In this document: positions 1-32,000 of the stretch, one piece after another
Position numbering within the stretch: position 1 is the stretch's first letter
Layout of the letters: each line of letters opens with the position of its first letter
DNA from: Candidatus Methanophagaceae archaeon
GTDB taxonomy: Archaea > Halobacteriota > Syntropharchaeia > Alkanophagales > Methanospirareceae
Assembly (NCBI GenBank): GCA_003194425.1
Contig: PQXB01000001.1
Span: 820,444 to 852,443, forward strand
Length of the DNA: 32,000 nucleotides
Direction: 5' to 3'
Notes under the pieces: generated by a model
The model's database searches: none
What the model was told of the DNA's origin: nothing
The model's input: the letters and a program-made list of their open reading frames with translations, nothing else
Translations under genes and position numbers: made by a program

Positions 1-1689
1 TGATATAATCTTCGTCTCGTGAATCAATTTTAGATTCTGATTTTGTTTTTTGGTTTGGAGAAATATGTCTAACTATAGATTCAAATAAGGATCCAAATGG
101 ATGCTTTCTATCTACTCTATATTTATAAAAAAATTTTTCTATTGTTTTACCTGTATTTTCTATTGGAACTTTACGGAAGTAACTATCTTTCTTGTTCAGA
201 TCGTAATTGAGTTTGGCGTTGAATTTCGTTGAATAGTCTATTGAAAGAGCATAATTAAAAAAATCATTTTCATAAAAAGGAGATAAGAAATATTCATTAT
301 AATTCCTACCAACATAGCAATGATCATTCATATAACCATATATTCGATTTTCTATGACATAACGCTCAAATTGTTTTATATTATCTGTTGAATCATATTT
401 TCCTTTAATTGTTTCATAATTATACTCAATTTCCCTCTTGATGTTGTTTACTATATTTAAAGGCCAATTAAGGCGATTTATCTTTGAGATGTAATAGTCG
501 CTTGGCTTAACCATAGATGAAAACGTTCTCAAAAGGAATAATGTAATTTCATTAGGTAGAAAGTTAGAACTAATTAGCTCCATCTTCCTAAAAATATTTT
601 TAGAGCCACCAATTAAAAAATCAAGTTTTGTAGCTGCCATAATTGTATCACCAACTGTACCTTCTGTGAAGATACTGGAGGGATCAAAAGATTTATGAAA
701 ATCAACTAAATGAAGGTCTCCTTGTAATCTTTTTGTTTCTTGTATATCTATAAGTTGCTCATATTTCTCGGTCAGTTTTTTGAAATTTTTCTCCTTTTGT
801 TTTTCTCGCCCTATGAGTTTTATTTCTACATTTGGATAATTTTTTTTGAGAGCATTGATTAGATGCCCCGCATGATCCTCAGTCGTGTGTGTATAAGTAG
901 TAACTTTTAAGCTTTTTCTTAATAAATGAGCTAATAAATAGCTTGAATCCGTTCCTCCAGAGAAGCATAGAGATATTTTATATCTTTTATTTACTGGATT
1001 AAGCACTTTATCAATTGCATTTAGAAATAAATCCTCAATGTCTTCAAGATACGTTTTGTAATCCACGATTTTATTATCGATGTGGGGTTTATAAAATTTG
1101 TGAGTAAGTTTGTTGTTTTTTGGATTAAATGTATATATTGATAAATTATCTAATTATAGATCGTTTTCCTATTAAGAGTATGTTCAAGACTTAATAATTC
1201 TGCAATTGCCTCTTTACTGAGACTTATATGATTTTCCTTGGCTACTGGGAAAATAAATTTTATGGCTGGTGCCACACAAAAAATATTTCTGGATCTGTGG
1301 TAGTAAAGATCAAAGAGCGTATGGTAAGGTGTTATTATCTGCACAAGTTTCGGAGTTTTAATTACAATATTACCAAAGAAAGGTATTGTCTCAACGAAAT
1401 TTATTCCGTATTTATTATATAATTTTCCTATAAATTTTGCGCCATCATTAATCTCTTTGTCTTTACCTAAAATATAATCATCAAAAAAGATATGTGTGTT
1501 TTCTATTTTTGCATATGGAGTTGGATAAACACCCCAATTGATTAAACCACATAATTCTTTTTTAGAATATTGTTCAAAAATTTGACATTTTGGTTTCCTT
1601 TTTAATACATCTTTTAGAACTTTTTTGATGTATGTTTCTATTTCTTCCGCGTTTACATTGTTATAATAAAAAAGGCCTATATTGCTCAT
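1..1689 (-). pseudogene. Asparagine synthetase-like amidotransferase (AsnB family), apparently frameshifted; C-terminus runs off the window
   Basis: ORF 1150..1719 has a likely start at ATG 1689, with GGTGA 5 nt upstream and an ATGA overlap with the upstream stop. It has the layout of a class-II glutamine amidotransferase domain but begins MSNIG instead of MCGI. A second minus-strand frame is open from 1153 to position 1; it is absent from the ORF track because it has no in-window stop. That frame reads ...NKRYKISLCFSGGTDSSYLLAHLL..., the SGGxDS PP-loop of the AsnB synthetase domain (around 964-947). The two frames meet at TAG 1150-1152. One extra T in TATAATT^AGATAAT would join ...RKTIYN to LDNLSIYTFNP. 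Confidence 0.7.
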
Positions 1690-3018
1690 TCTTTCACCTC
1701 TCTCTGTTGAATATACCACCTATAATAACTCCATCGAGTAATGGAACAAACTGCGCAGCTTATAAAACTTACCCACGCAGCACCCATTGCTCCATATGCC
1801 GGTACTAAAAGAATATTCCCCATCAGATTTGATATACCCATAATAAAACTTGTATTTCGTAACTCAGTGCCCCGGGTGTGGGCGCTTAAAAAATTATTAT
1901 GTGGTAAAGTCAACCCAGAAACTAACCCAGCCAATGCAAGAGGCAATATCAAAGGAACAGTCGGCAAAAAGTTTTCGGTAAATAGCAAAACCACGATAAA
2001 CTTTCCAAATATCACCAAACCAGCAACACAAGCCGCAAGCCATAGAAAATTATAGTAAATAACTTTTTTAGGTATCCTTTTCATATCAACAAATCCTTTA
2101 AATAAACTCCTAGATAAAGCTTGAGAAAGTCCCACCATTGGCGCCGTAATCATCGTCATTGCTAAAGAATAAAATCCCAATTGTGTTGTGTTAACAAAAT
2201 ATGTGATGAAGTGTTGTGTTAACAAAATATGTGATGAAAATTCTGTCTAACTGGTATGTAGACTGGTCTACAATCTGACCTAAATAGAGATGAAATCCAT
2301 ATTCCTTATTCTTTTTCCATATTTCCTTCAAATTTTCTCTTATATTATTGAACAGGGGATGGAACGAATGCATAACAACAAGAACGCTGACAATCGTGCT
2401 GAAGATGCTCAATAATATGAAATGGAAAGGTTCAATTTGGATGATTTTCAAAAGCATCAGTGCTCCTAAAAGGTAAACGGCTGTGGGAATCACACTGAAG
2501 AGAGACAGCCTCTCGATCTTGTTCATACCTCTCCCGACCTGCGGGACTAACATGCCAAATGGCAGAGCAATTAACAGAAAAGAAGAATATCTCAGAATCC
2601 AACCGACATTTGTATTAAAAATATCATCAACAAAAAAACTCAGGAACAGTATAAAAAATGAATAAGATATTCCAATCAAAAAAGCTACAATAACCGAAGC
2701 CCCAGCTAATTCTCTCTCTTTTCTTTCATCTTTTGCCTGCGCAATCAGCAACCCACTCGCACTGAAGAATCCAAAACGAAAGAATAAAACAGTAAAAGAA
2801 GTAATAGTAAAGAAAAATGCTAAAATTCCATATCCTTCCGGACCTAAAACCCTTGTATTAATAATGCCAGTAAAAACACCTAAAAATAAGGCGGCAATCT
2901 GAGAGAGAAATAAGGTAGAAGTTTGCCTTCCAGTTTTCCCCATTAAATCCTTTTTAAATTCATATACTATGCTTTTTGCGTTTACCATCCTGAACCCCAA
3001 ACCATTCTTTATTTTCAC
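1686..3018 (-). pseudogene. MOP/PST-family (Wzx-like) polysaccharide flippase, split by a 28-bp tandem duplication
   Basis: Two multi-TM fragments: 2191..3018 (275 aa) and 1686..2225 (179 aa). Fragment 1 ends ...RIFITYFVNTTLHHIFC*. Fragment 2 begins (TTG)LTQHFITYFVNTTQLGF. The shared FITYFVNTT comes from the duplication 2183-2210 = 2211-2238. The span is 1333 nt; minus 28 it is 1305 nt, or 435 codons in one frame. Start is GTG 3018 (GTGA overlap with the wecC stop) or ATG 2988. Confidence 0.85.
2183..2238. repeat. Perfect 2 x 28-bp tandem duplication (gtgttgtgttaacaaaatatgtgatgaa)
   Basis: Read directly from the sequence. Bases flanking each copy differ, so the repeat is exactly 56 nt. Confidence 0.98.
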
Positions 3019-4268
3019 TGGGACCTTCCATCTCCCAGCAGCTTCACATCAAATCCCGCCTTTCCCCATCTTCCCATATCTAAAATATTTCTACAATCAA
3101 CCACGTTCCGTCTTCTCATCAACCTGAATATCTCCTCCGGCTCAATCTCTTTAAATTCAGAATGATCAGTAATAATCACGATACAATCGCTACCCCCAAC
3201 CGCATCTTCCAAACTTAAAATTTCATATTCAAATGTTTTGACATAAGGGTCATATATCTTAACATTATATCCCTCATTATCAGCCACTTTTATGAACTTC
3301 AACGCAGGCGTCTCCCTCGTATCATCAACATTTCCCTTATATGCGACGCCAAAAACCGTAATCATTGGGTCTCTAACATCTTCTAACATCTCTCTTACAA
3401 TCTGCAGCACATAGTTCAGCATAGAATCGTTGATCTCTCTTGCCAGTGAAATCATCCTGCATTTGGTCGAATTCTCAGTTAAGAACCAAGGGTCAATCGC
3501 AATGCAGTGTCCTCCTACACCCGGACCTGGGTTGAGAATGTTTACCCGTGGGTGCTTGTTCGCTAATTCTATAGCCCCCCTTATATTTATCCCGCTCTCA
3601 TCTGCCATCTGTGCAAACTCGTTAGCTAAAGCAATGTTTGCATCTCTATAAGTATTCTCCATCAACTTTACAAATTCTGCTGTTCTTATGTCAGTTAAAT
3701 ACAACTTTCCCGTGACAAAAGACGAATACAAATCCCTTGCAAGTTCTCCGGATTTTTTATCAAATCCACCGATTATTCTGTCGTTGTGTATCATCTCGTA
3801 GACGGTGTTTCCAGGTATAGCCCTCTCAGGACAATGAACAAAATAAAATTCCCCTACTTTTAATCCTCTCCTCTCCAGTATAGGAATTACCAGTCTTTCA
3901 CTGGTACCTGGGGGGACCGTTGACTCAAGAATTACAAGATTCTCTTTATTCAGGTGAGGGTAAATCATCTCTGCTGCAGATCTTACATATTTCAAATCCG
4001 CAACTTTTACCGCCTTCTCCAGGGGCGTTGGAACTGCAATTAAAAATACATCCGCAGCCTCAACCTCTGTTTTAGCAACAACATTCTTTTTTGTTTTCTC
4101 AAATAAATCATCGATTTCCGGCTCATCAAATGGGCTTTCTCCTCTGTTTATCTTCTCCACAACTTTTTCACTTATGTCAACGCCAATCACTTCATACTGT
4201 TGAGCAAATAGTAACGCGGTTGGCAACCCAATGTAACCTAATCCAAGCACACAGATCTTCATCGTCAT
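3015..4268 (-). CDS. wecC: UDP-N-acetyl-D-mannosamine dehydrogenase (UDP-sugar 6-dehydrogenase family)
   Basis: 418 codons from ATG 4268. The N-terminus MTMKICVLGLGYIGLPTALLFA is a Rossmann GxGxxG. The segment ...ANKHPRVNILNPGPGVGGHCIAIDPWFL matches the catalytic-Cys block of WecC/Cap5O-type dehydrogenases. ATGA overlaps the wecB stop at 4265-4268. The 26-codon extension in the ORF track lies inside wecB and is rejected. Confidence 0.85.
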   Translation of the reverse strand: MTMKICVLGLGYIGLPTALLFAQQYEVIGVDISEKVVEKINRGESPFDEPEIDDLFEKTKKNVVAKTEVEAADVFLIAVPTPLEKAVKVADLKYVRSAAEMIYPHLNKENLVILESTVPPGTSERLVIPILERRGLKVGEFYFVHCPERAIPGNTVYEMIHNDRIIGGFDKKSGELARDLYSSFVTGKLYLTDIRTAEFVKLMENTYRDANIALANEFAQMADESGINIRGAIELANKHPRVNILNPGPGVGGHCIAIDPWFLTENSTKCRMISLAREINDSMLNYVLQIVREMLEDVRDPMITVFGVAYKGNVDDTRETPALKFIKVADNEGYNVKIYDPYVKTFEYEILSLEDAVGGSDCIVIITDHSEFKEIEPEEIFRLMRRRNVVDCRNILDMGRWGKAGFDVKLLGDGRSQ

Positions 4269-5372
4269 TGTTTCCCTCTTCCCCGCTCCTTTAAAATCTT
4301 GATTATCCGCCTCCCAGCTTCGCCGTCTCCAAAAGGATTTTTCCAATTCTTTTCTCTATTATTTATCATTAATTTAGCACATTCTAAAACTTCTTCAGGA
4401 TTTGTTCCAGCTAGGATATTCGCACCCACCTCAAGAGTTTCAGGTCTCTCTGTATTATCTCGCAAAGTAACACAAGGAACCTTCAATACGCAGGACTCTT
4501 CTTGAAGACCTCCGGAATCAGTTAAAACCAACCTTGCATTTGCCTCTAACTGTAGAAAATCCAGATAGCCTGCAGGCTTAACTAACCTTACCCCTTCTGG
4601 AATTTTTAGCCGAAACTCTTCTAACTTTTTCTCTGTTCTCGGATGAATCGGATAAATTATAACAAAGCCAAACTCTTTGTGCACTAAATCCAATCCCTTT
4701 AGAATCTGCCCTAACCTCTTTTTATCGTCTACGTTTTCTTGTCTGTGTGTAGTGACGAGTAAGAATTCCCTACTTTTTAAGTTCAATCGGTCTAAAATCC
4801 TTGATTTCTCTTTGCCTATTTCCAAATTCTGAAAGACCGCGTCTACTACTGTGTTCCCGGTAATGAAAATTTTGTTTGCGTCAATTCCTTCTTTTATTAG
4901 ATTCTCTCTCGACTTTTCAGTCGGTGCGAACAACAAATCCGAAACATGATCAGCTACAACTCTGTTTATTTCCTCTGGCATATTTCTGTCATAACTCCTT
5001 AAACCCGCCTCAATATGCCCCACTTTGATGTGCAACTTCACCGCCGCCAGAGCACCCGCCAATGTTGAGTTCGTGTCTCCGTAAACAAGAACAATCTCGG
5101 GCTTCTCTCTAACCAAAACTTTTTCAATCCGCTTCAGCCCCTCGCCTGTCTGGTAGCCGTGCGAGCCCGAGCCGACGCCGAGATAATAATCAGGCTTCGG
5201 AATCTTCAACCTTCGGAATCTTCAACTCCTCAAAGAATAGTTTTGAGAGGTTGTAGTCGTAGTGCTGCCCTGTGTGTAAGCAGACATTCTTTATTCTTCC
5301 GCTGCTCGCTTTTAAGACTGGTGCTAATTTTATGAACTGCGGTCTGTTTCCAGTTATATGCAGTATTTTCAT
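4265..5372 (-). pseudogene. wecB: UDP-N-acetylglucosamine 2-epimerase (non-hydrolysing), split by a 16-bp tandem duplication
   Basis: The N-terminal fragment 5190..5372 reads MKILHITGNRPQFIKLAPV...HTGQHYDYNLSKLFFEELKIPK. The C-terminal fragment 4265..5209 reads (TTG)KIPKPDYYLGVGSGSHGYQTGE.... Together they make a complete WecB. The span is 1108 nt; minus 16 it is 1092 nt, or 364 codons, reading ...FFEELKIPKPDYYLGVGSGSH.... Confidence 0.9.
5195..5226. repeat. Perfect 2 x 16-bp tandem duplication (cttcggaatcttcaac)
   Basis: Read directly: 5195-5210 = 5211-5226. Flanking bases differ. Confidence 0.98.
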
Positions 5373-5447
5373 TTTGTTACACCCTCACACACTTACTACA
5401 ATCCAACCCTTTTTCTCTTACATAATTCCAAAGAAAAATGATAACAT

Positions 5448-5636
5448 TCAGTACCTCTTCCTGTAAATCTCATCGTGATGTCCCAAATCGAGGAATCTAA
5501 CCATCTTACCTTCCTCTTCTATTTCAAAGACTAAAAAAAAGGACTTCTCCAAACGAACTCGCCTCAAACCCTTTAAATCATACCTTAACGGTTTGTAATG
5601 GTAGGGATTTTCTATTATCGCTTCTACACTCTTCAT
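5448..5636 (-). CDS. RelE/ParE-like toxin, unusually short (62 aa)
   Basis: The segment ...ENPYHYKPLRYDLKGLRRVRLEKSFFLVFEIEEEGKMVRFLDLGHHDEIY... matches the C-terminal two-thirds of RelE/ParE toxins (nP..g.pL.g.l.g..r.R.g.yR.iy.i.....v.i..i.hR...Y). The usual ~25-aa N-terminal strand and helix are missing. It sits directly downstream of a small acidic ORF. Confidence 0.6.
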   Translation of the reverse strand: MKSVEAIIENPYHYKPLRYDLKGLRRVRLEKSFFLVFEIEEEGKMVRFLDLGHHDEIYRKRY

Positions 5637-5638
5637 TA

Positions 5639-5878
5639 CTACATCGTAGAGTTTTTTAAATCTTCAATATTCGAGAATGTTTCGAAATCTCCTTCTTTCC
5701 TTATCTCCTCTAACTTCTCCAAATACTCCTCTTTTACCTCGTAGAACGCGTCGGTGTGCATTTCAACAAGTGTCTCAAGCATCCCCTCCAACCCTTCTAC
5801 TCTTCCCTTAAGGCTTTTCACATCTTCTAATACCTGCCTCATCATTCCCCTCTCTTCTAGTTCCATCATTTCAAACAC
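5639..5878 (-). CDS. Putative antitoxin partner (small acidic coiled-coil protein)
   Basis: 79-aa E/K-rich ORF ending 2 nt before the toxin ATG, with the junction ATG TAG TAA TGA. Its tail ...IRKEGDFETFSNIEDLKN resembles the ...FEAGRYYTLKTEKDIDKF tail of the antitoxin relic at 20621-20770. Start is GTG 5878 or ATG 5869. The function is inferred from position only. Confidence 0.45.
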   Translation of the reverse strand: MFEMMELEERGMMRQVLEDVKSLKGRVEGLEGMLETLVEMHTDAFYEVKEEYLEKLEEIRKEGDFETFSNIEDLKNSTM

Positions 5879-5901
5879 CTAATCTTATTTTGGCAGCCAC
5901 A

Positions 5902-5909
5902 TATTTAAA
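5902..5909 (-). promoter_or_regulatory. Candidate archaeal TATA box (TTTAAATA) for the RelE-like module
   Basis: On the minus strand: TTTAAATA, then 23 nt, then GTG 5878. TATA-to-start spacing fits a leaderless or very short-leader transcript. Motif-level call only. Confidence 0.3.
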
Positions 5910-5965
5910 GGATGCAAGAAAGGTAATGCCGACATCAAATGCGAATTTCTTGAGGGGTTGTATAA

Positions 5966-7180
5966 TTATCTCTTTTTATTCTTGTGTTCTCTGACAGCGC
6001 TCTCACACACCTCCGCAACTCTTCTCGCAACACTCTCCCAACTACGATTCTTTACCACATATTCTCTCCCCCTCCTTCCCATCTCTTCCCTCAACTTCTT
6101 ATCTTTCAGGAGTTTTATTATTGCTTCTGCTAATTCCTCGGGATTCTCCGGTTCAACTAATATTCCTGCGTTCTGCTCTTCTAAAATCTCAAATCCACTT
6201 ATTCTACTCGCGATCACAGGTTTTTTACAAGCCATATATTCACACAACTTTAAGGGGGAGTATCCAGATTTTAAAGGTTTTTTAGGAACAACACACACAT
6301 CACACGCATTAATATGTAGAGGGACTTTCTCATAAGGCACAGCACCAGTGAAGATAAACTTCTCGGAGACGCCAATTTGCTCACTAAGCTCTGTTAATTC
6401 TTTCCTTAAGGAACCATCACCAACCATCAAGAACCGGGTGTTAGGATAATTTCCCAATATATATGGAGCACTTCTTATAAAATAATCAATTCCCTGATAG
6501 GCAGCAAAAGTACCACTATAGCATATATAATAATAATTTTTTTCAAGATTTAGTTTCTTCCTTGCTTCTGTGATAGAGATTGGCTTAAACAACTCCGTGT
6601 TTGCTCCGTTTTGAATTTCTACCATCTTATCTTCAGGAATCCCATAATCTCTTTGGAGAGTCTCTTTCAGTCTTGATGTAACAACAATAATTTTATCGGC
6701 TCTTGGCAAAGTGAATCTCTCTATTTTGTCAATAATATGTAATGAGATGCCCTTTGCTCGCCCGGCAATTTCCATTTCGTCCACGACTATGCCATTCACT
6801 TCTTTGACCACAGGGATTTTAAAAAATTTAGCTAGGAAGTAGCCACTGTTAAATAAAGTGTGACGTATATAAGCCACATCAGGCATCGATTTCTGCCGCA
6901 TTATTACAACAAAACCAATAAGAAAAATACGAAGATGAGCCAAGAAATATAGAAGTAACCAGAATATTGGTGAAGTCTCCCCTAACCGCTCTAATATTGA
7001 TGACTTCGTCTCAACGACGATTTCCTCTTCAGATTCCGGACGATCGGTATTTAAGTATATTAAATTATGCCCTTCTTTAAGCAGCGATGTCAGCACTTCA
7101 TAAATATGAACGGATTCAGTTCCCAATCTCCTGGTTTTTAAAACACCATAATAAAAAATGTTCATTCTTTTCATCGCCAC
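5966..7180 (-). CDS. GT4-family (GT-B) glycosyltransferase
   Basis: 404 aa. The C-terminal lobe motif ...GYSPLKLCEYMACKKPVIASRISGFEILEEQNAGILVEP is an E(x7)E-type Glycos_transf_1 signature. Confidence 0.85.
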   Translation of the reverse strand: MAMKRMNIFYYGVLKTRRLGTESVHIYEVLTSLLKEGHNLIYLNTDRPESEEEIVVETKSSILERLGETSPIFWLLLYFLAHLRIFLIGFVVIMRQKSMPDVAYIRHTLFNSGYFLAKFFKIPVVKEVNGIVVDEMEIAGRAKGISLHIIDKIERFTLPRADKIIVVTSRLKETLQRDYGIPEDKMVEIQNGANTELFKPISITEARKKLNLEKNYYYICYSGTFAAYQGIDYFIRSAPYILGNYPNTRFLMVGDGSLRKELTELSEQIGVSEKFIFTGAVPYEKVPLHINACDVCVVPKKPLKSGYSPLKLCEYMACKKPVIASRISGFEILEEQNAGILVEPENPEELAEAIIKLLKDKKLREEMGRRGREYVVKNRSWESVARRVAEVCESAVREHKNKKR

Positions 7181-9450
7181 ACCTCCGAGCCACCGTTATC
7201 ATAAATCCTGCTTTTATCGGCAAATACATCCGAATAGTCCGTCAGATTACACTCCTTTGATTCACATAATACTTTCCCTTTTTTTATATTACGATACCCT
7301 AAATAGACATTGCCACCAATATTTTTATGCCCGCAGAACGAGTAAATGGCAATTTCTGGAATGAATGTAACTTCTTCATTATATAATCTCATCCCCCCCC
7401 AGCCATCTACATATATTTTTGGATTATCCCGGTTCATAAAATCTCTTAACCAGCTCGCACTGTAACTCTCCTGATCGTGAATGTACAATGTATTGTAATT
7501 ATCTCCATCAGTGCTTAAGGTTATCTCTCGTGGAATACCGAATATCGCAAACATTGCTCCCGTGACGCACAAGAATAGCGGTATCAGAACCAGTAATATA
7601 ATTAAATACACCCCCGGAGTCGCCAGAGTCTGTTCAGGTTTGTTGTGAGTTTGTTTAGACTTGTTATTTCGTAAGCGAGTTGAGCGAGTTAGAAAAAGTT
7701 GATATAATTTTCCTAAAGTTTCTTTCAGCATCAAACATCCTAAAACGAACACAACAGATAAAATCACCAACAGCATCGAGTATGTGCGCTTTATGTCATA
7801 CCCCTCTGAAACATAAGGAAGTGCAACCATAATCACAAGTATTCCAGTACACATCAATGTCAGCACTAAATGTTCAATTGAAAATTTTGTCTTTAAAAAA
7901 TCTGGTTTCAAATGCTCTTCTTCTCGCTCCGGAATCGCGATCATACTCTTATATTTCGTGAGCATACTGATAACTCCAGCACCTATGAGAAGGAATGAAA
8001 TCCATGTAACCACAAACTCTATTTTATAAGGAATAGCGGTCCTAATATTTTCGCCGTACAGAATACCCTCTCCAAGCATTGCCTGTGTTCTTTCGCATCT
8101 CGATTCAAAGAGAAAGAAGTTATGCAAGTTCTTAAAAGTTGCGTCTACGAACCCCACTCCTTCATTAAACGCTTCTTCTGTTACCTGCGAATACCAGAAG
8201 AAGACTATGCCAAAGAATAGCAGAACCAGCGTTAAACTTATGCTCTTCTTAATTGTGAACCGTTTTGACAATATCTCGATTAAGAACCAGCTAAAAAGCA
8301 TTATAAAGAAGAAGATATAGGTGGTTGCATAATGGGAGACGATGCACGACGCCATAAAGACGATGAATAAAATCCTCTTTCTCAGCGGATCTATCCCATC
8401 ACTTAAGAAGACTAACATCGCAAATCCAAAGAATAAAAACGCAGTATTTGTGCGCGGGCTGTATGCAGTATCTAAAAAAATATCTTGAGATATGAAGAAA
8501 AATGAAGCCAAAAACGCGTATAATTCTCCTACATATTTCTTTGATATTAAAAATACTATCAATGGTGCAACTGAAAGCAGTAATGAATAAAAAATTTTAT
8601 AAAAATATACGCTATTACTTACATTCAAAAAAGATTGGTATATTGAAGGTAATAATGAAATGGCTAAACATGCATCTAAAGTGGAATGTCCAAGAACATA
8701 CCAATGCAAATTACTAAATATCACTCTGAAAAAATGATATTCCTTATGTACATCCATCCCTAAGATATAATTCGATCTTAATGACAACAGTAGTAAAAGA
8801 GAGATGCTAATTAAAAATATTACAACAGGATAAAGTCTTTTTGGAAATTTGTGATTGAAAATGCAGACAAAAACGACATAAATTGGAATTAAAAATAACA
8901 AGAACACCAAAATTGAATTGTTTTTTGTAATATTCATCAAATGCATTCCAAATACGCTCAATCCTGGAAATAAGATTGGAACGATTAAAAATGCCTTCTC
9001 TGCTGCAGTTAAATGAATATTCTCTAACGTTACTACATTTTCACCGTTTATTTTATATCCAAGAATAGACAGCAAAATCAAGGCACTACTAAACGATACC
9101 ACCATCGAGACTGTTGAGAGTGGTGTTAAATAGCCAAGACTGTAATATAATTTATCTATGATTAGTCCGAAAAATGTTAGGAATGAAATACTGAGTCCTA
9201 CACTCAACACAACTTTTTCTAAAATTTCTATATTGTTTAATTTTAGAATAACAAGAATAAGTGCGCCGGGTAGTATGGTGAAACAGAGAAATCCGAAAAT
9301 CTGTCTCAAAAAAGGGATGTTTAAAAGTATTGTGATGTCTGTTAAGAGGATTATTGTTATTATAACTGCAAACCATTCTTTAGCTCCAAACTTCAATTTT
9401 ATTTTGTAATAAAAACCTTTTTTCATAGTTTTCCCTGTATCCAAAAACAT
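7171..9450 (-). CDS. 759-aa polytopic membrane protein; candidate glycan polymerase or GT-C-like enzyme (DUF2206-like from memory)
   Basis: Long intact ORF with a GGAGG RBS before ATG 9450. There are more than 15 hydrophobic segments over ~650 aa, then a ~110-aa soluble C-terminus. No WWDYG AglB motif is present. The functional call rests on context only. Confidence 0.6.
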   Translation of the reverse strand: MFLDTGKTMKKGFYYKIKLKFGAKEWFAVIITIILLTDITILLNIPFLRQIFGFLCFTILPGALILVILKLNNIEILEKVVLSVGLSISFLTFFGLIIDKLYYSLGYLTPLSTVSMVVSFSSALILLSILGYKINGENVVTLENIHLTAAEKAFLIVPILFPGLSVFGMHLMNITKNNSILVFLLFLIPIYVVFVCIFNHKFPKRLYPVVIFLISISLLLLLSLRSNYILGMDVHKEYHFFRVIFSNLHWYVLGHSTLDACLAISLLPSIYQSFLNVSNSVYFYKIFYSLLLSVAPLIVFLISKKYVGELYAFLASFFFISQDIFLDTAYSPRTNTAFLFFGFAMLVFLSDGIDPLRKRILFIVFMASCIVSHYATTYIFFFIMLFSWFLIEILSKRFTIKKSISLTLVLLFFGIVFFWYSQVTEEAFNEGVGFVDATFKNLHNFFLFESRCERTQAMLGEGILYGENIRTAIPYKIEFVVTWISFLLIGAGVISMLTKYKSMIAIPEREEEHLKPDFLKTKFSIEHLVLTLMCTGILVIMVALPYVSEGYDIKRTYSMLLVILSVVFVLGCLMLKETLGKLYQLFLTRSTRLRNNKSKQTHNKPEQTLATPGVYLIILLVLIPLFLCVTGAMFAIFGIPREITLSTDGDNYNTLYIHDQESYSASWLRDFMNRDNPKIYVDGWGGMRLYNEEVTFIPEIAIYSFCGHKNIGGNVYLGYRNIKKGKVLCESKECNLTDYSDVFADKSRIYDNGGSEVWR

Positions 9451-9541
9451 CCCTCCATCTTATCTTAAAACGTGGCATCATACCTTAGCTTAAATCATCC
9501 AAGTAAAAAAATTTCTTTACTAACGTTTTTTCCTTCTTAAC

Positions 9542-10483
9542 CTATTCACTCCCTTTCACATACCACTTAATATATCTCCTCACGCCTTCCTCAAAATCCA
9601 CTTTTGGCCACCAGCCCAGTTCCTTTTTAGCCTTCTCTGCTGAAACGGTCTTGCCCTCGAAGTCACCCGGTCTTTCTTCTTTATATTCTATCTTCACTTC
9701 CTTTACTTCCTTCACTTCCTTTCCTTCCTTCTCATCCCCTACCAACTTCTTCACCGTCTCCGCAACCTCTCTCACTGTTATCGGGCGCATTCCCTCTAAA
9801 TTGTATGTCTGGTTCTCTGCGGCGCCTTTCAGCGCGGCAACATTTCCCTCTGCCAAGTCCTCTACATAAATGAAATTCCTGTACTGCGAGCCATCGCCGA
9901 AAATCGTTAACGGTTCGCCGTTCAATGCCTTCCTGACAAATATCGCAACGACTGTTCCGCCTCTCGCTCTCGGTCCGTAGGGAATGCCATATCGCAGGAT
10001 TGTGAAATTCTGATTGTATAATCGCTTGTAGCTCTGGCAGTATAATTCCGCGGCAACCTTTGACGAAGTATATACGTGGTCTGCTTTTTCGATGTGCAAC
10101 GGTGTGCTTTCGTCTACCGCTTTTTCTGAGGACAACCCGTAGACCCAGACCGTGCTCGCGAGAATAACTCGTCCGATTTCGTTTCTCCTCGCCGCTTCCA
10201 GCACATTCGCCACACCTAAAATATTTATCTCTCCTGCTTCAACCGGATTTTTGTAGACATCGTTCACATCCGCCATCGCCGCCAGCAGATAGACCGCATC
10301 AAAATTCCCGGTTAATGCAACCGCAGTCTTCGAGAGGTCGGTAATATCTATGTAGAGGTGTCTAACATCTTCTCTGTGCGGTTTCATAATGTCAAACACC
10401 GTGACCTCGTGCTCCTGCTCGATCAGTTTATCCACGATATGCGAGCCAATAAATCCTGACCCGCCTATTACTCCTATCTTCAT
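9542..10483 (-). CDS. NAD-dependent nucleotide-sugar epimerase/dehydratase (extended SDR)
   Basis: The N-terminus MKIGVIGGSGFIGSHIVDKL is a GxxGxxG motif. YTSSKVAAE is the YxxxK catalytic motif. ...RPGDFEG...AKKELGWWP is a typical C-terminus. It carries an in-frame KEGKEVKEVKEVK low-complexity insert. Confidence 0.9.
   Translation of the reverse strand: MKIGVIGGSGFIGSHIVDKLIEQEHEVTVFDIMKPHREDVRHLYIDITDLSKTAVALTGNFDAVYLLAAMADVNDVYKNPVEAGEINILGVANVLEAARRNEIGRVILASTVWVYGLSSEKAVDESTPLHIEKADHVYTSSKVAAELYCQSYKRLYNQNFTILRYGIPYGPRARGGTVVAIFVRKALNGEPLTIFGDGSQYRNFIYVEDLAEGNVAALKGAAENQTYNLEGMRPITVREVAETVKKLVGDEKEGKEVKEVKEVKIEYKEERPGDFEGKTVSAEKAKKELGWWPKVDFEEGVRRYIKWYVKGSE
9692..9736 (-). repeat. 9-bp in-frame tandem repeat (gaag[tg][ga]aag x4-5 on the coding strand) encoding EGKEVKEVKEVK
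   Basis: Plus-strand units are cttcacttc / ctttacttc / cttcacttc / ctttccttc / cttctcatc, read directly. Confidence 0.9.
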
Positions 10484-10484
10484 T

Positions 10485-11115
10485 TTAGTTTAACACCTCC
10501 TTGAACAAAATAAATGCCTCTGCTAATTTTCTGTTACATTCCATACCTCTCATTTTAGCAAATGTTTTAAACCCTTCTTCGGAGCGAGGATTTGGATATT
10601 CCCTGGTTTCTGTCTCATAATATAACATAGCTTTTATTTTGTTGTTTAACAATTCTTCTGTTAGTTCTATATAAAGGTTAGGTGCAAAATGAATAGTTGA
10701 AGAAGGAACCTCGTATACTAATATTTTATCAATATTTCTGCATGCTACTCTACAAGCCTGATAAACTGCTCTGTGGTCTTGATTGCTGTCATTTTCGTTT
10801 GGAATATACGCTATATCTGGCTTCACCGTGGTTACCACATCCTCAATCGCTATTATACTCTTTATCAAACTTTCATCTAAATGCTCATCTCTCAATCCAC
10901 AAAAGAAATATTTCTCTATCCCAAGTAGTTCCTTAACTTTTTGTGCGCTTTTTTTGGTTTGGGCAGTATAAATATCGTCAATCTTATGACCCAAGACCCT
11001 GTTGGCAACAACATTAACAAACACTGCATCTCCCCTCTCTTTGTGCCATTGAATTGCTCCACCCGTACCTAACAACTTCATCATCTGCATGTGGAGCGAT
11101 TATTAAAACTTTCAT
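10485..11115 (-). pseudogene. PIG-L/LmbE-family N-acetyl-sugar deacetylase with a +1 frameshift near the N-terminus
   Basis: ATG 11115 (ATGA overlap with the upstream stop) opens MKVLIIAPHADDEV, the PIG-L AHPDDE motif. That frame stops after ~36 codons. The track ORF 10485..11090 continues LGTGGAIQWHKERGDAVFVNVV...SNQDHRAVYQACRVA in another frame. The span is 631 nt = 3n+1. Removing one G at ~11073 gives APHADDEVLGTGGAI. Confidence 0.8.
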
Positions 11116-11915
11116 ACTAATCCCCTTTTGTACCCTTTCAATGCTTCAACTTTTTTGGTTACAGTGATATTTCCTCTCTCAGCGAATACTCTTTGGGCTT
11201 CCTTCTTCATCCTAAATAATAAATTTTCACACCACTCCTTGCTTTGAACATATAATGTGGATGACATATAATGTTCCATAAACGTCTCTACATCTGGAAA
11301 AACTATTGGATTCACAAATAGCTCAAGAGATAAATTGCAGAATATCTTTTTTGCTACCGGTAGGACCTCTTTTCTCAAATCAGATGAACCGGGTTGGTAT
11401 TGTGGTGGAATATATTTCGCAACTCGATAGTGCATCTCTACCATCTCTCTCGAGGTATCATCAGGAGGACTTGCAATTAAAAAACGCCCATATGGCTTTA
11501 ATACCTGTTTAATCTCTGTCATTACTTCTTTCTCATTCATATAATATATGGCAAAATTGCAGGTCACAACATCAAAAGTATTCTCTTTGAAAGGGATATT
11601 CTCACCATTCTCTCTTATTAGAACAAAATCTTTACCTGGAGCAAATTCTTTTATCCTTTTCTTTGCCTCTCTCAGCAGAGACTCTGATAGATCTATACCT
11701 ACTATGTTATTTGTAACTTGGGAATACGCAAGGATTTGACTGCCGTTTCCGCAACCTATGTCAAGAACTTTCTCTCCTTGTTGGAGTTTGAGTTTCTTCA
11801 ATAGCCATTGATTAAAATCATTAGTGCCGTATTTTTCTATTAGATTTATTCTCGATACCAAATCCTTTTTATCCTTATAAAGCTCGCTTCCATCTCGGCG
11901 TTTTTTATCTAACAT
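11112..11915 (-). CDS. Class I SAM-dependent methyltransferase
   Basis: Motif I is EKVLDIGCGNGSQIL. The likely start is ATG 11915, preceded by GGAGG. The longer track start (MQEAGLLAG...) lies inside the aminotransferase gene. Confidence 0.85.
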   Translation of the reverse strand: MLDKKRRDGSELYKDKKDLVSRINLIEKYGTNDFNQWLLKKLKLQQGEKVLDIGCGNGSQILAYSQVTNNIVGIDLSESLLREAKKRIKEFAPGKDFVLIRENGENIPFKENTFDVVTCNFAIYYMNEKEVMTEIKQVLKPYGRFLIASPPDDTSREMVEMHYRVAKYIPPQYQPGSSDLRKEVLPVAKKIFCNLSLELFVNPIVFPDVETFMEHYMSSTLYVQSKEWCENLLFRMKKEAQRVFAERGNITVTKKVEALKGYKRGLV

Positions 11916-13039
11916 AGTGCCTCCTTCAAAGAGTCCACAACATACTTCGCCTGTTCCTCGGTCATCGTTGCAAACACCGGCAAGCAGACCTGCCTCTTGC
12001 AAACATCCTCAGCAACCGGAAACACCCCCTCTGTAAAACCATACAAATCCTTGAATATCGGCTGCAAGTGGCAGGGCAGTTCGTAAACCTCTCCGCTTAA
12101 ACCTACCTCATATTTCTCTTTAAGTTCTCTTTTAAGCTCCGCCCTCTCAATCTCAATGCCCTCGTCCAGCATAACCACATACTTGTAGTAGTTCGACTTC
12201 ACTTCAGGAGGGATTTTTATCGGCGTTACACCCCCTCCTCCCCTCTCATTCAGTTCTTCATCGTATATTTTTGCGATCTTTCTTCTATCCGCGATGAACG
12301 CCTCAAGCCGAGCAAACTGCGACAGACCTACCGCGGCGTGAATCTCACTCAGCCGCCAGTTGTAGCCCATCTCTGTATGCACATTGCCAAAGAATCCTGC
12401 TTTGCCCTGGTCTCTGAAGACTAACGCCCGCTCGTAAATCTTTTTGTCGTCTGTCGTGATCATTCCACCCTCGCCGGATGTCATCACTTTCGTTGGGTAA
12501 AAGGAGAACGCGGCTGCCTCTCCGAACCCTCCTGCCATTTTTCCGTCCAGCGTGCTCCCGTGTGCGTGCGCGGCATCCTCGATTAGAAAAAGATTGTGGT
12601 CTTCGCATATTTCCTGAATCTCTTTTATCTGCGGTGGCACGACGCCTCCAATATGCACAACGATAACACCTTTTGTATCTTTTTTTATATTCTCCTTAAC
12701 GCTCTCAGGGTCAATGCAAAGGTTCTCGGTAACATCCGAAAATATGACTTCTCCACCTGCGTGTACGACCGATGCAGGCGTCGCAAAGAAGGTGTTCGTT
12801 GGCACAATCACCGAATGCCCTTTCACATCTAACGCCCTCAAAGGTATTTCCAACGCACTCGTTCCGCTGTTCACCGCAACTGCATATTTCGTGCCCACAT
12901 ACGCTGCGAATCGCTCCTCAAATTCTCTCGTGTATTTCCCAAGCGTCAGTTGCCCGCTTTCGAGAATCTCGTCTACTTGCTTCAACAAATCCTTCCTTTC
13001 TTCCTCAGGAAAGTATATCTTCGCTGCTGGTATTTTCAT
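11909..13039 (-). CDS. DegT/DnrJ/EryC1/StrS-family PLP-dependent sugar aminotransferase
   Basis: MKIPAAKIYFPEEERKDLLKQVDEILESGQLTLGKYTREFEERFA...NSGTSALE...DAAHAHG...SFYPTKVMTSGEGG is the canonical family layout. Start ATG 13039 is preferred over ATG 13093, whose 18 extra codons are the 15-bp polypurine repeat. Confidence 0.9.
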   Translation of the reverse strand: MKIPAAKIYFPEEERKDLLKQVDEILESGQLTLGKYTREFEERFAAYVGTKYAVAVNSGTSALEIPLRALDVKGHSVIVPTNTFFATPASVVHAGGEVIFSDVTENLCIDPESVKENIKKDTKGVIVVHIGGVVPPQIKEIQEICEDHNLFLIEDAAHAHGSTLDGKMAGGFGEAAAFSFYPTKVMTSGEGGMITTDDKKIYERALVFRDQGKAGFFGNVHTEMGYNWRLSEIHAAVGLSQFARLEAFIADRRKIAKIYDEELNERGGGGVTPIKIPPEVKSNYYKYVVMLDEGIEIERAELKRELKEKYEVGLSGEVYELPCHLQPIFKDLYGFTEGVFPVAEDVCKRQVCLPVFATMTEEQAKYVVDSLKEALC

Positions 13040-13511
13040 TTTCTCTCCTCTCTCTTCCTCTCCTCTCTCTTTCTCTACTCTCTCTTTCGCCATTCTCCAA
13101 CTCTAAAACCGCCGCTATTTCTTCTATAAAATCATAAAAGTCTTGAAGGTTCTCTTTTAATATCTCAAATCCAAGTTCATCATCTATTTTCCCATATCTG
13201 TGCACGACTATGTTTCTAAAGCCTTTCATCAGCCTGATCTTCTCTTTTATTTCCTCACTCAAAATATTGTTCTTAACCAGATTCTCTACGATCTCTTCAT
13301 CGTCACCTGGAATTCCAAGTTCAAGGTCTGTGTTAATGACGGCACAAATATCAAAAACATCTTCGATTGCAAATTCTGTCCTCTTGTAGATTCCGTCTTT
13401 TAACAATCCCATCTCTGAGAATTCCTCAAAAGTTTCTGGCAAATGCTCCTCTACCAACCCAACACACTCCTCTATTTCTTTTATCTTTGTTCTGATAACC
13501 GCCCTCCTCAT
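13005..13511 (-). CDS. HEPN-domain (DUF86) toxin of an MNT-HEPN pair
   Basis: The Rx4H motif is present in ...MKGFRNIVVHRYGKID. ATGA overlaps the MNT stop at 13508-13511. The C-terminal tail (...ENGERESRERERRGRERRENENTSSEDILS) reads through the polypurine repeat and overlaps the aminotransferase start, so it is probably not native. Confidence 0.85.
   Translation of the reverse strand: MRRAVIRTKIKEIEECVGLVEEHLPETFEEFSEMGLLKDGIYKRTEFAIEDVFDICAVINTDLELGIPGDDEEIVENLVKNNILSEEIKEKIRLMKGFRNIVVHRYGKIDDELGFEILKENLQDFYDFIEEIAAVLELENGERESRERERRGRERRENENTSSEDILS
13016..13083. repeat. Direct repeat copy A (68 bp) flanking the MNT-HEPN cassette
   Basis: tatcttcgctgctggtattttcattttctctcctctctcttcctctcctctctct... 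is identical to copy B for the first 55 nt. It contains the ATG and first 8 codons (MKIPAAKI) plus 15-bp pyrimidine-strand units. Confidence 0.95.
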
Positions 13512-13924
13512 TTTATCGCCTTTTCCCTGATATAATCGTAAAATCTGTATTTAAACGCTTCAAAATCCTTTATCGTCTCGGTAGCCGTTTCATATAAAAA
13601 CCGCTTATCCTCGCAGTAAATTTCTCTTCCCTTCAAGACCTCAACTCTTACATAAAGAGGGAGTTGCTGAAAAATCTGAATATCATAAACATCATCGAAG
13701 AGTTCTGAAAGGAGTTTTAACCTGAATCTTGAGGACTCCTTTTGTCCTCCCTCATAATATATGCAGAAGTCAATATCTGAGCCCTCAACCATCTGCCCCC
13801 TTGCTGCTGAGCCATACAAGAAGATGAATTTCACCTTCTCAAATCCCGCTACATTCTTTATTCTTTGCAGCATAATCTTACTATCTTTTTCAAGGTGGCG
13901 TATCTTCGCTGCTGGTATTTTCAT
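13508..13924 (-). CDS. Minimal nucleotidyltransferase (MNT) antitoxin of an MNT-HEPN pair
   Basis: ...FIFLYGSAARGQMVEGSDIDFCIY is the GSx10-12[DE]xD pol-beta NTase motif. The first 8 codons, MKIPAAKI, are identical to the aminotransferase start and are part of a duplicated segment. The native start may be the internal MLQRIKN (13873). Confidence 0.85.
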   Translation of the reverse strand: MKIPAAKIRHLEKDSKIMLQRIKNVAGFEKVKFIFLYGSAARGQMVEGSDIDFCIYYEGGQKESSRFRLKLLSELFDDVYDIQIFQQLPLYVRVEVLKGREIYCEDKRFLYETATETIKDFEAFKYRFYDYIREKAIK

Positions 13925-13983
13925 TTTCTCTCCTCTCTCTTCCTCTCCTCTCTCTTCCTCTCCTCTCTCTTTCTCTATTCTCT
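13901..13983. repeat. Direct repeat copy B (83 bp; one extra 15-bp unit)
   Basis: Same sequence as copy A plus an extra tcctctcctctctct unit, then 13 nt with 1 mismatch. It contains the stop codon of the upstream methyltransferase (13975-13977). Confidence 0.95.
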
Positions 13984-14676
13984 AACCTTTTCCGCTTCGA
14001 CATAATACAAATGACACCTCTTCGTCGCATAAGTATCTAACAACTTATTAACCTCCCTTGCAAACCAAACAGGAATAAACTTCCCTTTAAAACCCCTGAA
14101 TAAACTAATTGGCGTGACCAGCCCTACTCCTCGCCTGTAAACCGCCCGAAATCCCGCCTCTTCTACGAGGTGCTCGAATTGTTCGGGCGTGTAATCGAAG
14201 ATGAAATCATTTTGCCAGCCTCTAAGTTTTACATAAGTACTATGAAGAGAATTTCTATTTGACATATTAATCAAAATTAATGGAGATACCTTAACTATTT
14301 TTGATAAGAAGTTCACTAATTCCGTTTCATTAAGTAAAGGGGCAAACTCAATGCAGGTAACTAAGTCGAACGTTTCGTCCAAATCAACATTGCGAACATC
14401 CTCTGCTATAACCTTAACACTGGGAAACTTTATTTTTAACTCGGTAACGAACTCTTCGTTAAACTCTACTGCCGTAACATCGTAGCCCTTCTCCAGAAGA
14501 TAAGAGACGATTCTGCCGTGTCCAGAGCCGATGTCCAACGCCTTCTTTCCTTCGCCCGGCGGTATTCTCTCTTTAACCAGTTCGTTCAAACTCTCAAAGA
14601 CCACATTCCTGATGTCCTTCGGATTCTCCCACCACTCAGAGTAATATTTCTTTATCTCTTTCGCTTCAACATCCAT
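13975..14676 (-). CDS. Class I SAM-dependent methyltransferase
   Basis: Motif I is KKALDIGSGHGRIVSYLLEKGYDVTAVEF. 233 aa and intact. Confidence 0.85.
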   Translation of the reverse strand: MDVEAKEIKKYYSEWWENPKDIRNVVFESLNELVKERIPPGEGKKALDIGSGHGRIVSYLLEKGYDVTAVEFNEEFVTELKIKFPSVKVIAEDVRNVDLDETFDLVTCIEFAPLLNETELVNFLSKIVKVSPLILINMSNRNSLHSTYVKLRGWQNDFIFDYTPEQFEHLVEEAGFRAVYRRGVGLVTPISLFRGFKGKFIPVWFAREVNKLLDTYATKRCHLYYVEAEKVRE

Positions 14677-14683
14677 TCCCTTT

Positions 14684-15862
14684 TTACCTCATCAATTCAT
14701 CTAACGAATCCCTGCACTTCCTTACCATCACCTCATAAGAATATTCCTCTTCTATAAGATTCCTCGCATTCTTCACGATTTCCTCAAGGTTTGGATGCTC
14801 CAATGCTCGTATAACATTTTTCGCAATGCATTCTGGCGAATTATCTTCTAAAATAAAACCCGTTTCTCCGTCTTTTATTACATCTGGTATTGATCCAACC
14901 GGTGTTGCGAGCACGACTGCACCACAAGCCATTCCCTCTTGGACAATTGCTGGAAGTCCTTCTGAATACGAAGGCAGTAGAATCAATTTCAACTCATTCA
15001 GATAATTTGGGAGCTCGTTATGAGGAATCCATCCTGTAAATTTAACTTTATCATAAGATCCATTGTTCTTTAATTCCTCATTTATTTCATCAAATAACGG
15101 CCCGTCGCCGCCAATTAAAAATTCTAAATCACTCTTCTCTTTTAATATCAACGGAATCGCCTTTGCAAAATTTAACACCCCTTTCTCTATCGATAAACGA
15201 CTAATGTATCCAATTAAGTTCTTTTTGTTTTTTAAATCTTCCTTTATTTTGAAATTATCAAGATCTATGTACATTGCACCGTTAATTGAAATTTTATGCC
15301 TATATCTATTTAGTCCTGTGAACGAAATAATGTTCTTTGTTTCTATATCAATTCGATCTGCAAGAGAGAAATTAATCAGTTCTAAAATTCTAAAAATATG
15401 CCGCATAATTCTACCTATGCCAAATAACATCTTATCATATTGTAGTTCAGCACCTTTTGACGCAGGTCCAGTTACAAATAAAACTGTTTTTTTCCCCAGT
15501 AACTTCGCAGCTAGCATTGGTAATAGATCCAAGCGAGTTCCTATATAAAAGTATACAATATCAATATCGTTTGATATTTTGCTTATATTTAAAGAGATTC
15601 TCAACTGAATTAATATCTCTTTGAAAATTTTACTCAATATTAACTCGTTTATTTTTCTATTATATTTTATCTCTATTATTTTTATGTGTGTATTATTGGT
15701 ATTATTATAAAAAAACTTCCCTGTAATTGCAAATAATTTGATAGACGATGGAAGGAGATAATCTATAAAATTTCCCAAGATTGTCTGTACGACAGGGGTA
15801 CCAGTGGGATGTGTTACCACACAGATGTTGGGTTTATTTTTCGAAGTTTTCGTCTTCTTCAT
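14684..15862 (-). CDS. GT4-family glycosyltransferase
   Basis: ...LLPSYSEGLPAIVQEGMACGAVVLATPVGSIPDVIKDGETGFILE. ATGA overlaps the upstream stop at 15859-15862. Confidence 0.85.
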   Translation of the reverse strand: MKKTKTSKNKPNICVVTHPTGTPVVQTILGNFIDYLLPSSIKLFAITGKFFYNNTNNTHIKIIEIKYNRKINELILSKIFKEILIQLRISLNISKISNDIDIVYFYIGTRLDLLPMLAAKLLGKKTVLFVTGPASKGAELQYDKMLFGIGRIMRHIFRILELINFSLADRIDIETKNIISFTGLNRYRHKISINGAMYIDLDNFKIKEDLKNKKNLIGYISRLSIEKGVLNFAKAIPLILKEKSDLEFLIGGDGPLFDEINEELKNNGSYDKVKFTGWIPHNELPNYLNELKLILLPSYSEGLPAIVQEGMACGAVVLATPVGSIPDVIKDGETGFILEDNSPECIAKNVIRALEHPNLEEIVKNARNLIEEEYSYEVMVRKCRDSLDELMR

Positions 15863-16647
15863 ATTCTTCTTGCTTTTCTAATGAGTAGAAGAACTGAAAC
15901 AATAAAAGCCGAGGTATTTATCAACGCAAATAAAATGACAAATAAACCTAATAATCTGAAGATTACCGCTAATAATAGCATTGGCAGAACGAGTCCTGTT
16001 ATGTTATAAAAATTAACGGCTAGCACATTAAAGAAACTGGAAGGAGCGCCGAGGACATCTTCTCTTCCAATAAATCTATTCTCTGAAAAAAGTTTCTGAA
16101 ACATACATCCAAGAAGACGTGGAAAAATGTAACCCAATGAAGACCAGCATCCTAAGAATAGAAAAACACTTTTATCAATATTAGTCAAAATGAACACAGA
16201 GCTTAAGTTTATCCACTGCTCAGAGTGATTAAAAACCCCTATGCCTGCACAGCTGAATAAAAGCACACTCATAGTTGTATCAACTACATTATCTAATAAT
16301 GCTCCATATTTGCTGCAGGTATTGGTGCATCTCGCCATGTTACCGTCTACCGAATCAAGTAAATCATAAAAATTAATCAATAAAGCTCCTATAATCATAC
16401 CCTTATAAGTGTTAAAGGCTAATAACATGCATCCTATACTTCCAATTATTAATGAAAAATATGATATATTGTTAGCAGAGATGCCTAATCTTAAGAATAA
16501 CCAGGTTAAATAGTATGAACTTGGTCTTATTATACGACGAACCCACAGATTATATTTTTCAAACTTCTTTTTTTCTTTTGGGAATTGAGACCGAATATCT
16601 TCAACGGTTAACTTTTTTCTGTTCAATTTTCTTCTATTTTTATTCAT
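15859..16647 (-). CDS. CDP-alcohol phosphatidyltransferase-family membrane enzyme
   Basis: DLLDSVDGNMARCTNTCSKYGALLDNVVD fits D(x2)DG(x2)AR(x8)G(x3)D(x3)D. Multiple TM segments are present. Start ATG 16647 is preferred over TTG 16683. Confidence 0.8.
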   Translation of the reverse strand: MNKNRRKLNRKKLTVEDIRSQFPKEKKKFEKYNLWVRRIIRPSSYYLTWLFLRLGISANNISYFSLIIGSIGCMLLAFNTYKGMIIGALLINFYDLLDSVDGNMARCTNTCSKYGALLDNVVDTTMSVLLFSCAGIGVFNHSEQWINLSSVFILTNIDKSVFLFLGCWSSLGYIFPRLLGCMFQKLFSENRFIGREDVLGAPSSFFNVLAVNFYNITGLVLPMLLLAVIFRLLGLFVILFALINTSAFIVSVLLLIRKARRI

Positions 16648-16673
16648 ATTTTTTATTATATCTCCTATACTAA

Positions 16674-17033
16674 CTAACGGCAAGCCTCGCCCTTCAGGGC
16701 GGGGGTCCGTGACACATTTTTATAGACGCGATATTCCCTCATATCAGATAAGAATCCAAAACATTTTACAAAATCACGCGCATCAAGATTCAACGGGATT
16801 CCGAAATCCTCAATCATTACCATAAACTTTCGTTTAGATACTCCAGCGATCTCTGCCGCTTTCCCTAAAGATACAGCGCCCTCTGTATATTCCCTCATCG
16901 CCTTTCTTACTCTATATTCATTTATGATCTTCATGATAGACATATATGCCAAATCCTTCATCGAGATGTCAATCTCCTTCGCTATCTCCTTCAACCATTT
17001 GTCATCTTCCGCTTTAAGATCTATTTTCAGCAT
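16674..17033 (-). CDS. UPF0175-family antitoxin-like protein (HTH)
   Basis: ...EYTEGAVSLGKAAEIAGVSKRKFMVMIEDFGIPL matches the UPF0175 core (g.iSlgkAAelaG.s..eF...l...gIp). It overlaps the PIN gene by 20 nt. Confidence 0.65.
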   Translation of the reverse strand: MLKIDLKAEDDKWLKEIAKEIDISMKDLAYMSIMKIINEYRVRKAMREYTEGAVSLGKAAEIAGVSKRKFMVMIEDFGIPLNLDARDFVKCFGFLSDMREYRVYKNVSRTPALKGEACR

Positions 17034-17523
17034 TTTTTAATACCTCCTTCGCTTTATTTATCACCTCATCTCTTAAAACCCTTCTCAACTTCTCTAATAA
17101 TTTATAAGCCATATCTTTATTAATCTTTTCTATCAGGCATAGATCGACTACAATGTTTGCTGAAGAGATATATTTTAGATTAAAACGATTCATCACCTGA
17201 TATACCTTTGAATCATCTATCAGCACAAAGCAATCTTTTTTCTCTATCGCATAGGCAATAATCTCTATTTCACCAGAAGATATGCTAATTTCATGTTTAA
17301 TCTTTTCTTGTATCTTTTTTGGTGTGATAATCTGGATAACTCCTTTATTCGAAACCCTCTCGAATAAATTTGCATCCTCTGCAAACCCCTTTCCTTCCAA
17401 TATCTCATTACTAACCTTTGGTGTCACACATACATAAAAATTCTCAATCAAATAGGTGGTAAGATCCACCCTAAACAAGTTTATCCATGAAGATGTATCG
17501 ATTATAATCTTTGGCTTTTGCAT
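17014..17523 (-). CDS. PIN-like (DUF3368-type) nuclease toxin
   Basis: The N-terminus is IIIDTSSWINLFRV. The segments ...SSGEIEIIAYAIEKKDCFVLIDDSKVYQVMNRFNLKYISSANIVVDL match the GEaE.I.lA...(x)lDD..aR pattern of PIN-like partners of UPF0175. Confidence 0.7.
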   Translation of the reverse strand: MQKPKIIIDTSSWINLFRVDLTTYLIENFYVCVTPKVSNEILEGKGFAEDANLFERVSNKGVIQIITPKKIQEKIKHEISISSGEIEIIAYAIEKKDCFVLIDDSKVYQVMNRFNLKYISSANIVVDLCLIEKINKDMAYKLLEKLRRVLRDEVINKAKEVLKNAENRS

Positions 17524-17552
17524 TTTATCGGGTAGAGACCTATAAAGCTCGC

Positions 17553-17690
17553 TTTATCTTTGTTCTGATAATCGCCTTCCTTATTCCCGATTTCCTCATT
17601 TTATCGCCTTTTCTCTAACCTGATATAATCATAAAACCTGTATTTAAACGCTTCAAAACCCTTTATCGTCTCAGTAGCCGTTTCATATTA
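17553..17690 (-). pseudogene. Relic of a second MNT-HEPN module (only the gene junction survives)
   Basis: About 135 nt align, with indels, to 13473-13600. The relic encodes YETATETIKGFEAFKYRFYDYIRLEKRR* (intact MNT end: YETATETIKDFEAFKYRFYDYIREKAIK*). It then encodes MRKSGIRKAIIRTKIKRAL* (intact HEPN start: MRRAVIRTKIKEIEE). Confidence 0.75.
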
Positions 17691-17717
17691 CATATTTATT
17701 CCCCTTCCAAAGATTCT

Positions 17718-19478
17718 TCATTCCACCTCCTTCAAATAATACTCCCTCCTCCGCCTCTCGACAACCTCACCGATCAAATACTTTATAAGCCTCGGATTCA
17801 ACATCTTCACCATCTGCACACCCGCACTTCTTCTAAACCTCCGTTCACCCATCTTCTCTAAAATCTCTTTAGCCACCGTTGACGCACTGTATCGGTGTGG
17901 CATCTTGAACTCATTTTCCAGAACTCGTCCTGCCTCTCTTTTCTCGTAGCCCAATCTCCCCAAAACATACTCAAGTTTTTCAGGAATTACACCGTGTGCC
18001 GCTTCGTGAAGAGAGGCGGTAATTGAAACGAACGATTTTGCAGCCGCAGTGATTTTGTTTTCCTTCAATACCGCAACGAACTCGTCAATCTCGCCCTCGT
18101 TCATCCTCGCGAGCGTGTAGAGAAAAGAGTAATATTCGCCAAGCAGATACAAATATTCTGTGAGTGAATGAATAATCACTATTCCCAAATCGAGTTCAGG
18201 CGTCGGCGTCTTAACCCTTACCTCCGCCCCTGACTGTATTTTTCTGTTAATTACGCGTCCTCTGAACTTGTCCTTGTCCATATAAATGAGATGACTCAAC
18301 TCCAACTGCCACTGCAGGTCTATAATTATCTTCGCATCTCGGTCAATGAGGTCGGGGATTGTCGAGCCGCTCACTACTGCTCCTTCTTTGTCTTTGTAGC
18401 CTGCCTCGTGAAAGATTTCGTAGGATTTCTTGTAGACGTCGTAATCGTCCAGAATTAGAAGGTCAACATCGCCCGGAACCGCAGCGTAAGGTCTGATCGT
18501 CTTGAACACGACATATTCGATGCCCGAAGCATCAAGAGTTCTCGAAATTTTTCCCACCCCTTCCAAAAACTTTAAATACCTCTCCTGCTCTTCATCGTAT
18601 TTATCTCTTAGTTTATCCAATCTTCCCTGCTGCTTGAGTGCCTTCAGGTAGAGCAGCGAGATTTTGTTCTTGACTGCGAGGTCGTAGAGTTCAAGAGACT
18701 CGGTACCGTTAACGAAAGGCGGTTTGTTTGGTAGAAAAGGAGAGCCTATCGTTTTTAGAAGTTTCATTGTTTGGCTCGAGTTTTTAGTGTTTTTAGATTC
18801 AAATACCTCTTCTCGCACCCGCTCTTTCAGTTCTGCTAAATCTTTACTCCCGTCCAATCTCTTCATTTTATATTCCTTACCAATCTCTAAATAAACCTTC
18901 CTCCGCTCCTTTAAATAGCTTAGGGACGGCGTGTCTTCTTTTCTCTGAAACGCCGTCTCCTCTGGCAAATCAATCAGAAAAACCAAGTCCGGCTCAGGTG
19001 CAATCCGAAAACAGTTCTCAATCAAACCCCTCAAATGGCTAAAATCAGCCTCCGCCTCCTCTCTCGGAATATCATTCATCACCGTGTCATAAACATACCT
19101 GTCGCAAACAACCGTCCTTCCGAGCCTCTTCGGAAGAATTATCTTGGCAAGGAGCTGGAGAGAATAGTCGAACAGCAAATATTTCTGATAAACTGACGAC
19201 ACTAACGAAAACCTCCTCACCGCATCCCTCTTGGCACTTGAATAATCTTCGTACTCTCTTATGTTCCGCCCGTGCAGAAACAGAAACTTCCCAATCTCCA
19301 ATGCAGGTCTCGCCAGAAAGGGCTTGTATCTGCCGTAAACATAATTGCATTTCACCCCCCTCCTCTTCATCTCCGCAGCCAAAAACCTTGCCAGCGTCGT
19401 CTTGCCAGCACCGTCCATTCCAGTAAAACAAATCAACTTAGCCTTTGCCCTTCTCATTTTCCTTGACGAGTTTTTCAT
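17718..19478 (-). CDS. Fusion protein: thymidylate-kinase-like P-loop domain + NTP_transf_5-like (uncharacterised pol-beta superfamily) nucleotidyltransferase domain
   Basis: 586 aa. The N-terminal domain has KLICFTGMDGAGKTTLARFL (P-loop) ...DRYVYDT...FLIDLPEETAFQR. The C-terminal domain has ...VVFKTIRPYAAVPGDVDLLILDD...VVERRRREYY. The two halves align with the separate genes 24519..25025 and 22409..23503. Start is ATG 19478 or ATG 19457. Confidence 0.8.
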   Translation of the reverse strand: MKNSSRKMRRAKAKLICFTGMDGAGKTTLARFLAAEMKRRGVKCNYVYGRYKPFLARPALEIGKFLFLHGRNIREYEDYSSAKRDAVRRFSLVSSVYQKYLLFDYSLQLLAKIILPKRLGRTVVCDRYVYDTVMNDIPREEAEADFSHLRGLIENCFRIAPEPDLVFLIDLPEETAFQRKEDTPSLSYLKERRKVYLEIGKEYKMKRLDGSKDLAELKERVREEVFESKNTKNSSQTMKLLKTIGSPFLPNKPPFVNGTESLELYDLAVKNKISLLYLKALKQQGRLDKLRDKYDEEQERYLKFLEGVGKISRTLDASGIEYVVFKTIRPYAAVPGDVDLLILDDYDVYKKSYEIFHEAGYKDKEGAVVSGSTIPDLIDRDAKIIIDLQWQLELSHLIYMDKDKFRGRVINRKIQSGAEVRVKTPTPELDLGIVIIHSLTEYLYLLGEYYSFLYTLARMNEGEIDEFVAVLKENKITAAAKSFVSITASLHEAAHGVIPEKLEYVLGRLGYEKREAGRVLENEFKMPHRYSASTVAKEILEKMGERRFRRSAGVQMVKMLNPRLIKYLIGEVVERRRREYYLKEVE

Positions 19479-20508
19479 AAATCACCTCCAGCCTCTTCAC
19501 CACATTCTCCCACGAATACGGCAACACCTTCTCCCTGGTTTTAATCTCCGCCCCGTTTTCAATCTCCTTCACAGCCTTAACAAAATCCCCCTCCCCTTCA
19601 GCAAAGACCAAGCCCTCACCTTCCACGAAAACTCTTGGCAGTGCTCCAAATTTAGTGGTGAGAACAGGCAAATTACACGACATCGCCTCTAACACAGAGA
19701 GCGGCATTTCTATTGCATTTATCTTATTCTCCGGCGGCGTTGGAAAGACATAACAGTCTGAAAGTGCATAAACCTCCTCCACGTTCTTAAAATAGTTCAC
19801 CCAAATCTTGCAACCACTCTCTTTGAGACTTCGGTAGAGACGCTTTTCAATCCCTGTCGACCTGCTCCCGATAATCAGAACCTGTCCCTCTTTTCTCCTC
19901 GCAATCTCCTTAAAGATTTCAATTCCCCGCCCCTCTTTTATCGAGCCCACATGCAGAATCACAAAATCCCCTTTCTCTTTCCCGTTCTCCACTTTCTCTT
20001 TCTCTACGCCATATTTCGCTCGCAACGCCTCTTTAACGCCGTCAGAAACCGGAACAAACCTCTTGAGATCCACACCACCCGGTAAAAACTCAGTCTTGCA
20101 CCCCAATCCCTTAAACAGCCTCTCACTCTCTTCCGACTGCGTTAGCACCAAATCAGGTTTGAAGAGAGAAAAGATTTTCTTTGATAAGCGGAAAGGGGCG
20201 GGATGAGTTGCAGACACTACCATCTTCACTTTCGTCTCCTCCTTCGCATTCACACCCTTGCAATAAAACGCAAGCCCCTTCAAAATCATCAAACTTTTAA
20301 GAGACGGGCCATGAACATAATGAATTATTTGAGGTTTAAACGCTCTAATCTCCTTCCAAAAACTTTTAAAAAATATCTTTTTAATATTTAAAGGTAAAAC
20401 TTGGTGGTGCTTTGAGAGTTCCTCGCTCAAATAAAAACTCGTCTTCCGCATTCCTTCTTCTAAATCTCCTGAATATTCTCCTATTAAACATATTCTCATA
20501 CTTTTCAT
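19438..20508 (-). CDS. GT4-family glycosyltransferase
   Basis: 356 aa. ...YVFPTPPENKINAIEMPLSVLEAMSCNLPVLTTKFGALPRVFVEGEGLVF is a Glycos_transf_1-type C-lobe. Confidence 0.8.
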   Translation of the reverse strand: MKSMRICLIGEYSGDLEEGMRKTSFYLSEELSKHHQVLPLNIKKIFFKSFWKEIRAFKPQIIHYVHGPSLKSLMILKGLAFYCKGVNAKEETKVKMVVSATHPAPFRLSKKIFSLFKPDLVLTQSEESERLFKGLGCKTEFLPGGVDLKRFVPVSDGVKEALRAKYGVEKEKVENGKEKGDFVILHVGSIKEGRGIEIFKEIARRKEGQVLIIGSRSTGIEKRLYRSLKESGCKIWVNYFKNVEEVYALSDCYVFPTPPENKINAIEMPLSVLEAMSCNLPVLTTKFGALPRVFVEGEGLVFAEGEGDFVKAVKEIENGAEIKTREKVLPYSWENVVKRLEVIYEKLVKENEKGKG

Positions 20509-20770
20509 CTAGTTCTTCTTTGGCTCATCCTCTGTAAACCCCTTTCCTGTGTTTTTAATCTTTTCATTTGGTTTAATCTTTTCATTTGGCTCTTGAACTT
20601 TTCAGATAGCTCTATTTAAGTCATTCTTCCTCTAGATCGCTAAAGAATTTATCAATATCTTTCTCTGTTTTGAGTGTGTAATATCGCCCTGCCTCAAAAT
20701 CCCTCTCGCTCTCCTCGATACCACTCATCAAATCTTCATCACTCAAAATCTCAAGCTTTGTCCTATTTAT
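20509..20770 (-). pseudogene. Relic of a RelB/RelE-type TA module between two GT genes
   Basis: 20770-20621 reads INRTKLEILSDEDLMSGIEESERDFEAGRYYTLKTEKDIDKFFSDLEEE*, an antitoxin-like C-terminus with no proper start. An overlapping ATG then reads M-T-TAA-IELSEKFKSQMKRL..., a RelE-like N-terminus with a stop at codon 3. It is truncated by the next GT start. Confidence 0.45.
20554..20589. repeat. Perfect 2 x 18-bp tandem duplication (tttaatcttttcatttgg)
   Basis: Read directly: 20554-20571 = 20572-20589. It lies inside the toxin relic, producing SQMKRL/NQMKRL. Confidence 0.97.
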
Positions 20771-21955
20771 TTAAATATTCAAAACCTTCTCATAAACCTT
20801 CTCCGTCTCTTCTGCAATCCGCTCCCACGAATAATCTTCAACTTTCTTCCTGCCATTTCTCCCCATCCTTCTTCTTACTTCCTCGTTCTCCAATAAATAA
20901 ATTATCGCTTCTGCCAACGCTTCCTCGTCCTTTGGCGGAACTAACACACCATTCTCTCCATTTTTTACCACATCAGGAACACCGCCAATCTTAGACGCCA
21001 CAATCGGGACGCTACAAGCCATCGCCTCTAAATTCACGATTCCAAAGATTTCATGTTTCATCACCGAAGGCAAACAGAAAACATCTGCCGAGTTGTAATA
21101 AAACGGTTTCAAACGCTCCTCGACAAATCCTGCAAATTTTACATATTTTCCAAGACCTAACTTTCTCGACAATGCCTCAAGTTCTTCTTTCATTCTACCA
21201 CTTCCAACGAAGACTAATTTAGTATTTGGAATGTTTTTTATTATTTTTGGCATCGCTTTCAACAAAACATCAGGTCCCTTGTGCGGGCTGAGTGTTCCAA
21301 CAAATAATATAATCCTGCTGTCAATAGGCAAATCTAACTTCTCCCTGCATTCTTCTTTTGAATAATGAAGGTCAAAATCCTCTATATTTATCCCGTTTGG
21401 AATTACAACAATCTTATCTCTGTATTTCCCTAAAAACTGTGATTCATTGATGTAATATTCTGAAGGCGAGATTATGACATCTGCATAAGATAAAATTTTG
21501 TCAAGAAGAAATTTGTTGTAAAAATAAACGCTAATTCTTCGAGCAAAACCACCCATATTTTCTTCTAAGTCCCCATGATATGTAACCACAAGCGGAAGTT
21601 TCTTCTTTTTTGCACATCTTAGCCCTGCAATGTCTCCTATAGGAACAGAAATATGAGTATGGATGAGGTCAGTAGGATATTTTACAGAATTTTTTAGAAG
21701 TCCAAATGAAAATCTTCCGCTTGCAACGCTGAGATTGGTTCCGTATCTGTATATTTTTATATTTTTGTGTTCTTCAATTTCATCTTTAGAATCGGCGGAT
21801 GTAGTAAAAATCGATATTTCGTGTCCTTCGTGTCCTTTTTCTGCTAAATAAGATGCTAAATTCTCTGCAGCAGCTTCGGCACCACGAACAGTATATTTTT
21901 CATCAACTATTTTGCTTCTGTAGGGAAAATGAGTGATAAAATAATTTATTTTCAT
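20771..21955 (-). CDS. GT4-family glycosyltransferase
   Basis: 394 aa. ...CLPSVMKHEIFGIVNLEAMACSVPIVASKIGGVPDVVKNGENGVLVPP. Confidence 0.85.
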   Translation of the reverse strand: MKINYFITHFPYRSKIVDEKYTVRGAEAAAENLASYLAEKGHEGHEISIFTTSADSKDEIEEHKNIKIYRYGTNLSVASGRFSFGLLKNSVKYPTDLIHTHISVPIGDIAGLRCAKKKKLPLVVTYHGDLEENMGGFARRISVYFYNKFLLDKILSYADVIISPSEYYINESQFLGKYRDKIVVIPNGINIEDFDLHYSKEECREKLDLPIDSRIILFVGTLSPHKGPDVLLKAMPKIIKNIPNTKLVFVGSGRMKEELEALSRKLGLGKYVKFAGFVEERLKPFYYNSADVFCLPSVMKHEIFGIVNLEAMACSVPIVASKIGGVPDVVKNGENGVLVPPKDEEALAEAIIYLLENEEVRRRMGRNGRKKVEDYSWERIAEETEKVYEKVLNI

Positions 21956-22377
21956 ATTCCCTCTTCATAAACTTTTTCAACCAAACAAACTATCTTTCCC
22001 CAATCATACCATTTTGCGCTTTCAATACATTTCCTTTTCATTTCTCTTTTCCTATTCAATGTTACCAATATTCCTTTCCTAATTTCTTTTTCTGAAAGCT
22101 CACATACAATCCCATTCTCATTTCTTATAAAATCACATACTGCATTCCTTTTATGATTCACTGTAACAACCGGCAATCCACATGCATTCGCCTCTAACGC
22201 AACAATCCCAAATCCTTCTCTTGTCGAAGGCAGGATAAATATCTCAGATGACTTCATATATGAGATCACATCATCATAATCTTCTAAAAAGCCTACAAAC
22301 TTAATGTTATCCTCTAATCTCAAATCATAAACAGCACCAGAAAGAAGTTTTATCAACTTCACCGTTCCATCCCTCAC
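21952..22377 (-). pseudogene. 5'-truncated GT4 glycosyltransferase (C-terminal ~140 aa only)
   Basis: ...FILPSTREGFGIVALEANACGLPVVTV... is the C-lobe of a GT4 enzyme. The frame is closed by a stop at 22384-22386 and opens only with GTG 22377. The ~220-aa N-terminal lobe is absent. It still has an ATGA overlap with the downstream GT4 gene. Confidence 0.7.
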
Positions 22378-22408
22378 AAATAGTTACAGCATTAGCATTT
22401 TTCCTATA

Positions 22409-23503
22409 TTAATATGTCTCCCTCCTCCTTCTCTCAACTACTACTCTAATTACATACAACATTGTTTTTGGATTCAGTATTTTTAACATTTGCCACATAA
22501 TACTTTTTGCTGCTTTTTTTTCTTTCATTTTTTCAAGCAATATAATAATTATAGTCAAAAAAAGGTATTTATGCGGTGTTTTGAGTATTTTTTTATACAG
22601 TTTAGTTGTTTCAAAATTATTCTTTCCCAGCTCTGATGTTATGATTCTTATTTTCTCAGGTATAAAGCCATGTGCTACTTCATGAAGAACTGCAATTATA
22701 GAAATTACTGTTTTAACGGCGAATGTTATATTGTTTTCTTTGACAATACTAATAAAATCATTAATATCCTCAGCATTCATTTTGGATAGGTAATGAAGTG
22801 CTGTATAATAAAGGTGCAATGTAAAGATTTGTTCAGGGAATATAGAATGCACAAATACCGTAGCTAATTCTGCTCCTGGCTTTAGAATACTTATGTTCTC
22901 TTCAAATAGTGCTGTTTTAGTTACGTGTTTCTCAAGTAGATTTTTATCAAGATAAATAATATTTATTGCTCCTAATTCTCGGTATAAATCTATATCATAA
23001 ATATCCTTCTCCTTTGGATTTTTGTGTTTTTCATTCCTTGCATCGTGTATCATCACTTCTAAAGGTGCTTCTCCAATAACATCATAGCCGCTCTTTTTTG
23101 CAGTTTTAATAATCTCTTCGAACTGATTCCACGAATTAAAAATCAGAATGTCTACATCGTTTGGTACAAAAGAAAAGGGCATAAGACTCTTTACGACACA
23201 ATATTTGATTTTTTTGGAATTTAATAAACTAGAAATTCTAACTGCCGTAGTTAGATGTTCTCTCTGATTTTTTTTGTGTTTTTCATATTCTGATTGAAGT
23301 TTATTTAAACAACCCTCCTCTTTAAGCGCCTCTAAATATAATAAACCTATCTTATTCTTTTCCGCACACTCATATAGTTTTAAATCTTCTTTTTTATTTT
23401 CAAACAGCTCTTGTTCTGATGCAAATGGAGAGCCTATTGTTCTTAAAATCTTTACAGTTGCATTCATTGAAACATCTTCCTCTTTATCGTATGACAAAAC
23501 CAT
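22409..23503 (-). CDS. NTP_transf_5-like nucleotidyltransferase (stand-alone paralog of the C-terminal half of 17718..19478)
   Basis: KILRTIGSPFASEQ...LKLYECAEKNKIGLLYLEALKEEGCLNKL...VVKSLMPFSFVPNDVDILIFNS...VVERRRRETY is colinear with residues ~240-586 of the fusion protein. Confidence 0.75.
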   Translation of the reverse strand: MVLSYDKEEDVSMNATVKILRTIGSPFASEQELFENKKEDLKLYECAEKNKIGLLYLEALKEEGCLNKLQSEYEKHKKNQREHLTTAVRISSLLNSKKIKYCVVKSLMPFSFVPNDVDILIFNSWNQFEEIIKTAKKSGYDVIGEAPLEVMIHDARNEKHKNPKEKDIYDIDLYRELGAINIIYLDKNLLEKHVTKTALFEENISILKPGAELATVFVHSIFPEQIFTLHLYYTALHYLSKMNAEDINDFISIVKENNITFAVKTVISIIAVLHEVAHGFIPEKIRIITSELGKNNFETTKLYKKILKTPHKYLFLTIIIILLEKMKEKKAAKSIMWQMLKILNPKTMLYVIRVVVERRRRETY

Positions 23504-23565
23504 TGTTTCTTTTTTTAAATAACTTTTTCACCCTTTTATTTGAGTACCTTTTTTGCTCGTTGAAT

Positions 23566-24328
23566 TTAAAAGTGCGTTGACAATCCCCTTTTTTGACATA
23601 CTTCTAGCACATCTGGATGGAACTCCTGAGCCTGAAACAGGAATGTCCCTCGAACATAGCCAGCCAACCAGCCCCAAAAACATCGTCCAAATGGACCCAT
23701 TTTTTTCAGCCACCGTCCTAACCAAAAACTTGGCGAATCAAAATTAGAGCGAGCCGCCTTCTGAATAGTCCCTCGAAGGTGCCCTATGTATCGGAAACCA
23801 TTTAACTCGAATGTTTTGATCCAAACTGCTCTGCTGTGGTCATTAATGTGTTCGACATCAATCTGTATCCTCAATGTGCGCCACCACCATCTTGCTTCGA
23901 AAGGGGGGGTGGGCGTCATAATAAACGCAATTCCTCCGGGCTTCAAAACTCTATACGTCTCTGAAATTAGTTTGCCAGGCCTCTGCAAATGTTGTAATAT
24001 TTGTTGTGCTATTACTAAATCAAATTGTTTTTCACTAAAGGGAAGAGGTTCAAAATCAATATCTACCTGACTAAGGTATCCTCTAACTGATTCTCTGGCA
24101 TGGAGAAGGGCATTTTTGGAAATATCAACACCATAAGCTTCGATATTCGATGATCTAAGCGCATGAACAAGCTCTCCGGTATTACAAGCCAATATCCAAT
24201 GCTGTACCTACTGGGAATCTTTGAACCAAATCTCTTGCTATCAAGTTAAAGAAAGGATTGTCTTTTTGCACAGGACTGAATGTTCCTTCCTTTTCGAAAA
24301 GGCCTTTGAGCGGATTCGTTTCTGGCAT
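23566..24328 (-). pseudogene. Class I SAM-dependent methyltransferase with a +1 frameshift inside motif I
   Basis: AGGAG, then 7 nt, then ATG 24328 opens MPETNPLKGLFEKEGTF...FPVGTALDIGL*. The track ORF 23566..24192 continues (TTG)ACNTGELVHAL...VLKPGGIAFI. The span is 763 nt = 3n+1. Removing one T at 24186-24187 gives ALDIGCNTGEL, a canonical motif I. Confidence 0.8.
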
Positions 24329-24518
24329 GTTAAAACTCCTCTTTACATATTAGATAGTTCTTCTTAATTCCTATTTTCAGGTAAAGCCCCTCTATTGGAT
24401 TCATCGAAATATCTCTCCTTTTCTATTTCGCATTCCAATTCCTCTAATTTTTTCGAGCCATCTAAAATCGTCATATTACATTCTTTTCCCACGTATAGAT
24501 CCCTCTTTCTCCTTTCTT

Positions 24519-25025
24519 TTACCTTTGGTATGCTATTTCTTCTGGTAAATCAACTAAAAAAGCGGTGTCCGGCGTTGGAAATAAAGACAAAATCTTATCC
24601 AAAAACTTCTTAACCTCTTCTTGGGAATAATTGAAGTCCACAGATAAATCTGTAACAATTGTATCATAGATGTAGCGATCACAGATGATATTTTTACCAA
24701 AAAGCAGTGGAAGTTTAATTTTGAAAAGAATTTGGATGAAATAGTCAAACAATAAAAGATGTTGATAAAACTTCGCTAAAAGAGGGTGCTTTTTTGAGGT
24801 GTTCTTTTTTGTATTGGAATATTCAGAATAATCTCTGGAATAAGCTTTATTACTGAGAAATAATAATTCCCCTACGAGCATAGCAGGTCTTAAGACAATT
24901 GGAATATAGCGGTTATATACATAACTCGCTTTGATGCCTCTCTTTTGCATTGTGCCAACTAATGCTCTTGTAAGCGTCGTTTTTCCTGACCCGTCCATTC
25001 CAGTAAAGCAAATAAATACACCCAT
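24519..25025 (-). CDS. Thymidylate-kinase-like P-loop protein (stand-alone paralog of the N-terminal half of 17718..19478), C-terminally truncated
   Basis: MGVFICFTGMDGSGKTTLTRAL...CDRYIYDT...FLVDLPEEIAYQR* is colinear with the fusion protein. Start ATG 25025 is preferred over TTG 25043. The missing C-terminal ~50 residues are still encoded out of frame at 24519-24364. Confidence 0.75.
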   Translation of the reverse strand: MGVFICFTGMDGSGKTTLTRALVGTMQKRGIKASYVYNRYIPIVLRPAMLVGELLFLSNKAYSRDYSEYSNTKKNTSKKHPLLAKFYQHLLLFDYFIQILFKIKLPLLFGKNIICDRYIYDTIVTDLSVDFNYSQEEVKKFLDKILSLFPTPDTAFLVDLPEEIAYQR

Positions 25026-25174
25026 ATTATTCTTCGGATTCAATACTTGGACGTGGCAACATAAAGTTAATCCGCTTTGCAGGTATTTGAAACATGAAGG
25101 CTATATTGAAAAGAACGTTCAAATCTAACATCTCTCCCACTGTTCCAGGATTCTTTGCTCCTCCCTTCTTCTTT

Positions 25175-26353
25175 TTAAGTTCCCCCGTCTCCATTTTTAC
25201 ACATAGCGTTATTATACAACTCCTCAAATTCTTCAACTATATTTGCCCATTGATATTCTTCAATAATAACTCTCTGAGAATTCCTTCCAAATTTTTTCCC
25301 AAGCTTAACATCTTTTATTATTTTTAATATTCTTTGACTTAACTGCTTAACATTCTTCGGTTCCACCAAATATCCTGTTATTCCATCCTTCACAACATCG
25401 TTAACTCCTGGTAAACCGGATGCTATTACTGGCTTTCCAGATGCCATTGCCTCTAAAAGTACGATTCCAAATGATTCAGGACCTGAAATAGATGGGAGTG
25501 CAAAAACATCGCACATGGCGTAACAATAAGGAAGTTCTTCATCACTGACAGACGTTGCAAATATAACTTCTTTCTCTAGTTTTAACTCTTTCGCTAACTC
25601 TTTTAGTTCTGAAACCAATTTTCCCTCTCCCACAATAAGTAATTTAACACTGTTATTTACACTTCTAATTTCATGTAATGCTCTAATTAAGTAATCAACG
25701 CCTTTATATCTATTATAAATGCTTAAACTTCCCACAAACAAAACAATTTTATCATTAGCAGTGAAACCATATTTTTTTCGTAGTATAGCACCGTCATTTG
25801 TCGCCGAAAATCGTTGAATATCAACACCAGTTTTAATAATTTTTATCTTTTTTCTAATCTTTTTATTTAGCCTTAAAGACACACTATAACTTGAAGTTAG
25901 AAACAGTATCCAATCTACGTACTTAAGGCTTATATTTCTACAGATTTTGCTATAGATACTACTTATTAGCGAAAAAAAAACATTTCCTTTAGTATATTCA
26001 CCATGATGGGTAACCACAAGAGGAATTTTATGAATCTTTGATGCAACAACAGCTATCTCTAAACCAAGCGGAAATGGTATGTGAACATGATATATATCAT
26101 AATCGTTGGCACTTAATATTCTTTTTATAAATTCAATTGAAATCAAACCCTTATGATATCTAAAATTCAATGAACATCGATATACACTTACCTTTTCAGA
26201 TATTATCTCTTCCTTTTGGACATTTTCTGTATTAACTGTCAAAATAGTTATTTTATGTTCTTTATTGGATAAATTAGTACTCAAATTGTAGACATAATTT
26301 TCAATTCCCCCAATACTTGGAAAGAAAAAAGGGGTAATTTGTAAAATTTTCAT
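25175..26353 (-). CDS. GT4-family glycosyltransferase
   Basis: 392 aa. ...ALPSISGPESFGIVLLEAMASGKPVIASGLPGVNDVVKDGITGYLVEP. ATGA overlaps the radical SAM stop. Confidence 0.85.
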   Translation of the reverse strand: MKILQITPFFFPSIGGIENYVYNLSTNLSNKEHKITILTVNTENVQKEEIISEKVSVYRCSLNFRYHKGLISIEFIKRILSANDYDIYHVHIPFPLGLEIAVVASKIHKIPLVVTHHGEYTKGNVFFSLISSIYSKICRNISLKYVDWILFLTSSYSVSLRLNKKIRKKIKIIKTGVDIQRFSATNDGAILRKKYGFTANDKIVLFVGSLSIYNRYKGVDYLIRALHEIRSVNNSVKLLIVGEGKLVSELKELAKELKLEKEVIFATSVSDEELPYCYAMCDVFALPSISGPESFGIVLLEAMASGKPVIASGLPGVNDVVKDGITGYLVEPKNVKQLSQRILKIIKDVKLGKKFGRNSQRVIIEEYQWANIVEEFEELYNNAMCKNGDGGT

Positions 26354-27810
26354 GTGAATTTAAACCTCCCAATCACATTTCTTCTTATCAAATTCATAGC
26401 TGTATTTGTTTTATTTACAAAATCTTTTACCGACTTTATATTTTTAATTTGTTTGATAATGTACTTTGGATTAAAATAATGCTCCTTATAAGCTTCATTC
26501 ATTAATTCTTCTAATTTATTCTTCGATAAATGCCGATAAGATATCAGTGATTCTTTATCCGGATCAATTGGAATGTAATCTTCAGTTGTCATCCATCCCT
26601 TCTCCTTAGCAGCATAATAAAAATCGGTACCTGGAAACGGCGAAGCTATACTATACAAAACATACTCAACATCTAATTTTTCAACTTCATTTATAGTTTT
26701 CCTAATTGTTTCCTCTGTTTCTACTGGTGTTGCGCCTAATAAAACATTTATTTCTGGCTCTATTCCATAATCTTTTAAAATTTTAATTGTCTTTGAAATA
26801 TCTTCTACCTTCATTTCTTTTCTTATTGCATCTAATACCTTTTGATCAAATGATTCTACACCAAGATCAACATAATAACAGCCCGCTTCTGACATTGCCT
26901 TTGCTGATTTTTCTGTAACCATATCAGGTCTTGCCAAACATGACCATTCCAAATTTAATTTTTTAATACCCTCACAGATAGCTACAGTTCTTTTATCGTT
27001 CCATAAAAACTCATCATCTATAATCGATACAGATTTAAATCCCAATTTTGCGATTTCTCTAAATTCATTAATTACTCTTTCTACTGAATGTAGTCTTGGA
27101 GCTGGTTTTTTATCATAATATTTTTTATATTCCAACTCCCTTGCAAAACTCAACGAGTTTGGCACACAGTACCAACACTTACCAAAACATCCTCTCGAAG
27201 TTAAAACTGCCGTATGTGGTGTTTTTGATAGCTTTGGATTATAATACGGACTATGGTCCAAAAGAGTCCGATCTGGAATTGGGACATCATCGATGTTTTT
27301 AATCAAATCTCTTGATGCGTTATGTTTTACTTTTCCATTTTTCATGAAAGATACACCGTTTACATTTTCAATATTTTCATGTCCTTGTAGGACTTTAGCA
27401 AGTTCTAAAATTGTAAAATCAGGTTCTCCTCTTATTACATAGGAATTTTCATCTAAGAAAGCGGTTGGATTCCATGTTGCCTGAGTTCCACAATATACAT
27501 ATTTCGCATCATCTTGAATATTTCGAATTAATCTTCTTGCCTCGATGTCATTTCTTTCAGATAAAAACACAGTGAAAAAAACATAAGCATTAGAATCATC
27601 ATTAGATATAAAATTTAAAAAATCTTTCTTCTTTTGTTTTTTCGCAGCAAAATCCCTTATTGCAATCTCATATCTATCATTCTGTAAAATAGTGGCCATA
27701 TATAACGTAGGTAAGTGTGGCAGAAAATATATGCCATAATTACAGCCATAGCATCTGTCTGCACATCTTTCTCCATCTAGAGACGGTGGCATTAGAAATG
27801 TTATTTTCAT
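26350..27810 (-). CDS. B12-binding-domain radical SAM enzyme (class B-like)
   Basis: CxxxCxxC is present in ...LTSRGCFGKCWYCVPN. The N-terminal ~150 aa have a B12-binding-domain-like layout. Start is ATG 27810 (ATGA overlap with the GT2 stop). Confidence 0.85.
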   Translation of the reverse strand: MKITFLMPPSLDGERCADRCYGCNYGIYFLPHLPTLYMATILQNDRYEIAIRDFAAKKQKKKDFLNFISNDDSNAYVFFTVFLSERNDIEARRLIRNIQDDAKYVYCGTQATWNPTAFLDENSYVIRGEPDFTILELAKVLQGHENIENVNGVSFMKNGKVKHNASRDLIKNIDDVPIPDRTLLDHSPYYNPKLSKTPHTAVLTSRGCFGKCWYCVPNSLSFARELEYKKYYDKKPAPRLHSVERVINEFREIAKLGFKSVSIIDDEFLWNDKRTVAICEGIKKLNLEWSCLARPDMVTEKSAKAMSEAGCYYVDLGVESFDQKVLDAIRKEMKVEDISKTIKILKDYGIEPEINVLLGATPVETEETIRKTINEVEKLDVEYVLYSIASPFPGTDFYYAAKEKGWMTTEDYIPIDPDKESLISYRHLSKNKLEELMNEAYKEHYFNPKYIIKQIKNIKSVKDFVNKTNTAMNLIRRNVIGRFKFT

Positions 27811-28721
27811 TTTATCAATCCTCTCCAAAACCCTATTGTATACGATCCATGCTCAATCATATAGACTATTGGTACCGAAAGTAAATATTTAAAACTTCGC
27901 TCCTGTATCACAAACTTCATCCCCATCATCGCTAACATAGCCACGTACATCCCAACCATACCCAAAAATATCAATGGTGTAAATATCAAAGATGCAAGCA
28001 GCAAAAGAATCAATATCGGAGGGATAATCTGTAAATCCCATAACCGACTATTTCCTTTTCCATATCCATATTGATACATTCTTTTTGCAAAATCTCTCAA
28101 GCCTCTTTTATGGTGATGTAATATAACCGCATTTGGTGTATAAAGCAGTTTTCCCATCCTCAAAAGCTTTTTGTTTAATTTTGTATCCTCTGCAGTAGAT
28201 AACCACAGATCAAACCCTCCAGCTTTTGATATATCCTCTCTGCGATATATACTATTACTCCCACTTATACTTTTCACATATCGTTTATCTTTAAAAAACC
28301 GCCCTTGTACTGAATTAGCACTTCCGAGAAATGTTCCCATTGCAAGGTTGATTGATTTTTCCCATAACCCCTCACCTATGTTTTTTATTCCCCCACCAAC
28401 ACCTACAATACCAGCACCAAATTCCTTGACCAAGTTCTCCAACCAATCTCGTTCAGGAATGCAATCAGCATCCGTAAACGCTATAAATTTCCCTTTTGCA
28501 TTTTCTACCCCTACCTGACATGCCCCGGCCCTTGTATGATAATTCTCATAGAGTATCTTCACAGGAAACTTCCTTGCTTTCTCTACCGTCTGATCAGTTG
28601 AACGCCCATCCACCACAATCACTTCAAAAGGTTGAACCGTTTGATTAAACACCGCCTCAAGGCATCGCTTGATTTTTTCTTCTTCGTTCTTCGTCGGGAT
28701 GACAACCGAGATTTTATCCAT
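27807..28721 (-). CDS. GT2-family glycosyltransferase with C-terminal TM segments
   Basis: ISVVIPTKNEEEKIKRCLEAV...VIVVDGRSTDQT...AFTDADC is a GT-A DxD-type signature. The C-terminus is hydrophobic. Confidence 0.85.
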   Translation of the reverse strand: MDKISVVIPTKNEEEKIKRCLEAVFNQTVQPFEVIVVDGRSTDQTVEKARKFPVKILYENYHTRAGACQVGVENAKGKFIAFTDADCIPERDWLENLVKEFGAGIVGVGGGIKNIGEGLWEKSINLAMGTFLGSANSVQGRFFKDKRYVKSISGSNSIYRREDISKAGGFDLWLSTAEDTKLNKKLLRMGKLLYTPNAVILHHHKRGLRDFAKRMYQYGYGKGNSRLWDLQIIPPILILLLLASLIFTPLIFLGMVGMYVAMLAMMGMKFVIQERSFKYLLSVPIVYMIEHGSYTIGFWRGLIK

Positions 28722-29628
28722 TTATTTTATTCTTCTCCTCTTTTCCCTTCTTAACCGCATTCAATATCAAACCTGTGAAGAGGCTGAACACCCCGATAAC
28801 AATAAACAGCACCGATAAAATCGCAGAGCCAACCGCGATCCGCCCAATTCCCCCTCCTGTATTTAGAATGTACAACACATTCGCACCCAAGACCAGCCCA
28901 ACAGCCGCTAAAACACCACCCACGAGACCGAAGAAGAAGAGCGGTCGCCGCTCCGAAGTAAGAGAAATTAACCAGCCCAGCACGCCAAACCCGTGAGAGA
29001 CAGGGTTCTTTGACGATGTGTTAGCAATGTCGTATCGCGCGGTTATCGGAATCTCCACCAGCTTCAAATTGCAGTCCTTTGCCTGCGTTAAGATCTCTGA
29101 GCCTGCACCCATTCCGAGATTTCTTATTTTTACCTTTTCTATCGCCCGTCTGCTGTAAGCCCTGTAGCCGCTTTGAGAATCCGTAGTCTTTATGTTCCCG
29201 CCAATCTGCGTGAACAAATTCAAGACCTTCATTCCCACAATCCTGTATCTGGGGATTGTCCTGCTGTTCTCTCCGTTTCTCTCATAAAACCTCGAACCCA
29301 CCACAACATCTGCTTTACTTGTCTTCAGTGCTTTGACAAAATCAGGAATGTAAGCAGGGTCGTGCTGCCCGTCACCGTCCAAAATAATCAAGACCTCAAA
29401 ATTGCTCTTCTTGGCATAACTGAAGCAAGATTGAATTGCTGCACCGTAGCCTTTATTCTGCTCGTGCGAAACGACTACAGCACCTGCTGCTTCTGCTACT
29501 TCCGCGCTGCCATCGGTAGAGCCGTCGTCCACCACCAGAACCTCGTCAACATATTTCCGTGCTTTTAATACGACCGTTCCAATTGCCAGTTCTTCGTTGT
29601 GGCAGGGAATTGCCGCGAGTGTCTTCAT
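28714..29628 (-). CDS. GT2-family polyprenyl/dolichyl-phosphate sugar synthase-like glycosyltransferase
   Basis: AAIPCHNEELAIGTVV...VLVVDDGSTDGSAEVA...ILDGDGQHDP...VVVGSRF plus two C-terminal TM helices is a DPM1/GtrB/AglD-like layout. Start ATG 29628 is preferred over TTG 29637. This is the first gene of the island. Confidence 0.85.
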   Translation of the reverse strand: MKTLAAIPCHNEELAIGTVVLKARKYVDEVLVVDDGSTDGSAEVAEAAGAVVVSHEQNKGYGAAIQSCFSYAKKSNFEVLIILDGDGQHDPAYIPDFVKALKTSKADVVVGSRFYERNGENSRTIPRYRIVGMKVLNLFTQIGGNIKTTDSQSGYRAYSRRAIEKVKIRNLGMGAGSEILTQAKDCNLKLVEIPITARYDIANTSSKNPVSHGFGVLGWLISLTSERRPLFFFGLVGGVLAAVGLVLGANVLYILNTGGGIGRIAVGSAILSVLFIVIGVFSLFTGLILNAVKKGKEEKNKING

Positions 29629-29732
29629 CTTTAACAATCAAATTTATGAAAGGTAGGTAGTCTCTGCTGCCCTGCCCGTGCCGACCCTCTTATCACCGTG
29701 CAAAACCGCTACTCAATTCAGGTTCGACACTT

Positions 29733-30056
29733 TTATTGAACACATTTACAATATTTTTGAACTACGCTATTAAATATTTTTTCCTGCTCAGACCCAGTCA
29801 ATGAGTAGGTGTCGTCAAAGCCCACGCACTCCAACTCCTTCACGACGAGACGGAGCTGAACCTTTGTAATAGGCATTCTCGCGAGTTTATTCGTGTAAAA
29901 ACCCATCGGCTTCGCCCTGTCGGGAGAGATATTTTTGACAACGCCGCAGTGGACGCAGTAAGAATGCGGTTTCAACCCTCTTCGCCGCCCCTTAACTTCG
30001 TAAGGCATCCAAACCTTTTCCCCCGCGCCGCAACTTTTGTGCTTGCAATCTGCCAT
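29733..30056 (-). CDS. Small Cys-rich hypothetical protein (possible zinc ribbon)
   Basis: 107 aa, with C4/C9 and C44/C47 pairs (CKHKSC ... CVHC). GC-rich codon usage resembles its neighbours. No family recognised. Confidence 0.55.
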   Translation of the reverse strand: MADCKHKSCGAGEKVWMPYEVKGRRRGLKPHSYCVHCGVVKNISPDRAKPMGFYTNKLARMPITKVQLRLVVKELECVGFDDTYSLTGSEQEKIFNSVVQKYCKCVQ

Positions 30057-30119
30057 TTCCTTCGTCCGTTTTGTATTACTTTTTAATTAATTTTATTATT
30101 TAACTACGCTTGGTTTAAA

Positions 30120-30191
30120 CTAAAGTAATGTAATCTAAAGTAATGTAATCTAAAGTAATGTAATCTAAAAGGTAATCTAAAGCAATGTAAT
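30120..30191 (+). repeat. 15-bp tandem array (ctaaagtaatgtaat x3 perfect, plus a 12-nt and a 15-nt degenerate unit) ending on the rnp3 start codon
   Basis: Perfect units are 30120-30134, 30135-30149 and 30150-30164. Then come ctaaaaggtaat (30165-30176) and ctaaagcaatgtaat (30177-30191). The rnp3 ATG is 30190-30192. Confidence 0.97.
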
Positions 30192-30945
30192 GCTCGACTT
30201 CTTTGACCTCAGCCTGCACTTGCGCCCACGCCCAGAGACCGAGACCGAATCGTCTGCGGAAGAATTGATCAAAACAGCGAAGAGGTTCGGGTACGCTGGC
30301 GTAGCAGTAACGAACCACAACGACTACGCGGAAATCGGAGCGGGTGCAGGAGAGAGTTCGAATTTCGCCTACAAAGGCATCGAGATAAGGGCTGATTCGG
30401 TCGCTGTGCTGAAAAGGAAAATAAAAATTCACTACGGCAGAGTGGCGGTCTTGGCGGTTCACGGCGGCGATGAAAAGATAAACGAGGCGGCGTTGCAGGA
30501 CTACCGCGTGGATATTTTGGCGCACCCCTGCGGCGAATTTGGGAGGGGAAAAGGGAAAGGGAGGGGAAAAGGGAAAGGGAGGGGAAAAGGGAAAGGAGGA
30601 GGGTTAAACCACGTGCTGGTCCGCTACGCTGCCGAGAACGGCGTTGCGCTAGACTTCAACATGAACGCGATAATTCAGAGTAGGGGGAGAGGGGAGAGGG
30701 CGCGAGTTCTTCGGAAAATGCGGGAGAATTTGAAACTCGTGCGCAAATACGACGCCCTCCCGGTGCTAACCAGCCACGCAGAAACGGTCTACGATTTAAG
30801 AGCCCCGCGGGAAATGGTTGCGCTGGCGGGTTTGTTTGGAATGACGAGAGAGGAGGCGGTGCGGGCGTTGAGCGAGGTTCCGCGGGGGATTTTGGAGAAG
30901 CGGTGGAAGAGGTGGAAGAAGGGGCGGGAGGTGGAGGTTTTGTGA
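30190..30945 (+). CDS. rnp3: Ribonuclease P protein component 3 (Rpp30 homolog)
   Basis: MLDFFDLSLHL...AKRFGYAGVAVTNHNDY...VLAVHGGDEKINEAA...VDILAHP...NGVALDFNMNAI is the Rpp30 TIM-barrel/PHP-like pattern. It is followed by Pop5 with a GTGA overlap. It contains a GRGKGK x3 insert. Confidence 0.85.
   Translation: MLDFFDLSLHLRPRPETETESSAEELIKTAKRFGYAGVAVTNHNDYAEIGAGAGESSNFAYKGIEIRADSVAVLKRKIKIHYGRVAVLAVHGGDEKINEAALQDYRVDILAHPCGEFGRGKGKGRGKGKGRGKGKGGGLNHVLVRYAAENGVALDFNMNAIIQSRGRGERARVLRKMRENLKLVRKYDALPVLTSHAETVYDLRAPREMVALAGLFGMTREEAVRALSEVPRGILEKRWKRWKKGREVEVL
30541..30603 (+). repeat. Pure polypurine tract: 18-bp unit gggaggggaaaagggaaa x3 plus ggaggaggg, in frame inside rnp3
   Basis: Units are 30541-30558, 30559-30576 and 30577-30594, all identical. 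There are 63 consecutive purines. It encodes GRGKGKGRGKGKGRGKGKGGG. Confidence 0.97.
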
Positions 30946-31304
30946 AATTTCAGAGACTGCCGCCAACACTGCGGGAAAGGAAGCGGTACCTCGTGTTTGA
31001 GGTGCGGAGCGAGTGGCGGGGTGAGCGAGAAGTGGAGAAGCGGGAGGTGTTGAGGGAGATTTGGAACTCGGTTTATTCGCTGCACGGTGAGGTAGGGGCG
31101 AGCGAGAGCAATATTTGGCTGATAAATTACGCCGCAGGCGTGGGAATTCTTAGGTGCGCTCACAACAGGGTTGAGGAAGTGCGGGCGGCGTTAGCCTGCG
31201 TTCACTCGCTGAACGACGCAGCAAAGGTCGGCATCCGAGTGCTCGGCGTCTCGGGCACGATAAAAGGTGCGAAGCGACTCGCTCACCTCAGCATTTCAAT
31301 GTAA
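30942..31304 (+). CDS. rnp2: Ribonuclease P protein component 2 (Pop5 homolog)
   Basis: VKFQRLPPTLRERKRYLVFEV... is the hallmark Pop5 N-terminus. GTG 30942 overlaps the rnp3 TGA. An alternative GTG at 30903 would add an unconserved extension. Confidence 0.85.
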   Translation: MKFQRLPPTLRERKRYLVFEVRSEWRGEREVEKREVLREIWNSVYSLHGEVGASESNIWLINYAAGVGILRCAHNRVEEVRAALACVHSLNDAAKVGIRVLGVSGTIKGAKRLAHLSISM

Positions 31305-32000
31305 TCCGACAAATCCCGTCGCGTTATAATTCCCACGAACTCGCCACTCACCGCGTCCCTCACTGCCAAGACCTTCCGCCTGCTTTTCATCATCTTTTTC
31401 AACGCCACTGCCGCTGCCTCTTCCGCAAACACGAATTCTTCAACGCTCTCGAACGCAGCACCGCCACCTCTTTCTGCACGAGCCACGACATCCAAAGCCG
31501 TTAAATGCTGCTCGGGTCTCACTTTTTTTATGTCCTCCCAAGTCACGAACCCTCGTAATTCGCCGCCTTCGCTTACCACCGCGAACTCAACAGTCCTCTC
31601 CTCGAGCATCTTTTTCGCAACCTCCGCAACCGTCGCCCCCTCCGGCACGCTCGTTCTCTCGGTCCTCATCACATCCCGCACCTTCACGCCCTCCAACGCC
31701 GCGAAAGTTGCGGTTGCGTTCTCCTCCTCGGTCGCCGCGATGAAGAGGAAAACGGCGAGCAGCGGAAACCAGAAATTCCCAGACACCACCTCGCCACGCA
31801 AGAAAAATGTAATCGGGTCTGCGAGGAAACCGCCAACCGCCATCACGACCGCGAATATTTTTCCGACCAGCACCGCCCGCTTCGTCGCCTTTAGAAACGG
31901 CATTCGCGTCGCGAGGAACGCCCTGAAGACCCGCCCACCGTCCAGCGGGAACGCAGGCACCAAGTTGAAGACGCCCAGCCCTACATTGAGAAACCCGAGA
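31283..32000 (-). CDS. M50-family site-2 protease with a CBS-domain pair (partial; N-terminus beyond the window)
   Basis: ...GFLNVGLGVFNLVPAFPLDGGRVFRA is the M50 NxxPxxxLDG motif. The frame stays open to position 32000. TM segments are followed by two CBS-like repeats (VRDVM...VVSEGGELRGFVT; ...LAVRDAVSGEFVGIITRRDL). Confidence 0.85.
   Translation of the reverse strand, partial: LGFLNVGLGVFNLVPAFPLDGGRVFRAFLATRMPFLKATKRAVLVGKIFAVVMAVGGFLADPITFFLRGEVVSGNFWFPLLAVFLFIAATEEENATATFAALEGVKVRDVMRTERTSVPEGATVAEVAKKMLEERTVEFAVVSEGGELRGFVTWEDIKKVRPEQHLTALDVVARAERGGGAAFESVEEFVFAEEAAAVALKKMMKSRRKVLAVRDAVSGEFVGIITRRDLSDYIEMLR

What the first reader, a model, noticed from the sequence alone, without database searches (positions are those of the whole stretch)
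1..25043. Hypothesis: the glycan island is either switched OFF by reversible duplications or is in wholesale decay, with at least 7 disrupted genes in 25 kb
Seven lesions are seen directly. (1) AsnB-like gene: -1 frameshift at ~1150. (2) Flippase: +28 duplication. (3) wecB: +16 duplication. (4) PIG-L deacetylase: +1 at ~11073. (5) GT4 gene: reduced to its C-terminal third (21952-22377). (6) Methyltransferase: +1 at ~24186. (7) Kinase-like gene: tail out of frame (24364-24519). A third perfect tandem duplication (18 bp, 20554-20589) lies in a TA relic. Each frame break is supported by conserved motifs continuing in the new frame, and the span lengths equal 3n+1, 3n+16 or 3n+28. In Streptococcus pneumoniae, capsule phase variation is known to operate through spontaneous tandem duplications inside capsule genes that later excise precisely. 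The two duplications here, in the flippase and in the first committed ManNAc(A) step, would be an archaeal analogue. I am not aware of this being described in archaea. The alternative reading is relaxed selection after a replacement glycan locus was acquired.
Basis: partly seen in the sequence, partly recalled or inferred. Interest (0 to 1): 0.8.

Follow-up and report, generated by a model that had tools for sequence, protein, structure and literature searches.

The report
Decaying surface-glycan gene island in ANME-1
A 25-kb cluster of cell-surface sugar genes in an uncultured methane-oxidising archaeon (ANME-1) carries many real, recent gene-breaking mutations, two of them short tandem duplications, and the evidence favours ordinary gene decay in a fast-changing genome island over a reversible on/off switch.

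Summary
The lesions are real. The window comes from an ANME-1 (Methanophagales) MAG. An independent assembly of run SRR6664617 reproduces the window base for base over 19 kb. Environmental contigs that are 97-99.9% identical carry intact versions of the broken genes.

Lesions private to this lineage:
- 13-bp deletion in the AsnB-like gene (not a 1-base loss)
- 28-bp tandem duplication in the flippase
- 16-bp tandem duplication in wecB
- ~1.3-kb deletion that fused two wecB paralogues
- ~96-bp deletion in a ParE toxin module
- +1 in the PIG-L gene
- +1 in a methyltransferase gene

The kinase-like break and the 18-bp duplication are older and are shared with all relatives. The GT4 stub sits at a recombination junction.

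The reversible-switch reading is not supported. Reverting both duplications would still leave five irreversible lesions. No intact allele of this haplotype appears among 5.8 billion proteins. Perfect 12-29-bp tandem duplications, mostly without flanking microhomology, are the commonest mid-size indel among these ANME-1 populations (8 events). They therefore look like a mutational signature. Other populations carry independent lesions in the same ManNAcA module. Verdict: a pseudogenised, strain-variable glycan island. Moderate interest.

The parts
1..1719 (-). AsnB-superfamily-like gene (PP-loop SGGTDSS), broken by a 13-bp deletion at ~1150. The 3' end runs off the window.
   Evidence: Full-length 610-615-aa homologues exist at 98/90/79% identity. 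Nucleotide alignment with L035 shows the missing AAAATTCTAAAAT. NCBIfam asn_synth match (E 1.8e-10, below cut-off) spans the break. No Pfam hit.
1686..3018 (-). Wzx-type oligosaccharide flippase (Polysacc_synt), split into 275-aa and 179-aa ORFs.
   Evidence: L013 encodes an intact 420-aa orthologue.
2183..2238 (.). Perfect 28-bp tandem duplication that frameshifts the flippase. No flanking microhomology.
   Evidence: Absent from L013, which is otherwise identical around the site.
3015..4268 (-). wecC (UDP-ManNAc dehydrogenase), intact.
   Evidence: Three UDPG_MGDP_dh domains. NCBI PXF51941.1.
4265..5372 (-). wecB (UDP-GlcNAc 2-epimerase). Chimera of wecB1 (5' part, down to ~4990) and wecB2 (3' part), then frameshifted.
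   Evidence: Sliding identity against the two tandem paralogues of L009 switches from ~99% wecB1 to ~99% wecB2 at ~5047-4987. The repaired ORF matches Epimerase_2 at E 2e-119.
5195..5226 (.). Perfect 16-bp tandem duplication that frameshifts wecB. No flanking microhomology.
   Evidence: Absent from L008, L009, L036, L037, L044 and L045.
5448..5878 (-). ParE-type toxin/antitoxin pair reduced to a relic by a ~96-bp deletion that removes the antitoxin end and the toxin start.
   Evidence: The toxin is 92 aa (L008, L009) or 88 aa (L045) in relatives against 62 aa here. Junction at 5656-5664.
10485..11115 (-). PIG-L family deacetylase gene with a +1 insertion (TTTT to TTGTT on the coding strand) at 11073.
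   Evidence: Six relatives encode 209 aa. The window also has a private Cys-to-Ser change.
20509..20770 (-). Relic of a small toxin/antitoxin-like pair. It contains the perfect 18-bp duplication at 20554-20589.
   Evidence: Stops in all frames. Both duplication copies are present in L014-L019, so the duplication is old and fixed.
21952..22377 (-). GT4 glycosyltransferase stub (C-terminal ~36% only). Recombination junction at 22332.
   Evidence: Pfam positions 65-170 of 172. All nine relatives lose similarity exactly at 22332.
22409..23503 (-). 364-aa NTP_transf_5-like gene, intact. Paralogue of the C-terminal domain of the 586-aa protein.
   Evidence: 36% identity to residues 235-581 of the 586-aa protein. 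Identical protein in eight other samples.
23566..24328 (-). Class I SAM methyltransferase gene with a +1 (T to TT) at 24186/7 in motif I.
   Evidence: Intact at 253 aa in seven relatives (L026, L027, L029-L033). An eighth, L034, also lacks this extra base but carries its own +1.
24364..25043 (-). dTMP-kinase-like gene with a frame break at ~24520. Truncated in all relatives too.
   Evidence: 43% identity to the paralogue, 9-residue gap at the break. Relatives encode 159-168-aa fragments.
17718..19478 (-). Intact 586-aa kinase-like + NTP_transf_5-like fusion protein, used as the reference paralogue.
   Evidence: Pfam. Cluster members of 582-586 aa, mostly 585.

Best explanation
The window is the low-GC, strain-variable cell-envelope glycan biosynthesis island of an ANME-1a (Methanophagales) genome. 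The genome was reconstructed from a sample or culture sequenced as SRR6664617, probably the G37 Guaymas enrichment.

In this lineage the ManNAcA-type glycan pathway encoded here is genetically dead. Seven private mutations have accumulated in genes that near-identical environmental relatives keep intact:
- 13-bp deletion in the AsnB-like gene
- 28-bp tandem duplication in the flippase
- ~1.3-kb deletion that fused the two wecB paralogues
- 16-bp tandem duplication in that wecB fusion
- ~96-bp deletion in a ParE module
- +1 in the PIG-L gene
- +1 in a methyltransferase gene

These sit on top of older relics: a kinase-like pseudogene, a GT4 stub at a recombination junction, and a toxin/antitoxin relic.

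The duplications are simply what mid-size spontaneous indels look like in these organisms. Perfect head-to-tail copies of 12-29 bp, usually with 0-2 bp of flanking microhomology, dominate the indel polymorphisms among ANME-1 populations at this island. In-frame duplications survive in working genes. Out-of-frame ones survive only where selection no longer purges them, or where it favours loss.

Shown: the lesions exist, they are private, relatives are intact, and other populations carry independent hits. Inferred: loss of function, relaxed or loss-favouring selection, and the order of events.
For: Source and reality of the lesions:
- Source identity.
- Lesions reproduced by an independent assembler.
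- The likely source data are Illumina MiSeq paired-end plus mate-pair reads (PMC5947290).

Each private lesion is absent from relatives:
- 28 bp against L013.
- 16 bp against six contigs.
- +1 in PIG-L against six contigs; +1 in the methyltransferase against eight.
- 13-bp deletion against L035 and three full-length protein clusters.
- wecB chimera.
- ParE deletion.

No intact allele of this haplotype.

Tandem duplication as a signature:
- Eight independent perfect duplications (29, 28, 19, 18, 16, 15, 14, 12 bp) against three other indels of 12 bp or more.
- Flanking microhomology is 0-2 bp.

Independent hits in the same module in other populations:
- L037: 190-bp deletion of the wecB1 start.
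- L044 and L045: deletion from wecB1 to the wecC tail.
- L008: 14-bp duplication at the wecB2 end.
- L034: its own +1 in the methyltransferase.
- L026: 19-bp duplication in the kinase relic.

Island character: GC is ~30-45% across the island against 52-58% at the conserved right end. The island is mosaic among relatives.
Against: - Substitution data are too sparse to show relaxed constraint. Private changes are N33:S20 in intact genes and N4:S4 in broken genes.
- Some segments are almost identical to intact relatives. There are zero private substitutions in 22332-27972, yet a +1 lies there. The lesions are therefore very recent, and seven in 25 kb is many for pure drift.
- Roughly 19 of ~28 island genes remain intact, so 'wholesale' overstates the decay.
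- Whether wecB, flippase and similar functions are supplied elsewhere in the genome is unknown.
- Read-level allele frequencies were not examined.
Confidence: 0.72

Rival explanations
1. Reversible phase variation. The 28-bp and 16-bp tandem duplications switch the flippase and wecB OFF. They can excise precisely to switch the glycan back ON, as in the pneumococcal capsule genes cap3A, cap8E and tts.
For: - Both are perfect, frame-breaking, two-copy duplications in key genes, and one-copy removal restores full ORFs.
- Duplications of the same kind arise repeatedly in related populations.
- The pneumococcal precedent exists (Waite et al. 2001, 2003, as cited in PMC4022640).
- Perfect repeats are intrinsically prone to copy loss.
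Against: - Five further irreversible lesions lie in the same island and haplotype. These include a +1 in the PIG-L gene, a +1 in a methyltransferase gene and a 13-bp deletion.
- No ON allele with this haplotype's markers was found for wecB, the flippase or PIG-L in 5.8 billion proteins.
- The 9.5-kb Logan contig is unbroken across both sites.
- The 18-bp duplication has stayed fixed in six relatives.
- Duplications in relatives hit different sites, including an existing pseudogene.
Confidence: 0.07
2. Selected loss. Knocking out the surface glycan was advantageous, for example as escape from viruses that use it as a receptor, or as adaptation to consortium or enrichment life. Loss-of-function alleles therefore swept through repeatedly and independently. 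This differs from neutral decay after the pathway became dispensable.
For: - Several populations have independently destroyed the same wecB-wecC module by different mutations.
- Lesions are very recent relative to substitutions, with zero private substitutions in 5.6 kb around the methyltransferase +1.
- The ratio of disruptive indels to private substitutions in the broken genes is high.
- Variable glycan islands are classically linked to virus pressure (own knowledge: Rodriguez-Valera et al. 2009).
Against: - One knock-out in wecB or the flippase would suffice. Six further hits are better explained by neutral follow-on decay.
- Toxin/antitoxin modules and an already dead kinase gene are hit as well, which points to a lack of purifying selection.
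- No virus or receptor evidence is available here.
Confidence: 0.2
3. Artefact. The frame breaks are sequencing, assembly or MAG-consensus errors, or a chimera of co-existing strains.
For: - The source is a MAG.
- SRR6664617 may be the same library from which the MAG was built, so only the assembler is independent.
Against: - A second assembler gives 100% identity over 19 kb, including every lesion covered.
- The lesions are 13-, 16-, 28- and ~96-bp events. The two +1s are not in homopolymer runs of three or more.
- The probable data are Illumina reads.
- Four lesions are linked on one 9.5-kb contig.
Confidence: 0.03

Closest known systems
Pneumococcal capsule phase variation by spontaneous tandem duplication (cap3A, cap8E, tts; Waite et al. 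2001, 2003)
   Same: Perfect tandem duplications of tens of bp inside polysaccharide-synthesis ORFs cause frameshifts. Removing one copy restores the ORF.
   Different: - Here no ON allele is seen.
- The same haplotype carries other irreversible lesions.
- The duplications are a general indel class across the island and across populations.
- Reversion has not been observed.
Flexible 'metagenomic' glycan islands of prokaryotic populations (O-antigen, S-layer glycosylation and agl clusters; own knowledge)
   Same: - Atypically low GC and a mosaic gene order between near-identical strains.
- Glycosyltransferase, flippase and sugar-modification genes, with gene fragments at recombination junctions and embedded toxin/antitoxin modules.
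- ANME-1 genomes are reported to have highly variable hotspots (PMC13385816).
   Different: This copy carries an unusually dense set of private frame-breaking mutations. The ANME-1 hotspot study did not retain variants of 50 bp or less, so this class of lesion was not catalogued there.
Spontaneous tandem duplications in archaeal mutation spectra (Sulfolobus acidocaldarius pyrE assays)
   Same: Tandem duplications are a recognised class of spontaneous 'large' mutation in an archaeon (PMC7785828).
   Different: Here they are seen as natural polymorphisms in an uncultured euryarchaeon, not in a selection assay. Most lack flanking microhomology. The mechanism is unknown.
Pseudogene accumulation under relaxed selection or bottlenecks (host-restricted or laboratory-adapted prokaryotes)
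   Same: Multiple independent small indels inactivate genes of one dispensable pathway, while orthologues in close relatives stay intact.
   Different: Only one island could be examined. Genome-wide pseudogene load and dN/dS could not be established.

Membership tests
Duplication-mediated phase-variable locus (pneumococcal cap3A type) | Perfect tandem duplication inside the ORF causes the OFF state | tested here: met
   28-bp and 16-bp perfect duplications. One-copy removal restores the ORFs.
Duplication-mediated phase-variable locus (pneumococcal cap3A type) | ON and OFF alleles co-exist or interconvert in one population | tested here: not met
   - No intact allele of this haplotype in 5.8 billion proteins.
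- The Logan contig is continuous through both sites.
- Read-level frequencies were not testable.
Duplication-mediated phase-variable locus (pneumococcal cap3A type) | The duplication is the only defect, so excision restores the phenotype | tested here: not met
   Private 13-bp deletion, two +1 insertions, ~96-bp deletion and a paralogue fusion in the same island.
Duplication-mediated phase-variable locus (pneumococcal cap3A type) | Measured reversion at high frequency | not testable with these tools
   Needs culture or deep read data.
Pseudogenised (decaying) gene cluster | Frame-breaking or truncating lesions in genes whose orthologues are intact in close relatives | tested here: met
   Intact orthologues: flippase 420 aa, wecB1 359 aa, wecB2 364 aa, PIG-L 209 aa, methyltransferase 253 aa, AsnB-like 612 aa.
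Pseudogenised (decaying) gene cluster | Lesions of several unrelated mutational types | tested here: met
   Tandem duplications, single-base insertions, small and large deletions, and a recombination junction.
Pseudogenised (decaying) gene cluster | Relaxed constraint on substitutions (dN/dS near 1) | tested here: inconclusive
   Only eight polarised substitutions in broken genes (N4:S4), against N33:S20 in intact genes.
Pseudogenised (decaying) gene cluster | No expression or function of the fragments | not testable with these tools
   The paper's expression table is not held.
Flexible glycan genomic island | Atypical composition and mosaic gene content among near-identical strains | tested here: met
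   - GC is ~0.29-0.49 across the island against 0.52-0.58 at the flank.
- Synteny breaks at 22332, ~1930 and ~15395.
- A radical-SAM cassette is present or absent between relatives.
Asparagine synthase (AsnB) family, for the gene at 1-1719 | Match to the family model above its curated threshold; N-terminal Cys glutaminase nucleophile | tested here: not met
   - No Pfam hit.
- TIGR01536 scores 40.5 bits against a cut-off of 267.
- The protein starts MSNIG, with no Cys2.
- Only the PP-loop SGGTDSS is kept. It is a distant superfamily relative, not AsnB.

The most novel reading that the evidence does not exclude
In ANME-1, a replication or repair peculiarity generates microhomology-independent perfect tandem duplications of 12-30 bp at high rate. 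Because such duplications can excise precisely, they act as a population-level, stochastic and reversible on/off mechanism for surface-glycan genes. This would be an archaeal counterpart of pneumococcal capsule phase variation, and the other lesions would hit only accessory genes.
Probability: 0.08. Interest if true: 0.75.

Novelty: new member of a known kind. Interest (0 to 1): 0.3.

Why it matters
- For annotation: this ANME-1 genome almost certainly cannot make or export the ManNAcA-type glycan encoded here. Several 'hypothetical proteins' in the NCBI record (for example C4B55_04165 and C4B55_04205) are gene fragments.
- For ANME biology: cell-envelope glycan islands turn over by cassette exchange and by frequent small indels, even between populations that are 99.9% identical. 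That bears on virus-host and consortium-partner interactions.
- For mutation research: natural ANME-1 polymorphism gives a first glimpse of an indel spectrum dominated by perfect short tandem duplications without microhomology. Public read sets could quantify this genome-wide.

Tried and rejected
- Genome-contig scan with wecC: found only distant bacterial homologues. The source species is not represented there with this island.
- dN/dS and polarised private substitutions: too few changes to separate relaxed from purifying selection.
- Searches for an intact (ON) allele with the repaired wecB and the repaired flippase, and inspection of intact PIG-L cluster members: only the truncated fragments are 100% identical.
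- PDB profile search for the AsnB-like family: nothing found.
- Supplementary expression table of Krukenberg et al. 2018: not held, so transcriptional silence could not be tested.
- Laso-Perez et al. 2023 and an S-layer review: no mention of glycan islands or duplication-based phase variation in archaea.
- Transposon footprints (target-site duplications left after excision) as the origin of the duplications: rejected, because the lengths vary (12-29 bp) and no IS or transposase is nearby.
- Programmed frameshifting or split-gene function: considered, but there are no slippery motifs or conservation of the split state. Relatives are unsplit.
Full report
SOURCE AND GENE CONTENT

Exact protein look-ups place the window on a 1,187,124-bp contig of an NCBI MAG named 'Candidatus Methanophagaceae archaeon' (ANME-1). 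Its locus tags are C4B55_041xx-042xx and its proteins PXF515xx. The contig size fits the G37 ANME-1a draft of Krukenberg et al. 2018: 1.40 Mb, 5 scaffolds, 52% GC, Illumina MiSeq paired-end plus mate-pair reads, SPAdes (PMC5947290). That attribution is an inference.

All island genes lie on the minus strand. Pfam identifies a typical envelope-glycan cluster:
- a Wzx-type flippase, wecC and wecB
- five full-length GT4 glycosyltransferases plus one stub, and two GT2
- a DUF2206 membrane protein
- an NAD-dependent epimerase, a PIG-L deacetylase and a DegT aminotransferase
- four methyltransferases, a radical-SAM enzyme and a CDP-alcohol phosphatidyltransferase
- a dTMP-kinase-like/NTP_transf_5-like fusion protein
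- HepT/MNT and UPF0175 toxin/antitoxin modules

GC is 0.29-0.49 across the island and 0.52-0.58 at the conserved right flank, which carries RNase P protein genes.

THE OBSERVATION

- Tandem Repeats Finder and direct reading confirm perfect duplications of 28 bp (2183-2238), 16 bp (5195-5226) and 18 bp (20554-20589).
- The window holds six perfect tandem repeats of period 12-40. Third-order Markov simulations give 0.005.
- Deleting one copy restores a 424/434-aa flippase and a 363-aa UDP-GlcNAc 2-epimerase. The latter matches Pfam Epimerase_2 at E 2e-119.
- The PIG-L gene changes frame between ...HADDEV and LGTGGAI. The methyltransferase changes frame inside motif I. The kinase-like gene continues out of frame after ...EEIAYQR. 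The 141-aa GT4 ORF covers only model positions 65-170 of 172.

ARE THE LESIONS REAL?

Logan assemblies of run SRR6664617, made with a different assembler, give contigs 100% identical to window 1-9262, 9338-13045 and 22284-28710. They therefore contain every lesion except the 18-bp duplication and most of the GT4 stub (only its junction end, 22284-22377), which fall outside those contigs. The lesions are 13-, 16-, 28- and ~96-bp events. The two single-base insertions (TTTT to TTGTT, and T to TT) are not in long homopolymers. Artefact is very unlikely. SRR6664617 may, however, be the library from which the MAG was built.

COMPARISON WITH RELATIVES

Cluster members and one metagenome scan yielded about 35 environmental contigs that are 93-99.9% identical to parts of the island. 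Many come from JGI and ENA hydrothermal-sediment metagenomes. An indel-by-indel comparison gave these results:
- The 28-bp copy is absent from L013, whose flippase is intact at 420 aa.
- The 16-bp copy is absent from L008, L009, L036, L037, L044 and L045.
- The extra base at 11073 is absent from six contigs, which all encode a 209-aa PIG-L protein.
- The extra base at 24186/7 is absent from eight contigs. Seven encode a 253-aa methyltransferase. L034 carries its own +1.
- The AsnB-like gene has full-length homologues of 610-615 aa at 98, 90 and 79% identity. Alignment with L035 shows that the window lacks 13 bp (AAAATTCTAAAAT), so the lesion is a deletion with a net -1.

- Relatives have two tandem wecB paralogues. 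The window's single wecB is ~99% wecB1 down to ~4990 and ~99% wecB2 beyond. It is therefore a fusion left by a ~1.3-kb deletion, and it then acquired the 16-bp duplication.
- The ParE toxin/antitoxin pair next to it has lost ~96 bp, including the toxin start.

Three features are older or of a different kind:
- The truncated kinase-like gene is shared by all relatives (159-168-aa fragments).
- Both copies of the 18-bp duplication are present in all six contigs that cover it.
- All nine relatives covering the 364-aa gene lose similarity exactly at 22332. The GT4 stub therefore marks a recombination or deletion junction.

TESTS OF THE SWITCH HYPOTHESIS

A duplication-based switch predicts that the duplication is the sole defect and that ON alleles co-exist with OFF alleles. 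Neither prediction holds.
- The same haplotype carries five other, irreversible lesions. Four lesions are linked on one 9.5-kb contig.
- Searching 5.8 billion proteins with the repaired wecB chimera returns only the truncated 314-aa fragment at 100% identity. The next hit is 84%.
- The repaired flippase likewise returns only the 275-aa fragment at 100% identity. The best full-length hits are 87-88%.
- All intact PIG-L proteins carry Cys where the window has a private Ser.
- The 18-bp duplication shows that such repeats can persist unexcised across lineages.

Low-frequency reversion cannot be excluded without reads.

A MUTATIONAL SIGNATURE

An all-against-all comparison of the window and the related contigs (95% identity or more) lists all indels. 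Among those of 12 bp or more there are:
- eight independent perfect tandem duplications: 29 bp in L016, 28 and 16 bp in the window, 19 and 12 bp in L026, 18 bp in L034, 15 bp in L019, 14 bp in L008
- three other events: one in low-complexity sequence, the 13-bp deletion, and one inside a 15-bp repeat array

Five duplications have no flanking microhomology and three have 1-2 bp. The L016 case is a gain of a third copy. Several are in frame or lie in relics. L026's 19-bp duplication sits in the already broken kinase gene.

Tandem duplication is a recognised class of spontaneous mutation in Sulfolobus acidocaldarius (PMC7785828). The ANME-1 structural-variant survey did not retain events of 50 bp or less (PMC13385816). 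The two duplications here are therefore best read as the local form of spontaneous indel.

RECURRENT LOSS

Other populations have damaged the same ManNAcA module in different ways:
- L037 lacks 190 bp, including the wecB1 start.
- L044 and L045 join wecB1 codon ~96 to the last 65 codons of wecC.
- L008 has a 14-bp duplication at the wecB2 end.
- L034 has its own +1 in the methyltransferase.
- Fragmented UDP-sugar dehydrogenase genes occur in L014-L017 and L020.

The module is therefore dispensable, or its loss is favoured, in many ANME-1 populations.

NEUTRAL OR SELECTED?

Divergence is too low to decide. Private substitutions are N33:S20 in intact genes and N4:S4 in broken genes. Some segments have no private substitution at all (22332-27972) yet carry a private +1. 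The lesions are therefore recent, and seven in 25 kb is many for drift alone. Given the slow growth of ANME-1 (own knowledge), most lesions probably predate the enrichment. This is inference.

Follow-on decay after a first knock-out, possibly started by selection for glycan loss, is the most economical account.

COMPARISON WITH KNOWN SYSTEMS AND VERDICT

The anatomy of the two duplications matches pneumococcal capsule phase variation (Waite et al. 2001, 2003, cited in PMC4022640). Two defining features of that system were tested here and not met: a sole defect, and co-existing ON alleles. The locus fits the known picture of flexible glycan islands and of pseudogene formation.

The 'AsnB-like' label is only a distant superfamily resemblance: TIGR01536 scores 40 bits against a cut-off of 267, there is no Pfam hit, and there is no N-terminal Cys.

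Overall this is a well-documented but ordinary case of gene decay. It has one modestly new side-result, the duplication-dominated indel spectrum in ANME-1. Interest 0.3.

Noticed in passing
window 12983-13101 and 13868-13986: A 119-nt direct repeat (84% identity) brackets the HepT/MNT toxin-antitoxin cassette. It duplicates the 5' end (MKIPAAKI...) and the CT-rich 15-bp repeats of the downstream aminotransferase gene. The cassette looks as if it was inserted with duplication of the target gene's start.
   Followed up: partly
window 10430-10502; L020, L022, L023, L024: In four relatives a radical-SAM gene cassette (~1.4 kb) sits between PIG-L and the epimerase. It is flanked by a 73-bp direct repeat of the PIG-L end and epimerase start. 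The window and L025 lack the cassette and have one repeat copy. This is the same insertion/deletion architecture as the HepT/MNT cassette.
   Followed up: partly
window 17718-19478 versus 22409-25043: The 586-aa dTMP-kinase-like + NTP_transf_5-like fusion protein has a split paralogue: a kinase fragment, then an inserted methyltransferase gene, then the 364-aa domain gene (43% and 36% identity). The function of this protein family in glycan islands is unknown.
   Followed up: partly
L008, L016, L019, L026, L034 (related contigs): Perfect tandem duplications of 12-29 bp, mostly with 0-2 bp of flanking microhomology, are the commonest indel of 12 bp or more among ANME-1 populations at this island. 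The generating mechanism is unexplained, since slippage normally needs flanking repeats.
   Followed up: partly
window 30541-30596, 13040-13088, 9692-9731, 30116-30191: In-frame short tandem repeats lie inside intact genes: 18 bp x3 encoding GKGKGR in the Rpp30-like RNase P protein, 15 bp x3.3 at the aminotransferase N-terminus, and 9 bp x4.4 (KEV) in the epimerase. A 15-bp x5 array next to the Rpp30-like gene varies in length in L019.
   Followed up: no
window 21460-21626 and 27973-28059: Two short tracts carry dense clusters of differences from otherwise ~98-99% identical relatives. They look like imported recombination tracts inside a GT4 gene and a GT2 gene.
   Followed up: no
P0005, P0006 (PIG-L relatives of window 10485-11115): Some otherwise near-identical intact PIG-L relatives have APDGDDE in place of the conserved APHADDE motif. 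The change affects the motif His that PIG-L-family enzymes usually use for metal binding (own knowledge).
   Followed up: no
window 1-1719; P0178-P0180: The AsnB-like PP-loop protein family has only three 90%-identity clusters in 5.8 billion proteins and no Pfam model. It appears to be a narrow family with no named relatives in the collection.
   Followed up: partly

Follow-up and report, generated by a model that had tools for sequence, protein, structure and literature searches.

A 28-bp tandem duplication splits a predicted polysaccharide flippase gene in an ANME-1 surface-glycan cluster

Results

A predicted flippase gene is interrupted by an exact tandem duplication

We analysed a 32-kb stretch of DNA (32,000 nucleotides) from an ANME-1 archaeon (Candidatus Methanophagaceae), which is called the window below and in whose coordinates all positions are given. 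Its first part holds an operon-like block of surface-glycan genes with the following features:

1..1719, minus strand: distant asparagine-synthase-like gene, the 3' end of which lies beyond the window
1686..2225, minus strand: C-terminal fragment of the flippase (PXF51573.1, 157 aa from an internal ATG)
2183..2210, minus strand: 28-bp copy, second in the coding direction and out of frame by one base (LHHIFC, then stop)
2191..2988, minus strand: N-terminal fragment of the flippase (MOP/Polysacc_synt), about 265 aa from the conserved ATG
2211..2238, minus strand: 28-bp copy, first in the coding direction, in frame (FITYFVNTT; coding strand TTCATCACATATTTTGTTAACACAACAC)
3015..4268, minus strand: UDP-ManNAc dehydrogenase (wecC-like) gene, intact, 417 aa, between the two broken genes
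4265..5372, minus strand: UDP-GlcNAc 2-epimerase (wecB-like) gene, split by a 16-bp duplication
5195..5226, minus strand: perfect out-of-frame tandem duplication of 2 x 16 bp within wecB (coding strand GTTGAAGATTCCGAAG)

The two 28-bp copies are identical and lie head to tail, and the flanking bases on both sides break the period, so that the repeat is exactly 2.0 x 28 bp. They are the only sites of this 28-mer in the window even with 3 mismatches tolerated, and chance matches numbered 0 in 100 dinucleotide-preserving shuffles. The duplication junction carries no microhomology, and the copies therefore cannot shift in register. The 28-bp tandem duplication is thus real, and its description in an earlier note made from the sequence alone, as exactly two copies with differing flanks, was borne out in every detail. 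A DNA hairpin was also considered as the definer of the duplication ends and was rejected: the signal at the 28-bp site is not significant (z = -1.4 and -0.9), and at the 16-bp wecB site (z = -2.7) the stems and the ends of the duplication do not match.

The N-terminal reading frame (2191..3018) ends in FITYFVNTTLHHIFC followed by a stop, six codons into the second copy, and corresponds to NCBI protein PXF51574.1 (locus tag C4B55_04165, on a 1.19-Mb contig), which has 275 aa from a GTG at 3018. The C-terminal reading frame re-reads the segment as FITYFVNTTQLGFYSL. In the public record, PXF51574.1 and PXF51573.1 are annotated as two unrelated hypothetical proteins. When one 28-bp copy was deleted in silico, a single ORF of 1305 nt was obtained, which has 434 codons and a stop when read from the GTG at 3018; the start kept in relatives is the ATG at 2988, from which the rebuilt flippase has 424 aa. 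The results of the profile searches showed that this protein scores above the gathering threshold against both Pfam Polysacc_synt (PF01943; 69.4 bits, cutoff 28.2, profile positions 3-267 of 274) and Polysacc_synt_3 (PF13440; 55.9 bits, cutoff 23, positions 3-293 of 293), the latter match spanning the junction. By these profiles, the rebuilt product would be a polysaccharide flippase of the MOP superfamily ('Wzx-type'). The NCBIfam models 'MOP flippase family protein' and TuaB align to residues 31-417 with scores under their equivalog cutoffs. A sequence search of solved structures with the flippase gave no match. Many intact homologues, 414-433 aa in length, were recovered from a database, and the rebuilt protein aligns with intact flippases over its full length; a failure to do so had been named in the earlier note as a refutation. 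In a crude hydropathy scan, about seven hydrophobic segments precede residue 206, a hydrophilic loop occupies residues 207-250 and further hydrophobic segments follow residue 260, placing the duplication (residues 251-259) just past the hydrophilic central loop. Translocation of a lipid-linked oligosaccharide is predicted from the island context only, namely wecB, wecC, many glycosyltransferases and a DUF2206 membrane protein; the lipid carrier of archaea is dolichol phosphate.

Over 424 aa, the rebuilt flippase shares 99.3% identity with a natural allele that is intact (P0129, on contig L016), and with which it has in common a C-terminal sequence type and an extra Met codon. The two differ by 3 substitutions and by no other stop or frameshift. 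Because only these substitutions separate the rebuilt flippase from an intact allele, the 28-bp duplication is the sole disabling lesion of the gene, as the earlier note had proposed.

One-copy and two-copy alleles occur in other metagenomes

The source is a metagenome-assembled genome, in which overlapping contig ends can be joined end to end without being merged and leave a perfect short duplication, and three such duplications, of different lengths, lie in the one window. An assembly or scaffolding artefact was therefore considered, a question that the earlier note had also raised. However, the raw run (SRR6664617) as assembled independently by Logan, with another assembler, matches the window at 100% identity over 5.5 kb and includes both coding duplications, and an intergenic 18-bp duplication was recovered in two runs. 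In addition, the same 28-bp duplication is present in two MEGAHIT k141 contigs of other ENA assemblies, with other SNP backgrounds (L002 from ERZ27245762 and L021 from ERZ27227317). In both, the duplication junction and the nearest distinguishing variants fall inside one 141-mer, so that their linkage is supported at the read level. For practical purposes, an artefact is excluded.

The exact 28-mer occurs in a single copy in six related contigs (L003, L004, L005, L006, L007 and L016), and in a single copy with point variants in three more (L015, L017 and L020). In those that were aligned (L003, L004 and L015-L017), the flanks of the one-copy site are the same as in the window. Since one-copy alleles match the window in both the 28-mer and its flanks, the two-copy state is derived and arose in one step, in agreement with the origin suggested in the earlier note. 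Among the GTDB species representatives, the 28-mer had no match and a protein scan found only distant flippases (Anaerolineales, Thermoplasmata and Odinarchaeota). A literature search on the run, locus-tag and protein accessions found nothing relevant.

Neighbouring genes of the same block are also broken

The wecB gene lies two genes upstream of the flippase gene. Removal of one 16-bp copy yields an intact 363-aa WecB with a full-length Epimerase_2 match (E = 2e-119), which shows no gap at the junction when aligned with its intact counterpart in L003 and whose first 120 residues are identical to those of an intact 359-aa homologue (P0132). The 16-bp unit is single-copy in P0132 as well as in L022 and L023. 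Three 310-aa WecB fragments from other samples (P0134, P0136 and P0138) start at the same residue, and the 16-bp duplication was considered as their cause; this was rejected, as L022 and L023 are single-copy and their 310-aa fragment results from a deletion of about 190 bp that takes the 5' end of one of two tandem wecB paralogues.

The asparagine-synthase-like gene lies directly downstream of the flippase gene and is intact in L015, where it encodes 612 aa. Compared with L015, the window has a 13-bp deletion at about 1153-1158, which shifts the frame so that reading stops at 1150-1152; this gene may be dispensable. Three frameshifting indels, in the flippase gene, wecB and the asparagine-synthase-like gene, thus lie within 5.4 kb, and gene fragments are also found elsewhere in the island. 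Neighbouring pathway genes of this genome therefore carry several independent lesions, which is the pattern of recent pseudogenes in a decaying cluster.

Short perfect tandem repeats are concentrated in the window

Perfect tandem arrays with a period of at least 10 number six in the 32-kb window, whereas neither about 105 kb of unrelated loci nor shuffled sequences contain any. Besides the two coding duplications described above, two features are of relevance here:

intergenic, upstream of a glycosyltransferase gene: perfect 18-bp x2 repeat, found in two runs
within the gene for RNase P p30, in frame: perfect 18-bp x3.1 array encoding (GRGKGK)3

In the closest RNase P p30 homologue (98% identical), the units are imperfect and fewer by one, and more distant ANME-1 homologues do not have the repeat. 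For the intergenic 18-bp duplication, no relative with the single-copy state, which would set its polarity, was retrieved. GA-rich 15-mer arrays are also present in the window, and L003 has an in-frame 15-bp x2.1 duplication of its own. A 10-bp repeat in wecC is kept in L003 and L004 and is thus native coding sequence. Rfam and tRNA scans of the window returned no matches. Taken together, these patterns suggest, from a small sample, that short tandem duplication is a frequent type of mutation in this lineage, in which case essential genes would be expected to retain in-frame duplications, and dispensable genes out-of-frame ones.

The flippase gene is mosaic and is inactivated in several ways among relatives

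Other flippase lesions were found in contigs that are 95-99% identical: a -1 change in a T run (L015), a +1 change in an A run (L017) and an 11-bp deletion (L020). These lesions are clearly independent of one another; their retrieval was biased, as protein clusters built around gene fragments were followed, and no frequency is given. In L016, the flippase gene is intact and the downstream gene has a TGG-to-TAG nonsense codon.

The identity of the window with L003 and L004 ends inside the flippase gene, at about 1914-1930, and the last ~80 flippase codons (from about 1930 to the stop) are of a different sequence type from those of L003 and L004, which indicates that the flippase gene is mosaic. 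The wecB gene of the window is likewise a chimera of two paralogue types, and its shared part together with wecC is 99.3-99.8% identical to the L003 and L004 loci. In wecB/wecC, the window lineage has 7 nonsynonymous and 3 synonymous substitutions that are private to it, and in the flippase gene 2-3 nonsynonymous and 0 synonymous. This total of 9-10 to 3, against 4 to 3 in three other lineages together, is a non-significant difference based on about a dozen sites; it would be compatible with relaxed constraint.

Discussion

A question raised by these findings is what kind of allele the duplication has created. We consider it probable that it is a null allele of natural origin, to which a mutation spectrum prone to duplications gave rise in a mosaic glycan island that is decaying or under counter-selection. 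According to this explanation, a single spontaneous head-to-tail duplication of 28 bp, formed without junction microhomology, arose in the flippase gene of an ANME-1 surface-glycan cluster. The +1 frame shift that it causes truncates the protein past the central loop, where the two halves of the transporter meet. The resulting null allele segregates in nature on at least three sequence backgrounds beside intact alleles. In the sampled genome, two more frameshifting indels accompany it in the wecB-wecC-flippase-amidotransferase block, and with all three the pathway would be off, at least partly irreversibly. Two drivers may be involved: a mutation spectrum of the lineage that is rich in short perfect tandem duplications, and selection on the mosaic island that is either relaxed or in favour of loss. 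In the latter case, a second hit in an early step (wecB) might make a blocked flippase less costly. What we infer is in which order the events took place, what the selective cause was and by which molecular route the 28 bp were duplicated.

The main competing explanation is reversible phase variation, in which the 28-bp duplication is an OFF state and precise loss of one copy by slippage, perhaps with re-formation, toggles the surface glycan. The copies are perfect and the loss of one restores the full-length ORF, either state is found in nature among closely related backgrounds, and a second gene of the cluster, wecB, bears the same kind of lesion. There is also a documented precedent in capsule genes (Waite 2001, 2003, cited in PMC11163986 and PMC4022640). 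Moreover, the four possible combinations are all seen for the duplication and a SNP 32 bp upstream, as well as for the duplication and a +GAT codon 57 bp downstream or more distant SNPs. However, pairs of SNPs only 26 bp apart show the same four-gamete conflicts, so that the mixed backgrounds call for no more than recombination, or homoplasy at the short GAT repeat; recurrent origin or reversion was for this reason not accepted as a reading of these conflicts. The duplication is found on several backgrounds with both copies still identical, an observation that would also fit frequent gain and loss. Against a switch stand three further points: restoration of the pathway would take two separate reversions and the 13-bp deletion cannot revert; the other inactive flippase alleles are not duplications; and the exact revertant flippase and WecB are absent from a collection of 15 billion proteins that includes assemblies of the same runs. 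We therefore regard reversible phase variation as unlikely. In its broader form, ANME-1 populations would keep the surface-glycan pathway as a reversible ON/OFF polymorphism, with the unusually frequent short perfect tandem duplications of the lineage, here in wecB and in the flippase gene, creating OFF alleles and precise copy loss erasing them, possibly under pressure from viruses. If true, an uncultured archaeon would have a mechanism of phase variation, and the presence of one and the same 28-bp duplication on several backgrounds beside intact alleles would be accounted for; we hold it to be quite unlikely. The earlier note had suggested an OFF state rather than a dead gene. The mechanistic part of that suggestion stands, as precise reversion to one copy appears possible, a one-copy minority may be present in the same sample and, in principle, two of the three lesions could revert, being perfect tandem duplications. 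The functional part fares less well: given the wecB duplication and the irreversible 13-bp deletion in the cluster, reversion of the 28-bp duplication by itself probably would not restore the pathway. The non-duplication lesions of the flippase gene in relatives are a better fit to loss of function by any route than to a dedicated switch.

Two other mechanisms would alter how the duplication arose or what it does. One is the footprint of a mobile element, whose insertion would have duplicated its target and whose later excision would have left the target copies side by side. The lack of junction microhomology is what fill-in of a staggered cut would give, and the region has toxin-antitoxin cassettes and repeat-flanked insertions; yet an insert between the copies is seen in none of the related contigs, the duplication lengths (16, 18 and 28 bp) are unlike the fixed target-site length of one element, and the in-frame array of more than two copies in RNase P p30 points to duplication of a replication type, all of which makes a footprint very unlikely. 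The other mechanism is leaky expression, in which a +1 ribosomal slip on TTT_T in the second copy, or a hop between the matched codons, would leave the gene attenuated. The shifted frame in the second copy does read ATA TTT TGT TAA, and +1 re-pairing of tRNA-Phe on the four-T run would restore the frame at the cost of a 9-aa insertion. However, neither a stimulatory element nor significant local structure was detected, the slip site and the stop codon are not adjacent, and the segment, a recent duplication of ordinary coding sequence, shows no sign of conservation; we give this possibility almost no credence. The null allele accordingly remains the reading that we adopt.

As a mutation, the duplication belongs to a known kind, of which it is a new example: a frameshifting tandem duplication that has made a fresh pseudogene. 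Its context, namely the recurrent inactivation of the flippase gene, the hit in wecB and the density of repeats, is of more note than the duplication itself. In natural ANME-1 populations the same flippase is broken by at least five independent routes, among them the 28-bp duplication and the -1, +1 and -11 bp changes. Together with the hit in wecB and the unusual richness of the window in perfect 15-28 bp tandem repeats, this suggests that loss or variation of surface glycans is common in these uncultured methane oxidisers. The data also suggest that small tandem duplications, below the published size cut-off for ANME-1 structural variants, are a notable source of glycan variation.

These findings can be compared with several known systems. 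ANME-1 genomes have highly variable hotspots (PMC13385816), and the region studied here is similarly mosaic, variable, rich in toxin-antitoxin genes and different between close strains; that study dropped structural variants of 50 bp or less, so that events of 28-bp size fell under its cut-off and were left uncatalogued. In Sulfolobus acidocaldarius, the spontaneous 'large indel' class at pyrE includes tandem duplications (PMC7785828), and in both cases tandem duplications of tens of bases inactivate archaeal genes. That is a laboratory spectrum from a crenarchaeon, whereas the present data give the density of repeats in one 32-kb window of an ANME-1 metagenome-assembled genome and not a rate. 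In Wzy-type pathways, suppressor mutations that affect early steps are selected when transport is blocked (Xayarath & Yother 2007, cited in PMC4022640). The combination seen here, a flippase lesion plus a lesion in upstream precursor synthesis (wecB) in the same cluster, resembles such suppressors of blocked Wzx/Wzy transport or polymerisation. The closest parallel is the pneumococcal capsule, in which spontaneous tandem duplications in cap3A, cap8E (wchA) and tts underlie phase variation, with OFF as the duplicated state, ON as its precise loss and reversion measured in culture (Waite et al. 2001, 2003, cited in PMC11163986 and PMC4022640). The ANME-1 allele has in common with the capsule system a short, non-microsatellite duplication within the ORF that frameshifts a surface-polysaccharide gene and the loss of which would restore that gene. 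It differs in three respects. Instead of OFF duplications in one key gene, two genes are duplicated here and a third is irreversibly deleted, so that reversion would probably not suffice to restore the phenotype; the other natural flippase nulls are simple indels; and the host is an uncultured archaeon, whereas in the pneumococcus reversion has been measured.

Tandem duplication and probable paralogue fusion in the wecB-like gene

Besides the flippase gene, a second gene of the surface-glycan cluster (glycan island) is split by a tandem duplication, and a toxin gene adjoins it:

4265..5372, minus strand: wecB-like UDP-GlcNAc 2-epimerase gene, split by tandem duplication
5448..5878: small ParE-like toxin gene and its 79-aa partner, directly upstream of wecB

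The duplication at 5195-5226 is perfect and out-of-frame (2 x 16 bp), and removal of one copy regained a 363-aa protein. The same 16-bp duplication was also found in the independent Logan assembly. In the related contig L003, a perfect tandem duplication (8031-8062, 15-bp x2.1) is in-frame and lies within an ABC-2-type permease gene.

Comparison with the related contigs L022 and L003 further showed that the wecB gene of the window is a chimera, in which residues 1-120 are of the type of the upstream paralogue (P0132, an intact 359-aa WecB-like protein) and the residues thereafter are of the type of the downstream paralogue (L003 and L022). Because L022 keeps both paralogues in tandem, unequal recombination has probably fused them into the gene seen here. 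As for the adjoining locus, the 79-aa partner sits upstream of the toxin gene, and in L022 and L023 a deletion of ~190 bp leaves the toxin gene's end fused to sequence from inside wecB.

A recombination breakpoint in the flippase gene

The gene downstream of the flippase is also disrupted:

1..1719, minus strand: asparagine-synthase-like gene

With the intact 612-aa version of L015 as the reference, a 13-bp deletion at ~1150-1160 frameshifts this gene; the L016 version carries a nonsense codon (TGG-to-TAG). Inside the flippase gene, the 95-97% identity with L003 and L004 ends abruptly at ~1914-1930; the last ~80 flippase codons and all downstream sequence are of another sequence type than in these two contigs. 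The site at ~1914-1930 is a recombination breakpoint within the flippase gene.

Repeats, a possible cassette and apparent gene fragments within the glycan island

Further features were as follows:

13005..13924: MNT/HepT toxin-antitoxin pair
19438..20508: glycosyltransferase gene
21952..22377: GT1 glycosyltransferase, C-terminal part (apparent fragment)
23566..24192: methyltransferase, seemingly without its N-terminus (apparent fragment)
24519..25043: thymidylate-kinase-like domain, N-terminal part (apparent fragment; full-length paralogue at 17718..19478)

The MNT/HepT pair is bracketed by a 119-nt direct repeat (12983-13101 and 13868-13986; 84% identical, 885 bp apart) that includes GA-rich 15-mer arrays, and the pair with its flanking repeats has the look of a cassette that was inserted or duplicated within the island. 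A perfect intergenic 18-bp x2 tandem duplication (20554-20589) lies 46 bp upstream of the glycosyltransferase ATG and was seen in the Logan assemblies of SRR6664617 and SRR6664622; the search turned up no relative that lacks this duplication.

The RNase P p30 gene and the island boundary

30190..30945, plus strand: RNase P subunit p30 gene

This gene carries a perfect, in-frame 18-bp x3.1 array (30541-30596), which encodes (GRGKGK)3 in a p30 loop. The repeat is shorter by one unit in the closest homologue (P0144, 98% identical) and absent from other ANME-1 homologues. Directly upstream of the gene, an imperfect 15-bp x5.3 tandem array (30116-30191; TAATCTAAAGTAATG) marks where the AT-rich glycan island, with a GC content of about 0.3-0.45, meets a housekeeping segment that is GC-rich (0.52-0.58).

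What the first reader, a model, noticed from the sequence alone, without database searches (positions are those of the whole stretch)
5195..5226. Perfect 16-bp tandem duplication is the only lesion splitting wecB
cttcggaatcttcaac is present twice (5195-5210 and 5211-5226). It breaks the epimerase exactly at the conserved ...ELKIPKPDYYLGVGSGSH... block. The N-terminal fragment ends ELKIPKVEDSEA* and the C-terminal fragment restarts at (L)KIPKPDYY. Removing one copy restores 364 codons with the canonical motif. This is the second independent, non-microsatellite, frame-breaking tandem duplication within 3 kb of the same operon.
Basis: seen in the sequence. Interest (0 to 1): 0.8.

Follow-up and report, generated by a model that had tools for sequence, protein, structure and literature searches.

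The report
Frameshifting 16-bp duplication in decaying wecB
A real, recent 16-base tandem duplication knocks out a sugar-epimerase gene in a methane-oxidising archaeon (ANME-1), but it is one of many gene-breaking mutations in a fast-changing surface-sugar gene island, and nothing indicates a programmed on/off switch.

Summary
CTTCGGAATCTTCAAC occurs twice, perfectly, at 5195-5226. It splits a minus-strand UDP-GlcNAc 2-epimerase gene into 60-aa and 314-aa ORFs. Removing one copy restores 364 codons with a full-length wecB/Epimerase_2 match. An independent Logan assembly of run SRR6664617 reproduces it exactly. Seven related contigs (94-99% identical in this gene segment) lack it, so it is real, derived and young.

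The switch reading is not supported.
- The restored ORF is a hybrid. Relatives carry two tandem paralogues, E1 and E2 (48% aa identity). The window gene is E1 codons 1 to about 119 joined to E2 through an 11-bp shared stretch (5001-5011).
- The same 4.6 kb also holds a 28-bp duplication in the flippase, a 13-bp deletion in an AsnB-like gene and an 87-bp deletion truncating ParE. Three more genes are broken further along the island.
- Other strains inactivate the same genes by unrelated deletions.
- No un-duplicated copy of the hybrid gene was found among about 15 billion proteins.

Best reading: a spontaneous blunt tandem duplication that abolishes function, in a low-GC, mosaic glycan island of an ANME-1 MAG that is under relaxed or diversifying selection. 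Small blunt tandem duplications (14, 16, 18 and 28 bp) look unusually frequent in this lineage.

The parts
5195..5210 (.). Copy 1 of the 16-bp tandem duplication (CTTCGGAATCTTCAAC; GTTGAAGATTCCGAAG on the coding strand)
   Evidence: TRF, string check. Absent from L002, L083, L084, L085, L086, L087 and L089.
5211..5226 (.). Copy 2 of the 16-bp tandem duplication, identical to copy 1. Blunt junctions with 0 nt of microhomology.
5190..5372 (-). wecB N-terminal fragment: 60 aa, of which 54 are native residues (derived from paralogue E1) followed by VEDSEA and a stop
   Evidence: Called as a 60-aa gene in Logan contig L001. Clusters with intact 359-aa E1 proteins.
4265..5209 (-). wecB C-terminal fragment: 314 aa from a TTG inside copy 2. 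Residues up to about 119 of the restored protein come from E1, the rest from E2.
   Evidence: P0001 is 100% identical and found only in Logan. Pfam Epimerase_2.
5001..5011 (.). Crossover point of the E1/E2 paralogue fusion. This 11-bp stretch (GAGGCGGGTTT on the coding strand) is shared by both paralogues. About 1.4 kb present in relatives is missing here.
   Evidence: Three-way alignment A1, BLAST coordinates, position located.
3015..4268 (-). Nucleotide-sugar dehydrogenase, wecC-like. Intact (417 aa; NCBI aa as PXF51941). Its start overlaps the wecB stop.
   Evidence: Pfam, NCBIfam TIGR03026 at 439.6 bits.
2183..2238 (.). Perfect 28-bp x2 tandem duplication that frameshifts the Polysacc_synt flippase. 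Also blunt.
   Evidence: Absent in L094 and in the intact 424-aa relative P0160.
1686..3018 (-). Flippase (Wzx-like, Polysacc_synt) split into a 275-aa fragment (2191-3018) and a 155-179-aa fragment (1686-2225). Collapsing the duplication gives a 434-aa ORF.
   Evidence: NCBI annotates two hypothetical proteins, PXF51574 and PXF51573.
1..1719 (-). Asparagine-synthase-like gene (612 aa in relatives) split into 179-aa (1150-1719) and 400-aa (runs off the window start to 1066) fragments by a 13-bp deletion at about 1152
   Evidence: Cluster membership, alignment A2 with L088, weak match to TIGR01536.
5448..5878 (-). Antitoxin plus truncated ParE-like toxin (62 aa against 92 aa in relatives). An 87-bp deletion has its junction within 5645-5665.
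   Evidence: The deletion is shared with L087.

Best explanation
The feature is a recent, spontaneous, blunt-ended tandem duplication of 16 bp inside a UDP-GlcNAc 2-epimerase (wecB-type) gene. The gene sits in a low-GC surface-glycan island of an uncultured ANME-1 archaeon, annotated as 'Candidatus Methanophagaceae archaeon', locus tags C4B55_041xx.

Shown: the extra 16 nt shift the reading frame after codon 54, and translation stops six codons later. The 60-aa product lacks most of the fold. The 314-aa downstream ORF lacks the N-terminal beta-alpha-beta unit with the GNRPQFIK nucleotide-binding loop. From this I infer that neither piece can be an active epimerase and that the allele is loss-of-function.

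The gene had already been remodelled. It is a fusion of two tandem paralogues, E1 and E2, created by a deletion of about 1.4 kb through 11 bp of shared sequence. The order of the fusion and the duplication is unknown.

The duplication is one of at least four structural lesions in 4.6 kb of the same gene run, or five counting the in-frame paralogue fusion. The broken genes are the AsnB-like gene, the flippase, wecB and ParE. At least three more broken genes lie further along the island.

I therefore read it as ordinary mutational inactivation in a gene module that this lineage no longer needs or is selected to lose. I do not read it as a dedicated switch. In principle, precise loss of one copy could restore the hybrid ORF, as for any tandem duplication. 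That would not restore the pathway, because neighbouring lesions are deletions.
For: The duplication is real and not an assembly product. Logan contig SRR6664617_92 equals window 1-9262 at 100% identity, with both duplications, and was seen in 2 samples. A second Logan contig equals window 22284-28710.

It is derived and young. All seven related contigs covering the site lack it. The two copies are identical.

Collapsing it restores a full-length wecB.

The gene is a hybrid. The order ParE-E1-E2-wecC is seen in L002, L083, L087 and L089. E1 and E2 are 48% identical. Alignment A1 shows the switch from E1 to E2.

Neighbouring lesions are documented: the 28-bp duplication, the 13-bp deletion and the 87-bp deletion. 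Further along, a glycosyltransferase is 141 aa against 372 aa, a methyltransferase is 48+208 aa against 253 aa, and a kinase-like gene is frameshifted.

Other strains lose the same genes independently. L087 has a 190-bp deletion removing the E1 start. L084 and L086 have deletions removing most of E1, all of E2 and most of wecC. L094 has an 11-bp deletion in the flippase.

No un-duplicated hybrid allele was found.

The island is 29-42% GC, against 56% in the flanking RNase P genes.
Against: Two perfect, blunt, frame-breaking tandem duplications in two genes of one pathway within 3 kb is far above chance. It is also above the density in 1.15 Mb of comparable loci from other taxa. Tandem duplications are intrinsically revertible. 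The E2-derived part shows no extra stop codons or decay, so the gene was probably functional until recently. Whether the E1/E2 hybrid was ever active is unknown.
Confidence: 0.78

Rival explanations
1. Reversible, phase-variation-like switch. Tandem duplications arise and are precisely excised at high frequency in glycan genes, toggling surface-glycan synthesis, as in pneumococcal capsule phase variation.
For: The duplication is perfect, lies inside an ORF of a glycan gene and restores a canonical ORF when collapsed. A second such event sits in the flippase. A third blunt 14-bp duplication occurs at the 3' end of E2 in relatives. The density of such duplications is elevated. The precedent is cited in PMC4243769.
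Against: No ON allele of the hybrid gene was found anywhere. The operon also carries irreversible deletions and an irreversible paralogue fusion. Other strains use deletions, not duplications, to lose the same genes. The 14-bp and 18-bp duplications are each shared, in identical form, by contigs from two different samples. That argues against rapid reversion. There is no repeat tract or other hypermutable motif.
Confidence: 0.08
2. Adaptive loss. The loss-of-function alleles, including this duplication, were positively selected, either to escape a virus or other agent that recognises the glycan or to save cost in a long-term enrichment culture. They are not neutral decay.
For: Independent inactivations of E1, E2, wecC and the flippase recur in several metagenomes, with two alleles within one metagenome, Ga0116200. 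The lesions cluster in one pathway. The island is mosaic, with a 6.3-kb cassette present in the window and absent in L093.
Against: There is no direct evidence of selection. The substitution counts are too few for dN/dS. Toxin-antitoxin and unrelated genes in the island are broken too, which fits general relaxed constraint.
Confidence: 0.12
3. Sequencing or assembly artefact.
For: The source is a metagenome-assembled genome. I could not inspect reads.
Against: An independent assembler (Logan) gives a 100% identical 9.5-kb contig, seen in two samples. A 16-bp x2 repeat is only 32 bp long, far shorter than the 250-nt reads of the likely source study (that link is unverified), so single reads would span it. 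The 11-bp fusion junction is also too short to be an assembly collapse.
Confidence: 0.02

Closest known systems
Non-hydrolysing UDP-GlcNAc 2-epimerase (WecB/MnaA; TIGR00236, PF02350), for example Methanocaldococcus jannaschii 4NEQ
   Same: The collapsed ORF aligns end to end: 422.5 bits to TIGR00236, and E = 3e-129 to 4NEQ. It keeps the GDTN, H-x-EAGLR, MPEE-NR and HR-EN motifs. It is followed by a translationally overlapping wecC-like dehydrogenase.
   Different: As it stands the gene is frameshifted into 60-aa and 314-aa pieces. The restored protein is a hybrid of two paralogues that are 48% identical, so it is not a native enzyme.
Pneumococcal capsule phase variation by spontaneous tandem duplications (cap3A, cap8E, tts; Waite et al. 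2001 and 2003, as cited in PMC4243769)
   Same: A perfect, non-microsatellite tandem duplication inside an ORF of a surface-polysaccharide gene causes a frameshift. More than one such duplication occurs in the locus. Precise excision would restore the ORF.
   Different: No revertant or ON allele was observed. Irreversible deletions accompany the duplication in the same operon. The organism is an uncultured archaeon and no phenotype is accessible.
Hypervariable glycan ('metagenomic') islands and pseudogene formation in surface-polysaccharide loci. The comparison with E. coli K-12 rfb and lab-strain eps lesions rests on my own knowledge.
   Same: The region is a low-GC, mosaic island full of glycosyltransferases. 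It shows strain-specific gene content, embedded toxin-antitoxin pairs and multiple strain-private inactivating lesions.
   Different: Here a notable share of the lesions are blunt 14-28-bp tandem duplications, not insertion-sequence insertions or homopolymer slips.
Spontaneous tandem duplications in archaeal mutation spectra (Sulfolobus acidocaldarius pyrE assays; PMC7785828)
   Same: Tandem duplications and deletions ('large indels') are a regular class of spontaneous mutation in archaea, about 10-15% of events in that study's table.
   Different: That is a crenarchaeal laboratory system. No mutation-spectrum data exist for ANME-1, and the absence of terminal microhomology here is unexplained.
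Chimeric genes formed by unequal recombination or deletion between tandem paralogues
   Same: An in-frame fusion of two adjacent paralogues with loss of the intervening segment.
   Different: The crossover uses only 11 bp of identity. That fits microhomology-mediated deletion or slippage better than homologous recombination.

Membership tests
UDP-GlcNAc 2-epimerase, non-hydrolysing (WecB; TIGR00236 / PF02350) | Full-length match above the curated cut-off | tested here: met
   Collapsed ORF: TIGR00236 at 422.5 bits (cut-off 210.15), profile positions 1-364 of 366. PF02350 at 398.9 bits. 4NEQ at E = 3e-129.
UDP-GlcNAc 2-epimerase, non-hydrolysing (WecB; TIGR00236 / PF02350) | Conserved catalytic and substrate-binding motifs (GDTN Asp, H-x-E-AGLR Glu, MPEE Glu, HR-EN His, N-terminal G-x-RP loop) | tested here: met
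   All are present in the collapsed translation and aligned to 4NEQ. The assignment of catalytic roles comes from my knowledge of E. coli WecB.
UDP-GlcNAc 2-epimerase, non-hydrolysing (WecB; TIGR00236 / PF02350) | Uninterrupted ORF encoding the whole two-domain fold | tested here: not met
   The frameshift after codon 54 leaves 60-aa and 314-aa ORFs. It is a pseudogene of this family, not a functional member.
UDP-GlcNAc 2-epimerase, non-hydrolysing (WecB; TIGR00236 / PF02350) | Enzymatic activity of the restored hybrid | not testable with these tools
   The E1/E2 chimera joins at residue about 119, inside the N-terminal domain. Activity needs a biochemical assay.
Phase-variable contingency locus | Hypermutable element (simple-sequence repeat tract, invertible segment or methylation site) at the switch point | tested here: not met
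   The unit is a complex 16-mer present twice. There is no tract and no inverted repeats typical of invertases. Flanking DNA hairpins are only weak (z = -2.9).
Phase-variable contingency locus | ON and OFF alleles of the same gene coexisting in a strain or population | tested here: not met
   The collapsed hybrid protein is absent from the 15-billion-sequence collection. The JGI scan found only un-duplicated E1 in non-hybrid contexts.
Pneumococcal-type tandem-duplication phase variation | Perfect tandem duplication inside a glycan-gene ORF that causes a frameshift | tested here: met
Pneumococcal-type tandem-duplication phase variation | Precise excision that restores the phenotype at high frequency | not testable with these tools
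   This needs culture or deep amplicon data. The 13-bp and 87-bp deletions and the paralogue fusion in the same gene run argue that excision alone could not restore the pathway (inference).

The most novel reading that the evidence does not exclude
ANME-1 archaea have a distinctive mutational process that generates blunt, microhomology-free tandem duplications of about 14-28 bp at unusually high rate. In their glycan islands these act as revertible loss-of-function alleles. Together with deletions, they would give population-level, phase-variation-like diversification of the cell surface, for example against the large ANME-1 virome.
Probability: 0.1. Interest if true: 0.55.

Novelty: new member of a known kind. 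Interest (0 to 1): 0.27.

Why it matters
For annotation, the two ORFs and the neighbouring fragments should be labelled as pseudogene pieces of a hybrid wecB, not as hypothetical proteins.

For biology, the locus gives a compact view of how a surface-glycan island in an uncultured, slow-growing methane oxidiser turns over. The events seen are paralogue fusion, cassette insertion, deletions and small blunt tandem duplications, with the same genes lost independently in different strains. If the excess of blunt tandem duplications holds genome-wide, it would point to a particular replication or repair property of ANME-1. None of this is a new kind of system.

Tried and rejected
- The genome-contig scan with the collapsed protein gave no hit above 61% identity, so neither the source genome nor close relatives came from that collection.
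- A literature search for SRR6664617, C4B55 and SAMN06288063 found nothing relevant.
- The link to the G37 ANME-1a enrichment genome of PMC5947290 is only an inference. That genome is 1.40 Mb in 5 scaffolds at 52% GC. The window comes from a 1.19-Mb contig, and its non-island genes are 56% GC.
- I suspected a second wecC copy (PXF51941) that might compensate for the loss. It turned out to be the window's own wecC with a start two codons later.
- Synonymous versus non-synonymous counts between the window and relatives were too few to show decay: 1 synonymous and 4-5 non-synonymous in the E2 part. At residue 236 the window keeps the canonical Pro.
- DNA folding of the ancestral site showed only modest hairpins next to the duplicated segment (z = -2.9). 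The 28-bp site gave z = -1.9. I did not build a mechanism on this.
- A transposon-footprint origin (target-site duplication left after excision) was rejected. The two duplications differ in length (16 and 28 bp) and both are longer than typical target-site duplications. This rests on my own knowledge.
- Functional complementation by the two protein fragments was rejected as implausible, because the split removes the first beta-alpha-beta unit.
- No Rfam family or tRNA occurs in the window.

Full report
**1. The observation**

Tandem Repeats Finder lists 5195-5226 as a period-16, 2.0-copy, 100%-match repeat. Both halves read CTTCGGAATCTTCAAC. The affected gene is on the minus strand.

- ORF 5190-5372 gives MKILHITGNRPQFIKL...FFEELKIPKVEDSEA* (60 aa).
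- ORF 4265-5209 starts at a TTG inside the second copy and reads (L)KIPKPDYYLGVGSGSH... (314 aa).

Removing one copy yields a 1092-nt ORF, 363 aa plus stop. It matches Pfam Epimerase_2 over profile positions 8-347 of 347 (398.9 bits). It matches the NCBIfam wecB equivalog at 422.5 bits against a cut-off of 210. It aligns end to end with the M. jannaschii UDP-GlcNAc 2-epimerase 4NEQ (E = 3e-129).

Collapsing it restores a 434-aa Polysacc_synt flippase.

Perfect tandem duplications of period 12-60 are expected 0.01 times per simulated 32-kb sequence, and six are present. Neither the 16-bp nor the 28-bp unit can be shifted by a single base, so both junctions are blunt, with no terminal microhomology.

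**2. It is not an artefact, and it is young**

The 314-aa fragment exists in the protein collection only as a Logan-derived protein. Its contig, SRR6664617_92 (9529 bp, found in two samples), is 100% identical to window 1-9262, including both duplications. A second Logan contig equals window 22284-28710.

A scan of JGI metagenomes that would accept either allele found four contigs, all un-duplicated. In total, seven related contigs cover the site and lack the extra 16 bp: L002, L083, L084, L085, L086, L087 and L089. They are 94-99% identical to the window in this gene segment. The duplication is therefore derived and private to this genome.

**3. Organism and setting**

Exact look-ups place the window's proteins in 'MAG: Candidatus Methanophagaceae archaeon' (ANME-1), locus tags C4B55_04150 onward, on a 1,187,124-bp contig. 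NCBI annotates the gene fragments as separate hypothetical proteins.

Window 1 to about 29,700 is one long minus-strand run of glycan genes. It contains glycosyltransferases, methyltransferases, a DegT aminotransferase, NAD-dependent epimerases, DUF2206, a radical-SAM enzyme, a flippase, wecC and wecB. Toxin-antitoxin pairs are embedded in it. Its GC content is 29-42%, against 56% in the flanking RNase P subunit genes. It is a low-GC glycan island.

The source may be the G37 ANME-1a enrichment genome of PMC5947290, which is 1.40 Mb in 5 scaffolds at 52% GC and comes from more than 4 years of cultivation. I could not verify that link.

**4. The interrupted gene is itself a hybrid**

In relatives the local order is antitoxin-ParE-E1-E2-wecC, with two full-length wecB-type genes: E1 of 359 aa and E2 of 360 or 364 aa. 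This is seen in L002, L083, L087 and L089. E1 and E2 are 48% identical, and both pass the wecB equivalog.

A three-way alignment shows that the window gene follows E1 almost perfectly for its first 357 nt or so. Within the shared 11-mer GAGGCGGGTTT (window 5001-5011) it switches to E2. About 1.4 kb is therefore missing: the 3' two-thirds of E1, the spacer and the 5' third of E2.

So 'the only lesion' is true for the reading frame only. What collapse restores is an E1(1 to about 119)-E2 chimera of unknown activity. Neither the chimera nor the collapsed flippase exists anywhere in the 15-billion-protein collection.

**5. The neighbourhood is full of other lesions**

Within 4.6 kb of the same gene run:
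- A 13-bp deletion splits an asparagine-synthase-like gene (612 aa in relatives) into 179-aa and 400-aa pieces.
- The 28-bp duplication splits the flippase.
- The E1/E2 fusion.
- The 16-bp duplication.
- An 87-bp deletion removes the ParE start, leaving 62 aa against 92 aa.

Further along the island:
- A GT1 glycosyltransferase is reduced to 141 aa against 372 aa in relatives, because a 6.3-kb cassette (22333-28672) sits where its 5' part should be.
- A methyltransferase carries a +1 T frameshift at about 24185, giving 48+208 aa against 253 aa.
- A thymidylate-kinase-like gene appears frameshifted at about 24517. I inferred this from the reading frames. No intact orthologue was retrieved for it.

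The single-base frameshifts are reproduced in the Logan assembly.

**6. The same genes are lost differently in other strains**

- L087 and the 310-aa proteins P0141 and P0145 carry a 190-bp deletion that removes the ParE 3' end and the E1 start.
- L084 and L086, from two different metagenomes, have deletions that remove most of E1, all of E2 and most of wecC.
- L094 lacks the 28-bp duplication but has its own 11-bp deletion in the flippase.
- L093 carries a 101-aa Epimerase_2 remnant in yet another arrangement.
- Two different alleles coexist in one metagenome, Ga0116200 (L086 and L087).

This is recurrent, heterogeneous and mostly irreversible loss. It is not repeated use of one switch site.

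**7. Mechanism**

Shown: the 16 extra bases shift the frame after codon 54 and create a stop six codons later. The downstream ORF lacks the N-terminal GNRPQFIK loop and the first beta-alpha-beta unit.

Inferred: neither piece is active, so UDP-ManNAc (or the related 2-epimer) is not made from this locus. The flippase and the AsnB-like gene are also broken, so this branch of glycan synthesis is off in this strain.

The origin of the duplication is a spontaneous replication or repair error. Tandem duplications are a regular class in archaeal mutation spectra (PMC7785828). The blunt junctions are not what simple slippage between short repeats would produce, and I could not establish the exact mechanism. 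Modest hairpins flank the site. Fill-in of closely spaced opposed nicks is a speculative alternative.

**8. Switch or decay**

Tandem duplications can revert, and pneumococcal capsule genes are a documented case of such reversible inactivation (cited in PMC4243769). Several things count against that reading here:
- No ON allele of the hybrid gene was found.
- The companion lesions are irreversible.
- Loss alleles in other strains are heterogeneous.
- Two other blunt duplications in this population are each shared, in identical form, by contigs from two different samples. The 14-bp TTTTAAAGGAGCGG x2 at the E2 3' end occurs in both L089 and L091. E2 proteins of the matching 360-aa length are recorded in five contigs, although I confirmed the duplication itself only in L089 and L091. 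The 18-bp repeat at 20554-20589 is shared with L093.

I put the switch reading at about 0.08. Whether the losses are neutral or selected is open.

**9. What remains slightly unusual**

The window has 6 perfect tandem duplications of period 12-60 in 32 kb. Three of them are exact two-copy events of 16 bp or more. The baseline is 17 in 1.15 Mb of wecB neighbourhoods from 80 other genomes, where only one exact two-copy event of 16 bp or more occurs. This test is post hoc and small, but it hints at a lineage-specific tendency to make small blunt duplications.

**10. Verdict**

The loss-of-function mechanism is confirmed. The 'only lesion' claim and the implied switch are not supported. The feature is an ordinary, if neatly documented, pseudogenising mutation in a decaying, mosaic glycan island of ANME-1.

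Noticed in passing
window 4987-5011 (crossover 5001-5011), compared with L002 4030-6526: The window's wecB is an in-frame fusion of two tandem paralogues, E1 and E2 (48% aa identity). They are separate genes in relatives L002, L083, L087 and L089. The crossover lies in only 11 bp of shared sequence.
   Followed up: yes
L089 3019-3046 and L091 1455-1482 (corresponds to window about 4282): A third blunt, perfect tandem duplication (14 bp, TTTTAAAGGAGCGG x2) sits at the 3' end of E2 in both loci. It probably explains the 360-aa E2 variants recorded in five contigs and separates the wecB stop from the wecC start. It appears stably inherited.
   Followed up: partly
window 20554-20604: A perfect 18-bp x2 repeat with a partial third copy lies in the spacer between two GT1 genes. 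It sits inside what looks like a degraded RelE/ParE-type toxin N-terminus (…ELSEKFKSQMKRLNQMKRLK…) after a short antitoxin-like ORF. L093 shares it without gaps.
   Followed up: partly
window 22333-28672: This 6.3-kb cassette is absent from relative L093, where an intact 372-aa GT1 gene occupies the site. It holds an NTP_transf_5 protein, the broken methyltransferase, the broken kinase-like gene, a GT1, a radical-SAM enzyme and a GT2. In the window only the last 141 codons of the 372-aa GT1 gene remain (21952-22377).
   Followed up: partly
window 24178-24190 and 24511-24527: There are single-base frameshifts in a SAM methyltransferase (+1 T inside the ALDIGCG motif I) and apparently in a thymidylate-kinase-like gene (-1 near a G run, inferred from reading frames). 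Both are reproduced in an independent Logan contig. An intact 253-aa methyltransferase exists in relatives.
   Followed up: partly
window 13040-13097 and 13927-13984: Two similar CT-rich 15-bp arrays (about 3.3 copies each) lie about 890 bp apart and bracket a HepT/MNT toxin-antitoxin pair (13005-13924). They may mark the borders of an inserted TA cassette or repeated ribosome-binding or promoter regions.
   Followed up: no
window 30541-30596 (inside ORF 30190-30945, + strand): A perfect 18-bp x3.1 in-frame repeat encodes GRGKGKGRGKGKGRGKGKG. It is inserted in the archaeal RNase P p30 subunit gene, just outside the glycan island.
   Followed up: no
window 30116-30191: A 15-bp x5.3 AT-rich array (TAATCTAAAGTAATG) lies at the boundary between the low-GC island and the 56%-GC housekeeping genes, immediately upstream of the RNase P p30 gene.
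   Followed up: no
L093 5662-7771: Another strain has a different arrangement after the 585-aa kinase/NTP-transferase gene: a 435-aa sugar dehydrogenase, then a 101-aa Epimerase_2 remnant, then a 75-aa and a 62-aa ORF of unknown family. This is yet another broken wecB copy in the population.
   Followed up: no
window 1-32000 compared with loci L003-L082: Perfect tandem duplications (period 12-60) are about 13-fold denser in the window (6 in 32 kb) than in 1.15 Mb of wecB neighbourhoods from 80 unrelated genomes (17). This may be a lineage-specific mutational bias. The comparison is post hoc.
   Followed up: partly

What the first reader, a model, noticed from the sequence alone, without database searches (positions are those of the whole stretch)
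5448..20770. Toxin-antitoxin modules and their relics punctuate the glycan island, mostly at compositional seams
Four positions carry TA material. (1) 5448-5878: a RelE-like pair between the wecCB block and a GT4/membrane-protein block. (2) 13005-13924: MNT-HEPN. (3) 16674-17690: PIN/UPF0175 plus the MNT-HEPN relic, between an AT-rich GT4/CDP-alcohol block and the GC-richer kinase-NTase/GT4 block. (4) 20509-20770: the RelBE relic, between the GC-richer and AT-rich GT4 genes. By eye, three of the four coincide with abrupt changes in base composition. No integrase, transposase or att-like site is visible. This resembles cassette arrays stabilised by TA genes (as in chromosomal integrons) but without the integron machinery. 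It suggests that glycan gene blocks are exchanged together with, or anchored by, TA modules.
Basis: inference. Interest (0 to 1): 0.7.

Follow-up and report, generated by a model that had tools for sequence, protein, structure and literature searches.

The report
Toxin-antitoxin passengers in archaeal glycan island
The toxin-antitoxin genes and gene remnants are real, but they are variable passengers in a fast-recombining surface-sugar gene island of a methane-oxidising archaeon, and related strains keep the same sugar-gene blocks and junctions without them.

Summary
All four positions carry toxin-antitoxin (TA) material. Two pairs look complete: HepT/MntA, and a PIN-like protein with UPF0175. 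One RelE/YafQ-like toxin lacks its N-terminal third. Two loci are relics: an MntA/HepT junction fragment and a RelB/RelE remnant.

The window is a low-GC glycan island of about 29 kb beside RNase P protein genes. The source is a close relative of a Methanophagales (ANME-1) MAG.

The link between TA sites and compositional seams is not significant (p = 0.08-0.38). Eight of 11 change-points carry no TA genes.

Related strains and MAGs keep the same glycan blocks and junctions with another gene, or nothing, in the TA slots. L011 and L018 have MT233-DegT with no TA. L054 has a methyltransferase in place of the RelBE relic. The sequence after the kinase-NTase gene continues in four different ways.

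It duplicates the DegT leader and first codons and fuses them to MntA. This points to insertion by recombination anchored in a conserved glycan gene.

TA-rich structural-variant hotspots in ANME-1 were published in 2026. This is a new member of a known kind, of moderate interest.

The parts
1150..30056 (-). Low-GC (28-49%) glycan-biosynthesis island with all genes on the minus strand: flippase, wecC/wecB, GT4 and GT2 genes, DegT, epimerase, methyltransferases, CDP-alcohol transferase, kinase-NTase and a radical SAM enzyme. It abuts 57%-GC core genes (Rpp30 30190-30945+, Pop5 30903-31304+).
   Evidence: The same chromosomal flank is 97.9% identical in Methanophagales MAG GCA_026133975.1 (L058), which has different island content.
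5639..5878 (-). Antitoxin-like 79-aa ORF (site 1), ending 2 nt before the toxin start.
   Evidence: only a weak DUF2683 hit. Its C-terminus resembles the RelB-like antitoxin of L055 by eye. Family not established.
5448..5636 (-). RelE/ParE/YafQ-family toxin remnant of 62 aa. The N-terminal ~30 residues are missing.
   Evidence: Pfam ParE_toxin covers profile 34-89/89. NCBIfam TIGR00053 covers 30-91/92.
13868..13986 (-). Upstream copy of the direct repeat: purine-rich 15-nt repeats, then the ATG and DegT-derived codons (MKIPAAKI...), now the 5' end of MntA.
   Evidence: (D2). L011 shows that MKIPAAKIYFPEE is the native DegT start. Canonical MntA homologues are 128 aa and align only from residue 19.
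13508..13924 (-). MntA nucleotidyltransferase antitoxin (type VII TA), 138 aa. The GS...DxD motif is present and the N-terminal ~18 residues derive from DegT.
   Evidence: dN/dS is 0.10-0.26 against homologues.
13005..13511 (-). HepT (HEPN) RNase toxin. The RNIVVHRY motif is present. Residues 1-137 are canonical, and the 31-aa tail is read-through into the repeat.
   Evidence: dN/dS is 0.06-0.18.
12983..13101 (-). Downstream copy of the direct repeat: the leader plus the genuine DegT start (DegT CDS 11909-13039).
17553..17688 (-). Relic of a second MntA/HepT module: the last ~23 codons of MntA, the stop/start overlap, and the first ~11 codons of HepT, with 5-nt and 15-nt insertions.
   Evidence: (D3, D9, D10).
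17014..17523 (-). PIN-like (DUF3368 / PADLOC PDC-S70) toxin candidate of 169 aa, full length.
   Evidence: There was no Pfam hit in my own scan and a weak VapC N-terminal hit.
16674..17033 (-). UPF0175 antitoxin-family protein of 119 aa, overlapping the PIN-like gene by 20 nt. The gene order is toxin then antitoxin, the reverse of L066 and L079.
17718..20508 (-). GC-richer block (44-46% GC): GT4_356 plus the thymidylate-kinase-like/NTP_transf_5 fusion. It is bounded by the RelE relic upstream and the MntA/HepT relic downstream. It is conserved at 93-99% identity in L054, L055, L058 and L059, each with different neighbours.
20621..20757 (-). Antitoxin relic: the C-terminal 44 codons of a 73-aa antitoxin. 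An 87-nt deletion removed the start and the first ~29 codons.
20509..20624 (-). RelE/ParE toxin relic: the N-terminal ~35 codons, a stop at codon 3, an 18-nt tandem duplication (20554-20589), and truncation at the GT4_356 start codon.

Best explanation
The window holds a hypervariable cell-surface glycan island of an ANME-1 (Methanophagales) archaeon. Co-occurring strains rebuild it by swapping gene cassettes at or near gene boundaries, and sometimes inside glycosyltransferase genes.

The TA genes are selfish or defensive passenger cassettes. They enter the gaps between cassettes, persist while both partners work, and then decay. They do not drive or anchor the exchange.

Shown:
- Each TA slot is polymorphic among close relatives: TA, another gene, or nothing.
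- The same seams exist without TA.
- Two modules are complete. HepT/MntA is under purifying selection.
- Three loci are truncated or relics.

The insertion route can be read at site 2. HepT/MntA sits in the 5' end of DegT. The DegT leader and first ~19 codons are duplicated on both sides, so MntA is translated from a copy of DegT's start and DegT keeps its own.

Inferred: insertion happened by recombination anchored in the conserved glycan gene. One end was homologous, inside DegT. The other end was either illegitimate or a Campbell-type crossover through the repeat.

Also inferred: relics flank the kinase-NTase/GT4 block because recombination end-points are tolerated in dispensable TA DNA but purged from needed glycan genes.
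For: TA identities.

Polymorphic slots:
- Between MT233 and DegT: HepT/MntA in the window and L001-L004. Nothing in L011 (a 20-nt gap) or L018.
- L055 carries a clipped RelBE pair directly upstream of a DegT leader and 5' relic, in a different context (wecC-like gene upstream, GT4 downstream).
- Between GT4_394 and GT4_356: the RelBE relic in the window, L055 and L058. An intact antitoxin in L056/L057. A 246-aa methyltransferase in L054.
- After the kinase-NTase stop (window 17713-17727), four different continuations. Only the window type has TA.

Swaps without TA: L002 at 11920 and 10502; L058 at 28730 and 21955; inside GT4 genes at 15395, 21630 and 20860.

Direct repeat: 86 nt at 94% identity, E 1e-31. 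L011 proves that the repeated start is native to DegT. Canonical MntA lacks this N-terminus.

The same architecture recurs. L066/L068 have a 74-nt DegT-start repeat on both sides of a module 82% identical to the window's. L060 has a different MntA/HepT family flanked by a 68-nt repeat of a GT4 5' end.

5' fragments of glycan genes lie next to TA clusters in L055, L059 and L075/76/84.

dN/dS is 0.05-0.26 for MntA and HepT.

Literature: TA operons with insertions and partial deletions in ANME-1 structural-variant hotspots (PMC13385816). [quoted passage not shown]
Against: The sample of related loci is biased. Most were retrieved with TA proteins or their neighbours as bait, so I cannot measure without bias how often breakpoints fall at TA sites. 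In this biased set, 5 of about 12 distinct breakpoints touch TA DNA, which makes up about 9% of the island.

The cassette sits upstream of an intact DegT in only one setting: the window and its near-identical strain variants L001-L004. The L066/L069 copies may descend from that one event rather than from repeated homology-guided insertion.

Sites 1, 3 and 4 have no flanking repeats, so their insertion route is unknown.

No relative informative for site 1 was found.

The two largest TA-associated GC3 jumps (ranks 1 and 6 of 25) are still compatible with TA genes arriving together with blocks.
Confidence: 0.6

Rival explanations
1. TA modules act as addiction or anchor elements that stabilise adjacent glycan blocks, or they are co-transferred with the blocks, as TA cassettes are thought to stabilise chromosomal integron arrays.
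For: HepT/MntA is retained at 97-99% identity in every contig that carries this DegT allele (L001-L004). It is under purifying selection. MntA is physically fused to DegT codons, and DegT 5' fragments travel with the module. The AT-rich block 14980-17700 carries PIN/UPF0175 at its upstream end. Zhou et al. 2026 propose the same stabilising role for hicAB in ANME-1 variants.
Against: Relatives keep the same block order without TA (L011, L018, L054, L058). Three of five TA loci are truncated or relics and cannot cause post-segregational killing. Seams are not significantly associated with TA. Most seams have no TA. No integrase or attC sites were found.
Confidence: 0.15
2. Defence-island model. 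The TA pairs are abortive-infection or antiviral modules. They gather beside surface-glycan genes because both are under virus-driven diversifying selection, so the island is one combined virus-interface hotspot.
For: PIN-like plus UPF0175 match the PADLOC candidate defence system PDC-S70, and MntA matches PDC-S09. Homologous TA clusters lie next to an R-M system (L067) and virus-like genes such as a portal and a ligase (L066). TA clusters adjoin glycan genes repeatedly in ANME-1 contigs. In ANME-1, defence genes including TA dominate structural variants.
Against: There is no functional evidence. The PADLOC hits are to candidate systems only. No other recognised defence system is present in the window. 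Crippled modules would give no defence. This model is compatible with the best explanation rather than exclusive of it.
Confidence: 0.2
3. Portable-homology model. Repeated TA sequences themselves act as recombination substrates that promote exchange, deletion or rearrangement of the glycan blocks between them.
For: Two MntA/HepT copies lie in direct orientation 4.1 kb apart (13480-13595 and 17553-17688, 81% identical). The same 1.3-kb UPF0175-DUF3368-MntA segment occurs in two contexts (L066 and L067, 97.6%). HepT is broken at nearly the same codon (~11 and ~13) in the window relic and in L067.
Against: No observed variant is the product of recombination between the two window copies. 81% identity over 136 nt is a poor substrate. 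The breakpoints seen in relatives lie at the edges of TA DNA or inside GT genes, not within shared TA sequence.
Confidence: 0.1
4. Coincidence. TA genes are abundant everywhere in this genome, and four loci in 29 kb, some near seams, carries no meaning.
For: The seam association is not significant (p = 0.08-0.38). The MntA family alone has more than 240 close homologues in related archaea.
Against: Three observations argue against pure chance. The duplication of the DegT start around HepT/MntA recurs in other loci. Glycan-gene 5' fragments lie beside TA clusters in independent contigs. Relics sit on both sides of one block.
Confidence: 0.1

Closest known systems
TA operons in structural-variant hotspots of ANME-1 genomes (Zhou et al., Nat Commun 2026, PMC13385816)
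   Same: Same order of archaea. TA operons (including parE and yafQ types) lie in highly variable regions and show insertions and partial deletions between strains. A stabilising role was proposed there too.
   Different: That study centres on hicAB and on defence, transport and methane genes. The word 'glycosyl' does not occur in its text. It does not describe HepT/MntA or a target-gene 5' duplication.
Replacement flexible genomic islands for surface glycans ('glycotype' islands; e.g. PMC4033161, PMC4898812, PMC11898729 - titles and abstracts only; details from my own knowledge)
   Same: The island occupies the same chromosomal site in different strains, with different glycan gene sets. It has lower GC than the core and no integrase. 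Exchange is attributed to recombination. L058 against the window shows this on the Rpp30 side.
   Different: Those islands are usually described as swapped whole through conserved flanks. Here the exchange is cassette by cassette inside the island, with TA modules and gene debris at several junctions.
TA cassettes in chromosomal (super)integrons (own knowledge: Vibrio superintegron TA cassettes, proposed to limit cassette loss)
   Same: Co-oriented arrays of small cassettes interspersed with TA pairs.
   Different: There is no IntI integrase and there are no attC sites. The junctions are gene starts and ends, or lie within genes. The one repeat found derives from a neighbouring gene's 5' end.
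Orphan immunity/toxin arrays built by sequential displacement (T6SS effector-immunity, Rhs/CDI), with homology-facilitated illegitimate recombination proposed (PMC5361080)
   Same: An incoming module is anchored by homology in a conserved neighbouring gene. The other end joins illegitimately. Truncated resident fragments and orphan antidote genes are left behind, like the orphan antitoxin in L056/L057 and the DegT or GT4 5' fragments beside MntA/HepT.
   Different: Here the anchor is a housekeeping-like glycan gene downstream of the module, the fragments left behind are 5' ends, and the modules are TA pairs rather than secreted toxins.
HepT/MntA type VII toxin-antitoxin system (PMC7641770; NCBIfam NF047751/NF047752)
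   Same: An MNT gene lies upstream and overlaps a HEPN gene. The GS...DxD and Rx4H(xY) motifs are present and the HMM matches are strong.
   Different: The MntA N-terminus is replaced by about 18 DegT-derived residues. The HepT C-terminus reads into the repeat. Activity is untested.

Membership tests
HepT/MntA (HEPN/MNT) type VII TA | HEPN toxin with an Rx4-6H RNase motif and a family HMM match | tested here: met
   RNIVVHRY is in the sequence. Pfam HepT-like 3e-27. NCBIfam HepT_toxin scores 94.2 bits against a cut-off of 60.
HepT/MntA (HEPN/MNT) type VII TA | MNT nucleotidyltransferase antitoxin (GS-x10-DxD) encoded immediately upstream and overlapping | tested here: met
   YGSAARGQMVEGSDIDF is present. 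Polbeta scores 55.1 bits against a cut-off of 26.9. The NCBIfam MntA score of 52.6 bits is below the equivalog cut-off of 60. The genes overlap by 4 nt (13508-13511).
HepT/MntA (HEPN/MNT) type VII TA | Toxicity of HepT and its neutralisation by AMPylation | not testable with these tools
   Only purifying selection could be shown (dN/dS 0.05-0.26).
RelE/ParE/YafQ type II toxin (site 1) | Full-length toxin fold matching the family model end to end | tested here: not met
   The match covers only profile 34-89/89 (Pfam) and 30-91/92 (TIGR00053). The TIGR00053 score of 50.1 bits is below the cut-off of 87.25.
RelE/ParE/YafQ type II toxin (site 1) | Cognate antitoxin gene directly upstream | tested here: inconclusive
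   A 79-aa ORF ends 2 nt before the toxin. It has no significant family hit.
RelBE-type module (site 4 relic) | Homology to an intact antitoxin-toxin pair elsewhere | tested here: met
   The antitoxin part is 100% identical to the 73-aa P0001. The region is 75% identical at DNA level to the L060 pair, whose toxin (82 aa) hits ParE_toxin.
RelBE-type module (site 4 relic) | Intact reading frames | tested here: not met
   An 87-nt deletion removes the antitoxin start. The toxin has a stop at codon 3 and is truncated after about 35 codons.
UPF0175 / DUF3368 (PIN-like) pair | UPF0175 domain protein | tested here: met
   PF03683 scores 38 bits against a cut-off of 27.9.
UPF0175 / DUF3368 (PIN-like) pair | PIN-like/DUF3368 partner | tested here: inconclusive
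   My Pfam scan gave no hit. The precomputed table lists PF11848. PADLOC PDC-S70 matches over the full length at 4e-13. The VapC hit is weak (0.016). There is no PDB relative by sequence. The gene order is reversed relative to L066 and L079.
Integron-type cassette array | IntI tyrosine recombinase next to the array | tested here: not met
   No integrase or transposase domain was found in any long ORF of the window.
Integron-type cassette array | attC-like imperfect inverted repeats at cassette ends | tested here: not met
   No inverted repeats lie at the cassette boundaries. The only boundary repeat is a direct repeat derived from DegT.
Replacement flexible genomic island (glycan) | Same chromosomal site in related strains with different glycan gene content | tested here: met
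   The L058 flank (M50/CBS, Pop5, Rpp30, hyp107, GT2) is 97.9% identical. Beyond it, a different 6-kb gene set replaces window 28730-21955. The other flank of the island lies outside the window.
Transposon/IS-type mobile element around HepT/MntA | Transposase, terminal inverted repeats and a short target duplication | tested here: not met
   There is no transposase and there are no inverted repeats. The duplication is 86-119 nt and derives from a gene.

The most novel reading that the evidence does not exclude
One subfamily of HepT/MntA modules may have captured the start region of a widely conserved sugar aminotransferase gene (DegT) as flanking direct repeats. It would then spread as an integrase-free cassette. 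Repeat-to-repeat recombination would release a circle, and host homologous recombination with any DegT 5' end would re-insert it in frame. The module would use DegT's translation signals while regenerating DegT's own start. An independent MntA/HepT family flanked by a GT4 5' repeat (L060) would then point to a general way for TA modules to colonise glycan operons.
Probability: 0.2. Interest if true: 0.6.

Novelty: new member of a known kind. Interest (0 to 1): 0.35.

Why it matters
Surface-glycan islands are among the most variable parts of prokaryotic genomes and are thought to shape virus-host interactions. How they are rebuilt without dedicated recombinases is only partly understood.

This locus gives a strain-resolved view in uncultured ANME-1 archaea. 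Cassettes swap at gene boundaries and inside glycosyltransferase genes. TA modules behave as just another, fast-decaying class of cassette.

The repeat of a glycan gene's 5' end around HepT/MntA gives a concrete, testable footprint of homology-anchored insertion of selfish modules into operons.

If TA genes did anchor glycan blocks, that would link addiction modules to glycotype stability. The present evidence argues against that.

Tried and rejected
1. Integron-like array. No IntI, no attC-like inverted repeats, no tRNA genes and no Rfam hits.

2. Flanking direct repeats at sites 1, 3 and 4. Local alignments score no better than shuffled sequence.

3. A 23-nt match between the PIN-like gene (17373-17395) and the site-4 relic (20526-20548, D14). 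The companion match D16 is in the wrong order, so I treated both as chance.

4. The idea that the site-1 toxin (C-terminal two thirds) and the site-4 toxin relic (N-terminal third) are halves of one split gene. Site 1 has its own complete antitoxin-like ORF directly upstream. The two antitoxins are unrelated. There is no overlapping sequence to test the idea.

5. The idea that the kinase-NTase/GT4 block was inserted into a tandem RelBE-MntA/HepT cluster like the one in L060. The L060 MntA/HepT belongs to a different subfamily with no DNA similarity to the window relic. L054, L058 and L059 carry the block without the MntA/HepT relic. The idea is neither supported nor excluded.

6. Greedy binary segmentation of GC was too coarse. 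I replaced it with optimal partitioning.

7. Exact-sequence look-ups of the kinase-NTase and CBS proteins found nothing. A search for the sample accessions in papers gave no habitat information.

8. Pfam scans of the relic peptides gave nothing. Homologue search resolved them instead.

9. No relative informative for site 1 was found. L010 is identical to the window.

Full report
WHAT THE WINDOW IS

Nearly all long ORFs from 1150 to 30056 lie on the minus strand. They encode glycan-biosynthesis functions:
- a flippase
- UDP-sugar dehydrogenase and 2-epimerase (wecC/wecB)
- five GT4 and two GT2 glycosyltransferases
- a DegT aminotransferase and an NAD-epimerase
- PIG-L, several methyltransferases and a CDP-alcohol transferase
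- a radical SAM enzyme
- a thymidylate-kinase-like/NTP_transf_5 fusion

The last 1.8 kb holds archaeal core genes (RNase P Rpp30, Pop5, a CBS protein) at 56-57% GC. The island genes range from 29 to 49% GC. There are no tRNA genes, no Rfam matches and no integrase or transposase domains.

A 41-aa protein of the window is 98% identical to a protein named '[Methanophagales archaeon]'. The core flank is 97.9% identical to contig JAOQIL010000011.1 of MAG GCA_026133975.1 (L058). The source is therefore a close relative of that Methanophagales (ANME-1) MAG (taxonomy). Several metagenome contigs are 97-100% identical to parts of the window, so a natural population of strains is available for comparison.

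THE FOUR TA POSITIONS

All four are real.

Site 1. ORF 5448-5636 is a RelE/ParE/YafQ-family toxin. It matches only the C-terminal two thirds of the family models: Pfam 34-89/89 and TIGR00053 30-91/92. It starts 2 nt after a 79-aa antitoxin-like ORF that has no family assignment. This is a crippled module.

Site 2. MntA (13508-13924) and HepT (13005-13511) form a type VII pair with the catalytic motifs and strong HMM support. Against homologues 70-82% identical in DNA, dN/dS is 0.05-0.26. That is comparable to DegT at 0.06, so the pair is maintained by selection.

Site 3. UPF0175 (16674-17033) and a 169-aa PIN-like protein (17014-17523) overlap by 20 nt. My Pfam scan did not detect DUF3368. The precomputed annotation does list it, and both proteins match PADLOC candidate system PDC-S70 (4e-13 and 2e-6). 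Just upstream, 17553-17688 is a 136-nt fragment spanning the end of MntA and the start of HepT. It is 81% identical to the site-2 copy (E 2e-33).

Site 4. Homologue search turned the 41-aa ORF into the C-terminal part of a 73-aa antitoxin. In L056/L057 the full gene is present and identical in the shared part. The window has an 87-nt deletion that removes the start. The next 115 nt match the start of an intact 82-aa RelE in L060. In the window they carry CAA>TAA at codon 3 and an 18-nt tandem duplication, and they end at the GT4_356 start codon.

COMPOSITIONAL SEAMS

Optimal partitioning of GC gives 11 change-points: 1680, 8460, 9580, 10480, 11880, 12980, 14980, 17700, 20280, 28300 and 30200. 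Two touch TA intervals (12980 and 17700). A third lies 229 nt from site 4. None is near site 1.

Random placement of four intervals of the same sizes gives p = 0.15-0.38, depending on tolerance.

I also ranked GC3 jumps across the 25 boundaries between non-TA genes. Site 3 ranks 1st, site 4 ranks 6th, site 2 ranks 12th and site 1 ranks 13th. The exact permutation p is 0.08 for GC3 and 0.16 for GC. Four of the six largest jumps carry no TA: MT296/DegT, Epim/PIG-L, DUF2206/Epim and GT2_304/GT2_307.

The mosaic is real. The claim that TA genes mark its seams does not exceed chance.

WHAT RELATIVES SHOW

Slot upstream of DegT.
- In a Guaymas Methanosarcinales MAG (L011; DegT 84% aa identity), the order is GT4 - MT233 - DegT - epimerase. 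The gap between MT233 and DegT is 20 nt and holds no TA. There is also no MT296/PIG-L pair.
- L018 (a Dehalococcoidales MAG) also has MT233-DegT directly adjacent.
- L012-L021 have DegT directly followed by the epimerase.
- HepT/MntA is therefore an insertion into an older, conserved adjacency, not a border between blocks of different origin.
- In L055 a different TA pair lies immediately upstream of a DegT leader and a DegT 5' relic: a RelB-like antitoxin plus a C-terminally clipped RelE-like toxin. That locus has a different context, with a wecC-like gene upstream and a GT4 downstream.

Slot between DegT and the epimerase.
- It holds MT296+PIG-L in the window and L001, a radical SAM gene in L002, and nothing in L011-L021. 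No TA is involved in any of these swaps.

The GC-richer block (GT4_356 + kinase-NTase).
- It is 93-99% identical in L054, L055, L058 and L059.
- Upstream of it, L054 has a 246-aa methyltransferase where the window has the RelBE relic.
- Downstream of the kinase-NTase stop, there are four different continuations:
  - the MntA/HepT relic + PIN/UPF0175 + CDP-alcohol transferase in the window and L005-L009
  - GT4_384 in L054 and L058
  - a wecC-like gene in L055
  - a GT2_307-type leader in L059
.
- The seam at about 17713 exists whether or not TA DNA lies there.

Other breakpoints.
- L058 replaces window 28730-21955 with a different 6-kb gene set, with no TA at either edge.
- Homology also breaks inside GT4 genes at 15395 (L001), 21630 (L055) and 20860 (L056).
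- Junction debris is not limited to TA genes. The window has a GT4 C-terminal fragment (21952-22377), a kinase fragment (24519-25043) and an N-terminally truncated methyltransferase (23566-24192). L055 has a DegT 5' relic.

A caveat applies to all of this. Most related loci were retrieved with TA proteins or their neighbours as bait. In this set, 5 of about 12 distinct breakpoints touch TA DNA, which makes up about 9% of the island. Because of the bait bias, that excess cannot be taken at face value.

HepT/MntA is flanked by a direct repeat, 12983-13101 and 13868-13986. It is 119 nt at 84% identity, and its 5' 86 nt are 94% identical (E 1e-31). The repeat consists of purine-rich 15-nt units, a ribosome-binding region, the ATG and the first codons MKIPAAKI.

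L011 shows that MKIPAAKIYFPEE is the native DegT N-terminus. Canonical MntA proteins of this subfamily are 128 aa and align with the window protein only from residue 19. So MntA is translated from a copy of DegT's start region, and DegT keeps its own copy downstream. HepT is canonical up to residue 137 and then reads into the repeat.

Two other MntA variants (P0008 and P0009, 74% identical, also 138 aa) carry MKIP(A/T)AKIYFPEE. In L066/L068 the module is 82% identical in DNA to the window's. It is again flanked on both sides by a 74-nt DegT-start repeat, but no DegT gene follows.

In L060 an unrelated MntA/HepT pair is flanked by a 68-nt repeat of the 5' end of a GT4 gene. A second MntA/HepT pair in L066 has no such repeat, and neither do sites 1, 3 and 4 of the window.

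The simplest reading is recombination anchored in the conserved glycan gene. One crossover lay inside DegT. The other was an illegitimate or repeat-mediated join within its first codons. That duplicates the target's 5' end. This mechanism has been proposed for toxin/immunity arrays in Vibrio (PMC5361080). This step is inference. Only one DegT-adjacent setting was observed, so repeated homology-guided spread is not shown.

GENERALITY AND LITERATURE

The canonical relative of this MntA/HepT pair sits in ANME-1 contigs within clusters of other TA pairs: MJ0235/TumE, UPF0150, UPF0175/DUF3368, RelB/ParE and AF2212/PIN. These clusters lie next to glycan genes and glycan-gene fragments, including 5' pieces of the window's GT2_304. 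The co-occurrence of TA clusters with glycan genes is therefore recurrent in this lineage.

A 2026 paper reports that structural variants between ANME-1 strains are rich in defence genes. [quoted passage not shown] The authors hypothesise that TA operons stabilise acquired regions (PMC13385816). The glycan-island setting and the 5'-duplication footprint are not mentioned there.

VERDICT

It is overstated on seam coincidence and wrong on the absence of att-like repeats.

TA cassettes do share the slots where cassettes are exchanged, and one is physically tied to a glycan gene. But the blocks and seams persist without TA genes, most seams lack them, and most of the TA loci here are decaying.

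The best model is passenger TA cassettes in a recombination-driven glycan island (confidence 0.6). A defence role is a compatible addition (0.2). The anchor model is less likely (0.15).

This is a new member of a known kind. I score its interest at 0.35.

Noticed in passing
window 5195-5226, 2183-2238, 20554-20589: Three perfect short tandem duplications interrupt genes. A 16-nt x2 duplication splits wecB into 5190-5372 and 4265-5209. A 28-nt x2 duplication splits the flippase into 1686-2225 and 2191-3018. An 18-nt x2 duplication lies in the RelE relic. The first two cause frameshifts. They may be recent inactivations or reversible switches.
   Followed up: partly
window 21952-25043: A second, degenerate copy of the kinase/NTase unit: a kinase fragment (24519-25043), an N-terminally truncated methyltransferase (23566-24192) and an NTP_transf_5 gene (22409-23503). 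A GT4 C-terminal fragment (21952-22377) lies beside them. This is gene debris unrelated to TA.
   Followed up: partly
window 14684-15862 and 20771-21955: The GT4 genes are chimeric between strains. Homology to L001 breaks at 15395 inside GT4_392. Homology breaks at 21630 (L055) and 20860 (L056/57) inside GT4_394. This suggests swapping of N-terminal domains.
   Followed up: partly
window 29733-30056 (hyp107); L067 10173-10454 and 12490-12798; L069 2774-3091 and 6484-6801: A 107-aa protein with no family hit marks the core-proximal edge of the island. Homologues at 62-72% identity occur, two copies each, in TA-rich or junk regions of other contigs. In L069 they lie next to GT2 5' fragments.
   Followed up: partly
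window 17553-17590 and L067 ~9100: HepT is broken at nearly the same codon in two unrelated contexts: about codon 11 in the window relic and about codon 13 in L067, where it is fused to an acylphosphatase-like ORF. This could be a hotspot or a coincidence. It is unexplained.
   Followed up: no
window 9542-10483 and 11909-13039; L012-L021: DegT and the adjacent epimerase are 54-85% identical in protein sequence (most 60-80%) to adjacent gene pairs in MAGs from both domains. These include Dehalococcoidales, other Chloroflexi, Methanoperedens and Thermoplasmata. This indicates transfer of the two-gene unit between domains.
   Followed up: partly
window 13040-13088 and 13928-13976: The purine-rich 15-nt repeat (GAGAGGAGAGGAAGA on the coding strand) in the DegT leader varies between the two window copies and appears to differ in length among strains. 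The secondary leader matches are 68 nt in L002-L004 against 86 nt in L001. The repeat is absent from L011.
   Followed up: partly
window 30116-30191 and 30541-30596: A 15-nt tandem repeat (x5.3) lies exactly at the island/core GC step. An 18-nt perfect repeat (x3.1) lies inside the Rpp30 gene.
   Followed up: no
L066 11383-15802; L067 2938-4510: The UPF0175-DUF3368-MntA(-HepT) segment sits next to a phage-portal gene and a large DNA-ligase-domain gene in L066. In L067 it sits next to a ThaI/N6_N4 methyltransferase R-M pair. This suggests carriage on a virus-like or other mobile element.
   Followed up: no
L069 2516-3869 and 6226-7579: A 1.35-kb internal duplication (99.3% identical) lies in a region made of fragments of GT2, epimerase, DUF3368 and HepT genes. 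It is a 'graveyard' of TA and glycan gene pieces in a related contig.
   Followed up: no

Follow-up and report, generated by a model that had tools for sequence, protein, structure and literature searches.

In ANME-1 (Methanophagaceae), a methane-oxidising archaeon, a HepT/MntA (HEPN-MNT) toxin-antitoxin cassette located between the genes for a methyltransferase and a DegT aminotransferase is a polymorphic, scarlessly reversible insertion which probably enters and leaves the chromosome through the host's own homologous recombination. The cassette is bracketed by two direct repeats containing the start region of the aminotransferase gene, and lies within a single-strand glycan-biosynthesis (cell-surface-sugar) operon of ~29 kb. 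The whole stretch of DNA analysed, 32,000 nucleotides in length, is referred to as the window, and all positions are given relative to its first letter.

Anatomy of the flanking repeats

The upstream neighbour of the insertion, a SAM-dependent methyltransferase of 233 aa (13975..14676, minus strand; GenBank PXF51583.1), was recognised from the ORF list and from its Pfam matches (Methyltransf_25/11/23). The target gene, which remains intact, encodes a 376-aa aminotransferase of the DegT/DnrJ/EryC1 type (MKIPAAKIYFPEEE..., 11909..13039, minus strand), assigned by Pfam (DegT_DnrJ_EryC1, 5e-115), orthologue N-termini and a genome scan; an exact look-up of the 376-aa sequence matched no record. Its N-terminus is conserved among bacterial and archaeal orthologues, a result indicating that copying proceeded from the aminotransferase to MntA.

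Self-BLAST of the window followed by gapless alignment located the repeats at 13016..13101 (copy A, promoter-distal) and 13901..13986 (copy B, promoter-proximal), both on the minus strand and in direct orientation, with 81 of 86 nt identical (94.2% over 86 nt; E = 1e-31). The repeats consequently lie where the original prediction had placed them and reach further than it had noted, although two of its details required correction: the perfectly matching core spans 56 nt (13016-13071 / 13901-13956) rather than 55, and the additional 15-bp unit attributed to copy B was a matter of alignment choice and not a real difference in the window, three units being present in each copy. The two copies are equal in length, and their five substitutions are confined to the distal 30 nt (13072, 13077, 13089, 13091 and 13098).

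Inspection of the sequence and its ORFs confirmed that each copy comprises the methyltransferase stop, an all-purine spacer, the aminotransferase Shine-Dalgarno sequence (SD), the ATG and the first eight codons (MKIPAAKI). The last methyltransferase codons and the TAG stop (13975-13977) fall inside copy B, where a 53-nt all-purine tract (13924-13976) takes in three 15-nt units (13925-13969) plus the SD, and the ATG and eight aminotransferase codons now begin MntA. Copy A has three spacer units (13040-13084) and an SD, together with the ATG and opening eight codons of the intact aminotransferase, which thereby keeps its own start region, as had been claimed. Since that region survives the duplication, the operon is not broken.

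Chimeric ends of the antitoxin and toxin genes

The MntA antitoxin, an MNT nucleotidyltransferase, corresponds to a 138-aa ORF (13508..13924, minus strand) identified by Pfam (Polbeta, 9.1e-15; NTP_transf_2, 1.6e-10) and a cluster look-up, and the HepT toxin, a HEPN RNase, to an ORF of 168 aa (13005..13511, minus strand; Pfam HepT-like, 3.2e-27 over residues 13-132), the two overlapping by 4 nt (ATGA). These domains (PF18765, PF01909 and PF01934, respectively), together with the motifs GSX10DXD in MntA (GSAARGQMVEGSDID) and RX4HXY in HepT (RNIVVHRY), both read from the translations, bear out the earlier MNT-HEPN assignment and identify the genes as a predicted toxin-antitoxin pair.

Nucleotide comparison with the aminotransferase 5' end delimited an aminotransferase-derived leader of 22 codons at the beginning of MntA (13859..13924, minus strand). 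Codons 1-8 are identical to those of the neighbouring aminotransferase, and over codons 9-22 the two genes agree at 23/42 nt (MntA and the L066 stub at 25/42), so that decayed homology extends 42 nt beyond the perfect core; an equally good match was found at only 12 of the ~32,000 window positions. Judged by this comparison, codons 9-22 are an older, decayed copy of their aminotransferase equivalents. Leaderless MntA homologues begin M(T/H)xx(V/I)EKGIEKIKN and, because they are ~128 aa long and have no such leader, the N-terminus of the 138-aa protein is foreign, in agreement with the proposal that the MNT gene starts with that of the aminotransferase. The start has been called differently by gene annotators, NCBI giving a protein of 121 aa from the internal Met18 and JGI choosing another start. 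In an NJ tree of the MNT core, built to distinguish a single leader capture from several but too poorly resolved to be of use, the leader-bearing MNTs were not grouped together.

At the other end of the cassette, the loss of a native HepT stop with read-through into copy A was upheld: the 15 homologues aligned end at 138-143 aa as against 168 aa, residues ~137-168 are specified by copy A together with a further 11 aminotransferase nt, and the TGA stop (13005-13007) is located 35 nt inside the aminotransferase ORF. A 163-aa HepT allele also exists, the equivalent of one 15-nt unit fewer. The first fusion truncated both cassette genes in frame. Derivation of the 'EWER-stop' end of a sister HepT from the methyltransferase end was considered and dropped, as leaderless P0132 and P0142 have a similar tail.

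Filled and empty alleles

The original prediction had called for empty sites to be sought, and these were found in a related MAG (L005) and in two metagenome contigs (L067 and L068). L005, with an aminotransferase of 85% aa identity, presents the methyltransferase, a 24-nt spacer and the aminotransferase, and L067 and L068 present the methyltransferase stop, one repeat copy and the aminotransferase, with the same purine spacer alleles. These are exactly the products expected of recombination between the two copies, which would excise the cassette scarlessly as had been foreseen, and their existence establishes the insertion as polymorphic and scarlessly reversible.

Compared with the window, L067 and L068 are 99.3-99.4% identical over the aminotransferase gene, with one variable site in the first 400 nt, and 93-98% identical over the final ~260 nt of the methyltransferase; upstream of ~14163, their methyltransferase sequence gives way to a divergent allele (83-86%), and they are therefore not isogenic excision products. 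Both share source metagenomes (Ga0116200, Ga0164311) with the filled L065 and L057, and the Guaymas metagenomes in which both alleles occur also include ERZ27227318-22. The left copy of L004 has the spacer found in L067 and its right copy that of L068, a distribution indicating that alleles of the repeat copies recombine. The filled allele was present in at least seven independent assemblies generated by different pipelines, and is accordingly not an assembly artefact.

Searches for signatures of mobility

No integrase or transposase domain was detected, by Pfam among other methods, in ORFs of at least 110 aa throughout the 32-kb window, which likewise contained no IntI integrase or attI site, and no Cas1 was found nearby. 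Terminal inverted repeats are absent from the cassette ends. A transposon reading was rejected on the grounds that there are neither inverted repeats nor a transposase, and that the duplication measures 86 nt here and 66-1354 nt elsewhere; the contention that the repeats are far too long for a transposase target-site duplication thus gained the further point that they are too variable. An attC or hairpin reading was similarly rejected, the repeats returning an MFE of 0 kcal/mol for both strands of both copies, no better than shuffles, and an Rfam scan of 12500-14500 yielded chance-level matches only and no family. A 24-nt core gave 0 matches among the 2.9 million viral contigs of IMG/VR, a result which argues against a viral carrier.

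At 95% identity or above, the cassette was found at this one locus and at no second genomic location, and neither a circular junction nor a tandem form of it was seen, points that count against the route proposed below. A second toxin-antitoxin cassette in the window, of the PIN-like/UPF0175 type, is not flanked by any repeat reaching 16 nt, indicating that repeat bracketing is not universal.

Sister cassettes and recurrence of the arrangement

Methanophagales, Syntropharchaeales and Methanoperedenaceae have close HepT/MntA homologues in abundance. Two sister cassettes, P0002 and P0003 (MNT 74% aa identity), begin at the nucleotide level with 13-14 aminotransferase codons and, having no internal Met, must use the leader ATG as their start. 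The P0003-type cassette is bracketed by a 56-74-nt repeat of the aminotransferase 5' end, the right copy of which is a stub only. Between lineages, the cassette DNA is less diverged (85-86% identity) than the host genes (67-80%).

On ANME-1-related (Methanophagales-type) contigs, copies of neighbouring gene ends flank at least four further toxin-antitoxin blocks, a frequency that is biased since these loci were reached via toxin-antitoxin and aminotransferase homologues. The bracketing repeats measure 66 nt in L075, 70-220 nt in L044, 88-229 nt in L078/L079 and 1354 nt in L051; they share no core between loci, being ends of unrelated host genes that differ greatly in length, and no recombinase gene adjoins them. 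L078 and L079 have in common a 1418-nt unit that ends inside the repeats, an identical MNT (P0029) occurs in two different contexts with its unit boundaries again inside repeats, and in the L044 array different toxin-antitoxin pairs are set apart by at least three copies of the repeat. A related multi-cassette block, L052, assembled as a closed loop with 141-nt identical ends (k = 141), which could equally be a tandem repeat.

Proposed route of insertion and alternative explanations

The reading towards which the present evidence inclines, on balance, is that the cassette moves by recombinase-free homologous recombination, whether Campbell-type or by gene conversion, via a captured host gene end. 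In its favour are the empty alleles, the recovery of the filled allele in independent assemblies, the identity profile of the repeat, the leaders of the sister cassettes, the recombination of copy alleles, the lower divergence of the cassette DNA, the other bracketed blocks and, within the window, the want of integrase, transposase, inverted repeats and hairpin. The captured 22-codon aminotransferase 5' segment would act as a portable homology arm, and integration would occur when the host's machinery recombines this leader with the chromosomal aminotransferase 5' end. The route may consist in a single Campbell-type crossover involving a circular molecule that carries one repeat plus the cassette, or in an equivalent gene conversion; a circular or tandem junction would read ...GCGGTTTTAGAGTTGGAGAAT-[spacer]-ATGAAAATACCAGCAGCGAAGATACGCCACCTTG, from the HepT 3' end to the MntA 5' end. 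Once inserted, the cassette, with neither a start region nor a stop of its own, would depend on the aminotransferase SD and ATG in the left copy for the translation of MntA, and HepT would read through the right copy. Recombination between the two copies would then delete the cassette without a scar and without any dedicated recombinase, and re-integration could follow. Of the Campbell-type scar originally envisaged, the insertion, the long repeats and the empty alleles were thus substantiated, whereas a circular element entering by a single crossover was not, there being no circle junction, integrase or second location.

Nor is the scar a fresh one. Identity between copies A and B runs from 25/30 through 56/56 to 23/42, a profile that would represent a recombination-refreshed core inside older homology, the perfect core lying beside the decayed 42-nt leader. 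As the repeat is of two ages and the leader is common to diverged sister cassettes, an older fusion refreshed by gene conversion accounts for the data as well as a recent Campbell integration does, and the two-age profile is explained no less well by a single old insertion with later gene conversion within the chromosome. In its fullest form this alternative, which appears unlikely but is the strongest of those considered, postulates a single old illegitimate event followed by vertical inheritance, with copies homogenised by gene conversion and empty sites arising as deletions only, never with re-integration. A microhomology-mediated template switch, or fill-in of a widely staggered break, would have produced both the ~130-nt target duplication and the two in-frame fusions. 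Consistent with such an event, the leader-bearing MNTs are all 138 aa with a comparable junction, the cassette is known at this locus only, and divergence between lineages (MNT 77%, HepT 83% aa identity) is within the host-gene range of 50-85% aa. Possible microhomology is offered by the resemblance of the HepT native end (TTAGAGAATGG) to the methyltransferase end (TTAGAGAATAG), and the 53-nt homopurine tract could, as H-DNA, stall replication. Against it, the cassette DNA is less diverged than its flanking genes, the presence of P0029 in two contexts indicates that related cassettes do relocate, and a long series of separate, rare events would be required to produce the five or more independent repeat-bracketed blocks, whose repeats range from 66 to 1354 nt.

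A site-specific recombinase, integron-like or a tyrosine/serine integrase, encoded elsewhere in the genome or by a virus or plasmid and recognising a core within the repeats, which would then be attL and attR, is improbable. The architecture is att-like, with the target gene end restored by the element; the L044 array of repeat-separated pairs looks integron-like, and integrons have been reported from archaeal MAGs. However, the want of a recombinase gene in the window or beside the other examples, of a core common to different loci, of attC-like hairpins and inverted repeats, and of the 24-nt core among the viral contigs searched all count against it.

That the similarity arose by chance, or that the structure is a generic intergenic repeat or an artefact of assembly, is exceedingly improbable: although the purine-rich tandem units are of low complexity and vary in number among population alleles, and one related contig (L077, an MNT fused to a mid-methyltransferase fragment, left out of consideration) includes a stretch of poly-G and is possibly a chimera, the E-value of the self-comparison, the exactly two window occurrences of a 30-nt probe across the spacer/ATG boundary against 0 expected from shuffles, the unique coding sequence in the core, the absence of the 15-nt unit from the rest of the window, which tells against the widespread intergenic element named at the outset as a potential refutation, and the recovery of the same structure by different assembly pipelines all oppose these readings.

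Significance and comparison with known systems

Toxin-antitoxin systems are over-represented in ANME genomes (bioRxiv 10.1101/2024.05.23.595608), and the locus bears on how two-gene modules without mobility genes of their own move. It provides a clean natural case, with filled and empty alleles in one population, breakpoints defined to the base, a borrowed start and a two-age footprint; it exemplifies mid-operon insertion without operon breakage, and other toxin-antitoxin families are found in the same kind of setting. It also offers a concrete, testable model in which the homology arms are captured host gene ends, and illustrates how chimeric proteins arising from insertion mislead gene callers. 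A considerably more speculative extension, which must be regarded as doubtful, is that ANME-1 toxin-antitoxin cassettes might constitute a recombinase-free, integron-like mobile gene pool, captured host gene ends serving both as homology arms and as translation starts or stops, and repeated rounds building arrays in glycan operons; if true, such a pool would be a general answer to the spread of 'immobile' toxin-antitoxin modules. In the literature searched, no account was found of archaeal toxin-antitoxin cassettes flanked by duplicated ends of host genes, which is not in itself proof of novelty.

In type VII HepT/MntA systems, the toxic RNase activity of HepT is neutralised through its polyadenylylation by MntA. 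These systems are characterised by GSX10DXD in MntA and RX4HXY in HepT (PMC7641770). The present pair resembles them in the order MNT then HEPN, the 4-nt overlap and the domains PF18765/PF01909 plus PF01934, and differs in the 22 foreign N-terminal codons of MntA, in a charged HepT tail of ~30 residues drawn from the duplicated intergenic spacer and overlapping the next gene, and in bringing neither a promoter nor a start region with it.

Known target-site duplications are short and fixed (2-15 bp), and that of CRISPR is one repeat unit. Transposons, casposons and CRISPR repeat duplication likewise leave the target duplicated on both sides of the insert, but the duplications described here are long (66-1354 nt) and variable, and unaccompanied by inverted repeats, a transposase or a nearby Cas1.

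In some Campbell-type integrative elements, att overlaps a gene end and the element brings a replacement end, as with the tRNA-targeting elements of archaea and bacteria and phage 21/e14 at icd. The likeness extends to direct repeats that flank the insert and belong to a target gene left intact, to empty alleles with a single copy and to scarless excision. By way of contrast, the present insert is only 0.8 kb and has no integrase, its duplicated 5' end carries an SD and ATG used by the inserted gene for translation, and repeat length varies widely from one example to the next, general homologous recombination being the likely agent.

Integron cassettes include the toxin-antitoxin cassettes of chromosomal superintegrons (PMC11023631, PMC8191803). 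They are comparable in being small, promoterless, oriented with the upstream promoter and loaded with toxin-antitoxin cargo, in the repeat between cassettes in arrays (as in L044) and in the circular intermediates postulated. They differ in that the 32-kb window has no IntI and the repeats form no attC hairpin, these repeats being copies of the adjoining host gene end rather than a dedicated recombination site.

A further counterpart to the favoured homologous route is insertion-duplication ('pop-in/pop-out'), in which circular DNA unable to replicate integrates by a single crossover and which serves as a tool in genetic work on archaea and bacteria. It predicts precisely the homology-insert-homology product seen here and its reversal by a second crossover; the difference is that the process described here would be a natural one, drawing on only ~86-130 nt of homology and, if so, put to use by a selfish cassette.

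Gene Neighbourhood and Repeat Anatomy

ORF listing and Pfam searches placed every gene of the insertion region on the minus strand, in the transcription order GT1 glycosyltransferase (14684-15862), SAM methyltransferase (13975-14676), MNT antitoxin MntA (13508-13924), HEPN toxin HepT (13005-13511) and DegT aminotransferase (11909-13039), followed downstream by a second methyltransferase and then a PIG-L deacetylase; exact-sequence look-up matched window proteins to GenBank records PXF51582-PXF51584 of an ANME-1 MAG, 'Candidatus Methanophagaceae archaeon'. The remaining window is a single long glycan-biosynthesis cluster (UDP-glucose dehydrogenase, 2-epimerase, several GT1/GT2, radical SAM, flippase, CDP-alcohol transferase) with archaeal RNase P subunits at the window end, and no integrase or transposase is present in the window.

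Self-comparison of the window aligned copy A (13016-13101) with copy B (13901-13986) at 81 of 86 positions (E = 1e-31), with a perfect core of 56 nt, and a 30-nt repeat probe occurred exactly twice in the window against zero expected; the direct repeats reported to bracket the cassette are real and beyond chance. In coding-strand order, a copy comprises the methyltransferase end, a purine-only tract and then, as had been noted before, the SD region with its ATG and the first eight aminotransferase codons (MKIPAAKI); the real methyltransferase stop (TAG, 13975-13977) falls in copy B. The tract consists of three 15-nt units (GAGAGAGGAGAGGAA) in both copies, so that the originally reported 68 versus 83 bp, with an extra unit in copy B, was a product of gapped alignment. 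Unit number does differ among population alleles, and one HepT allele has 163 rather than 168 aa.

Elsewhere in the window, a 136-nt remnant (17553-17688, minus) joins a second MNT 3' end to the beginning of a HepT gene and shares 81% identity with 13480-13595. Immediately downstream of it come a PIN-like ORF (169 aa; without a Pfam match) and a UPF0175 antitoxin-like ORF (17014-17523 and 16674-17033, minus). A later toxin-antitoxin insertion appears to have truncated an older MNT-HepT cassette at this point; repeats of at least 16 nt are absent from the flanks of the PIN-like/UPF0175 cassette. A perfect 28-nt tandem duplication (2183-2238) splits a Polysacc_synt (flippase-like) gene into ORFs 2191-3018 and 1686-2225 (minus), deletion of one copy in silico restoring a single 434-aa ORF, and represents either a mutation that recently inactivated the gene or a switch that turns glycan export on and off reversibly. 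A 141-aa C-terminal GT1 half (21952-22377) adjoins a full GT1 (20771-21955) inside the cluster, a 174-aa thymidylate-kinase-like fragment (24519-25043) has a 50-nt, 82% repeat in common with a 586-aa gene at 17718-19478, and tandem repeats lie both at an RNase P p30-like ORF (30190-30945, plus), where a 15-nt unit recurs 5.3 times (30116-30191; TAATCTAAAGTAATG), and inside it, where a perfect 18-nt purine unit recurs 3.1 times (30541-30596; GGGAGGGGAAAAGGGAAA).

Chimeric MntA and HepT

Homologues of the window MNT, typically of 128 aa, begin with M(T/H)xx(V/I)EKGIEKIKN, which marks the N-terminus of the window protein as foreign; as anticipated, it is that of the aminotransferase. The N-terminus M(K/Q/N)(I/V)PAAKI.FPEEDR is kept in aminotransferase orthologues of Dehalococcoidia, Methanoperedens and Thermoplasmata, so the aminotransferase was the source of the copied sequence and MNT the recipient. 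In homologues of HepT the protein terminates after 138-143 aa (...ILEN..*); that of the window, having lost its native stop as suspected, continues through copy A to a stop 35 nt inside the aminotransferase ORF. Translations of both proteins retain intact catalytic signatures (GSX10DXD and RX4HXY). The MntA start is called differently by JGI/ENA (138 aa, from the borrowed ATG) and NCBI (121 aa, from Met18; PXF51943.1).

Filled and Empty Alleles

The empty site, sought in related genomes as the original prediction had advised, was found by genome scan in the Guaymas MAG 'Methanosarcinales archaeon B64_G16' (L005; aminotransferase 85% identical), where the methyltransferase is followed by 24 nt and then ATGAAAATACCAGCAGCGAAGATATAC..., without toxin-antitoxin genes. 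A metagenome scan with the 24-nt core returned 13 contigs. In two of these, L067 and L068, the methyltransferase leads straight to the aminotransferase through purine spacer alleles of the window lineage; identity to the window is 99.3-99.4% for the aminotransferase gene, where the first 400 nt contain one variable site, and 93-98% for the final ~260 nt of the methyltransferase gene, a divergent methyltransferase allele lying further upstream. The same two samples yielded filled contigs (L057 and L065), and the filled structure occurs in at least seven assemblies, including L001-L004 and the MAG. The cassette is a polymorphic insertion, scarlessly absent from sister genomes. In filled L004 the left copy is identical to the spacer of L067 and the right one to that of L068, and the repeat copies therefore exchange with alleles circulating in the population.

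Relative to window 10395-12923, filled L057 and L065 carry a 2.5-kb deletion that truncates the aminotransferase gene at codon 39, the methyltransferase and PIG-L genes after it being lost. At 10502-11920, L002 and L067 have a B12-binding radical SAM gene in place of methyltransferase and PIG-L, downstream of a 381-aa aminotransferase variant, and L001 departs from the window upstream of 15252; the surrounding glycan operon is a mosaic of swapped modules within one species-level population.

A Repeat of Two Ages and the Mode of Insertion

Similarity extends past the perfect core: codons 9-22 of MNT (RHLEKDSKIMLQRI) agree with their aminotransferase counterparts at 23/42 nt for the window gene, 24/42 for the L005 allele and 25/42 for a diverged aminotransferase stub in L066, values reached at only 2-12 of ~32,000 window positions. 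In two sister cassettes, encoding P0002 and P0003 (MNT 74% identical), the first 13-14 codons are those of the aminotransferase at the nucleotide level, and an internal Met is lacking; the P0003-type cassette is bracketed by a 56-74-nt aminotransferase-5' repeat, retains the native HepT stop, and has as its right copy merely a 19-codon stub. The cassette family thus carries a leader of ~22 codons that was captured long ago, and whose proximal part has, in the window, been refreshed against the neighbouring gene.

Stubs of this gene adjoin other toxin-antitoxin genes. A RelE/ParE-like pair (L063 280-1041) immediately precedes a truncated 5' stub of the aminotransferase with ~43 codons, and a putative two-gene toxin-antitoxin-like pair (L066 3764-4429, minus; 81 and 73 aa) immediately precedes the ~22-codon stub (MKIPAAKIHHLEED...) that resembles the decayed leader of the window MntA. 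Contig L052 (ENA ERZ27227320 k141_618826, 3106 bp) has identical 141-nt ends corresponding to the assembler k-mer, and so closes into a loop of 2965 bp, which means a circle or else a tandem repeat. On it lie the leader-bearing MNT P0002, fragments of GT2 genes and several small ORFs.

Only homologous recombination would refresh a proximal leader, whether by Campbell crossover of a circle or by gene conversion. The insertion, its repeat anatomy and the scarless empty alleles are demonstrated; for the mechanism we somewhat favour host homologous recombination through the captured gene end, by which the cassette could enter and leave reversibly. Gene conversion fits the refreshed leader equally, and the main rival, in which one illegitimate event long ago was succeeded by nothing but gene conversion and deletions, is a possible but less probable account. 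Between two lineages, cassette DNA is 85-86% identical and the aminotransferase, methyltransferase and GT1 80%, 71% and 67%, respectively, mild evidence suggesting horizontal movement of the cassette. A trans-acting recombinase is improbable. Repeat lengths vary widely, with no common core, hairpin or inverted repeat, which speaks against an attC-type recombinase and also, as had been argued from repeat length, against a transposase.

Recurrence at Other Loci

Repeat-bracketed toxin-antitoxin blocks occur at four further ANME-1-related (Methanophagales-type) loci. In L075, a DUF2283 pair is flanked by ~66-nt duplicates of the 3' end of a radical-SAM gene, an arrangement that supplies the false N-terminus of MNT P0004; in L044, immediately upstream of another DegT aminotransferase gene, HicAB and an AbrB/MazF-like pair are each enclosed by repeats of 70-220 nt derived from the 3' end of a dehydrogenase gene. 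L078 and L079 place the same MNT, without a difference, in two settings; their 1418-nt common unit ends within repeats of 88-229 nt that derive from the 5' end of a DUF362 gene, and HepT again runs on into the downstream copy. In L051, 1354-nt repeats ending inside a GT2 gene enclose a block of several cassettes, 2.4 kb long. Control loci of other phyla had almost no such repeats, a comparison biased by the ANME loci having been reached through toxin-antitoxin genes.

Within the L044 array (3300-5990; MAG Methanophagales archaeon GLR107), copies of a ~164-nt unit, comprising the last ~25 codons of the dehydrogenase-like gene plus ~90 nt downstream, separate HicAB from the AbrB/MazF-like pair, and an isolated piece from the 5' part of an epimerase gene also lies in the array.

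Comparison with Known Systems

Enrichment of toxin-antitoxin systems in ANME genomes is already known (bioRxiv 10.1101/2024.05.23.595608); no description of such cassettes bracketed by duplicated host gene ends in archaea was found in the literature searched. The scheme is that of Campbell-type insertion-duplication, but the cassette is here a recombinase-less toxin-antitoxin pair that borrows its start region.

Follow-up and report, generated by a model that had tools for sequence, protein, structure and literature searches.

What does a kinase paired with a nucleotidyltransferase (NTase) do in an archaeal surface-sugar gene island, and why does the pair occur there twice? The question is raised by a 32,000-nucleotide stretch of DNA (the window) from an ANME-1 (Methanophagales) MAG, in which two copies of a cassette carrying the pair lie within such an island. 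All of the ORFs described in an earlier sequence-only reading are present as given, and all are on the minus strand:

17718..19478, minus strand: fused TMK-fold P-loop kinase and PF14907-like pol-beta NTase (586 aa, intact, PXF51588.1)
18789-19478, minus strand: kinase half of the fused ORF (about aa 1-230)
17718-18776, minus strand: NTase half of the fused ORF (about aa 235-586)
19438..20508, minus strand: short GT4-like glycosyltransferase, GTshort (356 aa)
20771..21955, minus strand: full-length GT4, conserved cassette gene no. 1 (394 aa)
21952..22377, minus strand: GT4 stub, C-terminal part only (141 aa)
22409..23503, minus strand: stand-alone PF14907-like NTase, module A (364 aa, intact, PXF51592.1)
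23566..24328, minus strand: SAM methyltransferase (MT), module A (frameshifted in the window)
24367..25043, minus strand: kinase pseudogene, module A (174-aa ORF 24519-25043 plus tail remnant 24367-24549)
25175..26353, minus strand: GT4, module A (392 aa)

In the complete module B (17727-21630), one protein carries both kinase and NTase, and the fused gene and its glycosyltransferase (GT) neighbours are intact, as originally described. The fused gene begins within GTshort, with a 41-nt overlap, and the N-terminal ~108 codons of the 394-aa GT4 (21630-21955) fall outside the block common to related strains. In module A (22332-27506), from which the short GT is absent, the same two domains recur as separate genes with the MT gene between them, again in agreement with the sequence-only reading. 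The split kinase is 44% identical to residues 15-179 of the fused protein (E 2e-52) and the stand-alone NTase 35% identical to residues 235-569 (E 4e-60), matches far above chance; the identity of 40-50% estimated by eye thus holds for the kinase and is slightly high for the NTase. GenBank labels the fused product (PXF51588.1) 'hypothetical protein', and the second copy is likewise "hypothetical".

The split copy had been described as decaying, which is true of its kinase. The kinase ORF (alternative ATG at 25025) terminates in 'AYQR*' with about 10 codons gone, and the tail remnant at 24367-24549 matches kinase HMM positions 172-216 in another frame (E 1.6e-9). Because the truncating stop is common to six independent assemblies and additional indels are confined to the remnant, we regard this gene as a true pseudogene. 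The MT frameshift, by contrast, is local, a single surplus T near 24187 confined to this assembly and an identical contig, whereas the MT is whole (253 aa) in five other assemblies. The module A NTase retains every family-invariant residue, and the protein is 100% identical across 9 contigs. The split kinase is therefore dead while the NTase and MT of module A are intact in the population, and these two may now rely on kinase activity supplied in trans by the fused protein. Nor is the adjacent GT4 damaged by decay of the AT-rich module, as had been supposed: a recombination junction lies at 22332, inside the GT4 stub, where module A meets the bridging segment, and the stub is the scar of that junction. 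The two modules are found separately in related strains and were set side by side by recombination. Of the in-situ displacement by a xenolog originally proposed, the juxtaposition of xenologs fits these data, which are compatible with either direction.

The kinase has the same fold as thymidylate kinases (TMKs), which are its best structural matches by Foldseek (TM 0.6-0.76 at about 20% identity), and it shares with Tmk (PF02223, TIGR00041) the P-loop NMP-kinase fold, the Walker A motif 'GxDGxGKTT', the DRY motif and a LID-like R-K segment. The fused ORF scores 51 bits against Pfam Thymidylate_kin (cutoff 27), compared with 147-174 bits for true TMKs, and 48 bits against the TIGR00041 dTMP-kinase equivalog (cutoff 83). 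A PDB profile match (E 4e-16) passes over the segment that separates the P-loop from DRY. Of the dTMP-site features of true TMKs, the kinase family does not conserve EPxxG, the Arg that follows the stacking Phe or S..AYQ; its invariant residues instead include D104, D131 and D136, and its acceptor region contains a 22-aa insert alongside newly acquired invariant Asp, Tyr and Lys. With the score below the equivalog cutoff, the dTMP-site motifs gone and the insert present, we reject an identity as dTMP kinase. The cassette kinase also differs from Tmk in its setting, which is invariably a glycan cluster, and in its fusions to GT, MT or NTase. TMK-fold enzymes usually phosphorylate a phosphate, not a hydroxyl.

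Against Pfam NTP_transf_5 (PF14907) the fused and stand-alone NTases of the window score 22.8 and 21.2 bits, short of the gathering cutoff of 31.2, which relatives attain. Residues D108, D110 and D158 are invariant in the family. Foldseek returns the pol-beta fold, with matches to ANT(2''), MenT, TM1012 and FKRP at a probability of about 1 and weak E-values (best 2.5e-3). Neither half is a characterised enzyme, and the literature searched contains no characterised member of the cassette, as the sequence-only reading had anticipated; the pairing is touched on briefly in one paper.

Kinase and NTase are paired across archaea and bacteria, well beyond this genome. The kinase adjoins or is fused to the NTase in 7/7 non-redundant NTase-anchored loci (from Archaeoglobi, Dehalococcoidia, 'Proteobacteria' MAGs and metagenomes), and fusions occur in both directions, kinase to NTase (the window, P0002, P0029, P0031) and NTase to kinase (P0054, P0056, L042, L055, L057, L083). 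Cassette order is fixed as GT4, short GT, optional MT, kinase and third enzyme, and this order with the GTs is strictly kept, with translational coupling, across phyla. The third slot varies, being filled by PF14907, NTP_transf_2 or a PF01663 phosphodiesterase. In a kinase-anchored metagenome scan, a same-strand partner lay within 2.6 kb at 30 of 37 assessable loci (PF14907 only at 13, PF01663 only at 12, both at 1, NTP_transf_2 at 4), the HMMs for PF01663, NTP_transf_2 and reversed NTases being ad hoc models from a few Pfam-verified sequences. Because no third enzyme was detected at the other 7 of these 37 loci, and because L013 encodes a GT-kinase fusion and no NTase, the kinase can work without one. 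The same scan caught genuine TMKs (L072, L073) with very different scores; relatives of the cassette kinase are annotated 'dTMP kinase' by JGI.

The kinase's most constant partner is the short GT. Its gene immediately precedes that of the kinase in at least 21 loci, and in P0050-52 and P0055 the two form a single protein. An orthologous MT lies between GTshort and kinase in L009, L014 and L029, and MT-kinase fusions are found in P0048, P0049 and L105. In P0053 the kinase shares a protein with a GmhB-like sugar-bisphosphate phosphatase. L104 has a GmhB-kinase fusion encoded within GDP-heptose operons already equipped with a GHMP kinase and NTP_transferase. The conserved unit thus exceeds the kinase-NTase pair and includes a dedicated short GT and an optional MT.

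Further genes of the island are the following:

26350..27828, minus strand: B12-binding radical SAM enzyme resembling HpnJ (E 3e-62, below cutoff), conserved on the upstream side of the larger cluster
16674..17523, minus strand: two-gene UPF0175 / PDC-S70-like pair (toxin-antitoxin or candidate defence), an insertion that separates the cassette from the CDP-OH/GT1 genes
15859-16683, minus strand: CDP-alcohol phosphotransferase, CDP-OH_P_transf (39.6 bits, cutoff 22)
14684-15862, minus strand: GT1-type GT, adjoining the CDP-alcohol phosphotransferase
7171..9450, minus strand: DUF2206 membrane protein (759 aa), conserved downstream cluster member in L001, L006, L007, L008 and L103

The CDP-alcohol phosphotransferase does lie beside the fused block with a toxin-antitoxin (TA)-like pair between, as had been noted, but its linkage to the cassette is not conserved, being seen in the window and L002 only. 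A GT of the type at 14684-15862 immediately follows the NTase in L008, L009 and L014. Both members of the pair at 16674-17523 match PDC-S70, a candidate system of PADLOC, the first being UPF0175. The island holds several TA-like pairs, including a nearby HepT/MNT pair, and some neighbouring GT4s match 'GT4-conflict'.

Most likely, the cassette puts a phosphate-linked decoration onto a cell-surface glycan. The specific reading we prefer, with rather less than even confidence, is that of a conserved glycan-tailoring cassette that phosphorylates the glycan itself and then forms a phosphodiester. In this model, of which we infer the acceptor, the reaction order and the third-step chemistry, the short GT would extend the growing glycan, which is probably lipid-linked, by a sugar, and the kinase would use ATP to place a phosphate on a hydroxyl of that sugar. 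The NTase-fold enzyme, with its DxD...D metal site, would turn this phosphomonoester into a group linked by phosphodiester or pyrophosphate; the phosphate might, for example, come to bear a nucleotidyl or glycosyl residue, for which PsmK/PsmN offers a reported precedent. The next GT would then extend the chain, or the group would serve as a cap, like the methyl-phosphate of WbdD. We favour this on-glycan order, by analogy with PsmK/PsmN and WbdD, because it is mirrored both in the gene order and in the fusions of the kinase to GT and to MT.

The sequence-only reading had instead proposed activation of a soluble precursor, which we consider unlikely. The kinase would phosphorylate a small alcohol or sugar, the NTase with an NTP would make NDP-X (the logic of LicA/LicC, HldE and FKP), and X or P-X would be moved by the short GT or the CDP-alcohol phosphotransferase. 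Kinase-NTase fusions are classic in NDP-sugar salvage (HldE, FKP), and both the CDP-OH_P_transf gene beside the cassette (the window, L002) and the GmhB-kinase fusion (P0053) are also compatible with a soluble sugar-phosphate or CDP-alcohol route. Four lines of evidence nevertheless lead us to disfavour precursor activation. The NTase slot can instead be taken by NTP_transf_2 or by a PF01663 phosphodiesterase, the latter at 13 loci, and we know of no NDP-X synthesis by the PF01663 fold. GT-kinase fusions would unite the first and last steps of such a pathway. Pol-beta NTases typically nucleotidylate hydroxyls rather than make NDP-sugars, and none is known to us to make NDP-X. Finally, the GDP-heptose operons of L104 have a GHMP kinase and NTP_transferase of their own, which makes the cassette kinase an add-on. 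Most loci, moreover, are without CDP-OH_P_transf, and the cassette encodes no supplier of free sugar or alcohol. On the side of activation, a phosphonate inventory paper places Ppm between a 'thymidylate kinase' and PF14907, which could mean activation of a small phosphonate.

Less probable still is a scheme resembling PAPS synthase or MeOPN formation, in which the NTase would make NMP-X, the TMK-fold kinase would phosphorylate its nucleotide part (e.g. the ribose 3'-OH or phosphate), and a transferase would use the doubly activated donor on the glycan. Such a scheme would suit the nucleotide acceptors bound by TMK-fold enzymes, the fusions in both directions, which mirror those of ATP sulfurylase and APS kinase, weak P-loop matches to APS_kinase, and the MT that accompanies kinase and NTase, a feature shared with MeOPN synthesis in Campylobacter. 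However, the NMP-binding motifs of TMKs are unconserved, the APS_kinase matches cover the P-loop only (18-20 bits, below cutoff), no dedicated transferase is conserved besides GT4-type GTs, and the short-GT-kinase fusion and PF01663 swap go unexplained.

Although TMKs are the best structural matches, the Pfam cutoff is passed and relatives carry the JGI label, we think it very improbable that the protein is an ordinary TMK, or an NMP kinase recycling phosphotransferase-released NMP, standing by chance beside an unrelated NTase, given the missed equivalog cutoff, the replaced dTMP-site residues and insert, the distinct scores of genuine TMKs and the invariable glycan-gene context with fusions to GT, MT and NTase. 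Just as improbable is a TA or anti-phage conflict module (a minimal NTase plus P-loop NTPase) inside the island, which the TA-like pairs, the 'GT4-conflict' matches and Foldseek matches that include MenT toxins and CD-NTases might suggest, but for which PADLOC gives only weak P-loop matches for the fused protein, none for the NTase and no known defence family for the pair, while the strict, translationally coupled GT order across phyla and the GT and MT fusions would make no sense for a TA pair.

Besides Tmk, several known systems come close to the cassette. Like LicA/LicC, HldE and FKP, it has an adjacent or fused kinase and NTase in surface-glycan loci; those systems, however, use APH, PfkB or GHMP kinases and Rossmann-type NTP_transferases or cytidylyltransferases, folds entirely other than those of the cassette, whose kinase and NTase have no Pfam matches to these families, and their logic is disfavoured by the third-slot swap and the GT fusions. 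LicD/fukutin/FKRP and the aminoglycoside enzyme ANT(2'') share the pol-beta fold and carboxylate metal sites (weak Foldseek matches 6kal, 4wqk) and act on sugar hydroxyls, which they O-nucleotidylate or to which they transfer a phospho-alcohol from CDP-X, but they have no sequence-level relationship to the cassette NTase, reach a TM of only 0.2-0.36 on the query and have an unlike C-terminal helical domain. WbdD, the chain terminator of the E. coli O9a O-antigen, caps a growing glycan at its non-reducing sugar with a phosphate-based group; it joins an N-terminal SAM MT to a C-terminal kinase, as in P0048 and P0049, but its kinase has a eukaryotic-protein-kinase-like fold, and it has no NTase partner and is linked to an ABC-transporter pathway not seen here. 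In the pseudomycoidin lasso-peptide cluster, the P-loop kinase PsmK phosphorylates a hydroxyl, and PsmN, a catalytic DxD enzyme of 'a family of uncharacterized nucleotidyltransferases', puts hexose(s) on the phosphate by a putative chemistry (PMC6993621). PsmK is HPr-kinase-like rather than TMK-like and its substrate is a peptide Ser, whereas that of the cassette is presumably a glycan; yet in both a P-loop kinase is followed by an NTase, and HprK-like ORFs lie immediately upstream of NTase-kinase fusions in the polysaccharide loci L010 and L011.

The genes of this region lie on the minus strand throughout, and the kinase and nucleotidyltransferase (NTase) domains occur among them twice, fused in one module (module B) and as separate genes in another (module A):

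17718-19478, minus strand: fused gene (586 aa), thymidylate kinase (TMK)-like kinase followed by NTase
19438-20508, minus strand: short GT4-like glycosyltransferase (short GT), overlapping the fused gene by 41 nt
20771-21955, minus strand: GT4 glycosyltransferase
21952-22377, minus strand: GT4 stub (141 aa)
22409-23503, minus strand: split NTase (364 aa)
23566-24328, minus strand: class-I SAM methyltransferase (MT), between the split kinase and split NTase genes
24367-25043, minus strand: split kinase remnant
25175-26353, minus strand: GT4 glycosyltransferase

This arrangement, the same two domains once fused and once split, had been proposed by eye in the sequence-only reading and is borne out by alignment. 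The split NTase matches residues 235-569 of the fused protein at 35% identity (E 4e-60) and the split kinase ORF (24519-25043, 174 aa) matches residues 15-179 at 44% identity (E 2e-52), so that the duplication is real and far beyond chance. Both kinases exceed the Pfam cutoff of 27 bits for Thymidylate_kin (PF02223), with 51 bits over approximately aa 14-220 of the fused ORF and 38.1 bits for the split kinase. The NTases score under the gathering threshold of 31.2 bits for NTP_transf_5 (PF14907), at 22.8 bits (aa 263-444 of the fused ORF) and 21.2 bits (split copy); PF14907 is the precomputed annotation of their close homologues, and remoter NTase-kinase fusions clear the threshold (49.3, 37.7 and 34.5 bits). 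In GenBank both the fused protein (PXF51588.1) and the split NTase (PXF51592.1) are labelled 'hypothetical protein'.

Module A occupies window positions 22332-27506 (radical SAM enzyme (rSAM), GT4, kinase pseudogene, MT and NTase), and other assemblies match it to exactly 22332, where they diverge from the window. Module B, at 17727-21630, comprises the fused gene, the short GT and the greater part of a GT4, and is 97.5% identical to three contigs (L100-L102) in which it forms part of a single cassette of rSAM, GT2, GT4, short GT, fusion and UDP-glucose dehydrogenase genes, with no module A nearby. The 700-nt bridge between the modules (21630-22332) consists of a GT4 N-terminus and the 141-aa stub. 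The stub is a junction scar, and the modules were juxtaposed through recombination within GT4 genes, with either module a candidate for the later arrival. The GT4 gene at 20771-21955 is itself chimeric, with its breakpoint at 21630. Module B (44-47% GC) is nearer in composition than module A (30-36%) to the flanking housekeeping DNA (47-58%). Composition varies along the window in kilobase-scale blocks of between 29% and 58% GC (47% at 9.5-10.5 kb, 49% at 12-13 kb, 29% at 25.5-27 kb and 57-58% at 30.5-32 kb, the RNase P p30/CBS-domain end), a pattern that fits an island put together from many sources.

The kinase, MT and adjacent GT4 of the split copy had all been described as damaged, and comparison with six independent assemblies from other samples that carry module A at 99.6-100% identity upholds this for the kinase alone. 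The split kinase ends 'AYQR*', some ten codons are gone, and the tail resumes in another frame at 24367-24549 (kinase HMM positions 172-216, E 1.6e-9). Because the kinase is cut off in all six of the other assemblies (159-168 aa or worse), and because the further indels among them are confined to the remnant (19 nt at 24877, 2 nt at 24417), it is a genuine pseudogene; sequencing error as the source of the frameshift is rejected by the same six truncations. The MT is whole (253 aa) in five of the six, and its frameshift in the window, one extra T at about 24187, recurs in just one independent assembly, which is 100% identical to the window across the shared region. The NTase shows only one synonymous change across the six, and the GT4 stub is better read as the junction scar. 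We also considered whether the split copy derives from a kinase-MT fusion resembling two homologous proteins of similar total length (P0048 and P0049; 492 aa), and rejected this because their order is MT then kinase and because the MT is separate and intact in other assemblies. The kinase alone is decaying in module A, the MT and NTase persist alongside it, and the intact fused gene of module B probably provides the kinase activity in this genome. The locus is a clean natural case of glycan-island remodelling, with modules joined inside GT4 genes, one kinase decaying and its partners kept.

An AF2 model of the kinase (pLDDT 85) has thymidylate kinases as its nearest structures by Foldseek (TM 0.6-0.76, approximately 20% identity), and a profile search of PDB sequences likewise finds TMKs (E 4e-16), the match falling into two pieces with the stretch from P-loop to DRY left out. 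The P-loop, DR(Y/H/F) motif and basic LID residues of TMKs are present, with D22, G23, G25, K26, T28, D126-R127-Y128 and R179-K180 invariant in 32 family sequences. A housekeeping TMK is nevertheless essentially excluded. The kinase scores 48.4 bits against the 83.25-bit cutoff of the dTMP-kinase equivalog TIGR00041, and genuine TMKs from the same scan (L072 and L073) reach 147-174 bits with Pfam, versus 51 for the window kinase. The dTMP-binding segment is replaced: EPxxG, the Arg after the stacking Phe and S..AYQ are absent in an alignment with the L072 and L073 TMK domains and an E. coli Tmk sequence. In their place the family has three invariant aspartates (D104, D131 and D136) and an insert of 22 aa in which a Tyr, a Ser and a Lys are invariant. 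In P-loop kinases that phosphorylate hydroxyls, acidic residues at the acceptor site serve as the catalytic base, a role that D104, D131 or D136 may play here by analogy. Close relatives number more than 317, are mostly stand-alone proteins of approximately 225 aa often labelled 'dTMP kinase' by JGI, and have glycan-gene context at all of the more than 50 loci seen.

A toxin-antitoxin (TA) or defence role for the kinase-NTase pair is also essentially excluded, since the fused protein gave only P-loop-level PADLOC matches (≤27 bits) and neither the NTase nor the short GT matched any PADLOC defence/TA model.

The NTase model (AF2, pLDDT 79) comprises a pol-beta NTase core and a C-terminal helical bundle. 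All of its Foldseek matches are NTase-fold proteins (best E 2.5e-3), among them an NTase-like antigen, MenT, TM1012, ANT(2''), FKRP, and CCA-adding and poly(A) enzymes. D108, D110 and D158 (DxD ... D) are invariant in 27 sequences, so that both marks of the pol-beta superfamily, the alpha/beta fold and three catalytic carboxylates, are present; a canonical hG[GS] motif is not evident, and an NTase profile found nothing under E 0.28 among PDB sequences. The family is small, given that an exhaustive profile search of 1.84 billion representatives returned 744 clusters at 50% identity, 238 of them at E ≤ 1e-30. Most of the top 150 listed matches are stand-alone proteins of 340-390 aa.

A gene-neighbourhood check showed that the pairing is conserved outside this genome. 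The kinase lies directly upstream of the NTase, often overlapping it, or is fused to it in seven of seven non-redundant NTase-anchored loci (two Archaeoglobi MAGs, a Dehalococcoides-labelled MAG, a 'Proteobacteria' MAG and metagenomes). A profile search of species-representative genome contigs matched four genomes, the window's own MAG not among them. Fusions occur in both orders, as kinase-NTase (the window, P0002, P0021, P0026, P0029 and P0031) and as NTase-kinase (P0054, P0056, L042, L055, L057 and L083, some above the PF14907 cutoff). Anchoring instead on the kinase, a metagenome scan gave 80 loci, 43 with a family-level kinase (≥100 bits), of which 37 had enough flank to assess the third slot, that is, the enzyme gene after the kinase. 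A same-strand partner lies within 2.6 kb in 30 of these 37.

Third-slot enzyme at the 37 assessable kinase loci
PF14907 NTase only: 13 loci
PF01663 only (alkaline-phosphatase-superfamily phosphodiesterase, approximately 500 aa, exactly in the NTase slot): 12 loci
PF14907 and PF01663 both: 1 locus
Small NTP_transf_2 NTase (one fused): 4 loci
None detected: 7 loci

The PF01663 (NPP/alkaline-phosphatase superfamily) protein, of approximately 470-520 aa, directly follows the kinase in 13 loci (L018, L019, L022, L025, L028, L029, L031, L033, L034, L041, L044, L050 and L053), and locus L003 has a kinase-NTase fusion with a PF01663 gene a few genes away. A 371-aa ORF after a GT-kinase fusion in L013 was considered as an NTase and rejected as esterase-like.

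The kinase's most constant neighbour is the short GT, found within 2.6 kb of it in 21 of the 43 family-level loci, upstream in all except L027, and fused to it in P0050-52 and P0055; more than 1,000 proteins belong to this GT family, some of them from Ca. Argoarchaeum and Dehalococcoidales. An orthologous MT is optional, lying between GT and kinase (L009, L014 and L029) or fused to the kinase (P0048, P0049 and L105). The wider conserved order is B12-rSAM (HpnJ-like), GT4, short GT, [MT], kinase, third enzyme, GT1/GT4, DUF2206. The window as a whole is a mosaic surface-glycan island ending at RNase P p30, with many GT4 and GT2 genes, UDP-glucose dehydrogenase, 2-epimerase, DegT aminotransferase, PIG-L deacetylase, a flippase, DUF2206 and a B12-radical-SAM enzyme.

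Several island genes deserve separate mention. The B12-binding radical SAM enzyme and GT2 genes lie upstream of the cassette at 26350-29637, a pairing also seen in L001, L002, L006-L009, L014 and L100. Among NCBIfam models this rSAM enzyme matches HpnJ best, an enzyme of hopanoid cyclitol-ether ring contraction (E 3e-62, below cutoff). With the GT2 genes and a PIG-L-type deacetylase encoded at 10485-11090 it makes up a set reminiscent of HpnI/HpnK/HpnJ, a possible hint that the glycan contains a cyclitol or rearranged amino-sugar. Large archaeal membrane proteins close the cassette in many loci, either DUF1616 (L105, 6887-9043) or DUF2206 (window 7171-9450, L001, L006-L008 and L103), and may be the pathway polymerase or transferase; a literature search found nothing on DUF2206. 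Broken genes in the island are the flippase, 2-epimerase, kinase and MT. The Polysacc_synt flippase (1686-3018, minus strand) is divided into two overlapping ORFs (2191-3018, N-terminal; 1686-2225, C-terminal), which suggests a frameshift. The UDP-GlcNAc 2-epimerase (5210-5420 and 4265-5209, minus strand) has an apparent frameshift near its N-terminus, with 'MKILHITGNRPQFIKL...KIPKVEDSEA*' in one frame and the remaining 314 aa in another (Pfam profile from position 32), either a pseudogene or an indel in this assembly. A TA pair of HepT (HEPN RNase) and MNT (minimal nucleotidyltransferase) lies at 13005-13924 (minus strand), flanked by the DegT aminotransferase and a methyltransferase; its MNT matches the PADLOC candidate system PDC-S09. 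Both genes of a pair between the fused gene and the CDP-OH_P_transf gene (16674-17523, minus strand) match candidate PDC-S70, each corresponding to one of its two components. The first belongs to UPF0175; the second, the putative toxin ORF (17014-17523), gave no Pfam match and shows no similarity to the DUF3368 partner in L002. Read from translation, two small ORFs between the epimerase and the GT4, at approximately 5440-5900 (minus strand), one with a RelE/ParE-type toxin look ('...YHYKPLRYDLKGLRRVRL...GHHDEIY') and a preceding coiled-coil ORF, would be the island's third TA-like pair. Scanning the window for Rfam families and tRNAs gave no hits.

Across loci the short GT and kinase are the constant elements; the third element varies, each version being an enzyme of phosphodiester or nucleotidyl chemistry. 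The GT-kinase, MT-kinase and kinase-NTase fusions and the gene order are collinear with sugar addition, phosphorylation and phosphate elaboration. On the strength of this collinearity and of the PsmK/PsmN and WbdD precedents described below, we tentatively favour a scheme in which the short GT would add a sugar, the kinase would phosphorylate a hydroxyl of that sugar in place, on the glycan, with ATP, and the third enzyme would elaborate the phosphate into a phosphodiester. A more specific version, which we regard as speculative, is that the pol-beta NTase nucleotidylates or glycosylates the sugar phosphate in situ. The product would be either a nucleotide-capped (NDP-linked) intermediate, in which the chain is activated for the transfer that follows, or a sugar-P-X bridge that is stable. 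Such a route would bypass sugar-1-phosphate and CDP-alcohol donors, a way to a glycan phosphodiester described for no glycan, and would provide PF14907, together with a large family mis-annotated as 'dTMP kinase', with a first function, in ANME-1, Archaeoglobi, alkane-oxidising archaea and Dehalococcoidia.

Activation of a soluble precursor by LicA/LicC-type logic, which the sequence-only reading had put forward, now ranks second to phosphorylation on the glycan and seems unlikely. PF01663 can stand in for the NTase, GT-kinase fusions would link the first and last steps of such a pathway, and GDP-heptose operons in L104 have their own GHMP kinase and NTP_transferase beside a GmhB-kinase fusion. 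We know of no pol-beta NTase that makes NDP-X, which also counts against soluble activation, and the search for LicA/LicC-type enzymes gave no Pfam or NCBIfam match (E ≤ 0.01) to an APH-fold choline kinase, NTP_transferase or CTP_transf_like. Less probable still is a PAPS/MeOPN-like scheme in which the NTase acts first and the kinase then acts on the nucleotide.

L104, the contig encoding the GmhB-kinase fusion P0053, carries a tandem pair of complete GDP-heptose operons (NTP_transferase, GHMP kinase, SIS isomerase and GmhB), the first GmhB being the one fused to the TMK-like kinase, with a transaldolase-like gene next. Replacement of heptose kinase by the TMK-like domain is rejected because both operons are full, with their own GHMP kinases and NTP_transferases. 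A TAL_FSA gene lies near the cassette in L003, and the two contexts may tie the kinase to heptose-containing glycans.

A literature search on PF14907 and its pairing with a TMK-like kinase returned one passing mention, a single sentence in a phosphonate inventory paper, and no characterisation. Hundreds of genes in archaeal and bacterial glycan loci, automatically labelled 'dTMP kinase', 'thymidylate kinase' or 'hypothetical protein', would become glycan-tailoring genes, and PF14907 would gain functional context past a single lasso-peptide study. The cassette is biochemically tractable, with three or four translationally coupled genes and natural fusions to ease expression. Uncultured ANME-1 and related alkane-oxidising archaea are among its carriers, and for them a surface decoration linked through phosphate would matter to the contacts between cells of syntrophic consortia.

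Among known systems, WbdD, an MT-kinase fusion that caps a glycan with methyl-phosphate, is a precedent for MT-kinase fusions such as P0048, P0049 and L105. The nearest functional precedent for the cassette, by analogy, would be PsmK and PsmN, respectively a P-loop kinase that phosphorylates a Ser and an 'uncharacterised nucleotidyltransferase'-family enzyme with a catalytic DxD that is needed for hexoses on the phosphate (PMC6993621). The likeness extends to polysaccharide loci L010 and L011, where distant members, as NTase-kinase fusions, have an HprK-like gene immediately before them; the difference is that PsmK is of the HprK type whereas the window kinase is TMK-like. The HPr-kinase-C-like/ScmC-like ORFs (L010, 4903-6021; L011, 2841-3863) lie in bacterial Wzx/Wzy-type loci, and L010 has three kinase-type domains around one NTase. 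Taken together, the cassette would represent a conserved and still uncharacterised variant of the systems that tailor glycans with phosphate, one assembled from families new to that role.
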